A stretch of 64,000 nucleotides of DNA from Stegostoma tigrinum (lineage: Eukaryota), in NCBI RefSeq assembly GCF_030684315.1, contig NC_081393.1:14503479-14567478 (forward strand). Direction: 5' to 3'. The notes below the pieces were generated by a model. The model was not told the origin of the DNA. It ran no database searches and saw only the letters and a program-made list of their open reading frames with translations. Below, piece after piece: positions 1 to 64,000 of this stretch (position 1 is the stretch's first letter; each line of letters begins with the position of its first letter). A program made the position numbers and the translations under genes.

Positions 1-1411
1 GTGTATAGGGACTGGACATCCGTGGTGATGAAAATGACGTGTTGGGGACCAGGGAATTGGAAGTTCTGGAGGAGGTGAAGAGCGTGGGTGGTGTCACAGA
101 CGTAGGTGGGGAGTTCCTGGATCAAGGGGGAGAAAATGGAGTCCAGATAGGTGGAGATGAGTTCGGTGGGGCAGCAGCAGGCGGAGACAATAGGTCGACC
201 AGGGCAGGCGGATTTGTGGATTTTGGGAAGGAAAACTCCCACTTCCTACAGACTAAGGGGCTAACTGAGGAGACATTCCACTCCCGCACATCCCAGATGT
301 CCTCGTTCTTCAAGGGCTGCAACATCACCCCCGCAGTGCTCGAGAGTGTCCTCGACCGTGTCTCCGACATTTACCACACCTCATCCCTCACACCCCACCC
401 TCGCAATAATCACCAAAAGAGAATCCCCCTAGTCCTCACATACCACCCTACCAACCTCTGGATACAACGCATCATCCTCCGACGCTTCCGCCATCTACAA
501 TCCAACCCCACCACTAAAGACATTTTTCCCACCCCACCCCAACTTTGTCTGCCTTCCGGAGAGACCACTCTCTCCATGACTCCCTTGTCTGCTCCACGCT
601 CACCTCCAAACCCACCACACCCGACACTTTCCCCTGCAACCGCAGGAAGTGCTACACCTGCTCCAACACCGCCTCCCTCACCCACATCCCAGGACCCAAG
701 ATGACATTCCACATCAAGCAGATGTCCACCTGCACATCCGCTAATGTGGTATATTGCATCTGCTGTACATGGTGTGGCTTCCTCTGCATTGGGGAAACCA
801 AACGGAGGCTTGGGGAGTGCTTTGCAGAACACCTCTGCTCAGTTCGCAGTAAACAACTGCACCTCCCAGTCACAAACTATTTCAACTCCTCCTCCCATTC
901 CTCAGACGACATGTCCATCATGGGCCTCCTGCAGTGCCATAATGGTACCAGCCCTAGGTTGCAGGGACAGCAACTCATATTCCACTTGGGAACCCTGCAG
1001 CCCAATGGTATCAATGTAGATTTCACCAGCTTCAAAATCTCCCCTCCCCCCACTGCATCCCAAAACCAGCCCAGCTTGTCCCTGCCTCCCTAACCTGTTC
1101 TTGCTCTCACCGATCCCCTCCTCCCACCTCAAGCCGCACCTCCATTTCCTACCTACTAACCTCATCCCGCCCCCTTGACCTCTCCATCCTCGCTGGACTG
1201 ACCTATCCCCTCCCTACCTCTACTCTCCTCTCCACCCATCATCGGTCCTCCTCCCCCTCTCTCCCTATTTATTCCAGTTCCCTCTCTGATGAAGGGTCTA
1301 GGCCCGAAACGTCAGCTTTTGTGCTCCTGAGATGCTGCTTGGCCTGCTGTGTTCCTCCAGCTCCACACTTTGTTACCTCGGATTCTCTAGCATCTGCAGT
1401 TCTCATTATCT
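1..1411 (+). mobile_element. Penelope-like element (family 1), 3' part with GIY-YIG endonuclease, frameshifted, with inverted 5' segment
   Basis: ORF 545-1093: FPCNRRKCYTC...NVVYCICCTWCGFLCIGETKRRLGECFAEH...LGTLQPNGIN (Cys linker plus GIY-YIG); RT thumb RIPLVLTYHPTN upstream. About 1-230 is inverted element sequence. 3' terminal repeat with hammerhead-like core at 1286-1313. Confidence 0.88.
1286..1313 (+). ncRNA. Minimal hammerhead-ribozyme-like motif in PLE terminal repeat
   Basis: CTGATGA-A-GGGT(CTAG)GCCC-GAAA-C-GTC; palindromic ACGT in place of helix III; predicted cleavage after C1313; helix I only about 2 bp. Confidence 0.6.
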
Positions 1412-2001
1412 TTGAGCGAAACTATTTAACCTTCGTAACAATCATGTCAACAAGCAGCTTTAAAATGTATCATTGTACAGAGTAGTTTTACAGTTTATTT
1501 TTCATTAGAATTCTAAAATCTGCATTTGTTTTAAATCGAGAAACTAAGGTGAACCGTAAAGAACTAAAGTCGCAGCAAAAAACAAAAAAGAAAGCAACAC
1601 CTCACAGGACGAAATGCATGATACCATTTGCTTTTTCGAAGCCGAGAATTCTACAAGCGTCTGAGAAATTTAGTAAATTCCCATTGGTATACAAATTTGG
1701 CGTTGAGAAAGATACGGTGGAAGAAAACGGTGCCATGTGTATCGGCTTTAACACGATGGGCACAAGGAAACGAGCGGACTACGCACTTCAAAATATGTCT
1801 CGCACAATCCCCAAGATTTTCACATTTATCCGCTTAATTCGCACCGTTTCCTATTGTTCAAAATAGGCACCTTTTTAAATGATCATTCCATTCCTTTTCA
1901 AATAAAAACACTTGTATTATTCTCTTTAAACTAGTGCGATTAACCTATAATTCACGTGATAGTCAATTTTATATTTCTGAATTTTCCTTACGAAGCCCTA
2001 C

Positions 2002-2305
2002 CAATGTTGCCCTCCACTGAAATCCTGGTCACTGCCCGACTTTTACTGTGAAGTTCAACAGCCACAGTTCTGGAGCAAACGCGTTTCCGAGCAGCTTCTG
2101 TTCCCATCATCAGCTCAACCTGATCGCGCCGCTTCCAGGGAGAGTTCACGGTGAAAGCCAACCTCCGTCCCCGGGTTTGTAAAACCTTCTCTGGGTCAGG
2201 AAATAAACTCGGCAAGCAGCGATCAAACCCGTCTCTGTGTAGCATTCGGCATTGCGGAAAATTCACGCGTGTCAGTCCCGTTAGAGATCTGAAGTGCAGA
2301 GGCAT
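2002..2305 (-). CDS. DGUOK: Deoxynucleoside kinase (DGUOK/DCK family) first coding exon; rest of gene lies left of the window
   Basis: Open frame ending ...MMGTEAARKRVCSRTVAVELHSKSRAVTRISVEGNI+G|GTAGGG. The P-loop start (I-S-[IV]-EGNI) is split by a phase-1 intron, as in vertebrate DCK/DGUOK exon 1. In-frame ATGs at 2305, 2245, 2110, 2107. An Arg-rich, acid-free N-terminus favours mitochondrial DGUOK, but DCK/DCK2 is not excluded. Confidence 0.6.
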
Positions 2306-2700
2306 TTTAACTGCGCTCTGACAAGTGTTGCTGCACACATAATGCTGCAGATCATGTTCTCGTCCACGATCGCTAGCTGCGTGAACGACTCCGCCAAAGC
2401 ACAGAGCTGTTCGATCACTTCGCTTCCTCTATGCTGGAAACGACCTCTTCACATAGGTGAAGCAGTTCCGGGTTAATGCAAATGATAATGTTATTTTACA
2501 GCCTCCGTCTTCAATTAACAGGTTGGATTTACATCTGAAGAGGATTTAAAATGGTTGACTGCGTCAACGCGCGCGAAAAAGCTAATTAAATATATAATTT
2601 TGAGTCAACAAGTTCTGTGAAAGTGCACGATCCCTTGACAGCTATCTTATTCTACGCCACCTTGGATCATTTGGTACAACCCCCTTTATGCCACCTTTAA
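2306..2700 (-). promoter_or_regulatory. CpG-rich promoter of the deoxynucleoside kinase gene
   Basis: CpG enrichment from about 1550 to 2700 in a CpG-depleted background; E2F-type TTTCGCGC at 2571-2578 (minus) next to TGACGCA; E-box TCACGTGA at 1952-1959 in intron 1. Confidence 0.6.
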
Positions 2701-2954
2701 GCGATTTCCAGGACTGCCCTTAGCCACAAACTTTTGCTTTTCAATCTCATCCGACAAAATGGCTTGAGATGTTGCAGCAAAGTTATGTTGAAGCAAAGTG
2801 TGACAATTAAGTGTATTGACATCCACTAACGTGGGTGAATTATTGCACTTAATCATTTAATATAACAATCATTGGAGAAATATCTCGTATGTTGAACACC
2901 ACAGCAAGTACAGGTTCTTTACAGACTCGGGTGGAGAAGTTAAAGTCAAGAACT

Positions 2955-4262
2955 GCCTTCATTGAGGTTGTTGACCTGCTCTCCGAGCTAGCTTTCTTTC
3001 GTTCAGACGTTTTGGCACCAGGCGAGGCCTCTGCTGAAGCAATGTTATTCTACTCTGCTTGGAATTGGTCAGCTTTTGTGCTCCTGAGATGCTGCTTGGC
3101 CTGCTGTGTTCATCCAGCTTCACGCTTTATTATCTTGGATTCTCCAGCATCTGCAGTTCCCGTTATCTCTGGAATTTATACTGCCTGGTTCACGATGGTG
3201 AGTAGTGCCATTTCCGCTTTTGATTTGTATGAGTTTGTACATAGGATCCAATTGTATATGTTTGTTGATAGCATTACAGGTTGAGAACCTTCCTATAGTA
3301 ATTCCTATGTGTGTCTAATGTTTGGCTTGGGCGACTATGGTTACATTCCCAGTTAAACTGATGGCCTTCATTGTCTGAATGTATTGAAATTAAGAAAAGT
3401 TTGTAGTGTCATTTTGCTGCTAGCTGATGTTCGTGTATTCTGATGGCTAGTTTCCTTCCTGTCTGTCCGATGTAATGTTTGACAGTTGTTGCATGGTATT
3501 TTGTAAACCATATTGGTTCTGCATGTTGTAGGAGTGGGGTCTTTAATCCTTGAGTGTTTGTCAGAGAGTGGCTGTAGGCTTGTGGGCTACAAACAGACAC
3601 GCACAGGAAACACAGAATTAGACCTCATATACAAACCCATACAGATCAAATCCTGAAAATGACACTACTCACCATAACGGACCGGATGGTATAAATTGCA
3701 AGTGGAGTAGACCAATGTCGTTTCATCGGAGGCCTCATGGATGAGGTTACCTCGCATGGTGACAGAACGCCTGAACAAAAACAAGGGTATGTTTGGCTGG
3801 GGGACTTGAGGCTGTTTTCATTAGAGAGAAGGTGGTTGAGAGGTGACTTAATTGAAACATAAAATAATCAGAGGGTTATATAGGGTGGATAGGAGGAGCC
3901 TTTTTCCTAGGATGGTGACAGCGAGCACGAGGGGGCATAGCTTTAAATTGAGGGGTGAAAGATATAGGACAGATGTCAGAGGTAGTTTCTTTACTCAGAG
4001 TAGTAAGGGAATGGAACGCTTTGCCTGTAAACGGTAGTAGATTCACCAACTTTAGGTACATTTAAGTTGTCATTGGATAAGCACATGGACATACATGGAA
4101 TAGTGTAGGTTAGATGGGCTTGAGATCGGTATGACAGGTTGGCACAACATCGAGGGCCGAAGGGCTTGTACTGTGCTGTAATGTTCTAAGTTCTATGCCA
4201 GCTCAGCAAGCAAGTCAACAACCTCAGCCACAACCTGAGCTACAAATCTTTGCTAACATTTC
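2955..4262. mobile_element. Penelope-like element (family 2) remnant with inverted terminal repeats, interrupted by a family-1 PLE end (about 3069-3170) and a CR1 fragment
   Basis: Minus-strand KHYIGQTGRKLAIRIHEHQLAAK (GIY-YIG second half). 2960-3010 is the reverse complement of 3768-3786 plus 4198-4228. Confidence 0.75.
3787..4197 (+). mobile_element. CR1 LINE 3' fragment
   Basis: LRGDLIETxKIIRGLYRVD...TRGHSFKL...FFTQRVV motif; tail TTCTAAGTTCTATG. Confidence 0.85.
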
Positions 4263-7029
4263 AAACTGTCTTCAGGTTTCATCTGGTCTTCAAAGTAACA
4301 TTATTTATTGAATATTAATACTAAATCCTGCTGTAGATGATAATCATTCACTTATCAGGCTCTGACTTATCGAAATGTTAGGTAAGGACTAACCTAACTT
4401 CATGTGTTCTCAAATTGTCTTCCAACAAGGAGAGAGTTCTCATGTAACCATAAATAGTGGTTTTTCCTCCAGCGTTCTGATCCAACCACACTCTTGGTAT
4501 TAAAACTTAGTGAGCTGCAGCTGTGTGATATCACCACAAAGTTGCTACTGTGTTCCAATCCCTAATACAAATTCAAGTATATGACAATTCACAGGGATGG
4601 TTAAGCAGGAGAGAGAGACACACTGACCATAGCTCTCCACTTGCTGTCCTGGCCAAAAAAGGTGTATACTAACCGAAGGTCCGAGTTTAATATTCGTTCA
4701 AGAAATCCTCATTAGTTCTTAACTGGTTAACTGCATGTGCCTTGAATTTCTTAGTCACTCATTATTCAAATAACAGGCTCAGGCAGTGGCATTATTTGCT
4801 TTTCATTGAAAATGGACATTTCTGATGGCCCAGAGAAAGGTGGGGCTCAACCAATTCTTGAATGGCTGGATTCCATGTGGTGAAGTTGCATTATTTACCC
4901 AATGGCTATGACTTGGACTAAGCTGTGACAGTAATACCGGACAAGTCAGATCCCAGCGTGACATATGGTTCATTCGTCTCATTTTTCAATTTGTTTACCA
5001 TAGTGGGCAGTCACTGAGTACGTTAGAGGTTGCGATGTACTTTTTGCAAAAATTTCAAACACAAAAATGGGAAATCCAAGCCATTTTACACAAGTGTAAG
5101 AACTGTTTGAATGGATTTTATGACAAATAAAACGTCAACCTTCCAGCTTCTCTGATGCTGCATGCGCCGCCTGGTCCACGCTGTGTTATCTCTGACTCCA
5201 GCATCGGCAGTTCTTACTATCTATAAATAAAAATGCAGATGTTTTACCCTGAACACTGCCTTACAGCTACTCACACTTCAATGAAATGTCACCTAGCTTC
5301 TATAGTTTCTTTTTCAGTTGACATGGGTGTGCTTGTTCTTTTGTTTCTGCATCACTTGATGTTGTTGAAATAACTACAGAGACCAGTATCCTATCACCAG
5401 GTCACCCATTGTTTACATCTGGAGAAACCTTGACACAGTCAGCTCTATCAGGGCTGTCTGGCATACCTCTTACCTGTCAGCCATAGCTCTCTGACTGGAC
5501 AAGTTTAACAGCCCCTCATATTCTATAATCAGCCATGTGGACATAATTGTTTCAATGACTGAAGTTGTCAGTTTTAATTAATGTCTGTCCACAAGACCCT
5601 GAAACTGATCATACTGATCACTTACTCCTAAACATGTATTCTATAAACACATTTAACAATCTTGCAGATAATGCATGCCTTTTGAAATTATTCCCTAAAC
5701 AGATTCTACTCTTAATCTTTCACACTGATGTCACTTTTAATTAAGAGGCCTGATCATCACCTTTTCCAAGCATCTTACCGTGTTGAAATATCAAGTACCT
5801 TGTGTATTTGATACCTTGCAGTCAATTCTTTTTAATGTTTGTCATAGCGTATATTTATGTTGCATCAAACTGACAATTCATGCCTTCCTGCTGCACTCTG
5901 CTTGTTAACCATGTTGCAAACCTTGACGACTGTCTTATCCTTTCCTTATAAATTTATCACTTCTCCCTTTGCTTGACCTCAAACTCCCCACACTTCTAAA
6001 ACCTCTCTACTGCCCAAGTTATACAACTCAGTGCAACACTTAAAAGTCCACTGAGACAGGTGAAGACCATACCGAAGGTATGACTTCCATTTTCTGCAGT
6101 AACACTGCCAGTGGCGCATGAATTGAAAAATATTTCTCTCACACCAAGCTTTGAACCACACATTTAATTCTCTGATCAGATTTACCCTTCACCAATTTAA
6201 GATGGAATGTAACAAATTAACCACAAGGAGGACCAAAAGCATTTTGTTTCTGATGTCGGTCTAAGTTTCCACAGGCAAAGCAAATATAAAAGGTTTGTGT
6301 TAACAAAGTGACATCTTTTGGCTGATTGTTGGCTGTTGGGATTTCTTCACAGGACTAACACTTTCAAAAGATCTACATTATGTCCATGCAAGAACAACAC
6401 AAAAATGTTAGCATTCAAATGAGGAAAAAAAAGGGAACAATTGTTTATTTGCCAAGAAAATTGTATGCCACGGCAGGAGGATGAACAGAAATAATAAAGA
6501 TGCAGTTAGTTAAGCTGAAACTATTTTTGAGGAGTGTGGAAATATGGTTGGATGTTTCATCATGGGACATAAACAAGGTACAGTACATTAGAATGAGAAA
6601 ATAAACTTAGTGGGAGATGTGTCCAATTGACATTTATAGTGGTATTGAACAGGGAACTACAGAATGGGAATTTTTGATATGTATTGGGTAATAACAATGC
6701 TGGAATAATGAAAATACAAATGTGTAGCACCTTTTGCACAACCATTGAATTACATTCAAAAGATTGCTATGAGCATTTTACTTCTCTTATCTATCAAATA
6801 ACCATTGAGCTTCAAAGTGTATGAAACAGGTTCCAGATAGGGAAGAGAACATTCGAGGTCAAGGGTGCGACATCATGGAATGCTAACATTTCACTGAAGG
6901 AATCTCAATTTTAGGCTGACAAAACAGTGTGGTGTAAAATTAAGTGTTGTCTTTCACCAGTCCAATTGTGATTAAATCTAGTTCATGCTGGGTACATTCA
7001 CTGTGGTTTGTCAAACAACACTGCGTTCC

Positions 7030-7177
7030 AGGTAACAAAGTATGGAGCTGGAGGAACACAGCAGGCCAGGCAGCAGAGGAACAGGAAAGCTGACATTTCC
7101 TGTTCCTCTGATGCAGTCTGGTCTGCTGTGTTCCTCCATCCCCACACTTTGACTCCAGCATCTGCAGTTCTTGCTAT
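7030..7177. repeat. Palindromic PLE-derived element (central core deleted)
   Basis: Inverted arms GAGGAACACAGCAGGCCAGG / TCTGGTCTGCTGTGTTCCTC plus a 3' extension CCAGCATCTGCAGTTC. Confidence 0.7.
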
Positions 7178-7250
7178 CAATATTGTATTCTATGAACTTC
7201 ACGTGAAAGAAGCGCACATTACGCAGATGTTTGTTGTAATCATGTTTTAC

Positions 7251-7256
7251 TTTATT
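7251..7256 (-). terminator. Candidate AP3M2 polyadenylation signal (AATAAA)
   Basis: TTTATT on plus, followed on minus by a GU/U-rich stretch about 30 nt downstream; would give a 3' UTR of about 2.2 kb. An alternative AATAAA lies at 6444-6449. Confidence 0.4.
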
Positions 7257-7753
7257 TAATGCTAAAGAATAACACACTCCTCAAGCAAAATGATCTGATC
7301 CTGATACAAATACACTCTGGAATAATATTACCCAATAAAAAATTGCAGCAATATTCATTCTGTTAAATATATCCAAATACTTAGAGAAAATAAATTAAAA
7401 CAGACTAGATTTGACCCAAATCTGCAAAAGGGGCAGATAATGAGGTAACAGCTTCAGCAATTTGGGTGTTTGTTATCCATGAATCTGCGTCACATCTTTA
7501 AATAGCTGGAACCACTTTGTTTCATTTGGACCTCAACACAGTAACAAGAGCCAAATAACAGAAGTTCAGCCTTCATGAGATGGCAAAGAAAACTAAAGCA
7601 CATGTCTATTTTGCTTTTCTTTGTCGTCAGTATATACTCTGATTTTATCAAAACAGTTAATAGTGGTTCAACACTGAAATCAGTTATTTGCATCAAAGGG
7701 GAAATATCTCCATAGCTGCACTTCAAAATGCTTGTGGAACAAAAATAAAACAG

Positions 7754-7900
7754 GAACAAAAACAAAGTTGCTGGAAAAGCTCAGCAGGTCTGGCAGCATC
7801 TGTGGAGGAGTGTGTGTTTTCTCCTCCACAGATGCTGCCAGACCTGCTGAGCTTTTCCAGCAACTTTGTTTTTGTTCTGGATTTACAGCCTCTGCAGTTC
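7754..7900. repeat. Perfect inverted repeat, PLE family 3 derivative
   Basis: 57-bp perfect arms 7754-7810 and 7821-7877, 10-nt loop, then a one-sided extension. Confidence 0.9.
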
Positions 7901-9444
7901 TTTTCATTTTTAAAAATGAAGTAAACATGAGTAAATAAAAAGTTATTGGGAGAACTGCAAGATTTATGTTCTTCAGTAACAGATTTTGAAGTTTAATAAT
8001 TCCACAAATAATTATTTGTGGAAAAATACCTCCGGGCAAGAGGGTAGATGAAGAAGAGAATTAGTGCTGCCCTATTGTACATAGCTGACTATTAGTACAT
8101 AGTTTTATGCACTGGAATTATAATCTCATCATAGTTAAATGATTGTTGCCAAATAATATTTCATTTTGAAGAGGTTTCCTGCTTCACCCACTGCCACTGT
8201 ACCTCAAATTACAATCCCAACCAACAGTCCCATGAAAATCAGGAAAATGCATATTTCTGTATGAGACAATCTTGCACGTGGAAAGTGTTGAAAATCAGGA
8301 GAGACTAGAGGGTGACAAACAGGTGTGTAAAAGTTGCAAACATTCACCATATCTTGCTTCATTTTTAAGGCTGTTTTAGATGTTGCTTTCAAATAGAATA
8401 CCAATTAAGATGCTCAATGTTCCAATCACAGATTATAAAAATCCTTCAATAAATTAAGTTACTTTGCAAATAATTTCCACATAGACATTAGGGGGACACA
8501 ATAGTTGGAAGTGCACTTTTTAAAATGATAATCAGCAGTTATGGTCAGGAGAAATAAACAAAGATAACAAATTGAAAAATTCGGTCCAAGAAATTGCCTA
8601 GCAGCAGTCTGTTGCATTGCAGAAAATACAACACCCCCCTTCAAAAACAAAAGTTAAACAGAGAATTCAATATTGCTCCATTACGTGGATTTTTGGTCAT
8701 GCAAGGACACAAGTAAATAAGGTTATGAAATGTATGGCTTCATGGTGTTTTTGCACCACTAACTATGCTACCTCAAGATTGGAATATCAGCTTTCATCTC
8801 TTGAGGAACAACCATTCAACAACTGAACAGCAAACAAAAAAAAGATCACTTGAAAATCAACATATTCTTTCGATGGGAAGTACCTGCACAAATTCAAATC
8901 ATCACCTTCATAAATCAGCATCCTCAGTGAAATAACAACAACATTACAATTAAAAACACCAAACCTGACAAAAGACAGTGGTTTCTGAGTTTGGCTGAAG
9001 GTGCAACACAGTAGCACTGTTAACAATAATACTGTATTTTCTAATTTGTATGCTAATTCTGTAATGCAAAACCAATACCACATAGCAAATTTTCAGCTTT
9101 CATCTTGCCCCAGGAACCTTGTGTTTCCCGTTATAAGATAAATATATTTAAATCTATTTTCTTTGAGTGTAAGGTAGTCGATGATAATAAACAGCATTCC
9201 TTAAGTGAGGAAGACTGAAATGAACTTTACAACAGGGCATATAAAGTCTAAACCATTCGCTCATGTCAAAAAAACACTGCATGTTAACTTTGAGTCAACT
9301 CAAAAACCCAAGTACAGTTAACAATGTAGGTTGGTTGTACTAATAACAACATAAAACACAAGAAAAATGGGAAGATTCAACTGGCAAGCACACAGGTGGG
9401 GAAGGAAAGTCTTACTGCTACAACAATTGCCTTCAGAATAGTTA

Positions 9445-9545
9445 TTATGTTCGAACTTGGAATTTTCCAGCTTTTGTCATGTACTTGATGCCTTTAAATG
9501 GTTTATATTTCTCACCATACATGTCCAATCGATTTACCTTCAAAC
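9445..9545 (-). CDS. AP3M2: AP3M2 coding exon 8 (terminal)
   Basis: AG|(G)LKVNRLDMYGEKYKPFKGIKYMTKAGKFQVRT then TAA TAA; 101 nt. Exon lengths sum to 1257 nt = 418 aa plus stop. Confidence 0.97.
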
Positions 9546-10143
9546 CTGAGAGAAAATGCAACACAAATCAGTAAGAGGGTTTATTCGACTGAGAGAAGAC
9601 AATCTATCTCAAAAAGGCTTAGTCCATAGAACTAAAACTGTATTTTGTGGATGACAGCACGCAAAATGAAAGGGATCGAAAGAAATGGAGACTTCTGGCA
9701 GTTGTAAATAATCTGTATCTAGTTCCATATACCAGCAGAAAACTTATTTTCAGTTGCACTGCAGTCATAATAAGTGATCAGAAATCAAAATGTCACACAG
9801 CTGTCAAATGAAACGCTGTTCCGAGATTGGTACAGCATCATCCTGTACCTGTATCTAGGTATCTTTGCACCCAATATGGCACCATAATTGGCAGCTCTGT
9901 AAACTTTTAACTGCACTCAGGTGAGTACATGTGATAATAAACCCAATTCTAATTCAAATCAAAATGTTTTTCACTTTTCTAACCCATCACAAACGTAAGT
10001 AGAATGATTAATGTTGAAACCCACTGCAGAATGCCTAAAAAATTCCACTCCCATTCTTTTGTTCTTTATTTGCTTCAAGACAAAACATTAGCTACCTAAA
10101 GAAATTGCACAAGTATTTATTATTTATTTCTGTAATTTCTTAC

Positions 10144-10288
10144 CTGAAATTGCTAGTTGTTGTATTTTGAACTGGATATTAATATTGGGGTTCTCATCAG
10201 GCTTGGGTGTCCCTGCCTGCAGGCTCATGGAGCCTTTCAGGCTTGGCAGTTTCTGTGGGTTAATCTTCCCAATATCCCATGACAGTAT
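10144..10288 (-). CDS. AP3M2: AP3M2 coding exon 7
   Basis: AG|ILSWDIGKINPQKLPSLKGSMSLQAGTPKPDENPNINIQFKIQQLAIS(G)|GTAAGA; 145 nt. Confidence 0.96.
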
Positions 10289-10679
10289 CTGCAATAAGAA
10301 GTTTAGAACAAATAACTGCACTATTACGGTTTTAAAAATACTCAAATGACTAAATTTGCAGCATTGAAGAGTAAACAATGAAATTGGAAAGCAAAAACTG
10401 AATCAGTAAACATTTCAAAAAAATCCCTTTTTCCCAGTTCCCACAAGGCCTAAAGCATAATAGGTGTGTATGGAAGAAAACTGAATGGTTACATATTTGG
10501 AAAGAATAATGAGGAAAGGCAAGTGCAGGAATTGATAGAACAGGGGATGTACACAAATCTTTGAAGTTGGAAAGTCACCTTGAGAAGATTGTTAAACATA
10601 CTGGCATCAAATACCAAAAGAAGGAAGCTCTGCAAAAATTTGGTAATGCAGATTCAAATTCATCTGGCATTCACCATAT

Positions 10680-11630
10680 GCGACTCTTCATATTATAAAG
10701 CAGTCTGTGTTCATTTGTCATAAGCCTTGGACTGCTAAGTGCCAAGTAACATTCACAGTATGAGTGTGCCAGGCAACATCTGTCTCCAACAAGGCAATCT
10801 AACCAATGTCCCTTGATAGTCAATATCATTCCCATTGCTGAATCCACCATTGCAACATGCTGGGAGTCTCCACTGCCCAGAAACTCTACTTGCTTAGCTG
10901 TGTAAATATTGTAGCTACATAAGCAGGACACAGGCTAGCATTTTAGTGGCGATTAACTGACCTCCTGTCTCCCAAAGTCCATGCATCATCTACAAGGCAT
11001 ACGTCAGGAGTGTGACGGAATACTGTCACTTACTTGGATGGGTGCACAGCCAGCAAAAAACTCAAGAAGCTGGGCAGCATGCGGACAAAACGGCCTGCTT
11101 CATTGGGACCTTGAACAGTCTCTTCCTTCACCACCAAATGCACAACTGCAGCAATATATACCACCTACAAGCTGTGCTGCATTAATTCACAAAGGCTCCC
11201 TCAACAGCATCTTCCAAACCCCACAACTACTGCTATCTGGATGATGCTGCATGTGAATACCTCTGCCTGCAAGTTTCCTTCCAAGCCACTCAACATTCTG
11301 CCAAAGATCCTGATGAGGTACTGAGGAAGTCATTCCAGACTTCAAACATTAACTCTTTCTCTTCACGGATGTTGCCAAACCTGCTGAGTTTCTCCAGCAT
11401 TCTCTGCGTTTGTTTCAGATTTCCAGCATCTGCAGTATTTTGCTTTAAAAGTTACTCACCATACTGACTAGGAAATATATCCCCATTCCCTCAGTGTCCC
11501 TGAGTCAAAATCCTTAATCTCCCTGCCTAGCAGTTTTACAGACGCACATACACCAAATGGATTGCAGCAATTCAAGGCAGTACACCATCACGTTCTCAAC
11601 AAAGCTAACCTAGTACCATGCTCACATCCC
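10680..11630 (+). mobile_element. CR1/L2-superclade LINE 3' fragment, interrupted by a PLE family 3 end at about 11310-11445
   Basis: Homologous to 22150-24260 (e.g. CATCTACAAGGCA, CAAGCCACTCA-CATCCTGAC). Confidence 0.7.
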
Positions 11631-13344
11631 ATAAAGAATAACAAATAAGTCTCGTGTTCCTTTCTGGGATCTGTATGTTAGCAACAATGTCATGGTCTTG
11701 GAAAGGGTACAACAGAGATATACTAGAATTGAACTAAGGTGAAAACATTTTTTCTGGATGAAACAGTGGAAAGTTGTGGTTCTTCTCGAAAGAACCAAGA
11801 GTTTGACCAAAATCTTCAAAATCATGAAACATTGAGAGAATAAATGAAAAAAAAACTCATTTCTGTATCAGAAGTGTCAAGATTTAAGAAGCAGAAGATA
11901 CACGACTGAGCACAAACCAGAAGGATGACCATAAAAAAACTACTTTTATGCAACAAATTTTGATGGGAAAGGGACTGTCTGAAAAAGGAGGTGCATGCAG
12001 ATGAAAAAGCAAAATCGGATAAAATAACGGCAAGGAAAATTGGTGAGGTACAGAGGAAGACTAAGGAGTGGGATTAATTAGCCAGTCTACCAAAAGCTAA
12101 CATGACCATGTTAAGTTGAATGGCCTCTTTCTGTGTTACATCATTCTTTTATTGATTACAATTACTACAAATGAAACATCTCCTGATTCACTTTTTATAT
12201 TGCGTCAAGGTTTCAAATTCAAGACCGATATTTTCCACAATGTTTTGTGGTGGTTTGTAGCAATAGCAGGGGCCAATTTTTCCCAATCAAGTCTGCAACT
12301 GTACTTCACCACATCCACTTATTGGCTCCAAAGATCTACAACTAATCCACAACCAATTATTAGCTTTTATAAATGGTTTAACTTGCTATTTCCCACGCAT
12401 AACTTGCTCAATGGTACATCACGGTTCAATTCCGTTTTTGCTTCGTGTTCCATGTTTCCATGCCATCCATTCTCGATTTGTTAAACTATATTGCTCCTCA
12501 ATACTTAAGACAATTACTTAAAAGCTGCTAAAAACCATTTTAAGAAATATAATTATTGTAGTCCACACTTTCAGAATGTGAAAAATCCTCGAAGAGAAAC
12601 ATTATACCCATTGTGCAGAATTCTTAAAATCAAAACTACTTGATGTTGATTCCCATTCTTTGGGCAAATAAAGAACAGTGAGACCCAAAATATTGTTCTG
12701 GATGAAAATATAATATTTAACAAGAAATACAATTCCAACTACCTAATATTTCCCACTTGGCTGCTTTTCAAAGTCATCACATTTCCTATTCAATTATTAC
12801 ACATACAGAACATTTTCAAAATCTGTTGAACTCCATTCGCAACAATGGATTTACAAGGACTAACGACAAATGAAGAGGTGATGATCAGTGTTTACAAGGT
12901 TAGTTTGGCCACATTTAGGGCAGTGTGTGGTGTTTTTGGAGAGAAAAACAAGAGAGAGAGTGTTGTATTATTCAGGCAATGTACAATTGAGAGGATCCAA
13001 TTGCAATGAAAACCTGGAGAAAATAAACCCATCTTCAATGGAATGAACAAAGACTGGGGGCGGCACAGGGAGAGCTTAGAATAGAAAGCCTCAAAAGAGT
13101 TAGAAGGACTTTGAGAAATTAAAAACAGAAAATTAATTTCTACCAGTTCAGTAATCATTAATGAAAGAAGAGAAAATAAGTATCAGACCTCCATTTATCA
13201 AGGAGGAGATCAGGAAGGAATTCTTTTCATACAAAAGGGTCATAAGAATTTGGAATGCATGTTAATTATTTTAGTATATGGAACTGATGGGTATTGTTGG
13301 ATGTGGTACTGGGATCATCGATGATGGGGCTAGCTGCAAGACAG

Positions 13345-13578
13345 TGAAATAGCTCCACAGAGGCCAGTTTCCTGTCATCAAATTGCCCTTCATTTACACG
13401 TGGAGAGTCCGTGACACTGATCCAGCTTCCTCAGAGCCAAGTGTCAGATGAAACAGAATGTCCAATATTCCTGCTTATATTGGTCAGGCAGGGTTCCCTA
13501 ACTAGACCAGATTAGCAGCCCCAATCAGGAACTCATATTCTATGAGGTTCAGTTGACTGACCTTGTACAATTACGACA
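13345..13578 (-). mobile_element. Probable solo LTR (degenerate second copy at about 5365-5560)
   Basis: TG...CA termini, AATATAAG TATA-like box on minus, clear similarity between the two copies; no TSD visible. Confidence 0.45.
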
Positions 13579-14224
13579 GAGTCAGCAGGGATACTGGGAT
13601 AATTGTCAGCATGCACAGTTGCATTCTCTCAATCAACCTACTTTGGAAGAAAAGGAATTGTGTTTCATTTCGTCCCAAGTCATCTGGCTTGGATCCATTT
13701 AGCATGTATCATGAGACTTGTAAACATGAAAGTAAGTGACCTTTCAAGTTGTATTTAAGGAAGAAAATAACGCTGTATGAATTGTATTGTTTCATAATCA
13801 GCCTTGCAAAAAAAAACTAGCTTTCAGCCTTTCCAGAGGTGCATCAAGTTGCTACATTTTCGCATTAATCTTGAATGAACTTTGTCATCAAAAATTTGGA
13901 CTGGTAATTAACAGTATCAACACCTTTTCATCAGAATTCACCACATTAGTCGGCTATGGACCAAGTGCATGTAAATGGGGTCAGTGTAATTTGGTGTTTG
14001 TTGGTCCACGTAGAAATGATGGGCTGAAGGGCCTGTTTCTATGCTGTACGACTAATGACAATGGCTAAAATATTTTTTCAAATAAGAAAACTAAATGGAT
14101 TAACTCAAACAATATATTTGGACATAAATAATTTTTATCTCAGGTTTATTCTTGAATCAAATTTGTTACATGCTCATTGGTGTGCCATCGACAGTCATTA
14201 CTGGCAGTGCCAATTTCCAATTAC

Positions 14225-14432
14225 CTTGGTGACTGGGTCAAAGGTGTAGTTCCCTTGAGTGGAGCTGAGATTCATGTTCAAAACCACCTTTGGCAGCTGG
14301 CTGGTCACTACTGTACCTTCGATCATCTTTCCCATTGTTTGTTTGGGGCCAACGGTAATTTCAAACCGCCCCATGGAGCTGCCATCCCGGAAGGTAATGT
14401 TGTGCTTTACATAGACAGGAATGGCAACCAAG
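14225..14432 (-). CDS. AP3M2: AP3M2 coding exon 6
   Basis: AG|(N)LVAIPVYVKHNITFRDGSSMGRFEITVGPKQTMGK...FDPVTK|GTAATT; 208 nt. Confidence 0.96.
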
Positions 14433-14839
14433 CTGTAAGGCAATAAATACTGATAACGTATTTGTATCTATTCAGACTGCTGAGATATGGTGGAAGAGTG
14501 AAAAGCCATTAGTACAGTCAGCATTTCTTAAATACTTTACTTTTTGCTATTTCCTCCACTCACCCTTTGTTGAAGAAATCCACAGGGAGATGGCTGATTG
14601 ATGCTTTCTCTGGTCATGATGATTTTAGCACAAGGTTAAGGTCTTGAAACTGACAAGAATAGAAAGGCCCAGATTTGGATGGCATGCACCTGCAGCTAGT
14701 AAGACATCTGACCTGAGGCGGCATCACTGCCAAATCCAATTCAGACTACACAAAGCCTGCTGTTACTCAAACGGAAGCAAAAAATTCTTACATACTCAAT
14801 GTCAGCATCACGTGCCGAGGGAAATAAGTTTAACATTCC

Positions 14840-16712
14840 AGATCAATTCTTGGAGGACATAGGCCAAAGTGAGCATTGGCCCCTGGAGAGAATTAAGCTG
14901 GGGAATGGGGAAGCAGGAAATGGCAGAGGAGTTGAACAAATTCTTCGTATTAGTCCGTGCATCAGCTATTAGCAATTATGAAATAATCAAGGGACAAAAG
15001 GAAAAGAAGAAATAAATAACGACTGACTATCACTTCAGGGAAGATGCGAGGGAAACTAAATCAGGTCAAAGACTGATAAAACTTTGGACCTTGGACATGC
15101 ATCCTAAGATGGAAGAGGAAATAGCAATAGAGAAAGTGTATGTTCTTTTCTTACGGTCTACCAGTAGTCATCTTCCAAGAATCCTTAGATACTGGAAAAG
15201 TCCCAGAGATTAGAAAACTGCTATTGAAAAACCTTTTCTCAAACAAGAGAACGAAACGAAAACCAAAAGAAAAACAAAAACCAATTAGTAACTCTTGGCC
15301 AGTTAGATAGAGTCTGTTATTGGGAAAATGTTAGACATTAAAGGACATAAGAGCAGAGCATTTATAGACGCATCACATGATCAAGCAGGGTCAGCACGGC
15401 ATCATGAGGGAGAAATCATGCCTAACAAATTTATGAGAATTTGAAGAGGTAACAAACAGGATACATACAGGGGAAGCAACATATGTATTATACTGGGATT
15501 TTGAGAAGGCATTTGACAAGGTGCCACAGAGTTGGCTACTTGATGAGACAACAGGTCATGGTGTTGGAGGTACTAGTGCAGGATAGAGGATTGGCTAACA
15601 AATAGTTGAAAAAGTTGGGATAAGGGGGCATTTTCAGGATGATAAGCTGTAACTAGTAGATTGTCACAGGAGTCTGTGCTGGCCAACATTCCCTCTAAGC
15701 TGTGTGGCATCGTGTGCATATTGCTACTCTCAATATCAGCGCTCATCAGGCTGCTTGTAGGAACGTCATCCGGTTCCTGAATCTGCAATGTGCCATGCAT
15801 GGACTTCAGCCACCTGCGCTGCAAGACTGGTGCTGTTGAGACAATTATTTAGAGTATACTCATGGCTTGGATGAGCAAAGTGAATGTAGAAGTGAAATGT
15901 ATAAGACCAAACAGTGGGTGGAAAGGCAAGTGGTGAGAATGACAGTCTGCAGAGAGACAGGTTTAATGAATAGGCAAAAACGTAGCTGATAGAATCTAAA
16001 TGTAGGAAAATCTAGGTGATGCACTTAGACTGGAAGAACAGAGGAACTGAAGGTTATTGAAATGGAGAAAGACTGCAGAAAGCTAGAGGGATTTGGGAAT
16101 CACATATCTTAAAAAGCTATCAACCAAGGTCGGTAATACAGAGGGCACATGTAATGCTGACTTTCATTTCAACGTGAATGAACTGTCAAAATAGGACGGA
16201 CGGTCTTGCTTAAACTATACAAGACACTATTCCGAGAACAGCTAGAATACTGTGAACAGTTGTGAGTCCCTAATCTAAGAAAAGGTATACTGGTATTGAA
16301 GGCAGTTCAGAGAAGGTTCATTAGACATTTACTAGGTACAGAGGAACTGTCTTATGAGGAAATGTTGAGTAGGTTGGGCATATACTGAGTGGAGTTCAGA
16401 AGAATGAGAACTGAGCTCATTGAATTATATAAAACACTTACAGAACTCGACAGAGTGGATGTAGAAAGGTCATTTACCCTTGTAGCAAGGTCAAGGACTG
16501 GAGAAAATCTCAGAATAAAGTGGTCTCCAATTTAAGACCAAGATGAGGAGAATTTTTTCTGAGGGTAATGAATTTGTACATTTCTTTTCTGTGAATGGCT
16601 GTTGAGGCTGGGTTGTTAAGTACATTTAAGGCTGAGATAGACAGATTTTTTTTAATCAGAAAGGGATTCAAGGGTTATCAGGAAAAGGCATGAAAGTGGT
16701 GTTGACGATTAT
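14840..16712 (+). mobile_element. Decayed CR1 LINE ORF2 and 3' end
   Basis: DFEKAFDKVP RT motif near 15500 and LEYCEQLxVP; many stops; a short unrelated insertion at about 15680-15830. Confidence 0.8.
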
Positions 16713-17055
16713 CATAGAACATAGAACAGTACAGCACAGAACAGGCCCTTCAGCCCACGATGTTGTGCCAACCATTGATCCTCATGTATGCCCCCTCAAA
16801 TTTCTGTGACCATATGCATGTCCAGCAGTCTCTTAAATGTCCCCAATAACCTTGCTTCCACAACTGCTGCTGGCAACGCATTCCATGCTCTCACAACTCT
16901 GTGTAAAGAACCCGCATCTGACATCCCCTCTATACTTTCCACCAACCAGCTTAAAACTATGACCCCTCGTGTTAGCCTTTTCTGCCCTGGGAAATAGTCT
17001 CTGGCTATCAACTCTATCTATGCCTCTCATTATCTTGTATACCTCAATCAGATCA
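16713..17055 (-). mobile_element. CR1 LINE 3' fragment
   Basis: DLIEVYKIMRGIDRVDSQRLFP...TRGHSFKL; tail CATAGAACATAGAAC on plus. Confidence 0.85.
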
Positions 17056-20000
17056 TCTACGTTCTCACTGAATGTCAGGGAAGACTTGATGCTCAAACAT
17101 CTTACAGATTTATGGACCTTTCATTGCAACTACTCCATAAACATTAACTCTTATTATCTATAGGTATTGCTGAATTGCTAAGTATTTCCAGCTATTTTTG
17201 TTTTAGATTTCAAATGTGCAGTATTTTGCTCCAGTGGACTGTTGCTTTTAGTTTTAAAAACTGCTACACAACAGCTAGCTGGTGTTTTGAACAGTTCACT
17301 TACAGGAATGGCTAAACATTGTTTAAAAATTTCAGCATTTGCCTTTTGAGTGTCATTTGTGAGATGTGGGCATTGTAGGCTGGCCTGCATTTATTGCCCT
17401 TCCCTAGTTGCCCTTGAGAAGGCAGTGATGAGTTGCTGTCTTGAACTGCTCTAGTCCATGTATTCAAATATCCATTGAGGTATAAAGCAATTATCTTCAA
17501 ACTTCACATTCTGCATCATAAGAAATGATACCAGCTTTAGCCACTCAACTTCTGGGTTGGTGCCAATATTACATTTCACTTTTGACCTAACATTAGAACC
17601 TCAAGTTGACAACATTTCTTAACCTTGTAGCAGAGGAGTTACAAGTTGGGTTTCCTTTCAATAATTCCAGCATCAGACAGTTCTACTGAGCAGGAATGAA
17701 AGAAGGTCAATTGGCATGATGGAACCATGTGCGTCAAAACTAATAATTCCATTTTCCCATTTCATAGCAGAATAAAGATGGGATGGGATGTTACATTTCC
17801 TAAAAATTTATCCTAACAATGGTAAATACTCAGTCAAATTCATTCAAAGGTGATGATATAAAGCAAACAGCAGAGAGAAACAACAATTCTGTTAGCATAT
17901 CCAGAAAAGTATCAAAATGCTAAACTCTACCTGTCAGCTTTATTCAGCGCCCCCGACTCCGGAACCATCTAAATTACCAGTATAATTGCGAAAACATAGC
18001 AATTGCTCCATTGCAAGACATTCTGCAGTTCAAAAATGTTCACACTGAAAGTTTCAATGTCGTCTTTGTATAGATATTTCAAGCATTTAAGAAAATCAAA
18101 GCGCTGGTCTTCATGTGAAAATGAAGGAGATTCACAAGAGGTCTGTAATTTAACCTCTCCTATTTCACCCTCAATCTTAAAAACGTGCTTGTATCATTTG
18201 TAAATATTTTCTAATAACCCAGCAAGACCTACAAATAATATGCTAGTTTTCGATTCCCACTTCTCAGTCGCTGGAATGGAAGAGAAAACCAACATGCAGA
18301 TAGGGAAAAATTATGATCTTTTAATCCGTAAAATGAGATTTACAAGGCCAACAATTCTCAAAGACTAGGACTGAAGTGGAATATGTTTTCATTTGTTGGA
18401 TAAATCCAGCAGTTACAAGTTTTGGACTTGCAGTTAAATAGAATACAGAATTCCAAATAATTTGATCTAAATACAGTCAAATTACTGGCACATTGAAAGA
18501 AAACTGAATATTTGACTTGGAGGTTCTAATCCAATGTTAAAATTAATTTAAATTGAAGTCAGATGAGAAGAACAGAAGAATCAGGAAGTTAACAGGTAAC
18601 TCCCAGTATATTCCAGAATTGTCATGCATTGATACAGAGGGAACATATGAATCTGAATAAAACACATTGCAGTACATACTCAAGTGTAAGGAGATTAAAA
18701 GTTCCTTCTACTAAAAGTTTTAACAATGTTTATTTCTAAAATATCACCAGTAAATCCTGGCACTTCAACTTTATATAATCCGTATTTATGAACTGAATGT
18801 AGAGATCATCTCTATTGTAGAAAAAGTTTGCAAATTATACAGATAGATAGTTAGGAAAGCCACCTTTGAGAAGGATACAAACAAACAGTCTGTGAAGGAG
18901 TACAGATAGGTTAAGGGAAACAGTTGGTGATGGATTATTATGTGGGAAAATCTGACAACATTTGTTCAGCAGGGAAAATAAAACACGAAAACCAGAATAC
19001 ATTTAACCACAGCAACTACAGGTATGCATGTACATGATTCACAGAAAAGCAGGTGTTTAGGAAGAGCAAGTGATTTGAAAGGCAAAGCGTTGGCTTTTAT
19101 TGGAAAGGGAAAAGAATGTGAAAGCAGCAAAGTGCTTTTAATACTACAGTATATTGATGGTGGAATTTGAATTCAATAATTAAAGAGAGTCTGGAATTAA
19201 GAATCTACTGATCACCATGAAATCATTGCCGATTGTCGGAAAACCCATCGAGTTTACTATTGTCCTTCAGGGAAGGAAATCTGCCATCCTTACCTGGTCT
19301 GGCTTACACCTGACTCCAGACCTACAGCAATGTGGTTGACTCTCAGTTGCCCTCTGAAATGGCCTAGCAAGCCGCTCAGTTCTACCAATTGCCACAAAGT
19401 CTCAAATGGCATTGACCTAGGCGCTGGAAGAGAACAGCAGAAACAGCCCTGTCAACCCTGCAAAGTCCTCCTCATTAACATCTGGGGGTTATTGCCAAAA
19501 TTGGGAGAGCTGCGTCACGGATAAGTTAAGCAACAGCCTGACATAGTCACACTCAGTGTCCCACCCGTAGAACAGACCCAGCAGAGATGGTGGCACAGTA
19601 GTATTCAGTCAGGACGGTGTTTCTCTGGCAGTCCTCATTGACTGTGGGACCATAAGGTAAACATGGGCAAGGAAATTTCCTGCTGATTACCAATACTGTC
19701 CTCCCTCAGTTGATGAATCAGTATTCCTCAATGTTGAGCAACACCTAGAGGAAGCACCGAGGATGGCAAGGGCACAAAATGTACTCTGGGTGGGGGATTT
19801 CAATGTCCACTACCAAGAGTGGCTCGGCAGCAGTACTACTGATCGAGCTGGTCGGGTCCTAAAGCACGTTGCTGCTAGACGGTCTACTGCAGGTGGTGAG
19901 GGAACCGACAAGAGGGAAGAACATAAATGACCTCATTCTTACCAATCTGCCATCTGCAGATGCCTCAGTCCATGACGGTATCAGTAAGAGACCATCGCAC

Positions 20001-20233
20001 AGTCTTTGTGGAGACAAAGTCTCGCCTTCACATTAAAAATAGTGCCACACAACATGGTGGAAGTTATCACCGTGCTAAATGGGACAGACTTTGCATAGGT
20101 CTAGCAACTCAACGTTGGACATCCATGAAGTGCTGCAGGCCAGCAACAGCAGGAGAATTGTACTCCAGCACAATCTAATTTCATGGCCCAGCATTTCCCC
20201 TGCTCAACCATTACCATCAAGCCAGGGCATCAA

Positions 20234-20978
20234 AGATAACGGGAACAGCAGATGCTGGAGAATCCGAGACAACAAAGCGTGGAGTTGGATGAACACAGCA
20301 GGCCAAGCAGAATCTTAGGAACACAAAAGCTGACGTTTCGGGCCTAGACCCTTCATCAGAAAAGGGGGATGGGGAGAGGATTCTGAAATAAATAGGGAGA
20401 GGCGGACTGAAGATGGATAGAGGAGAAGATAGGTGGAGAGGAGAGTATGGGTGGGGAGGTAGGGAGGTGACAGGTCAGTCTGGGGAGGATGGACAGGTTG
20501 GGGGGAGCCAGGATGAGGTTAGTAGGTAGGGAATGGAGGTGCGGCTTGAGGTGAGAGGAGATATAGGTGAGTGGAAGAACAGGTTAGGGAGGCAGGGATG
20601 AGCTGAGCTGCTTTTGGGATGCAGTTGGTGGGGGGGGGGGGGGCGCGGATTTTGAAGCTGGTGAAACCCAATAGTATCCTATCCCCTCCTCTCACCGCAA
20701 GCCGCCACACCTCCATTTCCTACCTACTAACCTCATCCCGCCCCCTTGACCTGTCTGTCCTCCCCAGACTGACCTATCCCCTCCCTACCTCCCCATCCAT
20801 ACTCTTCTCCACCTATCTTCTCCTCTGTCCATCTTTGATCGCCTCCCCCTCTCTTCCTATTTATTTCAGAATCCTCTCCCCATCCCCCTTTTCTGATGAA
20901 TGGTCTAGGCCCGAAAGGTCAGTTTTTGTGCTCCTAAGATGCTGCTTGGTCTGCTGTGTTCATCCAGCTCCACACTTT
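20234..20978. mobile_element. Palindromic PLE family 1 insertion with 15-bp TSD
   Basis: TSD AAGCCAGGG(C/G)ATCAA at 20219-20233 and 20979-20993; inverted arms homologous to 1030-1410. Confidence 0.88.
20332..20359 (-). ncRNA. Minimal hammerhead-ribozyme-like motif (intact core)
   Basis: Reverse complement reads CTGATGAAGGGTCTAGGCCCGAAACGTC, identical to 1286-1313; sense to the AP3M2 pre-mRNA. Confidence 0.58.
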
Positions 20979-22309
20979 AAGCCAGGGGATCAACCCTAGT
21001 TCATTGGACAGTGCAGGTGGTTGTGCCAGGGGCAGCACCAGGCATACCTGAAAATGAGGTATCAATCTGATGAAGCCACCAAACAGGACTCCTTGCACGC
21101 CAAACAGCGACAGCAGCAAGTGATAGACAGAGCTAAGCAATCCTACAAGCAACGGATCACATCTAAGCTTTGCAGTCCTGCCACATCCAGTCGTGAATGG
21201 TGGTGGATAATTAAACAACTCAGTGGAGGAGGAGGCTCCACAAATATCCCCATCCTCAATGATGGAATAGCCCAGCACATCAGTACAGAAGATATGGGTG
21301 AAGCATTAGCAGCAATCTTTAGCCTGGAGTGCCGAGTGAACGATCCATCTCTGCCTCCTGCAGTGGTCCCTAGCATTACAGATTCGAGTGTTCAGCCAAT
21401 TCGATTCACTCCATGTGACATCAAGAAACGGGGAGACACTGGATACTGCAAAGACTACAGGCCCCGACAACATTCTGGCAATCGTACTGAAGGCTTGTCC
21501 TCCAGAACCTGCCGCTCCTCTAGACAAACTGTTCCAGTACAGTTGCAACACTGGTACCTACCTGACAATGTGGAAAATTGCCCTGTACACAAAGGAGAAA
21601 TCCAACCCGGTCAATTATCGCCCATCAGTCTACTCTCCATCATCAGTAAAGTGACGGAAGGTGTCATCAACAGTGCTGTCAAGCAGCATGTGCTCAACAA
21701 TGACCTGCTCAGCGACACCCAGTTTGGGTTCTGCCAGGGCAAATCAGCTCCTGATCACATAACAGCCTTGGTTCAAACATGGACAAAACAGCTGAATTCC
21801 AGAGGTTAGGTGAGATGGACAGCCCTTGATGTCAAGGCTGTGTTTGACCAGGTGTGGCATCAAGGAGCCCTAGCTAAATTGGAATCGATGGGTATCAGAG
21901 GGGAAACTCTCTGCTGGTTGGATTCATACCGGACACGTAGGACGATGATCATGGATGTAGGAGGCTAATCATCTCGGCTCCAGGACATCTCTGTAGGAGT
22001 TTCTCAGGATAGTGTCATAGGCCCAACCATCTTCAGCTGCTTCAATGTTCTTCCCTCCATCATCAGGTCAGAAGGGAGGATGTTCAGCGATGTATGCACA
22101 ATGTTTGACTCCCTCGTGACTCCTGAGATACTGAAGCAGTCCATGTTGAAACACAAAAAAAAAAATCTGGACAATATCCAGGCTTGGGTTGACAAGTCGC
22201 AAATGACATCTGCACCACACAAATGCCAGGCTATGACCATCACCAATAAGAGACAACCTAACTGCCATCCCTTGACATTCAATGCTGTTACCATCACTAG
22301 TTCGAACAG

Positions 22310-23643
22310 TTCATCCACTTCAACACCTTCCACCCCAACCTTAGTTCACCTGGACCATCTCTAATACCTCTCTCGCCTTCATGGACTTCTGTCTCCATCT
22401 CTGGCAACCACCTAGAAACTGATATCCATTTCAAGCCCACCGACTCCCACAGCTACCTAGAATACACCTCCTCCCACCCACCTGCCTGCAAAAACGTCAT
22501 CCCCTATTCCCAATTCCTTTGCCTCCGCCGCATCTGCTCTCAGGATGAGGCATTCTACTCCTGTCTATCTCAGATGTCCTCATTTTTCAAAGACCGCGAC
22601 TTCCCCCGCCAACTAAGTGGTCAAGAACGCCCTCGACCATGTCTCCTGCATTTCCCGCAACTCATTCTTCACACCCCTTACTTGCAATTTCAACCAAAAC
22701 AGAATTCACCTCATCCTCACATACCATCCCATCAACCTCCAGATCCAACGCATCATCCTCTGACACTTGCGCCATCTGCAAATCCGACCCAATCACCAAA
22801 GGCAATTTTCCCTCCGCACTCTTATCTGCCTTCCAGAGGGACCACTCTCTCAGTGACTCCCTTATCCGCTCTACACTCCCCTCCAGCCCCACCTCACCTG
22901 GCACTTTTCCCTGCAACCGCAGTAGGTGCTACACATAACCCCACACCACCTCCCTCACCCCTATCCCAGGCCCCAAGAAGATTTTCTACATCAAGCACAT
23001 GTTCACCCGCACATCTGCTAATGTGGTATACTGTATCTGCTGTTCCCGTTGTGGCCTCCTCGACATCGGGGAAATCAAGTGGGTTTGCAGAACACCTACG
23101 CTCAGTTCGCACTAAACAACAACTCCTCCCATTCCTGAGACGACATGTCCATCCCGGGCCTCCTGCAGTGCCACAACAATGCTGTTCCTGCAACCTTTGG
23201 GTGGCAGGAACAGCAACTCTTATTCCACTTGGGAACCCTGCAGCTCAATGGTATCAATGCAGAAGCTTTAAAATCTCCCCTCCCCCTACTGCATCCCAAA
23301 ATCAGCCCTGCTCGTCCCGCCTCTCCTACCCACTCCTCCTCTCCTAACCACTAACCTCATCCCACCCCCTTGACCGGTCCATCCTTCCTGGACTGACCTC
23401 TCTCCTCTCTAACTGCCCACCGACACCCACCCATACTGGCTCCATGCCTGCCTCTTTGACCGGGCTGTCTCCTCTCCACCTATCTTCTCCTCTATCTATC
23501 TTCTATCCTCCCCCCTCCCAATTTATTTCAGAACCCCCTACCCCTCCTCCATTTCTGAAGGGTCTAGGCCCAAAACATCAGCCTTCCTGCTCCTCTGATG
23601 CTGCTTGGTCTGCTGTGTTCATCCAGCTCTACACCTTGTTATC
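22310..23643 (+). mobile_element. Penelope-like element (family 1), RT C-terminus plus GIY-YIG, decayed
   Basis: FKPTDSHSYLEYTSSHP-like RT segment, FPCNRSRCYT, NVVYCICCSRCGL; homologous to 240-1380; degenerate hammerhead at about 23554-23580. Confidence 0.88.
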
Positions 23644-25172
23644 TAATGTCCTGGGTGGTATCATTGATTGCAGACTCAACTGGACTCACCACATTAACAC
23701 AGTGGCTACAGGAGCAGGTCAGAAGCTAGGAATACTGTTGGGTGTAACCAACCTCCTGACTCCTCAAAGCCTGTACCATCTACAAGGCACAAGTCAGGTG
23801 TGTTGGAATACTCCCCACTTGCCTGGATGAGTGCAGGCCCAACAACACTCAAGAAGCTTGACACCATCCAGGACAAAGCAGCCCCCTTGATTGGCACTAC
23901 ATCTACAAACATTCACTCCCTCCACCACCGAATCTCAGTAGCAGCAGTGTGCACTATTTACAAACATTTGCAAAAAAAAAAATCACCAAAGATCCTCAGA
24001 TTAGAACCTTCCAAACCCACAACCACGTCAAGTGTAAAAGGACAAGGGCAGCAAACATATGGGAACGCCACCACCTCGAGGCTGCCCTCCAAGTCACTCA
24101 CCATCCTGACTTGGAGATATATCGCCATTCCTTCACTGTCGCTGGATCAAAATCTTGCAATTCTTTCCCTCATGGAATTCAACCCACGGCAGAAGGACTG
24201 CAGCTGTTCAAGAAGGCAGCTCACCACCAACTTCTCAAGTGCAACTAGGGATGGGCAAGAAGTGCTTACAAGGCAGCGATGCCTATGTTTTCTCTTCGTT
24301 TGTGGGACGAAGGGTATAAGTGCAGTGGAAAAAACTGCATGTTCACTCGGCTGACTCTTGGGAAGAAGGGATTGCCTTCCGACAAAAAGGTAAGTAGTTG
24401 GGCCTAAATGCACGGGAAGAATGGAAGATGACCTTCTTGAAACATCCGATTCAGAGTTTGGCCGGGTGTGTGAATTTTTCCCCTTGTGGAGAAATCTACA
24501 ACTACAGACCACAGTTTACAAATTCGGGGTGTCCTATGTTAAAGCTAGATGTAGGAAGGAATTTCTTTCCTTTAAAGGGTTATCAATCTTTAGAATTATC
24601 CTCCACAGAGTGCATTGGAGACTGGGTCATTGAATGTATTTAATCATTCAACGCTAAATTAGATAGTTGATTGACTGAGGAAGTCAAGCAGTAAAGTGGA
24701 AGTAAGGCCACAATCCAATCTGCTTTATGTTAATAGATGGTGGAGCAGCTCAAAGAGCCAATTAGCCTACTTCTCGTCCTCATTCAGATAATCCTTCTGC
24801 TTAAAACAATAGAATAAAACAATGGAATTTGGCAAAGGAAAAAGTGACTCACAGTCAGATGGCCTATTGTCAATTCATACTTAGGTGATATCTGTTTCTT
24901 GCTGTTAAATGACAATTGCAGCAAAATAGATCCTAGTAATGAGATGAAAATTGCATTGGTCACCATTTGGCATGTAAATCTTTCAGTGAAAATTAAAAGG
25001 AAAAGGAGATCTGAAAATTAAGCTCTGAACATCCAATCAATAACCACAGGTGAATATTAGAGTTAGTTCTGCCATTCATAGCTAAGACATTGGTCTCCAA
25101 GTAACAGAGAAAAATCTAGAAAGGGAATAAAATTCTTCCAAATCATCCTCGATCCAAAGAAGTCTAACTTAC

Positions 25173-25306
25173 TTCTGGGAACTGACGTGGTAAGATAGGA
25201 GGCGAAAATTGCCATCAGGTGGTATGAAGGAAAGAATTCGTTCTGACTCCCAACGCTTGAAACGTACACAAGGATGGAAACTGACATCATCCAAGAGTCG
25301 AGGATT
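25173..25306 (-). CDS. AP3M2: AP3M2 coding exon 5
   Basis: AG|NPRLLDDVSFHPCVRFKRWESERILSFIPPDGNFRLLSYHVSSQ(N)|GTAAGT; 134 nt. Confidence 0.96.
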
Positions 25307-25739
25307 CTGCAAACATTGCAAGACATAAAATGAATTCTTACAAATCTTTTAGGATCATTACGTCAAAGATCAACACTCATTGTTAGAACCATGGAGCCTC
25401 ATTTGTCACCGGCCTGAACTCATCAACAGTTTAACCCCACGGTCCTTTCTCTTAATTTAAAGATCAAACCCTGACTGAAAGCCAAGCACAGTCACATTTC
25501 TTCTAGTGCACCAACGGCACTGTATTACCAGATTCTGCCCAGTGTTTTAGCCGGGCGACACAAATCTCGAGTCCTTTTCCACTTGCATACAACCTCCTCA
25601 ATCCATCACTTGCCCAATTACTCCATTGCAATGGTCAATTCCAGACAAGAGCAACTCTATTAATGAGCACCAACCTGGATTCATGATATCATATAAAATG
25701 TAGGCAAGGAACCACCCGCTGATTGCTTTCTCCTGCCTT

Positions 25740-26490
25740 AAGTCACTGATCAATCAGAAAAACCTGCACAATATCCAGATTTGGGTAACTATTTGTGCCA
25801 CACAAGTGCTCAGCAATGACCATCTCCAACGAGAATCTTGCCATCACCTTCTGACATTCCATGGCAATTACCCACAAACAACATTCTGGGGTTGGCCACT
25901 GGCCAGAAATTGAACTAACTCTCAATATAAATAAACACAGTTACAAGAGCAGGTCAAAGGCGAGGAATTCTGCACTAGCTAACTCACCTTCTGACTCCCC
26001 AAACCCTGTCCATCATCAGCAAGTCAAGCATGTGATATAATATGCCCTGTATGTCCGGATGAATGGGGGTCCAACACCACAAGAACCTTGACACCAAAAC
26101 AGGCCACTGAATTGGCACCACATCCACAGCCTCCACCACTGACGCTCAACAGCAGCAATACAGATCATGTACAAAATGCAGTGCAGAAATTCACCCAAGA
26201 TTCTTTTTCAAGACCCTTCTAAATTCACAATTACTCCATCTACAAGCCTGAGGACAGGAGATCTATGGAAACACCATAATTCGTCATTTCTCCTTTTAAG
26301 ACCTCAAAGTATGTCACTATTCCACTGTCATTTATTTAAATCCTAGAACTCCCTCCCTATTAAGCTAGAACCCACACCAAATGGACCACAATAGTTCAAG
26401 ATAGCAATACTCTACCACCATTTAAAGGGCAATTAAGGATGGAGAACAAATGCTGGCCCTGCCAAATTTCCTGAATGGATAAAAGGAACA
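25740..26490 (+). mobile_element. CR1/L2-superclade LINE 3' fragment (further fragments to about 27800)
   Basis: Homologous to 22150-24260; tail GGGCAATTAAGGATGG...AAATGCTGGCC. Confidence 0.65.
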
Positions 26491-27129
26491 CTGCGTTGAG
26501 CAGCACTTGGAAGAATCACTGTATGCACCAAGTGCACTGAATTTTACTCTGGGTATGTGCTTCAATGTCCATCATTGACTAGGTCAGTTGGACTGCTAGT
26601 GAAGGAGCTGGCAGAATCGTCAAGAATACAACTGCTAGAATAGGATTGTGGTCGATGGTTAACTAACCAACAAGAGAAAAATTTACCTGGTCTCAACTTT
26701 GCCAATCTGCCTTTTATATTCCTATGGCAGTATCAGAAGTGACCACCACAAGTGTGAAAACAATTTGCACAAACTGCGTAAGATCATTATTGTTTTGGGT
26801 GGCATCAGCACCATTCTAAATGGGATTGTATGAAAACCTGAAATCGAGCAGCTCAGAAACTAGGCATCTATGAGCTGCTTTGGACCACTTCAGCTGTATT
26901 GTAATCCACCAAGATCCAAAACACGGTTAGTGTAATCCTCATGCCACCACACAGTCATCAAGTGACGTGACCAATCTTGATTCAATGAAAAATGTGAAAG
27001 GGCATGTTACCTGAAAATGAGGTACTACAAACCAATGAGGCATCACTACTGTTTTCCATGCATGCTAATAGCAGTTATGGGTTCCACAAATCGAAGTTCT
27101 TTGTTCCAGTCACATCTAGTCCTGTTATA

Positions 27130-27605
27130 AGAGGATATTGTTAGACTGGAGAGGGTTCAGAGGAGATTTATCAAGATGTTTCTGGGTGTGGAAGGTTTGA
27201 GTTATAAGGAGCGGTTGGAACATTTTTCACTGGTGTACAGGTGACCTTTGGAGGTTTATAAGATCATGAGGGGTATAGATAGAATTAATGGCAGGTGTCT
27301 TTTCCCTGGGATGAGGGATTTCAAGAGTAGGGGAGACATTTTTAAAGAGGAGAGGACAGAGATTTAAAAAAAGATATAAGAGGCAATTTTTTTTTTAAAA
27401 AAAAGAGCGTGGTTCATGTCTGGAATGAACTTCCAGAGGAAATGGTAGATGTGGGCACAACGACAATGTTTGAAAGACATTTGGTAAGTACATGAATAGC
27501 AAGGGTTGGGAGGTTTACGGGCCTGGTGGAATGAGTTTAGTTTGGATTATGCTCAGCATGGACTAGTTGGACCCAAGTGTCTGGTTATGTGCTGTATGAG
27601 TGTAT
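27130..27605 (+). mobile_element. CR1 LINE 3' fragment
   Basis: LERVQRRF and EVYKIMRGIDR motifs; CR1 3' UTR. Confidence 0.8.
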
Positions 27606-27895
27606 CAATGGTGATAGGCAATTAAAACAAGACTTCAAACCTCCCACCTAAATGATGGCAGAACCAGCACATGAGGCAAAAAAGTCTGAAGAATCTTCAA
27701 ACCCATCTGCAGTCAAAAGTGCTGACAGGATCACCAAATCTAGCCACTTCCAGACGTCCCCATGATCTTAGGCGTCGGCTTTCAGCTGATCAATTCACCC
27801 ACAGGCAGAAAAGAAATGGCCTTGTATAATCATTTTGGATTAATGTTTTCTCAATGCTATTTCAGATTGCTCAACCACTATGCGGTAAATCTTAC

Positions 27896-27981
27896 CATGA
27901 AGGAGAGGGTGAGATCTGGCATTCCAGTCAGTTTCACACAAGCATCAATGACACCCTGTATTTCAGCAAATACTGTTGAAC
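27896..27981 (-). CDS. AP3M2: AP3M2 coding exon 4
   Basis: AG|(G)STVFAEIQGVIDACVKLTGMPDLTLSFM|GTAAGA; 86 nt. Confidence 0.96.
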
Positions 27982-30277
27982 CTATAGTAATGTGACATCA
28001 GCATTAATGAAAACAAAATGCTCAATAAGAACGACATGCACAAACAATTAGGTATTTGCTTGTAAAGGAAATTAACTCAAATAACGTCAAAGAAGTCAGA
28101 ACCATGCAACTGAGTTCCTTATTATTTTAAACAAAAAAACGCATGATTTTCCAGAAACCACGCCTTCCATTCTGGAGCACATAAGGACTAAGGCTACACA
28201 CAATGCCTGGTACGAACACTTTTCCAACTAGCATTGCACTTCAGAGTGGGCATGAGCAATGAAGACCAAGTGTATCCAAGTTTTACCACTGGACAGGTCA
28301 CAACGAAACACAGCATTATGTACTAACTGGTATCCAGAATACTGTAGCACAGCTCACTGTAGATGATAATATATAGTGGATAAAACCCAGCCCCAATTCT
28401 GAAAATGCATTGCTGGAGGGGGTGTTGGAATTATATTCAATATTAACTTTGAAAAAGGGAATATACTTGTAAAGGAAATGTTTTCAGCACCCTGATGCAA
28501 GAGCAGGAGAATGGGTTAACTAGAATAATTATTTCAGTGAGCCAGTCTAAATCTGGTGGGTTGCCTCATGCTGATTCCATCACTGTAGCAAGTGCACAGC
28601 ATAACAAAAATATTATATTTCTACATTTCCAATCTTTGCAACAGCAGAAGCAATATATTGTGTATTGATCAAACATAACTTCGAGATGAGATGACTGGAT
28701 GAGAGTCCAAAGTTAATCTCATGTCTGCACCATAGTCACAATTCACAGGCCTCATACAATAATAGGCCTCAGTGACTTGTTCGGAAAGAGGTGAGATTGC
28801 ATACACTTTCTGTCTAGTTCATTACAACAGCCAAGTGTTCAACATTAACATTCAGCTCAAGTGGCTAATAATATTAACCAACCAACATGGGGATGAGGTT
28901 ACAAATAAACAGTCAACACAAGAAACAGAAACGCAAGTATTACCAGAACTTAAGTTGTCTCAAAGTGCCATTACACAAAGAATGATTGGCAGGTTGCAAC
29001 ATTGAACAAGATGTAAATTAATCAAGGTGTGCCTAAGCTTCATCAGCTCACAGGTCTGACACCAATAGTAAGATCAAATAGTAACTCCATTACATGTCTT
29101 TTGGGGGCAGCTTCAGTGATACCAATGAATGGCTTGGGGTAAAACAGAATCGATCAATGTCTACTTGTCCTGTATCTCGATGAAGCATTTCAATTTTAAC
29201 ACTGATGCTCAGCGAGCAAGCAAGCAAGCCAGAATATAATATTTGGTTGTAAGTTTATGACTTACATTCAATGTCAACAATGTTAAATTTTCAGGCAACA
29301 GAACATAATGGGTGTTGCTGAAATGACACTGATTTTTCATCATTGTTGTTTCTATTCTTTTGTCAATTTTGAATTACAAACTGGAAATGACTTAGAGACT
29401 TTGGGACAGCTTGTGGTAACAGAAAAAGAACAGACCAAACGAGTTTTCTTTGTTAGAGAGACTAGGCCTGGGGGATAGTTTAGTCTGATTCATGATTAAA
29501 GGATTTCCAATGGATACAGTGACCCCAGGAAGATTAATCAGATTGCAGAAGATGGCCAGAAACAACCTGGGAATTGGTTCCAGCAAGTCTGAAGAGATCC
29601 AATGTTCAAGCAGATGACAGCTATTGAATCGTAATTGAGTCGTCAGGAAGAGGATATCAGAGCAGATTCAGATTTGAAGTCTTTTTTCCAACTATGCTTT
29701 ACAAGAGATGTTTTGTAGCTATTGCTGAGACAGCATGAAGATTTGAAAGCTCTCCGACTAATCTGCGACACCACCTTTCAGAATTCCAAAGACTAGAAAC
29801 TTGAATTCAAAGCATTGGCTTTACCTGGGTGAACTGATCACATGTCAGGAACAGCAGTCATGGAGTCCACATTTATGACTGAACGATGGATCGTGAAAGC
29901 CATTTATCTAGTCAGTGCTAACCACTGAGCCAGGAAGCCGCCCCGGAGGACTGAAAACAAATGTTGAATTTAAAGCACAGACATTAATTAGCTTACCGTG
30001 TTTTTTTTTATTTTCTTTCTGCTAGAATTATTGTGTATTTTATAAATAGTTGCCTTTTGTTTCAGATTCAAAACTGGAATCTGAATTTTACTTTTGACAA
30101 AGTCTGGACTTTGTTATTGAAAAGCTAGAAACCATTGGGTTGACTATTTGGGGATGTCGATGGTATAATTTTACTATGGTGTGGAGACAGATAGAAAGTC
30201 TGATTTGATTCAGCTGTCTTTCTCTGTATCGTAACGGAATTCATCAATGACTAAGAATGCTACAACACCACCTGTAC

Positions 30278-30415
30278 CTGATTTGTCTATGATGGCATCT
30301 ATCTCTTCCACCACGTCAAAGTAGGCTTCATTGTTCGCATACCTCACTCCAGTGCGGCGCCAGGGCACCACAGACAGCTGCCCTGTGGGGAGATGGTCCC
30401 CAACATTGGTACTAC
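30278..30415 (-). CDS. AP3M2: AP3M2 coding exon 3
   Basis: AG|(G)STNVGDHLPTGQLSVVPWRRTGVRYANNEAYFDVVEEIDAIIDKS(G)|GTACAG; 138 nt. Confidence 0.96.
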
Positions 30416-31199
30416 CTACAAAAAACAAAAATCAAAAAGCTAAATGGCTCATCTGTTATCTCAGCAATATGTATTAGTTCAGAAAAACTGAACATTTTAT
30501 TAAGTTTGAGCAGTTGCTTTTCAATTAAATATCTTGGAATTGAATGTTGTGATTCAATGAGTGCCTGAATAAAAGAAAAACTACCAGAGAAAATTACACT
30601 AAGAAAAGATTCAGCAAAACCTGAAATTCAACATATGTTGCAATACTTTCACATGATCAAAAGCTGCCAGCCATGAACATTTTTCTCTCAGGAATTCTTC
30701 AGAGATACTTCATGAGTACTCCTTGTGCTCTACATTTTGCTGTAAAGGCAACAAAGGCAATTCATTTACTTCCAGCAAGACATGGCACGTCGATTGAACT
30801 GCACCTCAGCAGACGACTGCAATATTGGCAATCAAATTTAAAGCATCTACTCTCAAAGCATCGTGAAATACATCTCTTGTACCTGTTGTTAATGTAAAAC
30901 ACTGCAGGTTGTGCAATTACATGCAGTGTTTTAAAATATGTTGGCAAATAAGTTTTGCAGCTTAAATCGTGCAAATGGACAAATGAAATATACCAGACAT
31001 GTCAAAAATAAGACATGATGTGTTATTTCATTGCTAGTGTACATGGAAGGGAAGGTTCCTCACTGCACTGATATTGAAGCCATATAGTATAACTATATCA
31101 AATAGGTCTTCCATAACCAAGTTACATTTGATGCCTGTAGGCAAACAGGACTAGTTCAGCTCAGGAAACCGAGTCAGCATGGCCATGTTGGGCCTAAGG

Positions 31200-32420
31200 G
31201 CCTGTTTCCGTGCTGTATCACACAGTCTGACGCCAATGACTGATTGGACTTCTTGATTGAATTTTTTGAAGAGGAGGTGACCAGGGGTGTGAATGAGGGT
31301 GATGTTTTTGATGTTATTAATTTGGAATTCAGCAAGGCTTTTTATCATGTCCTGCACAGGAGACCGATAGCAACAATCCATGGGATCCAAGGGAACTTGG
31401 CTCATTAATCCACAGTCCAATTTGTGGCAGGAAACTCATGGGGATGGTCAACGGGTGTTTTACCCACTGGAAGTCTGCGTCCTGCAAGGACGCACAGGGA
31501 TTGCTGTTGGGCCACGTGCTATTTAAAGGTTAATACAAATGAATGCTGGAAGGTTGATTAGTAAATTTGCACACTATATAAAAATTGGTGGAGCAGTAAA
31601 TAGTGAGCAGAACAGCCTTAGATTACAAGAGGATATAGTCAGGCTGTTCAAATGAGCAAATAGAATTCAATCCGAATAAATAAGAGGTGATGCAGGACAA
31701 ACCAAGCAAGGTAATACATGACGAACGATTGGACCTAGGGAAGCACCAACGATCAGACACAGCTTGGCATGCAAGTGCATCAGTCCCTTAAGGGATCAGG
31801 ACAAGTTGATAAAGTGGTTAAGAAAGCATACGGTATACTAGCCTTCATTTGTCAAAGTACAGAGATTATCAGCCGGGGGAGTTACGCTGAAACTGTATAA
31901 TACGTTCATTAGGCGACAGCTATAGCAATGGGTCCAGTTCTGCAATCCACACTGTAGCAACGATAGTACTGGAGAGGGTCCAGAGGAGATTTAGCAGGAT
32001 GTTATCTGGACTGGAGAGTTTTCATTCTGAAGAAAGATCAGACAAACTGGGGCTGTTTTCCTTGGAGTAGATCAGACTGAGGGGGAACACGATTAAGACC
32101 TCTAAAATTATGAAAGTTCCAGATCGGGTGGACAGGGAGACATTTCCCCTCTTAATAGAGGGATCATTGATCAATAGCCTGAAGGTTTGGAGGTGTGTGG
32201 AAAGGCTTATGCATCTCGAGGGTGCTGGAAGTTTGGAATTCACTGCCCAGAAGGGTGATGGAGGCAGAAACCCTCATGAGATTTCACAAGTATTTACAGG
32301 TGCACTTGTAAAAGGCTTTGACCCAAATGCTGGAGAATAGGATTCGAATAATTAAGTTTTTGTTTTTGACCGATGCAGAGACTACAGGCTGAAGGGCCTC
32401 TTTCTGCACTGCAAATCTCT
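31200..32420 (+). mobile_element. Decayed CR1 LINE RT and 3' end
   Basis: EFSKAF-like motif, SKFAHY (degenerate FADD), LERVQRRF. Confidence 0.75.
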
Positions 32421-32592
32421 ATCACTAATATTTGGGAGAAGTGGACCTTATCAACTATACAGGAGTAGAAACTGCTTGGCCGATTGCTCCTCATTTGTAA
32501 ACTATGCCCAGGATATACGAAGACGATATCATAAAACATGATAAATTCCAACTGTTTTGGTAGTTTCTCTTGTTATGTGCCATAATACATAC

Positions 32593-32764
32593 CAGTGATC
32601 GTATTCACAACAGTACGAAGAATGGTGGGAGGTCTGATCAGCTCCTTTAAAATATTAGACTCAGTTGCCAATGGGAAGCCATTGTCCAACATCTCTTCCA
32701 ATACCTCATATACAACCACAACATTGTCTTTGATTGCCACTTCAGAACAGGTTCCAAAATAGTC
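32593..32764 (-). CDS. AP3M2: AP3M2 coding exon 2
   Basis: AG|DYFGTCSEVAIKDNVVVVYEVLEEMLDNGFPLATESNILKELIRPPTILRTVVNTIT(G)|GTATGT; 172 nt; frame consistent with neighbours. Confidence 0.96.
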
Positions 32765-33446
32765 CTAGATAAAGAGGATCAAGAATCATCATCAGTATTG
32801 GAAATATTTAAGATGTGGGATTTATGGAAATATCCCACCAACTTATTACAAATTACTTTTAGTTCTGATTTAAATCAGAGGTGTGGAAACAAATGCAAAC
32901 CAAAAATCAAAATGAAAAAAGGACTGTTTTAATAGTTTTAAAACTAAACATTGGAGATAAATTAATAGCTCTTCAGTATGTGATTATCTATTCTTCAGTT
33001 TTAGATTCTTTACAAATACTGGGAATAATGCAATGGTGACCACCCATTGACCATTAAATTTAATGCATTGAAAGAGCTAATTAAAAATTAGCTTTCTCAG
33101 ATTGATATGTCTTGTGAAACTGTGCTTTCTGAATTGTAGGTGATGGCCTAATGCCTATTCTGTATCTTTTTTGCTTCACTTTCTCTAATTCAGCAAAGAA
33201 CATAGAATTCTGGGAATTTACACAGGTCCATGTGCATGTGCCTCAGCATGTTCATTAATATGCCACATTTCATTTATATTGAATGGCTTGTCCCAAATGT
33301 CAAGAAAGGACCATTTATATGTAATGAACAGGATAGCACTCAAAAAGTGATCAATTTCGCATCCTTAATTCTATGCCATTTTTCTCAGCAGTCCAAAACA
33401 AAAAACTGCCTTCCCAGGCCACAGGTCCACAACTTGACAGCCAGCA

Positions 33447-35660
33447 ATCATAGAATCATTAGGTACAGAGGATGTCCTTTGGCCCAATGTGTCTGTCCTG
33501 CCAAAAATAAATGGTGACCTGCGCTAGTCCCAGGTTCCAGTCTGAGGCCCATAGCCTTGGATGTTATGACTTCAAGTGCTCCTCCAAGTAGTTTTTAAAA
33601 GGCAGAGAGGTTGCCTGCCTCAACATCCCTCCCAGGCAGTGTATTCTAGACCCTCACCAGCCTCTGCATGAAAAAAAACTTTCAAGTCCCCTCTAGCTCA
33701 ACCACGAATGTTCTGAAATAGGAAATTCCAAAGACTAACAACTGAGTGAAAAATAAAATTCCTCATTTTCTTAAAGGGGGCCCCCTCACCCTGAAGCTGT
33801 CACTCTTGTTTTGGATTTTGCCATAAGGAAACATCTTCCCAGCATTTACACTGTCAAGTCCCCTTGCAATCTTGTGTCAAAAATATCAGCCCCATTCTTC
33901 TAAACTCCTAAATTTATCCCAGGACTCAACCTGGTAAATCCTTTCTAAACTGCCTCCAAAGCATGTATAGTGGTGCCACTGATACAAATCACTCAGGAAG
34001 TTGAAAGTGTTGTAACGGAATGCGCTTTTTCTACTACAGAAGTGGTGGAGGCCAGAATGTTGAACGTTTTCAATGTGCAAGTAGATGTTCTTTGTAGGGC
34101 TAAAGGAATCAAAATGTATAGAGAGAAAGCAGGATCGGGATTCAGAGTTGGAAGATCAGCCATCACTGCATTGAATAGTACTGCAGGCTCAAAGGCCTGA
34201 ATAGGTACTCCTGCTTTCTATGTTCCTATGTTTTGTTTGAATGATGCAGGATGGTGCTCAATTGAGCAATGATTAACACTTGCATTTCCTTCCCATCACA
34301 TAGCTGACCAAGAATCTCACCAAGAAGGATTTTATGCCCTGCCATTGCCTTGTGTTCGAGATTTGCAAGTTAATATTCAATCTGTTTAGGTACATAATAA
34401 ATGCACCTTCCTTGGCCATCAGATCCTCAGGAGAGATGGGACTCTGGACTGGAGACATCAATGCAACCCGCTGTGCCACAAGACCTCTTTAATGCCAGCA
34501 CACTGTCATGAGACAGATAATACAAAGCCTATTGCAGATGCAGTCCTACCAATGCCCTCAACAGTGATAATGTAACTTCCCACCTTTTATGCTCATGAAA
34601 CATGAAAGTTACCTTCCTAATTATTTGCTGCACTACTATGCTAACGTTATTATTCAAATACAAGTACGTTCGGATCCTATGCACCGCATACATTATTTTG
34701 CTTCACTTCTTTCTCCCAAAATGGAGAGCTTCACATTTCCCTTCAATATACTGCATATGTTAATTTTTTGACCAGTCACTTAACCTCTCTATAGTCATTT
34801 GCAACTCTTTACATCTTTTGTGCAATTTGCATTCTTGAGTCAGAGTCATACAGCACAGAAACAAGATGCTCCAGTCTAACCAGTCCATGACAAACAAAAC
34901 TAGTCCTACCTGCCTGCACTTGGTCCAAATCCCTTCAAACATTTCTTGTTCATGTCCTTCAAATTCTTTTAAACGTTGTAACTGTACCCATATACATCAC
35001 TTCCTCTGGAAGTTCATTCCACGTACAAACCAATCCCTGTTTGAAACAACTGTCTTTCATTTCTTTTTAAAATCTCTCCTCTCATCTTAAAAATATACCC
35101 CATTGTCGTGAAATCCTCCACCCCAGGGAAAAGACACTTGCCATTCATCTTATCTAAAGACTTCATGGTTTTGTAAGTCTTTATAAAGGTCACCCCACAA
35201 CATTCTATGCTCCAGCCTATACAGCCTCTCCTGAAAACTTAAACTTACTAGCAAATTTGGTTAAATTATGGGTTGGTCCTTTCATCCAAATCATGAATAA
35301 AGATTAGAATTACATTAGGACTCAGCACTGATCTCTTGTTCACCCCATTTGTTTCACATTATTAAATCTTAAAATAACCTTTTTATCCTGAATATTGTCT
35401 GCTAGTGAAACAATCTTGCGCCATGCTAATATATTACACCCAACCTCATGAGCTCTCTTGTACAGCATGAGGCATCCGATCAAATGTCTTTGGAAAATCC
35501 AAAAATATTGTGTTTGTGCCTCTTCAGTCTGCAAGGACATTTGCACAATTTAAGGAATTTTTTAAGATGACAACCAAGCCATCCACTATCTCTGCGGCCT
35601 CTTGTTTTAAACATACAAGGTTGCAGGCCAATAGATCCAAAGGACTCATCCTCGAGAAAT
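33447..35660 (-). mobile_element. Cluster of CR1 fragments (mostly minus; one plus fragment at 34015-34230) and a tRNA-head SINE at about 34280-34480
   Basis: CR1 tails (ATCATAGAATC, GAGTCATACAGCAC), LDFPKTFD-like RT motif near 35490. Confidence 0.6.
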
Positions 35661-37194
35661 TTTTCTCTGTTGATTCTGACCATTTTATGTTCCACTATCC
35701 TGTTTGACCCTTGCTGTTATGCAATTTTTGGGAGACTTTTCATGTCCTCCGCATTGTAAGATGGCACAATGCGTGTTCAAAGACTCTACAATGTACTTGC
35801 TGTCTGCAGTTAATTCTACAGGTTTGTCATTTCAGATAATGTTTACAGCACCAGGACCATATTTTCAGTTCCAGAAGAGTTTTTTTAAGCAGTGGGCTTA
35901 CAGTGTCTTCAGCTCCTTGGGTGGCTTGGACCCAAAGTATCAGGGTCACCTTTTCTTCCCTTTGATTGTTTTGAACAATCATAGGACACAAGTAGAGATA
36001 AACCACAAGCATAGGCCCATAGTTATATAACTTGCTTCCTGAGGGCTGGATCACAGCAGTCACATGACTTGACAGATGGTCATGGGATGTGTCAAAGATT
36101 CTGCAGTGGTTCCTCAAGAATTTGATTTCACGTGCTCGGTTTATTGAAGCAATGGATCCTTAGTGACAAAGAGTGCTCAGTAGTTATCTTAGAGCAATGT
36201 ACAGTTCCTGTCTCAGTATGGTTACTGGTCACCGAGAAAAAAAACCAAGGTTAATTTTACTTTTGTGCCTCCTCATATTGATTTATCAAAACAGCCAACT
36301 GCAGAGCAGCTGACCTGGATAATCTTGTCAAATAAGAAAAACATAAGGGAGTTTAAATAGGCAGATATTACACAAAGTCAGTCCGAACAGAAATCAACGA
36401 TCGCAAACCTGATGTCCAAAATTGATTCATAACGAGCTGCTCTTAAAAAAAAATTTCACTGATCAGCTGATGAGAGCAAACTCCAACTGGCCATAACATT
36501 AATTCCTCCTGTTTTCAACAAATAACTGTTGCAATAGTCACCAGCAACATGAGCTCTGTTGCTGCATAGCAGCAGCACAATAACTCTTAACATGAATATT
36601 TAAATGACTGAAGATCAGATTGACTCTCCAGGTTGTGTTTTATTCCCCCTTAGTTAAGTTGGTATGGCGCAACACAGAAGAACTGGCAGGCTGTGCATTG
36701 GACAGAACAAATTGCGGAGCTTTAGGGAAAGGGCAGGGGAAGTGTTTGAACTGTATTTTTCAGAACAGTATAGAGTGAGCTTCTCCAAGGTTCATTCTAA
36801 ACCAACTCTTTACCATGACAAAAAGTAATGATCCAGACTCGTTTATACAGACAGCACAATTTAAAAATTTGAAGTGGACAAAAAAAGTTTAGAAGTTGTG
36901 TTAAATATGAACAATGATACTCTAAGGGAACATGGACTGGCTAATATAGAGAGTGGACATGTCAAATATGATGTTTAATACTGACAAGTGTGAAGTGAAT
37001 ATTGTTAAGAGTGTAGCAGGGCCTCCAACTGAATTGGCAGTGGACAGGGAAAGTTCATTCGTTCCTTTGGTCCCCTCTTTGTAGGGAGCAGTGTCTGAGG
37101 TCAGCTGTGGAAGATCGAGGCCACGGGCAAGAAACAAAGTGAAAGATTCACGAGTAGGAAGCATCTGATACTCGAGAACCAGGAAAGGGAGCAG

Positions 37195-37425
37195 ATGTGA
37201 AACTGATGAGTCAGAGAGAGAGAAGACAGAGGGAAAAAAAAGAGAGCGCGAGAGAGCGAGAGCAAGAGACAGCGAGGAAAAGTGAAAGAGAAAAAACCAA
37301 AGAAAAGAATGAGATAGAGGGAAAAGTGAGTGAAAGGCGAGAGAAAAAAAGGGCTTGACAGACAACAGTGAGACACGCACATCCCCCAACTTGACAAAGA
37401 TTGAAGAAAAGATTGAAGAAAGTAG
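37195..37425 (+). repeat. Purine-rich (GA) low-complexity tract
   Basis: GAGAGAGAGA/AAAGA runs; generates the spurious F/S/L-rich minus-strand ORFs. Confidence 0.7.
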
Positions 37426-37759
37426 TTCCTCATCCCTGGATCTATGTGGTTAGACTGGAAAAGCTGTGGTTGTTATCCTTGGAGAAGTTTTAGAGGTATT
37501 TTGACAGATGTTCGAAATCACGCAAGGTCGAGAGTAAGTCGCCAGAGAGGAAGTGGTCCTTTTAATGGAAGGGTCAATACCTTGGGAACACAAATATCTA
37601 AATAACTGGTAAAAGAACATGTGGAAAAAAAAGTTCATTAGCTTCACCAAAGAACAGTGACCAATTAGGACCTGAAGTGCAATGCCTATCAATGTGGTGG
37701 AGGCAGATTCAAGCATGACTGTCAAAAGGGCTGTGAATCACCACAGCAGAAACAATTTG

Positions 37760-38130
37760 ATTTATTTTTTTTTGTCACGTATAGCAAAGTTTAGTCAAAT
37801 ACTTGGTTTATAAGCAGTACAGGCAGATCACACTAAGCAAGGATGTACAGATGAAAATGATGTAGACAGAGGTATTCAGGTTACATTGCACAGGGCGTGT
37901 GCTCACCAAGACCAACTTTAGCAAAATCATTATTTGAGGCTCGAGAGTCCATTCGTCAGTCTAATAACAGCCAGAAAGCAGCTGTTCCTGAACGTGCTGG
38001 TGCATGTTCAGGCTTCTGTACTTTCTGCCTGATGGAAGTAGTTGTAGGGATGCAATGGGTGTTTGATTATGTTGGCAGCCTGTCCGCAGCAGCAAGTCAT
38101 GCAAATGTGTGTGTGGAATTGGAAGGAGCG
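37760..38130 (-). mobile_element. Rex1/Babar-like LINE 3' end
   Basis: Minus-strand LPSGRKYRSL motif followed by AATAAA near 37760. Confidence 0.55.
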
Positions 38131-39555
38131 TGAGCTACTGTTGTACACAGCAGATAATGGTAATCTTGACAGCTATGTGAACAGGAACTATTGTAAGACT
38201 GTTTCTCACCACACCATAAATGTGTATTCATTCCTGAAGTCTGCAGTTTGAAATTTAGTCAGGGGAAATAGCAACTGGGGGGGACAAGTAACTTGCAATA
38301 ATCTTGGAGCAGGAATCAGGCAACGATCTGATGATATTCTCCTCCCCATCGAATAATAAGGATCAGAAGTGGGTTTAATTGCAATGATATCAATCATCGA
38401 ACAGATTTGGTGAATGGGCGTGTGCATAACAAGTGGCTACAAAATGCAAGCTGAGAAAATGAAAACTCAAAGTAATTGACTCTACCTCAAATCGATGAAA
38501 TTCCAACTGGAACTCCACTAATGTGGCCACAGATGAGCAGGAACAATCCGATAACTGACTTCTTTTGGACACTGGTACCAGTATAACACAGATATCAGGT
38601 ATTAACATGGCATCATCTTGGTTTTCAACTTAGCCATCAAACTGCAAAAGGTACAGTCCATACAAATTCTACTTCAGGAAATGTGTTCTGTTACTGCTCC
38701 TGAAGAGCAGAGTTTCTTCAGTAAAGTACTGTTATGATCTCAAACTAAGGTATGCGGCAATTAGTCAACAAGTCTGATTTTCGACTGGAACCTTGCTCAA
38801 CAGATCATATTTTGATTTCTTTTGTAGTTCACGAAGTGGTCTTTTGCTGAACAAAGCATGCAACATTGCGGCTTTGCGTCAACAATAAATTAGAAGTCAA
38901 AACACAAGAAATTATGACCAAAGACAATAAACCAAACAACTTATTTATAAACACAAATTCAAACTATTTTCAAGCACAGTAGTACGATTCAAATAGTCCC
39001 AAGACACTTCTTTCTAAGTTTAAAGAAAAAAATCCAACATCCATATCCAAAAGCACCCATATTGCAGCATTCAAACTAGGGGTAGAAAATCTTTCCCTCA
39101 CAGCTCGGTAAGTTTAAAGGTAACAGGATACAGATAGATTAGGTGAATAGGCACATCTGTAGCAGGTCAACTTTAACGTAACAAAGTAGAATGTAATCTA
39201 TTATACACCAAAAATTGATTTAGATTTAGAAGGCACAAGTTTCAATACAGTGCATGCCCAACAATATTTCAGGGTTCAGGTGCATAGCTCTTTAAAATGC
39301 CACCAACAGGTACAGAAAATACTGAAGGCAGCTCATGGAATGCTAGCAGTCATAACCAAAGGACTGGAGTATAGGGATGCAGAGGTTATGCTGCCACGAT
39401 ACAAAGTTCTAGTTAGATCCCACTTAGAGTACTCAGAGCAGATCTGGGCACCTTAACTTAGGAAGGATGTTTTTGCCCTGGGAGGGGGTGTTCAATACAG
39501 GTTTACAACCATGTCACCTGGAATTCAAGGGTTGCTAGAAGTACAGATTGGACAA

Positions 39556-39886
39556 GGTTGCAGATATGCTTGCCAAGCTGGTGTGTTTGGTTGCAGGCGT
39601 TTCGTCACTGTGCTTGGTAACAGTCTGTGCGCCTCCGGTGAAGCGTTCATGTTCCATCCCGCTTGTTATTTACAAGCCTCACTTTGCTGGGGTGGTTGGC
39701 ATTACTTCCGGTTGTGTGTTTTTCGGCATTTTGTATATCGGGTCCAGACCAATGCGTTTGTTGACAGAGTTCCAGTTGGAATGCCAGGCCTCCAGTAATT
39801 CCCTGGCGAGTCTCTATTTGGCCAAACAAGAGCAAGTCTACAACCTTCTCCACAACACTGGCTACAAATCTTCGCAAAAACTTTAG
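39556..39886. mobile_element. PLE family 2 inverted mini-element with 11-bp TSD
   Basis: AGATT(G/A)GACAA at 39545-39555 and 39887-39897; GIY-YIG C-terminal segment on minus; ends GCTACAAATCTT like 4238-4250. Confidence 0.7.
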
Positions 39887-40065
39887 AGATTAGACAAATT
39901 AGGTCTTTTATATTCTCGAATTTAGAAGGTCAAGGGGTGAAATAATTGATGTTTTCATAATATTAACGAGGAAAGACATAGTCAATAAAGATAATTAATT
40001 CCACTGATTGAAAATTCTAGAACCAGGAGGCTTAGTCTAAGAATTTAGGCCAGGCCATTTACGAG

Positions 40066-40381
40066 AGATTAGATTAGATTCCCCACAGTGTGGTAACGGG
40101 CCCTTCAGCCCAGCAAGTCCACACCGCCCCTTGAAGCATCCCACCCCGACCCATCCCCCTGTAACCCACAAACCTCTGAACACTACGAGCAATTCAGCTT
40201 GGCCAATCCACCTAGCCTGCACATCTTTGGACTGTGGGAGGAAACCGGAGAACCCGGAGGAAACCCACGCAGACACGGGGAGAATGTGCAAACTCCACTC
40301 AGACAGTCACCCGAGGCTGGAATCGAACCCGGGTCCCTGGTGCTGTGAGGCTGCAGTGCTAACCACTGAGCCAACGTGCCC
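40066..40381 (-). mobile_element. HE1-type V-SINE, full length
   Basis: A box TGGCTCAGTGG, B box GGTTCGATTCC, V-domain GGAGTTTGCACATTCTCCCCGTGTCTGCGTGGGTTTCC, (AATCT)n tail. Confidence 0.9.
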
Positions 40382-43118
40382 TTATAAAAGGGGCATGGAT
40401 AGTGTGAATAGCTAAGGTCTTCTCCATAGGGAAGGGAAGGCTAAAACAAGGTTTAAGATGTGTGGGGAAGGAGTGAACAAAGGACCTGAGTGGTAACTTT
40501 TTCACGCAAAAGGTATTGCATGTACGGAATCAGCTGCCAGAGAAAGTGGGAACAATACAAAAGGTAACAGGCACCTGAAGAGGTATATGGAGGGGTTTAC
40601 TGGATCAGTTTGGAATGTCTGGTCAGCATGGACAAGTTGGACCCCTCTCTGACTCTACAGACTTTTCTGGCTTCTAAATTCAACAAGTAAAATGGACACA
40701 ATGCTTATGAAAACTAAACATCATTAGTCTACAAGAAGCTCTGGAAAATGGACTAACCTGCTAAATTACAATGTTTAAATCACAACGTGCTTGCCAACTT
40801 CAAAGATCCCACATAAAATCGTACTGCTGTCTTAAACTTTCAATGCAGTGAAATATTTCACACCATAGTTTTAAATGTCAGCTCATGATACAGAAATGGA
40901 GATATTAAAATCTAAATTTAGTCTTCCTACTTCATCTGGAAGAATGAAGTGAAACACATGATAGTCTGTATTTGCGCAGAAGTCACCGCATGATCAATCA
41001 GATCACAGCAGGGCACAATGACTCTTGTATTAACCTGGTGAGCCAATTCAGGCCTTTGAGTCACAAACAGGGTCACACACTTGACAATAATTAAAGCTGT
41101 TAAAATTCCTGTTTGTGCTACAGCTCCAAGATCTACTATGAAATAGAATCAGCTGCTGCCTTGAGTTTAACAAGACAAAGTTTTATACCCTCTATTCCTA
41201 AATCATTCTGCAGTCATTTGGGACCTTAACAAGCAACAAACAGATTTTTTTGCCTCTCCTGATCTAAGAAATTAAGCAGCAACTTGCAGCACAGGACACA
41301 TTCCATCAATTTTTGTCGCCATCTATTTGTGTAGTGTTCTCTTCTGGCAATCATAATCTTGCTTCGGAAGATCACGAACACTGGCAGGGCATATTCATGG
41401 GATTACAGATGCAGTTTTAAAAAAAAAAAAATCACTGAAGATGCTAGACTGCAGTCAGAAGCAAAATTTCCCATAACGTGTATTGTTTACTTTGCAATCA
41501 AATGGGGGCAAAGCCCATGATGCAATTTAAAGACTCCTGAAAGGAAAATGTAGTGAGATGGAAAGAATGAGCAATCAACAAGAGTAAAACTTGAAATTTA
41601 TAAAGCAACAATATCTGTTGAACTGACAGGAATTCAAAAATATTGTTTCAACATATTCAGTGTGAATTCATTTTCTTTCATTGCAGTCATTGCTCACAAA
41701 CATGTCATCTTCACTGACAATCGATGAAACTAACACGATACAGGGTCACAACACAACGATTGTGCATCAGGTCATGAAAATAACTGATGCTATTGGAGAT
41801 AGCATCACACGGCTTTACATAAATTTTAATCTTGATGAACATGGCTTTGCTTTGTCAACAAGAACTAAAAAATAATGTTGAAAATATACAGTAGGGCTGG
41901 TCAAAACTGAAAGGAAAAAGGAGAAATTTTTGGCTTGACACTATTACAATAGAAAATTCTAAGTAGAAAAGCCCATCATCAAGCTAACCAACATTAATAA
42001 ATGTAATTAGAGTTACGGAAAACACCAAGAACACAGATAACTTATCCAAGTTGAAAAAAAGCAGCCAGTGGATTTACAGGACCTGAAAAAAAATCTGGAC
42101 AGCAGTGTCAAGCTTTGGAGAATATGCTTAAATCTGGTTGTGAAAGATGGAACAGCAAAACAGAAATGGATTGGAAGATTGGCAAAATTGAAAGCAAAAG
42201 GATTGAACACTAATGTTGGATTTCAACAGATTAAGCTTCAAACTGTTAGGGCCTCAAGTCATCCCACAATAATTCATGTAGAAGTATCACCTCACGTTTA
42301 CTTGTCATTGTCTCAAACACTGCTGCCCAACCATTTCATGTCAGTCCATTCTCGGGTCTTCTTTTCTTTCAGTTCATTGGAACAGAGGAATTAGGAACAG
42401 GAGTAGGCAATCAAGTCCTTCATGGCTGGTCTGCCATTTTTACACAATCATGGCTGCTCTTAGCCTGGTCTCAACTCCTCCTACCTGCTCCCCATAGCCA
42501 TTTCACATTTTTCAGACGACACACATCTATTTCTTTCTTGAAACTGTTCATTTATTGTGCCTCCACTGAACTCTGGGGCAGGGAGTTCCACAGATTCACA
42601 ACCTTCTCAAGAAAAGCAGTTTCTCATTTCAGTTTTGAATCTACCCCATGCCTCACCCTACATCTCTGACCTTTTGTTTCAGACTATTCCATAAAGGGGA
42701 ACATCTGTTTGATGTCCACTTTTTCAATCTGTTTAAGATTTTCTACACCTGAATCAGGTCCCTTCTCATTCTTCTGAACTCAAGTACAAGCTCAAGCTAT
42801 TCAACCACTTCTCATTTAAAAGCCCTTTCATTCCTGGAATCAATCTGTTGAATCTCCTCCAAACTGCTTCTAGTGCCACCATATCCTTTCAAAACTGGAC
42901 ACAATACTCCAGCTGTGGTCTCATCAACACCTCAGACAATTGTAACAACACTTACTTGTTATAATCCAGCCTTTTTGCAATAAAGGCCAGGATTCCATGT
43001 GCATTTCTTGCTGGACGCTGGACCTGCACATCCACTTTCCCTGAATCATGCACAAAAGATGTCCAGTTCCCTCTTCTCTGATGCACTTGGAATCTGCCTC
43101 CCAATTAAATAATAATTT

Positions 43119-43349
43119 GTATCAGAGATAATGGGAACTGCAGATGCTGGAGAATCAGAGATAACAGTGTGGAGCTGGATGAACATAGCTGGCCAAGCAG
43201 AATCTTAGGAGCACAAAAACTGACATTTCAGGCCTAGACCCTTCATCGTTTTTTTCAGATGAAGAGTCTAGGCCAGAAACGTCAGCTTTTGTGCTCCTAA
43301 GATGCTGCTTGGCTGCTGTGTTCATCCAGCTCCACACTTTGTTGTTATC
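43119..43349. mobile_element. Palindromic mini-PLE with 14-bp TSD
   Basis: TTAAATAATAATTT at 43105-43118 and 43350-43363; two inverted degenerate hammerhead cores in the centre. Confidence 0.88.
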
Positions 43350-43757
43350 TTAAATAATAATTTTACCTTTTATTTTTCTGACTAAAAGGGGCATTTTCAC
43401 AGAAGGTGGCTCATGTGTGAAATGAACTGCCAGAGCAATTGGTAGATGCAGGTACAGTTGCAACATTTAAAAGAGATTTGGACAGGTACTTGAATAGGGA
43501 AGGTTTAAGAGGGATATGGGCCAAACTCAGGCAAATGGGCTAAATTTAGTTTGGGAAAACATGGACAGGTTGGACCGAAGGGTCTGTTTCCCTGACTGTT
43601 TCAATGACTCTGACAGCCTCACCCTTATCCATATAATATTGCATCTGCCACATTCTGATTCATTCTCCTAGGGCATCAGTACCCATCTAAGTCTTTCTCT
43701 CCTCCTCACAGTCTGCTTTCCCACCTATTTTAGTATTATCTGCAAATTTTAGAATAG

Positions 43758-44101
43758 CATAGAATCCTTACTGTGTGGAAAGAAGCCATTTGGCCTAACA
43801 AGTTCACACCAGCTCTCTGAACAGCATCCTATCCAGATTCACCTCCTTCACTCCCCTACCCTATCCCTGTAACCTTGCATTTCCTACAGCTAACCTACAC
43901 ATCCCTGGACACAATGGGCAATTTAGCATTACCAATTAACCTAACCTGCACATCTTTGGACTGTGGGAGGAAACAGGAACACCCAGAGGAAACTCAAATA
44001 CAGGGAGAGAATGTGTAAACTCCACACAGGCAGTCACCTGGGGCAGGAATTGAAACCTGGTGCTGTGAGGCTGCAGTGCTAACCACTGAGCCACCGTACC
44101 A
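43758..44101 (-). mobile_element. HE1-type V-SINE
   Basis: Same head and V-domain as 40066-40381. Confidence 0.85.
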
Positions 44102-45190
44102 GCCCAAATTTTACTATGTTACACTTTGTCCTTGCTTGCAGATCATTTACATATATTGGAAGTAGTTGAGGTGTGAGAACTGAACCCTGCAGCACCTCAC
44201 TGGTTACAGTTTGCCATCCACAGAAGGGACGATTTATTGCGATCTTCTGCTTTCTGTCAATCAGCTTTATCCAAACCAATACTCTTCACTCCCTGGGATC
44301 TAACCTTCTGGATCAGTCTTTCATACGGCATCCGATTCAGGAGTGTATCCATCAAAACATTCCAGCTTTTCAAATAGTGGCAATTCTGTATCCACACCAG
44401 AATGGTAGCTATCATAGAAGAGTCAATGTGTGAAGATTTATAGTCAAAAATATCATAAATAATCTTGGACAGGGACCTCTTACAAATTCTTTTTCCAGCA
44501 TTTGTTCACCAAAGAACTACTTCACAAACTTTGAGAACACAATTTGTTCAGTGAAATCTTAACTGTTGTACTTCAGCATATAGCAAGAGCCGACTGTTAT
44601 CAAAATGCTGCAGGCAAACATTAACCATACAGACATTGCTTGAATGGTGTATTTCTCACAGACAGCTCACCACTATAAATCAAAAATCAGTTTATGACAT
44701 GTTCATAAGATTCACACACAAAAGGAAAAGTCATTGCTTTTCACACTGATGTGACAAAGAGAATAAAATAGACATTATTTACAGGAGCTTATGGTTACTA
44801 TCACAATGTAAGTGAATGTACAACAGGCTTAATCTGGAATCTCTCATTCCTAGAGTTGAAGACGGGCCCATATTAGACTCAGGAGAAACACTAATGAACC
44901 AGAACTTCACGTTGTTGCTTCAAAGATTTTGGTCAGCTGTGGGCAGCAATACTAAAGTAAGAAAAGAAGGGATTCAGGAGCACCGGATACCTTGTATCGT
45001 AAGTTTTACAATGAAATGGCAACTTCTCATTTAGAATGTAACCTCAAACCATTTTTATGGTTATTGATTTGTCTTACATTTGGATTGTGATATGCACCCT
45101 TATAATTTTTAGTTGAACACCTTCCACTCTTTCGGATCAACTGAAATACCCTATCCAAGAAAAAATATGATTTAATAATTTCCCACTGAC

Positions 45191-45463
45191 CTGAAAGGTG
45201 TCGACGACCCTATGGAGGAACTCGATGACAAATAGCGGCGGCACCTCACTCTGGATCACAGCCACGAAGAAGATACGGTCACGGTAGACGCTGATTAAGA
45301 AATGATGCGGAGTCGGGATGACCGGAGGCACGTTCTCCGACTCGTTTGCCTTTTCTTGCGCCTCAAAGAAATAATCGCAAACCGACCTGCTCACCACACT
45401 CTTCCAATGCTTCTCCAGGAAGATGTCCCCAGAGGAGTTAATGAGGAACAAACTGTGGATCAT
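45191..45463 (-). CDS. AP3M2: AP-3 complex subunit mu-2, coding exon 1
   Basis: ATG at 45463; translates MIHSLFLINSSGDIFLEKHWKSVVSRSVCDYFFEAQ...FLHRVVDTFQ; 273 nt; donor GTCAGT. INSS, VVSRS and RVVDTF are mu3B-type residues rather than mu3A. Confidence 0.97.
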
Positions 45464-45960
45464 GATTCCGGAAGTACTCGACCAAGGCTGCCTTAGCTCG
45501 CAGTCCGAGTGGTACTGCTCCACCCGCAGCCAGCTCTTCGTCGCTCTCAGGGTCACTAACTTCCGCCTGCTGCTCACTTTCCAATCGCTTCCGGGATCCC
45601 TTCTTGTCTCATTGGCCAACCCCTTATTAACTCCGCCCTACTTCTACCAACCGACCAAATGATTGGAAAATTAGAAGTGCGCCCTCACTCGGTGTCCATT
45701 CGACAAGTTTCTGTGCGTCCATTCAATGACCAGTGGTCACGGGAAAGGGAGACCCCCCCTGTTTTTCCGGGAACGACTGCCCGTCCTCGATTAACCCATC
45801 ACTACCTGCATGGCAATTCCAAGATAATAAAATGTGAGGCTGGATGAACACAGCAGGCCAAGCAGCATCTCAGCATGGCAGCACGTTTTCCCATTTCATT
45901 CACCGTAATATCGGGAGATACGTTCAGAACCCACTAGTGTGGCCGTGTCAATACTTTACG
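45464..45960 (-). promoter_or_regulatory. AP3M2 CpG-rich promoter / 5' UTR
   Basis: Local CpG enrichment spanning exon 1; ETS motifs CCGGAAGT 45468-45475, ACTTCCGC 45559-45566, CTTCCGG 45588-45594; CCAAT/ATTGG at 45581, 45611, 45662; GC-box-like CTCCGCCT near 45632. Confidence 0.75.
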
Positions 45961-45989
45961 TGACAGAAAACAAACACAACAGAATGCAT

Positions 45990-46210
45990 GAGATAATGGG
46001 AACTGCAGATGCTGGAGAATCCAAGATAACAAAGTGTGAAGCTGGATGAACACAGCAGGCCAAGCAGCATCTTAGGAGCACAAAAGCTGACGTTTCGGGC
46101 CTAGACCCTTCATCAGAAACGCTGAAGGGTCTCGGCCCGAAACGTCAGCTTTCCTGCTTCTGAGATGCTGCTTGGCCTGCTGTGTTCGTTCAACTCTACA
46201 CTTTGTTACC
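45990..46210. mobile_element. Palindromic mini-PLE with 11-bp TSD (half-copy also at about 45815-45873)
   Basis: ACAGAATGCAT at 45979-45989 and 46211-46221; inverted arms. Confidence 0.88.
46089..46116 (-). ncRNA. Minimal hammerhead-ribozyme-like motif (intact core)
   Basis: Reverse complement CTGATGAAGGGTCTAGGCCCGAAACGTC inside the palindromic mini-PLE. Confidence 0.58.
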
Positions 46211-47314
46211 ACAGAATGCATTGACATTCTCCACATTCCTTAGTGATGAGGCTACCAGGTAAAGAGAACATGCTTTGCTTTACCCCCTTGCTGTAAAATA
46301 AAGGTACAACGATATGGTTGGCATATTTTTTGCAAATCAATTTCCCCTGTCACTCGTCAATTTGTTACGCCCCTGATCGTGCGCTCCTGGTCGCAGAACA
46401 AATCAACAGCATGTTTGAAAAATAAGAAAACCAAAGCAAAATACAGCGAATGCTGGAAACCTGAAATGTAAATAAAACATTGCTGGAAAAATTCAGTAAT
46501 TAAGGCAGCATCTGCGAGGAGAAAGGCACTTTAAATCAAGATTTCGTTTTAGAAAATTTCTTCAGCTCTGATCGAACATCATTTTGTTGGGCTACGTGAA
46601 CTCTTTGCAGATATCGGCTGACCTGCCAAGTCTTTCCATCGTTTTTCCGTACCTAGAAGTTCTAGAGAATGGCAAGTAGGCTTTTCATTCATTGTTCACA
46701 CAGCCCATAACGACTTCGACTGTTCAATGAAAATAAACGTTATTAGGGATCGGCACTGCTGGAACAAGTTAATTGTTCACTCTAGAAAAAACGAAAGCAC
46801 TCGATTCAGTACTGCTTAAAATGGGCAAAGCATTGTGTAACACAGAAAGTCAGGTATCTCGAACGGGTTGACGAAAAGTTAATTCTTTTTTTCCGAAAGT
46901 TTTGCTGCTTCCGGGCAGTGCACACTTTTGAGATCAAGCAAGGTGGCACAATTGTTTGCTGTATTCCCTATTAGATCACCCGCACTACCGCCGACAAAAG
47001 ACCTCTGCCAGACCAATGTTCACGCTCTGATATGTGAAGTCGGGTCAGTAGGTGCAACTTTCCAGTGACTCTGTGATGGGTTGATGGTTGCAGAGAGGTT
47101 TTCAGGATTCTGGTGCTCACCTTCCAGCTGATACACCTGCCAAAGTAATGACTGGAAATGGGCAATTGTTCAGGAAGGCATCAATTAAACATAAGGTACC
47201 ACTCTAGATTAGATATTGAAGCTCCACAGACCCCTCCAACACTTACAAATTGTCCATAAAATTTTATGCAAGTTAGCCCACTCAAGCCTGAGACCTGTCG
47301 TCAGTGATTGCCTC

Positions 47315-49090
47315 ATAGAGTCATAGTGTCATACAGCAAGTAAACACACCCTTACGTGCAACTAGTCCATGCTGACCATGTTCCCAAACTAAACTAGACC
47401 CACCTGGCTGTGTTTGGCTCAGAGCATTCCAAATCTTTCCTATTCAGATACTTATCAAGTGTCTGTCGAATGTTGTAACTGTACCAGCTTCCACAACATC
47501 TTCTGGTAGTTCATTCCATACATGAATCACTCTCTGTGTAAAATGTTGCCCCTCATGTCCATTACAAATCTTTCTCCTCTCACCTTATGTACACCCTAGT
47601 TTTGAACTCCCTCACCCTGGGGAAAAGATCTTTGCTACTCAACTTATCCATGCCCTCATGATTTTAAATATCTCTATAAGATCACCCCTCAACCTCCTAT
47701 GCTCCAGTGAAAAAAAATCCCAGTCTATCAGATCTATTTTTATAACTCAAACCCTCAATTCCCAGCAATATCCTGGTAAATCTTTTCTGAATGCAGTTCA
47801 GTTTAATAATATCCTTCCTATAACAGGGAGAGCAGAACTGCACACAACACTCCGGCAGAGGCCTGACCAAGTCCTATACAACCTCAACATGATGTCCCAA
47901 CACCAATACTCCAAGGTCTGAGCAGTGAAGGCAAGTGTACTAGACACATTCTTAACCACCCTGTCTACCTTTGACGCACATTTCAAAGAATCATGTACCT
48001 GAACCCCTCCGTCTCTCTATTCTACAACACTACCCACAGCTCTCCCATTAAATGTGTAAGTCCTGCACTGGTTTGCCTTACCAAAATACAATCCCTTGCG
48101 TTTATCCAAATTAAGCTCCATCTGTCATCCCTCATCCCGTTGGCCCAACTGATCAAGATCTCTTTGTAATCTCAGATAATGTTCTTCACTGTCCACTGTA
48201 CCACCAGTTGGTGTCATCTGCAAATTTATGAGCCATCCTAAGTTCTCCTTCAAATCATTTATTTAAATGACCAACAAAAGTGGACCCACAATACTGATCC
48301 CTATGAAACACTACTGGTCACAGGCCTCCAGTCCAAAAAGCAACATTCCAACACCACCCTCTACCTCTGGCTGTAAAGCCAATTTTGTATCAAATTGGCA
48401 AGTTCACACTGAATCCCATGTGATCTAAACTTACTAATTTGTCCACCATGTAGAATCTTATCAAAGGCTTTACTCAAGTCTGAGTAAACAACATGGACTG
48501 CTGTGCACTCAATCTTTTTGGTCACTTCCTCAAAAAACTGAATTAAGTTTGGAAGACACAACTTTCTTTGTACAAAACAATGTTGACTATCCCCAATCAT
48601 TCCCTGCCTCTCCAAATATATGTAAATCCTATATTTCAGAATAACCTCCAACAACTTACTCATCACCAATAATAGACTGACAGGTCTGTAGCTACCCAAC
48701 TTCTCCTTATAACCTTTCTTAAATAAAGGCATAACATTAGCCAACCTTCTGTCCTCCGTGGTTATAGATGATACAAATGTTTCTCCTCAGGGTCTCCACA
48801 GTTTCTCCCTAAATTCCCACAACATCCTGGGACACACTTGATCATATCCTGGAGATTTATCTCCTTTATGTTTTCTAAGATCTCCAGCAATTCCCCTTTT
48901 GTAATGTGAACTATTTTCAAAATATCGATGTTTACTTCACTGAGTTTTCTAGCCTCCGTTTCTTTCTCCACAGTAAAAACTGATGCAAAATATTCATTTA
49001 ATATCTCTCCCATGACCTGTGGTTCAACTGGAAGATGACCTTTTTGATCTTTACAGGGCCCTACTCTCTTTCTCGTAGCTCTTTTACTTT
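47315..49090 (-). mobile_element. CR1 LINE ORF2 fragment (RT) with 3' end
   Basis: ANVMPLFKKG...YRPVSL...DLSKAFDK (ORF 48361-48744), KFADDT near 48215. Confidence 0.9.
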
Positions 49091-50479
49091 CTGTCATTGC
49101 TGAGTTCCACTGTGCCAACCTTTCCCTCAATAACTTAACCATTACTCTTCCCTCTATTCCTCTGTATCCCACATCTCCCGTACATCTCAGTGCTGCCATT
49201 CACCCCACTCTAGTCTCCTAACCATTTCCCTGTGTTTCACTTTTTCTATGTCTGATCACTCCCCACTCCTCTATCCAGAAGACATATTCTTGGTGCATCC
49301 TTTGCCCTTTATGCCTCTGTGCCCCATTGTCTTTAGCTGTTTCCCTTAATTGACTAACTATCTCATGGAGCTAACTTGCACAACCCTGCTTAACCCTGGA
49401 TGAAAGTTAAAATTCAAATAGTAAAGAAACTAGTTCAATATTAAATGTGAAATACAAACAAAATTATATTCTTAGAAATAGATTAAGAACTCCTTTACTT
49501 GTCAAACTGACTGCACTCTGTGTTCAGAATCACACTCATACAATATCTGAGACCTGGAGATGGCAATATTGTAGGGTCTCCAAGCCTGTTTCTTTTCAAA
49601 TTCACCAATACATAAAAACAACCTGCTCACAACGTGATGAAAAGTACTTAACTAAATGGCATGCAGAAAGCCCACCTTTTTCAGAGAGTCCTGCAGTGAT
49701 GCTAAGATATAATTTGGGCTGTTGATTTACTCACACCACAGTTCAGGAATGAAAACATATTCGTTCTCAGGCATGCACTGTGTGTATGTAATGACAAGCC
49801 AATTACATGATTAAAAAAACATGATTGTTAAAGCAGCTCTGATGAAGAGTCATCTAAAACTGAAATACTGTCTTGTTCTATCTCCATGGATGCTGCCTGA
49901 CCCGCTGTGATTTCCAGCATTTTTTGTTTTCAGTAAGAATGACATTTTGAGCATAAACATGGGAAGAAGTAATCCTCTTTAACTAAACCCAAGAAAAGGT
50001 TGCTGCTGTATTTCAAATTGTCACAAACTCAAGGGTTAAAAACCCCCAGCTTCATTTAAAAAAGACACATTACAAAATGGAAGGAAAGTGAGCAAGGTTT
50101 CAGCTCTCTTTCATTTCTGTCTGCGACAAATGGCCTCCACACAATTTACAATCTGCCTGGGGTGACTGTTTGCTTCATCAATGATCAAATGTTTGCTGGT
50201 GTGAATGTTAAATACCACTTTGATGGACCTCTCCTTAAACTCAATCACTTATGTGTCAAAATTAAACTGCCCACCATAGGCATTCATGATCTACCAGCCA
50301 ATACTCCACTCCCTATTTTTGAGCGGATCTGGAAAATGTTGAGCCGTTCTCATAGTTTGGCAACTCTGTCACTTGAAAGGACACCTTTGATGATAAGATC
50401 CAACAAAGAGTCAGCTGCTCCAGCTCAACCTTCAATCAACTATGGCAGCAAGCATTTGATAATAAAGACCTCTACAAGT

Positions 50480-51130
50480 TAACAAAAGTCCTGGTGTATG
50501 GAATAATTGTCATCACTACACTTCTGTACTTCAGGAAGACCTGGACTGCATATTAGCAACAAGTAAGAGCGAAAGGGAAATTCCTGAGCCATACCTCTGC
50601 CACATCCTCCGGAATCAGTTGGAGGACTGTCAAATAAACAATTTTTCTTGATGCCATCTCCACATGTATTTCAGTAGAACCCACGTTGAAATCAATTTCA
50701 ATGGACTGAACTCTGTGTCCACAACGTTGCATGTGTCTCCACCACCAAATTCCTATCATACAATTTTCAAATGGCTAGTGTTCTAGAGGAGGCCAAAAGA
50801 CATTTTCAAAGGTACTCTGAACCTTTCCTTAAAGCACAGCAGCACTGACATGAATGACCTGAACAGCTTGCTATCAATTATTCAAAACAGCGACATCCTG
50901 TCCATCAAGCTGCATCGCACTTTTGAGTCCAAATGCCTCAGTGTCAAGGCAAAGTGGTGACAGTGAAGGAAAGAAAAGGAAGCAACTCCTGCACCCTGAA
51001 ACCCTCTGCCTTTTGGGATATCCTGCCCAATGTGACAAAGAGATCTGTGGGTTAAAAATTGGCCTGTTCAGTCACACAACCTCATGGCAGATTCTCTCAA
51101 GTGTGAGAAGATTTCGCCTTCAAATCAAGG
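50480..51130 (+). mobile_element. Old RTE-like LINE 3' remnant
   Basis: Degenerate RGGQK..FKGTL segment and terminal C-x2-C...GLFSH zinc knuckle (CDKEICGLKIGLFSH). Confidence 0.45.
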
Positions 51131-51164
51131 GACAGAGAGTGATCATACATCTCCTCCATCAGGC

Positions 51165-53840
51165 CATAAGACCATTGGAAATAGCAACAAGAGTAGGCCA
51201 TTTGGTTCCTTGAGCCTGCTCCACTATTCAATTGGACCATAGCTGGTCTGACATTCCTCATGTCCGCTTTCTTACTCTTTCCCCACAGCCCTTGATTTCC
51301 CTATTCATCAAGAATCTATCTATTCTAGCCTTAAGTGTGCACAAGGACCCTGCCCCCATATATGTGTATAGCAAAAAGTACCATACACTCACTACAGTCT
51401 GAGAGAAGAAATTCCTCCTCATCTCGGTTTTAAACAGGTGCCTCTTCATTTTGAGACTATACCCTCTGGTCCTAGACTCTGTCATGAGGGGAAATATCCT
51501 TTCAGTATTTACTCTGTCAAGCACCTTAAGAATCCTTTATGTTTCAATGAGATCACCTTTCATTCTTCAAAACTCCCATGATTGGAATCTCAACTTGTTT
51601 AGCTTTTGCTCATATGACAATCTCGCCATACCGGCGGTCATCCTTGTGAAACTACTCTGAACTGCTTCCAATTTTAAAATATTTTTCTTCAAATAAGGGG
51701 ATCAAATCTGTACACAGTATGACAGATATGGTCTCACCAGAGCCTTTACAGTTGCAGTCAGACTTTCCTGCTCTTCTTCTCCAAACCTTTTGAAATAAGG
51801 GCCAACATTCCATTTGCCTTTCCGATTACCTGATGCATCTGTATGCTAGCTTTCCATGTTTTGTGCAAAAATATCCCCAAGTCTCTTAGTGTTGCAGCTT
51901 TCTGCAGTCACTTTTTTTATTTTACTGCTCTTTCGTTCTCCTTTATAAAATGAACAAGTTCACATTGTCCACATTGTACTCCATTTGTCAACTTCTTGCA
52001 CACTCACCTCACTGATCAATATCGCTCTGTAAACTGGTTGTATTCCTCTTGCAACCTGCATTTCCACCTGATTTAGTGTTGTCTCCAAATTCAACTACAG
52101 TATATTCGCTTATTTTCTCCGAGTCAATTATATATATCATAATCAGTGATTCCCTGTGGAACACCATTGGTTATAAGTTGCCAACCTGTAAAAGAACCCT
52201 TTTCCCCCACTTGCTATTTCCTGCCCATGAGGCAATTCTCTATCTATGCCAGCATAGTACCTCCAACATTGTAGGCTCTTATCTTATTGACTTAACCTTT
52301 TGTGAAAGGCCTTGTCAAATGCCATCTGGAAATCTAAATACAAAACATCTACTGATTCCCCTCGCTCCACTCGGGTTGAAACTTCCTTGAAAAGCTCTAA
52401 TAAATCAGTCTGACAGGATTTGATTAGATAATGATTTTCCAAATGTACTGCTATTACTTCCTTAATAATTGATTCCAGTACTTTTCCAAAAATAGATGTT
52501 TGGTGAAGTAGCCTATAGTTGCTCACTTTTTGCCTTCCTCTGTTTTGAATTTGGGCGTCACATTGGTACCACTTAGTATTTCTCCAAAATCCAGCGATTT
52601 TTGGAAAGTAATAACCAATACATCCAACATCTCTGTAAATACCTATTTTAAGATCCAAGGAGACAAGCCATCATGGCTGGGGCACTTATCTGCTCTTAAC
52701 CACTTTAGTTTGTGTAATTCTACTCCTTGAGTGATGGTGATGGTACTTAATTCTTTATCATTAAAGAATCGCTACAGAGTGGAAACAGCCCTTAGGCCCA
52801 AAAAGTCCACACTGACCCTCACAGCATCCCACCCAGATCCATTCCCCTATAACCCACTTAATCTACACATCCCTGAACACTATGGACAATTTAACATGCA
52901 CCTAACCCGCACTTTGGACTGTGGGAGTCCAAACCGGAGCACCAGAGGAAACCTGTGCAGACACGGGGAGAATGTGCAAACTCCACAAAGACAGTCACCC
53001 AAGGGTGGAACCAAATCCGAGTTCCTGGCACTGTGAGGCTGCGAGTGCTAACCACTGAGCCACCACCCCCTTCCACCAAAAAGACTGATGCAAAATGTCC
53101 TTTTAACTCCTCTGTTATTTCCTTGTTTCCCAAAATTATCTCTCCAAATTCATTTTCTAAGGAGCCTTTGTTTACTTTGACCTCTCTTTTCCTTTCGTAT
53201 GTTCGAACAAGCTCTTATTGTCGGTTTTTATCTTCCTCATTCATTTGCCTTTGTAATTTATTTTCTCTGACATTTTCTTTTTAGTCTTCCTTTGATGAAT
53301 GCTGAATTTATCTCAGTCTTCAGAGCTATCACTGACTTTGGCCTCCTTATATGCTTTCTCTTTCAACTTTATACTCTCCTAACTTCCTTGCTTAGCCATG
53401 TTTGGTTTATTTCTCTTTTAGAATTCTTCCTCCTTATTGGAATATATTTTTGCAGAGTGTTATGAATTGCCTCCTTAAATGTCTGCTGTTGCTTGCTTAC
53501 TATCACTCCAGTTAATCGATCTACCCAGTTCACTTTAACTAAATCTAACCTCATTTCATTGTAGATCCCTTTATTTAAGTTAAATACAGTCATTTCTGAC
53601 CCAAAGTTTCTCACTCTTGAACTGAGCAATAAATTCTATAATGTTGTGATCACCACTTCCTAAGGGACCTTTTCATTTACTAAACTGCCTTATTACCTGT
53701 TACAGGTGCAAGACAGCCCACTGGCTGGTTGGATCCATGATATATTGCTCTCAGAAACTATCCCTAATGTGCTCTATAAATTCTTTTTCATTGCTACCCT
53801 TTGCAATTTGATTGACCCAATCAATGCAAAGATTGAATTC
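51165..53840 (-). mobile_element. Decayed CR1 LINE (endonuclease end to 3' UTR) with nested HE1 SINE
   Basis: YLDFQMAFDK (ORF 52284-52658), LGSGDHNIIEF endonuclease terminus near 53640-53665, TRGYSLK..FFSQTVV. Confidence 0.88.
52765..53068 (-). mobile_element. HE1-type V-SINE (5'-truncated copy also at about 57583-57772)
   Basis: TGGCTCAGTGGTTAGCAC head and V-domain. Confidence 0.85.
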
Positions 53841-53852
53841 ACCCACTTGAGG

Positions 53853-54200
53853 AGGGGATGGCCCAGTGGTATTATCATTGGACTGTTAATGCAGAGACCC
53901 AGGTAATGTTCTGGAAACCTGAGTTAAAAGCCAACCATGGCAGATGGTAGCATTTAAATTCTTGTTTAAAAATCTGGAATTAACAGTCTGACCATGAAGC
54001 CAGTGTCGATTACTGAGAATAACCCATCTGGTTCACAAATGTACTTTTGGGAAGGAAACTGCCATCCTTACAAGGTCTGGACTACATGTAACTCCAGACC
54101 CACAGCAATGTTGTTGACTCTTGACTGCCATCTGGGCAATTAGGAATAACAATAAATGCTGGCCTAACCAGTGATGTACACATCCTGTGAATGAACAAAA
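53853..54200 (+). mobile_element. Deu-domain SINE (SacSINE1-like)
   Basis: tRNA-like head GGCCCAGTGGTATT, body GGAAGGAAACTGCCATCCTTAC...ACTCCAGACCCACAGCAATG, LINE-derived tail GGGCAATTAGG...AATAAATGCTGGCC. Confidence 0.7.
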
Positions 54201-54675
54201 TAATTTAAAATTTTTTTTTAACATGCTCCTGTGATTAATTGATCTATAGACTTTCCCAAGAGTCGCTTCTGCTTTGGGGATCTAAGTTACAAACACTGCA
54301 ACACGTTGGGGAGGGGAGAGAACACCCCTTTAATTAATTATCTTGAATTCACTCAGTGGTCAGGGACAAGAGGATGTGACTATACCTCATACCTCCCAAT
54401 CAATTGCAACTTCCTATTGCAAGTTTGCTTTGTGCTTTTATCTTTGCTGATGCAGTGAAATTGTAATAAATTAAATTCTGATTACCCTAAATCTTGCTTG
54501 TGTCGAAGTTGTCTGCCATTCTTGCTGATAAAGTAGCATTTCCAATGGAACAATGCCTGCAATCAGCCGATGTTCCAAGCTAGTAACTCCAGATTAGCTG
54601 AATTTATGCTTCCAAATGGGCAGCAATTATTATGTTATTTCCTATAACATAAATAAACTGGGCATGGATATTGTG

Positions 54676-54912
54676 ATCAGAGATAATGGGAACTGCAGAG
54701 GCTGGAGAATCCAAGATAACGAAGTGTGGAGCTGGATGAACACAGCAGGCCAAGCAGCATCTTAGGAGCACAAAAGCTGACGTTCCGGGCCTCGACCCTT
54801 CAGCAGAGAGCTATCATCCTCTAAATGAAGGGTCTAGGCCCGAAACGTCAGCTTTAGTGCTCCTAAGATGCTGCTTGGCCTGCTGTGTTCATCCAGCTCC
54901 ACACTTTGTTAT
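54676..54912. mobile_element. Palindromic mini-PLE with perfect 18-bp TSD
   Basis: CTGGGCATGGATATTGTG at 54658-54675 and 54913-54930; inverted arms with two degenerate hammerhead cores. Confidence 0.9.
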
Positions 54913-55929
54913 CTGGGCATGGATATTGTGGTCCTGAAGTACATATCAGACATTTATTAGGACTAATTACTGTATATAAACATTATGTTGCGTGGAAACA
55001 TAAGCATTTGAGCAAATATAAAGTGATGAAGCTTTCCAGGTGTCCAGGCACAGTGGGAAATCAATTTGGGTAAGCACCTTATTAGATTGAGGTATTCAAG
55101 CAGATAATAAACTAGGAAATAAAATAAACCGAACTTAATGAGAGCAAAATAATTGGTTTTAAGATACACTTTGGATTTACAAGCCAAATATCATATTGCA
55201 AAGTCAAGAAACATATTTGGTTCAAAAAGACAAGTGAACTTTTTACAAAGTAATTCCATGATTATACAATTAGTCTGTTAGTGACAATGAGCCTGTTCTG
55301 CAGAAATTCAAGCAAAAAATGAATGAGTCTTACTTAATATGGTGTGTTCTTTTCTTGACAGGAGTTTTAAAATTAAACTAAAGGAATGAAAAGAACAAAA
55401 TTCAATGATTTGGTGGTGGAAAAGCCTTTTAGTTGTATGTAAGAGTACTTCTGGAGGTGAAAAAAGGAAAGAAAAAGATTTTGTGGTTTGATCATTACTA
55501 TTTATAGTGTAGGGTCTTTATTGACGTACCCTGTAGGGAAACATTAACTGCAGCTTTTGGCTTTACATGCTTCTGCAGATTCAAAAGTTGCTGTCAGTTT
55601 CCGAAGGATAATGACAGCACATACAGACATATGGACACACAGTTTCAGCATCACCACGAAAATCTTGATTGAAGTCTGTTCGCGTCCTTAGTACCTGTCT
55701 CAATAAATTGAATATGTTGCTCCCAGATTACAGAGACACAAGCGGGACCGTAGTTGAGATGGTCATCTCATAACCATTCATAAGTGCACTTAGTGGTGAA
55801 GATTATATCTGACTTTCTGAAGGTTGTTGAAGCTGCTCTTCTCTGCATTGCAATGGAGTTAGAAGTGGTGCACAGAGCTATGCCAATTCGTACTTATGAG
55901 CTGATGATCAAAGACAAAGAGTAGGCTGA

Positions 55930-56480
55930 AACAGAAGAAGTGGTATATGACAGATTATTAGTTTATGTGAATAACAGGTTGAAAACGGAAAACATAGAGA
56001 CAAAGTGAAAATTGAACGAAGTGCAAAAAGAAAGTATGTGTGAAGACTAAAACAAAAGGAAATCCTGAAGATTTCTTTACGCATATAAATACGTAGAAAT
56101 GTAATGAGATAAATTCTAGAGCTGATTAAAGACCTAAGGAAAACTACTTATGGAAGCAGAGGACTTAACTGAGAAATTAAAAGAGCACTTTACGTCTGTT
56201 TTTATCAAGGAAGTGAATATATATCAAACCTGTACTTAAAATTGATAGGTCACCAGGACTGGACAGAATGCATCAGTGGTATGGAGGGGATTAAGAGTGC
56301 AAATTTGCAGAGGTACTGGTCATTATCTCCCAATTTTCTTTAATGGGGACTGAGTAATCCATAAGACAACAGAATTGTAAAAGTAAGGGTTGTAAGAATA
56401 AAACATTCAAAACATGCAGACCAATTCGGTTTAACCTTGGTTGTGGCAAAGATTTTGCAAACAACAATCTGGAGGAGAAT
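55930..56480 (+). mobile_element. Old CR1 ORF2 fragment
   Basis: Degenerate AEKLKEHFTSVF and SPGLDRMH (linker PGPD motif). Confidence 0.55.
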
Positions 56481-58590
56481 TAATAGTCCCCAGATAACTG
56501 TGGTTTGTTTCAGAAAAGATAATATTGATTTGTTACAAGTAAGTCTAATGAATAACTGGTTGAGGTACTGTATTAGATATAGGACTGAAGTTCTTGCTAA
56601 CCAAGGAGAACTGCCAGAGCCTCATGATTGCCTAAAATCCAGAATCATGATGTTGGATTGCAAACCTGACATCATCACTCCAATCTGCTGTGGATTGGCC
56701 TTAAATTCTACAACTCACATTCCATTTTCAAATATCTAATTTACAGGACTTCTTGTAAAATCAAATGACTGGAATAAAACATTTTCCAAGCGATAATGTG
56801 ATGAGTGTGTGGAAAAAATAGTTGCTGGGTCATCCAATTTCTCATGCACTGTTCAAAGATGGATACAGACATTGCAAGAGGGACTATGGATTACTTTAAC
56901 AGAAATGTCTGGTGCTGAAATTGTACAATTTAGCTCATGTTAAAATTTTGGCTTTCACAACTTACATCTACATCAGGGCATCTCTCCAGGGAAGGGACAA
57001 AGAGGAAGTGCTGTCATCAACATTGAGTCCTGTACTATTTGTGTTGTAAATCAGTGATATGGGAACTGTCCAAGCTTTTATAAGGAAGCAAGGAGGAGGA
57101 GGAGAAGGAGGAGGCTAGGATGTTGGGAAAATGCTTGAAATAATGAAGGGCCCGGAAAGGAGATTGCAGCAGCAGGCAGACGGAGATAAATGACAGTCTA
57201 CCCTGTCAACTGAGACCACAGAGTTAGACTGTTTAACTGCAGTTGCTGGAATGACAAGCCTCCAATTCTGTATATAAAATGGAAGACAGTTACATCATTT
57301 GGTCGCATGCTTACCGGTGAAATAGCCTCCAACAGTGCAGGTGGCCATCTGACATCTGTGGTCTTAAAAGTGGAGTTTCTTCAACTCCAAATCATTTAAT
57401 AAGTAAATGGTGGCTTTGTACGATCACCCAGTCTGCAGCACAACACTGCGATCAGTTATTCATGGATGCCATGTTTAGGAATGCCCATTTTTGTAGCTGT
57501 TTTACATGTGACAATGCAAGTAAAGCAGAAAGAGTCAGGTTCTTGACCAGATTCCCATGAATACAAGGGGTAATTCAAGAATTATAGAAGCCCTACAGTG
57601 TGGATTCAGCCCATTGAGTCTGCAACAACCCACTGAAGAGTATCCCATCTAGGCCCAAGTCACTACTCTGTAGCCCTGCATTTCCCATGGTTAACTCATA
57701 TAACCTAAACATCCCTGGACACTATGGGCAATTTAGCATGGCCAATCCACTTAATCTGCACATCTTTGGACTGCCCCATCTCGCTGTAAAAGCACCAGCT
57801 GGACAGTCAAGGCATTCACAAACAGGAAAGGATGCCTGCCATTACATGTTCAGATCGTATGAGGTAATAATCAAAGAATAATGAAGGTGCATGCATGGTA
57901 GTTCAGGCTGCTGTTGTGTGGCTGGCAGGTCACATTTTCATATCAGCGGGCATGCGGACACTTACACATGGAGACGGCTTTGCAGGGAATCATTGTCAAA
58001 CCTTGGTCTGGGGCCCAACTCAGTTCCTGGTTCCATTTTCACATCTGTGGAGAATCAAAGAGAGTTACAGGCCTGATTTGGAATATTTCCCTTAACACTT
58101 GCAGTCTTTCTGAGGAATGGGTCAGTTGCATTCCAAAGCATTTTCACTCCTGGCAGAAATCTTGAATGCATCAGAATAGCAGACTACTAATCCACATTTA
58201 ACTGAAATTTTTAACTCGTGCTTTCAGTCATTTGATTTTAATTTCTTCCATGCATACTTTAATGTCGAAAAAGTGATTTCTGTTGCAATTTCCAAAGTTT
58301 CTTGCCAGGTGTGCCTTTGAACAGATTGCTAGGATCAACCTGCAGTTGCCTGCCCTTTCTGTTTCCAGATCTCTCATCTTCCAGTTGACAAGTTCCTACA
58401 AATAGCAAACCAACTTCCCACAAAGTGTTACTGATGCCTTTTGGAGATGCAGGCAGGAATCAGTGATCCACACACTTCCAGGTTGGTTTCCCACCCAACA
58501 GTGAGGTTTGTAAGAGAGGCATGAAGTTTCTTAAGTGTACTCAGGCAGATAACTGGTCATGGTCAGACTTCACAAGCAATTTAGTCCTAC

Positions 58591-58719
58591 TCAGTTAGAA
58601 ATCATGCGTCTGCGATCTCCCAACCAATCACCTCTCCATTGCCAGCAACTGGGTATTTTTTTAGGTCTGTTTTTCTCAATGATTTTTGTCATGGCAGACT
58701 TTGAGTACATGGTTGTAAA
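58591..58719 (-). CDS. Putative terminal exon of unidentified upstream gene
   Basis: Acceptor CATTATCCAG, FTTMYSKSAMTKIIEKNRPKKIPSCWQWRGDWLGDRRRMISN-TGA; non-repetitive sequence; product not recognised. Confidence 0.4.
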   Translation of the reverse strand, partial: FTTMYSKSAMTKIIEKNRPKKIPSCWQWRGDWLGDRRRMISN

Positions 58720-61700
58720 CTGGATAATGACAGTCATTAAATGATTATCCACACCAGGAAATAAAAGTCAACATAATAATTGCACTTCAATGCAATTTGC
58801 ATTACTGGTTTCCATTGTATAGATGCTGCATGTTTGGAAATGATAGTTTATGAGAAATGCAGTGCATACCTCAGAGAAACAACATTACCAAGAGGCAACA
58901 TAGATATGAGCAAATTTATGTTAGCTGCCACACAAGTAGCATGTTTTCTGTACACAGTTGGTCCTATATATATTTACATGTATATTATATATATTTATGT
59001 CATTAATAAATATAAACAATAAACAGTAATGGATGTGTTTCTATTATTTTAGCTTGTCTGTCATTTCAAAGTGCATTTAAATACAGGATCATGTGCAGGA
59101 CAAGACTGTATTCCATAATTATCAATGAACAATACTGTTGTCTTTTGAAAATGTATGATGATAATGTTATTACAAACAACTTTGATCCATTGCTGCATTT
59201 TACGCTGGATTCATAAATGATTGATTATGTTATGTTCCTGTGGGTAGGATCTAAATTACACTTTCTCTTACACTCTCCTCGAGTTACTTGAGAGTTGCAA
59301 GATTATGTAAGGTAAAAGTAAAGTCGCTATAATCCCAGAGGACCATATGGGCTGCTGTATCATTAGAGAGAGAACACTGATGGTGAGGATCACCGTATCT
59401 CACGTGAGGGGTGAGGTAGAGAAGGTGGGCTTTTTGTGGTAAGCTTTTGGGCTCATGAATCTCCTTGTAACAGCAAGGAAAGGTCCATATATATCTCCTA
59501 CTGGTGAAAAATTTTTTCAATTTAATATGTTCTAATTTGATTTGGGGCTCTCCTGATTATTATTTGGGAAAATTAACAAAGTACCATTTGAGTATTGGGC
59601 TCAATGCACCATACTTAACAAAGAACATCCAAAAGCCAAAACCCTTGAAGAGGCTTGGAGAATTACTCTCATGGGGGAGTTTGATTGAGGGATGACAGAG
59701 AAAGGGAAACTAGCTGCTGAAGGAGTGTCATGCACTGTGAACATGCCAAAAACACAGACCGAGTCATAGGAAAGGAACCTTCTCTCTCACCAAATATCTC
59801 ACACCTATACAAGAAAACACCACCAATGTCAGAAACCACTGCAGCTCTTGGATCTGACTTCAAGAATTAAGCACTTTGCTACAATACACAGCACAACAGA
59901 CACACATGGGGACTTGCTTCTCTGTATGCTTTTGTCTTATCGCTGCTTTTTAATATCTTTGTATCTGTACTTTTCAGATGATTTCTTTATCTCTTTCTTC
60001 TTAAGGAGCCTTCAGTAATAGCTCGTAATAAACTATTTTTCAACCTGTTTAAACGAGATGTTTACTGCTGCTCTTCCTGAAGTTAAATTATCACAAATTT
60101 AAAAAAGGCACCAAACAAGCCACAATAATTCAGTTCACTGACCAGGTTGTGGTCACACCCTGATTGATGGTTGTGACAACAAGCACAAGCAATATCTGTG
60201 TTGAATACCAATTGAATAAAAACTCTGAGTTATCCAACAAGAACTGAAGCAGCTTTGTTCCCCCACTCTCAAAACTAATTCTCATTACAAACTTCAGCCT
60301 TCCCAACTCTGAACTAAGTGCCCTCCTTCCACTTATCGACATAACAAAACCTAATTTTACAAGAAACAAACTGGTATCCATCACAGTCATAGTAATTGCA
60401 CTCACAGAATGAGGCTCATGAAGTCTATGTCGCTTTCTCTGGATCAATCAAGACTTTACCACACCCCTGCTGCATTGCTCTAACCTTGCGTATTTATTTC
60501 CCTCAAGTGTTTATCCCATTTATTTTGAAACTAAAAATTGCCTCTATCTCCACTCCTCCACAGCAACAGGTTCGAGGTTATTACCACTTGTTCGTCATGA
60601 AGGTCCTCCTTACGTTCTCCCTGCACCTCTTGCCCAGCACCATCAATTTGTATACTCTGCGAACAGAGACAGATTTTCTTTGTCTATTGTATCTAGAACT
60701 GTTATAATCATTTACGCCACTATCAAATCTTCCCACAATTTTCAAGTGTTCCAAGGAGAACCACACAAGCACTTTCAGAATTTCAGCTGCCAGTGTTTGC
60801 CTGATACAAAACGGTAATTTTTCTTACCAAATCTACTGCATTTGTGGATGAGAAGGGTTCTCTTTTTTGAATGTAACAGCTGAACATTTTCTCAATGATT
60901 AAAATTGCTGGACAACCTCTGCAGCAAATAACAGAACCCAATTCAAATTCAACATCTAGATTTTAATTTAACGTATTTTGCTAATCAACCCGTTTGGAGA
61001 TGTTATTATATACCTGTGGAGCAGGTAGTACTTGAACCAGGCCTCCTGTTCCAGAGTACGGACACTACTACTGTGCCATAAGACAGCCCCAAATTAATCA
61101 TTTATTCTTTATGCCACAATAAAGGTCAGGTTTATGATGTTAGGCCCATTCATGATTACAAATGAAACAGTTATTTTTCCAATTACATTAAATATGGTTG
61201 ATTCTATGCATACATCAGTTTTTGTAGAAACAGGCTGCTTCACAGCATTTCTTTTCCAGAAAAACTTATGGAATGTAACACTTATGGAAGCACATTTCAT
61301 GACAGTTCGAAATTGGTGTAAGTAAAGACTGTGCCACTCTTAGGTGATTCACCATGCATAGAATTACATGTAATATGTACAATATTCATTCAATGTCAAA
61401 CATACAGATTGAGGGATTTTACATGGTTTTCAACACTTCAGTGTGTTACTGTGGGACAGTTTAACACAGTGACATTCCTTCATTGTATCTTTGAGTATCT
61501 ACACTGTTTACTGCGCATCTTCCAGCACACAGGCCTTGTAAAGTATCAGTCTGCAGCACTCAGTCATCTAAAGCTCTTTGCATTTAAAGATAATCATGTT
61601 TTGGACTTACCATAGAGAACCTTCCATCAAGTTGATGGACCTCTAACATGCATTTCATGTTTTGTAACAGTATGCATCTTTGAAAACAGCTCATAGAGCT

Positions 61701-62646
61701 CAGACTTCTACATTGTAGGACATGGACTCAGAGCATGAGTTGGGCTATTTAGGATTGAGGTAAGAAGAGCGTGGTGAGTCTTCAAATAAACAAAGGAGCA
61801 GGAATAGCCAATTCAGCCCATTGAGCCTGCCCCACCATTCAATGCAATCATGGCTGATCAAACAATGCTTTTGTACAGACCCCATCTCCATTACCCTGAA
61901 TGTCACTGCTAATCAGGAATGTGAAACATACGGTAATACTAACAGCATATCTTTATTGCAATGGAGAGGGGGCACTTTTTTTTTTGTTTTACCATAGATG
62001 CATGCACCTTCCACATTTTAGCATCTAACTCAGCCCGTTGAGGCCATATCCCCATTACCTTCAGTTAGTTTGACCTGGTGATATGGTCAAAGGAGTGGAC
62101 AGTCCAATTCCCAAAGAATGTGGCCTCATTCTACCAATGTTTCCTTGGCTTCCAAAACCAATTTGATTGGTCACAAACGTTCATTAGTTCGTTCGAGCAG
62201 AGAGCAGATCCAAGCAAAAGACATTGCCGTGTACTGGAAGGCTTTGAACTGAGTGACTCTGCTTTTTTGAGATTCTGTCCCTCTTATTCTCACATCCTTC
62301 CTGATCACTCAGCAAAAGGTTCAACATAGCATGTGAACAAGGGGAGAGAGAATAGTTCGGCCTGATTCCTGATTTGATCACCAAGCTTTCCGACTCATTG
62401 CTTGTAATTGCGGTATTTGTAAAGGAGTTGCGCCCAATTGCAGATTCCCTCCCCAAACCCTATTGATATACCTGACAAAAGTCTTGACCCTGTGCAAGCT
62501 GTTTAAGCAGATGTCCACACACTTATTACGCACCTGGAGGGTTGCATCTCTGAATATCAAAAGTTGAAGCGATTAGAGAGCTTCCTGCGATGCAGATAAC
62601 AGTTCTGATCTGTTTCACAGTAAGTGTTAAGCTGAGTCTGAATTTA

Positions 62647-62660
62647 CCACCAGGGGGTGC
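62647..62660 (+). promoter_or_regulatory. CTCF-binding motif candidate
   Basis: CCACCAGGGGGTGC, one mismatch from the canonical CCACCAGGGGGCGC core, in unique sequence. Confidence 0.5.
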
Positions 62661-62934
62661 TAATGCACCAAGTGCAGCTCCCGTTCAAGCAAGTGTCAAC
62701 GTCAGAGGAATGTTCAGAAATGAAAATGAGCAGTATTGCTTCGCTGAAAAAGCTTGAGACATGCAAAGGATCCAGAATAGTTGGCATTAGCTTAGTATGG
62801 AACTCAGCTGAAGGTCGATCACTTATTTTCTGTGAAAGAATATTTTCAAATTCTGACATTTTCAAATTACACTGTACAACAAAATGTTTTCTTTTATATG
62901 GTTTGACATTTCTCTGTGTGGATGCAGCACTGAC

Positions 62935-62986
62935 CTGTGACATGATGACTCTAGTTTGATTCATACTCATGTTGTTCCAAACAGGT
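62935..62986 (-). CDS. Putative penultimate exon of unidentified upstream gene
   Basis: Acceptor TATTTTCACAG, 52 nt (x)PVWNNMSMNQTRVIMSQ, donor GTCAGT; ends in phase 0, compatible with the exon at 58591-58719. Confidence 0.45.
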
Positions 62987-63109
62987 CTGTGAAAATAGTT
63001 GAAGATCTGAACTGTCCTGTTCGCCCAAAACCCAAGTATTCACTGACAGAGATAATGCCCCAGTTCAGCAAAGCCTCAAATTAAGAAATCTAAATAAAAA
63101 ATTGAAGGA

Positions 63110-63335
63110 TCTGTGGATCCTGGAAATCAGAAACACAAACGGAACCTGCCGGAAAAACTCAGCAGGCCTAGCAGCAACTGTGGAGACAAAATCAGAGTTA
63201 ATGTTTTGAGGCCAGTGATCCTTCTTCAGAGCAAGGGTCTGAAGAAAAATTACTGGACCCAAGACGTGAACTCTGATTTCTCTCCACTGATGCTGCTGGA
63301 CCTGCTGAGTTTTTCGATCAGTTTCTGTTTTTGTT
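63110..63335. repeat. Palindromic PLE family 3 element (other copies at about 46435-46650 and 49835-49935)
   Basis: Inverted arms GAAAAACTCAGCAGG / CCTGCTGAGTTTTTC; central CTGAAGA on both strands (63223-63229 minus, 63239-63245 plus). Confidence 0.75.
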
Positions 63336-64000
63336 AAAAGTTCTAAAAGTTGTGTTCAAATTCCTCCATGTCATTGACCATCTCTTGATCTCTGTAACTT
63401 GTTTCGACCTTACAGCCCTCTGACAGCTCTGTATTTTCCTATTCTGACCTCTGGCACACCACAATTTTTAACATTGTCTTTCTACTGCTGAGGACCTACC
63501 CTCTTCAGTCCCGTCCCTGAGCCTGCTCAGCCCTCTCTCTTCCCCTCTTTCCTCCTTTAAGATGCCTCTTAGCCCTTTTTGAGCAAGGTTTTAATATGTG
63601 CAAATACGTCAGCGTAACAGCTCAATGTCAAATTTTATTAGATACTCCTGTGAGATCCCTTGAGACAGTTGGCTGTGTAAACAGAAGTTGTTCTCAAAGT
63701 GAACAAACAACATATGCTGTGGCTCCCCAAAAGATCTAACTATTTAATTAACAGATCAAATCTGCAGGAATTCATTCAAGCATCCCTTCAGCAAATTTTC
63801 ATTTTGAGAACCTGCTCAGTGAAATGAATATTCTTCTGAGCTGGAGCTCTAGATTGTCTCATCATGTATAAATGACATGACGGTGATACAATCAATTCAA
63901 TACAATACAGCATAGGAACAGGCCCTTTGGCCCACCAAGTCAAGACATCTCAAATCAAGATATAAATTAAACAGCTGGCAATGAACAGCCTAGTGATGTG

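Follow-up and report, generated by a model that had tools for sequence, protein, structure and literature searches.

Minimal hammerhead motifs of a shark Penelope-like element: truncated, mostly broken copies in one 64-kb window

The evidence base of this study is a single 64-kb stretch of the Stegostoma tigrinum genome (the window). On its minus strand lies a host gene for an adaptor-complex mu subunit (start ATG at 45463, stop at 9445), presumably AP-3 mu from its N-terminus, and scattered through the window are fragments of three repeat families, numbered 1 to 3 (Table 1). An exact 28-nt core of family 1 was found at all three positions given in an earlier note on this DNA (1286+, 20359−, and 46116−), and the damaged family-1 copies of that note were confirmed at seven sites (20893+, 23552+, 43249−, 43256+, 46119+, 54806−, and 54822+), giving 3 intact cores out of 10. 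With up to 3 mismatches allowed, 7 core matches were observed versus 0.00 expected (100 shuffles). A hammerhead descriptor (CUGANGA, helix II of at least 3 bp, GAAA, a pair, UH, and helix I of at least 2 bp) matched only the three intact family-1 cores, compared with a mean of 0.02 matches per shuffled 64 kb (200 shuffles), and it detected no antisense hammerhead on either strand of the window. The window total is 3 intact and about fifteen decayed motifs. Against the previously suggested density of roughly one motif per 5 kb, remnants number about 18 (1 per 3.6 kb) and intact cores only 1 per 21 kb.

Table 1. Features of the window, with strand (a period marks features with arms on both strands) and basis of the call
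Positions	Strand	Feature	Basis
237..1415	+	Family-1 PLE 3' fragment	tblastn P0001 (RT + GIY-YIG), 68-73% identity
1286..1313	+	Family-1 motif (minimal type-I hammerhead), intact	core match, descriptor
3000..3600	-	Family-2 remnant: PLE-type endonuclease pieces (3346-3477), decayed motif (~3000-3045), split by the insert at 3068	
3068..3171	+	Tail-only family-1 insertion, 7-bp TSD	starts at GTC
3616..3790	+	Family-2 inverted arm, 6-bp stem (3746-3763), damaged core	
9445..45463	-	Gene of the host for an adaptor-complex mu subunit	PF00928 (Pfam) in 3 exons
11325..11450	+	Stump of family 3, motif decayed; absent from the earlier note	
20230..20978	.	Family-1 pair inverted head to head inside an intron of the presumed AP-3 mu gene, own TSD	
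20332..20359	-	Intact motif, sense to host pre-mRNA	core match
20893..20920	+	Family-1 motif damaged at G10.1 and position 15.2	
22286..23644	+	Family-1 fragment: RT/EN remnant, damaged motif (23552-23579), TTCC subfamily tail	
39540..39825	-	Family-2 remnant: endonuclease C-terminus, decayed motif (~39597-39640)	
43117..43350	.	Palindromic family-1 stump, TSD-bounded, both motifs damaged, center at core start	
45990..46210	.	Palindromic family-1 stump, TSD-bounded, ~0.5 kb upstream of presumed AP-3 mu promoter; minus arm with intact motif (46089-46116), plus arm with variants of another subfamily	
46433..46565	-	Decayed family-3 stump, missed by the earlier note	
49839..49930	+	Family-3 stump with CUGAUGA retained; stem and 3' core have decayed	
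54671..54920	.	Palindromic family-1 stump, TSD-bounded, both motifs damaged	
63097..63335	.	Family-3 inverted pair, center at core start, both motifs decayed	

The family-1 fragment at 237 consists, in order, of a broken GIY-YIG/linker ORF remnant (to 1090), a pyrimidine-rich 3' UTR, the hammerhead motif, and a long tail. Its core is sense to the RT/GIY-YIG ORF remnant, about 200 nt downstream of it, and antisense to a kinase-like host gene. Protein P0001 has an RVT_1 match (E 9e-5) followed by a C-terminal GIY-YIG match (E 9e-5), and its alignments cover 237-1090 and 22286-23342; no Pfam GIY-YIG match was obtained among 265 window frames of at least 62 aa. Shark RT+GIY-YIG proteins share 73-77% identity with the upstream ORF remnant, and a Stegostoma protein extends through the same motif region. 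Ahead of the endonuclease, the ORF at 518-1093 encodes the linker CNRRKCYTC (CX4CXXC); a CX2-5CxxC linker preceding the endonuclease is a feature of the Neptune/Nematis clade, and family 1 is likely, judging from its sequence, a Neptune-type Penelope-like element (PLE). The family is highly abundant, with matches in 106,117 contigs of run X1 (contig-run depth is not taken here as copy number, and depth in X21 is dominated by bisulfite conversion). A search for further copies gave 0 matches in viral contigs and 4 chance-like matches in metagenome contigs, none of which was related to the window by blastn. Protein P0008 looked like a spurious repeat match and was set aside.

The intact family-1 core comprises the CUGANGA and GAAA boxes and the UH triplet, an extra nucleotide (A) after A9, a 4-bp helix II (GGGU/GCCC) closed by G10.1-C11.1, a palindromic 15.2-16.2 (ACGU) without loop III, and a helix I of 2 bp, with a U-rich flank 5' of CUGANGAH. 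Minimal type-I hammerheads are found in metazoan PLEs (Cervera & de la Peña 2014, PMC4209133), and the shark motif resembles them in its type-I topology, in CUGANGA plus H, G10.1-C11.1, and GAAA, in the absence of helix III with a palindromic 15.2-16.2, in the short helix I, and in its location in PLE terminal repeats, with thousands of solo copies and opposite-strand pairs 100-700 bp apart. Its helix I stands at the short end of the published 2-6 bp, and 2-bp rows exist among the rows of the published alignment consulted here (Table S1 / Fig. S3), which include no cartilaginous fish and in which the Acropora Neptune row is very similar to the family-1 motif. A difference from the published class is the strong decoy predicted here: the MFE structure of the isolated motif is an inactive CUGAUG/CGUCAG hairpin at −11.4 kcal/mol versus −1.8 to −3.6 kcal/mol for helices I and II, i.e., a predicted preference of 8-10 kcal/mol for the inactive form in naked RNA. 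The earlier note had cautioned about both this hairpin and the 2-bp helix I. The sequence evidence supports assigning the family-1 motif to the published kind of PLE terminal-repeat hammerhead; the earlier identification of dimer-requiring type-I hammerheads in PLE terminal repeats thus stands for family 1 and is plausible for families 2 and 3, with cleavage itself being a prediction.

All pieces previously described in the other two families are present: for family 2 the stem at 3746-3763 and its minus-strand copy at about 39630, for family 3 those at 49839 and 63223/63239. None of the window copies of either family has an intact core, contrary to the proposal of cores shared by three families. 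The family-2 core at 3746+ reads TGGATGA...AGAACGCC, that at 39630− has no CUGANGA box, and both have the triplet GCC, not GUC; a third copy (~3000-3045, minus strand) retains GTC and has lost its 5' core. The descriptor passed 0 of 3 family-2 and 0 of ~5 family-3 remnants in the window, relaxed core included. The family-2 pieces VYKIPC and YIGQTGR..R..EH presumably belong to a PLE-type GIY-YIG endonuclease; this remnant gave weak matches to unnamed proteins (E ~1e-4), which cover 3346-3477 as well, and word-index protein searches for family-2 homologues were blank. No ORF remnant accompanies family 3 in the window. Its tail is homologous to that of family 1 (18 matches of one pattern versus 0 expected), so the two are sister families and not independent. 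A tail hairpin common to them was weak (−4.1 kcal/mol, two-sided change in 3/10 pairs) and is not claimed. Both family 2 and family 3 probably represent older PLEs in which the motif has decayed.

Next, we looked at covariation and conservation. Among family-1 window copies, helix II showed change on both sides in 0/4 pairs; across families the stems simply differ, and those of family 3 are broken. The window copies do not show the covarying helix II proposed earlier. The family-1 copies decay neutrally, with cores decaying no slower than flanks: mismatches in window copies number 4/86 in the core and 16/270 in the tail (Fisher P = 0.79), and no excess conservation of the core was observed in them. 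None of the best 40 of 181 contig-variant rows fell in the motif, and lineage-level differences in those rows, of which 0/9 over a span of 122 nt hit the 28-nt motif (P ~0.10), are only suggestive of its conservation across lineages.

Each of the four family-1 inverted pairs has its own TSD and a different 3' end on either arm, the two ends lying about 35 nt apart. In the pair at 20230 the minus arm is long-tailed and the plus arm is tail-less; loose ends are listed for the tail-less end (~20266-20271) in each of the three contig runs and for the long-tail end (20229) in X20. Furthermore, 6 of the 10 family-1 cores (from 3 insertions) start at −4 to +5 of C3, as do both arms of the family-3 pair, and copies that begin there therefore contain the uncut site. 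Short copies and TSD-bounded palindromes often have their first nucleotide no more than ~5 nt from the core start, which means that their template was uncut RNA. The palindromes do not form one MITE family, as their centers and TSDs differ in all four, and the Rfam miRNA-type matches they produced, all under gathering score, were fold-back artifacts. The tail-only copy at 3068 was rejected as a trace of in vivo cleavage: it keeps GTC after the TSD and starts 3-4 nt upstream of the cut.

This layout is like the inverted pLTR insertions with 30-40 bp "tails" of EN+ PLEs (Arkhipova 2013, PMC3846280; Craig 2021, PMC8557442), which share the head-to-head inverted 5'-truncated copy, the tail on one arm, and the TSD around the whole. 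In contrast, many insertions here are just two 90-135 nt stumps centered on the ribozyme 5' edge, and the two-subfamily arms of 45990-46210 are not predicted by the self-priming model (PMC3846280). Poseidon PAc of Anolis (Frangieh 2024, PMC11167929) is alike in that two RT start sites define the tail, both target strands are extended, the hammerhead lies upstream of the start sites, and the template is uncut RNA; it differs in that Poseidon lacks the Neptune/Nematis linker and in that the motif of the family-1 copies here contains no ORF start (stop after 13 codons). Non-LTR retrozymes (bioRxiv 10.64898/2026.07.22.740005) likewise have a type-I hammerhead of PLE origin, with one chondrichthyan genome reported, but form tandem arrays, whereas the window copies are dispersed stumps or inverted pairs, with no direct tandem of hammerhead units in the window self-comparison.

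We consider it highly probable that the motif is the minimal hammerhead of a shark PLE terminal repeat and that its scattered copies are truncated, mostly broken, and likely inert. Dimer cleavage of PLE hammerheads was reportedly described by Lünse et al. in 2017; that work or Repbase/Dfam may already list shark motifs. RNA of a master element would have to dimerize, its two ACGU palindromes making helix III, before it is cut after GUC, and cleavage would probably require the protein of the element too (from PMC4209133 and PMC11167929), a help that we propose because the naked motif is predicted to fold as the CUGAUG/CGUCAG hairpin. Reverse transcription would start ~65 or ~100 nt downstream of the cut site, as suggested by the two 3' ends seen. 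Copying would usually end early, often at the ribozyme 5' edge, leaving solo stumps and head-to-head palindromes with TSDs.

The start points would also fit a motif retained chiefly for a structural role in insertion, whether as the 5' boundary of the RNA, as an RT stop, or as a site of RNA-RNA pairing, with cutting rare or dispensable, which we regard as rather unlikely. Position 20363 (−4) is the only 5'-side loose end with long unrelated flanks among the rows listed (475 contigs in X1 and 52 in X20), 6 of 15 listed joints are opposite-strand within 20320-20363, and in Anolis hammerhead mutants insert unaffected in vitro, with no RNA ends at the cut site (PMC11167929). However, the loose-end evidence is the best 24 of 1,425 rows, private changes of the reference copy 10 and 20 nt from the cut site weaken pile-up detection, TTTT microhomology with AT-rich targets could merge ends at −4, and joint positions in X21 are trimmed because that run is bisulfite converted. 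Moreover, the boxes kept across PLEs are exactly the catalytic ones.

It is less probable still, and in our judgment doubtful, that the palindromes reflect two RNA templates per insertion, with the hammerhead region acting as an RNA dimerization and stop signal and not chiefly as a cutter. Each RT of a dimeric complex would prime one strand of the cut target, uncut RNA would be copied to the hammerhead 5' edge, and the RNAs would be held together there and the cDNAs joined. This reading is drawn from the centers at the core start and from the mixed arms of one of the four TSD-bounded family-1 pairs (45990-46210), in which one arm carries an adjacent two-base subfamily variant that is common to copies from three other insertions and dominant in the run of another species; later gene conversion may also have produced these arms. 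A homodimer of the hammerhead region is predicted at −38 kcal/mol (self-complementary stem-loop II plus CUGAUG/CGUCAG). PLE hammerheads are still described as having an unclear role (PMC8557442), and shark palindrome 5' ends and arm haplotypes could separate cut from uncut template, and self-priming from two templates, from an assembly alone. In this respect the very high-copy family 1 is most useful as a record of PLE insertion intermediates; on the ribozyme side it adds a cartilaginous-fish example to a class with thousands of copies in fish, coelacanth, and frog, which matters little.

The novel parts of the earlier note were the three-family covariation and the idea that host pre-mRNAs throughout the genome carry potentially active ribozymes, and neither is supported. 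A role of the copies as self-cleaving regulators of host pre-mRNA is very improbable: the family is abundant and the core at 20359− is both intact and sense in the presumed AP-3 mu intron, but it sits inside a 300-bp inverted repeat, where all but 2 of its 28 positions are predicted to pair with the 20893 arm (P of stem II = 0). The core at 1286+ is antisense to its own host gene, 46116− is part of a palindrome located upstream of the presumed promoter, the core shows no excess conservation, and published minimal-hammerhead monomers showed no cleavage. Since the copies decay neutrally and are mostly broken, and the intact ones are antisense, upstream, or locked in inverted repeats, the window copies are probably carried along inertly, without cutting host RNA.

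Finally, a hammerhead likeness arisen by chance within a repeated element can practically be dismissed: Rfam gave no hammerhead match up to E = 10 with the gathering threshold not reached, helix I is 2 bp, the predicted fold is inactive, and the three intact copies together are a single evolutionary observation, but the descriptor matched none of 20,000 shuffled versions of the 336-nt element end, and the motif lies where published PLE hammerheads do.

We searched the window for the 28-nt family-1 core, a minimal type-I hammerhead (min-HHR) motif of Penelope-like elements (PLEs), and found it exact at 1286+, 20359- and 46116-, where the earlier note had placed intact cores. The same three sites were the only matches when both strands of the full window were scanned with a minimal type-I hammerhead descriptor, and relaxing the descriptor core added nothing. 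The background was low (mean of 0.02 matches per window in 200 dinucleotide shuffles; 0/20,000 matches on the shuffled 336-nt element end). Allowing up to three mismatches gave four further core matches (chance expectation, none), and in an ungapped table of 10 family-1 copies, 3 cores were intact and 7 were damaged or truncated within the core. An Rfam search of the window gave no hammerhead match up to E = 10. The pieces of families 2 and 3 lay where they had been placed, but none contained an intact core. The motif had been recognized correctly, and its kind is already known. A full-text literature search, with Lünse 2017 and repeat databases outside its scope, found no description of shark PLE hammerheads; the sole "shark" among the matches was a head shape. 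No chondrichthyan appeared in Table S1 and Fig. S3 of Cervera and de la Peña (PMC4209133), as far as the available part of that paper goes, and a 2026 preprint (bioRxiv 10.64898/2026.07.22.740005), in its accessible portion, reports PLE-derived retrozymes in one chondrichthyan.

Coordinates of the host gene and of the elements discussed
Feature	Coordinates	Strand	Basis
Adaptor mu-subunit gene	45463 -> 9445	-	Pfam on three exons
Family-1 copies	20230-20978, 22286-23644, 43117-43350, 45990-46210, 54671-54920
Tail-only family-1 copy	3068-3171
Region of the decayed LINE	19661-24350		Endonuclease-RT Pfam matches

The frame at 518-1090 was 77% and 73% identical to named proteins of Rhincodon typus and Stegostoma tigrinum, the best of which carried Pfam RVT_1 and GIY-YIG matches and mapped to 237-1090 and 22286-23342; the 1286 motif lies on the sense strand, about 200 nt past the end of the ORF. 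By the definition in the available text of PMC8557442, the CX4CXXC linker favors the Neptune/Nematis type, a reading of a sequence feature and not of a tree. A carpet shark is the likely host. The families had been described as three different ones. Because family 3 shares the family-1 tail (the element end 3′ of the core) and P0001, an RT and GIY-YIG protein, did not match the family-2 endonuclease-like pieces, the window PLEs are two lineages, one of them split into sister families 1 and 3. Family 3 had no ORF remnant in the window, and additional stumps were found at 11325+ and 46565-. A third family-2 remnant was found near 3000-3045(-), and a 44-aa family-2 piece had four unnamed protein matches (E of 1e-4 to 4e-4), of which P0005 and P0007 also matched the other family-2 copy; P0008 appeared spurious. 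The insertions 20230-20978 and 22286-23644 are nested within the decayed LINE, and the tail-only copy sits inside the end of a family-2 PLE.

Helix-II covariation found no support, with 0/4 pairs altered on both sides in the family-1 rows of alignment A1. Departures from the majority were as frequent in the core boxes as in the tail of the window family-1 copies (4/86 versus 16/270 positions, P = 0.79), the pattern expected of dead copies. We also compared reference copy 20200-20670 with X1, X11 and X20 contigs (organisms A, B and C) and X21 bisulfite reads (organism A), which gave 106,117, 20,829, 3,638 and 52,038 matching records. Lineage-level differences (the major state in B or C and the minor one in A) numbered 11 among the 40 rows listed of 181, with 9 inside a 122-nt span around the motif and 0 in the 28-nt motif (P ~0.10); from these rows, conservation of the motif between lineages is suggestive only.

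Both 5′ ends lay at -4 to +5 of C3, at the core start, in 3/4 family-1 pairs and in the family-3 pair 63223/63239. Among the 24 loose-end rows listed of 1,425, the only 5′ loose end with long unrelated flanks was at position 20363, 4 nt 5′ of the core (at least 475 contigs in X1, 52 in X20 and, among the rows listed, none in X11), and no such end fell at the cut site after GTC. Private changes near the cut site in the reference copy bias against detecting an end there, and T-run microhomology can sharpen the apparent -4 peak. The tail-only copy was rejected as a clean cut product, GTC being retained. Short-copy 5′ ends and palindrome centers cluster at the core start, to within about 5 nt (43117-43350, 45990-46210, 54671-54920 and 63097-63335), and clustering of 5′ ends there is seen in the window species and in organism C contigs (20363).

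Each of the four head-to-head family-1 pairs had a distinct target-site duplication (TSD) and center, and in each, one arm extended about 35 nt further at the 3′ end. They share the layout of inverted PLE terminal repeats plus tail given in the available parts of PMC3846280 and PMC8557442, an offset attributable to two RT start sites as described in the accessible text of PMC11167929. Among the same 24 of 1,425 rows, 3′ loose ends with long unrelated flanks fell at 20266-20271 (X1, X11 and X20) and 20229 (X20). The long-tail arm was minus and the tail-less arm plus in 4/4 pairs (20230, 43117, 45990 and 54671; chance, 1 in 8). Families 1 and 3 have in common a weak tail hairpin (GCUG...CAGC; 1314-1412 and family-3 tails) in which a few pairs change on both sides; it lies 5′ of the presumed RT start sites. 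In the family-1 3′ UTR (1133-1270 and 20704-20860), a TACTAAC and extended pyrimidine runs are accompanied by TTTCAG some 27 nt 5′ of the core, a combination that resembles a 3′ splice site; the D. virilis Penelope intron reportedly ends near helix I.

The TSD-bounded palindrome 45990-46210 has arms from different subfamilies. An adjacent two-base variant in its plus arm is common to 23554+, 7099-/7100+ and 5129+ and stands at 3 to 5% of depth in X1 versus about 90% in X20, and the same arm has two further shared variants; across 79 compared columns, the other three family-1 pairs had no comparably clear pattern. To judge from the sequence of this single case, the mixed arms could reflect two RNA templates copied during a single insertion, or gene conversion at a later time. 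The insertion-boundary and mixed-arm observations merit a genome-wide count.

The caveat about an inactive CUGAUG/CGUCAG hairpin held in the predicted fold of the isolated motif (-11.4 kcal/mol versus -1.8 to -3.6 for helices I and II). The predicted best homodimer was an extended duplex (-38 kcal/mol), and the ACGU-paired form, without helix I, reached -13.3. In the available text of Cervera and de la Peña (PMC4209133), the min-HHR monomer was uncleaved and dimer cleavage was low; in that of Frangieh et al. (PMC11167929), cleavage occurred only when the PLE protein was present, and insertion in vitro did not need cleavage. A few X1 contigs had short tandem duplications of about 39 nt spanning the whole motif (joints 20360 to 20322), natural adjacent hammerhead dimers at other genomic sites.

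A role for the motifs in host RNA was unsupported. The 1286+ core is antisense to a likely deoxynucleoside-kinase-like gene, whose probable first exon, within a CpG island, lies at ~2000-2350(-) and ends ISVEGNIG and then GT. The 46116- core is separated from downstream CCAAT/GC boxes by about 0.5 kb and is predicted to fold with its partner arm. The 20359- core, the sole intact one in sense orientation to a known host intron, was paired with the 20893 arm in an 821-nt predicted fold, with P(stem II) = 0. No gene was identified and no intact core was found in 47-64 kb. The other CpG island (45-47 kb) could be bidirectional. Near 7257(-) there is an AATAAA, and the small runs X5/X6 contain a 0.64-0.73 share of the 7200-10400 words. 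A family-3 tail palindrome with arms of about 60 bp (7749-7911) may fall in the 3′ UTR of the mu-subunit gene (probably AP-3 by its N terminus) and could there serve as a dsRNA/editing substrate.
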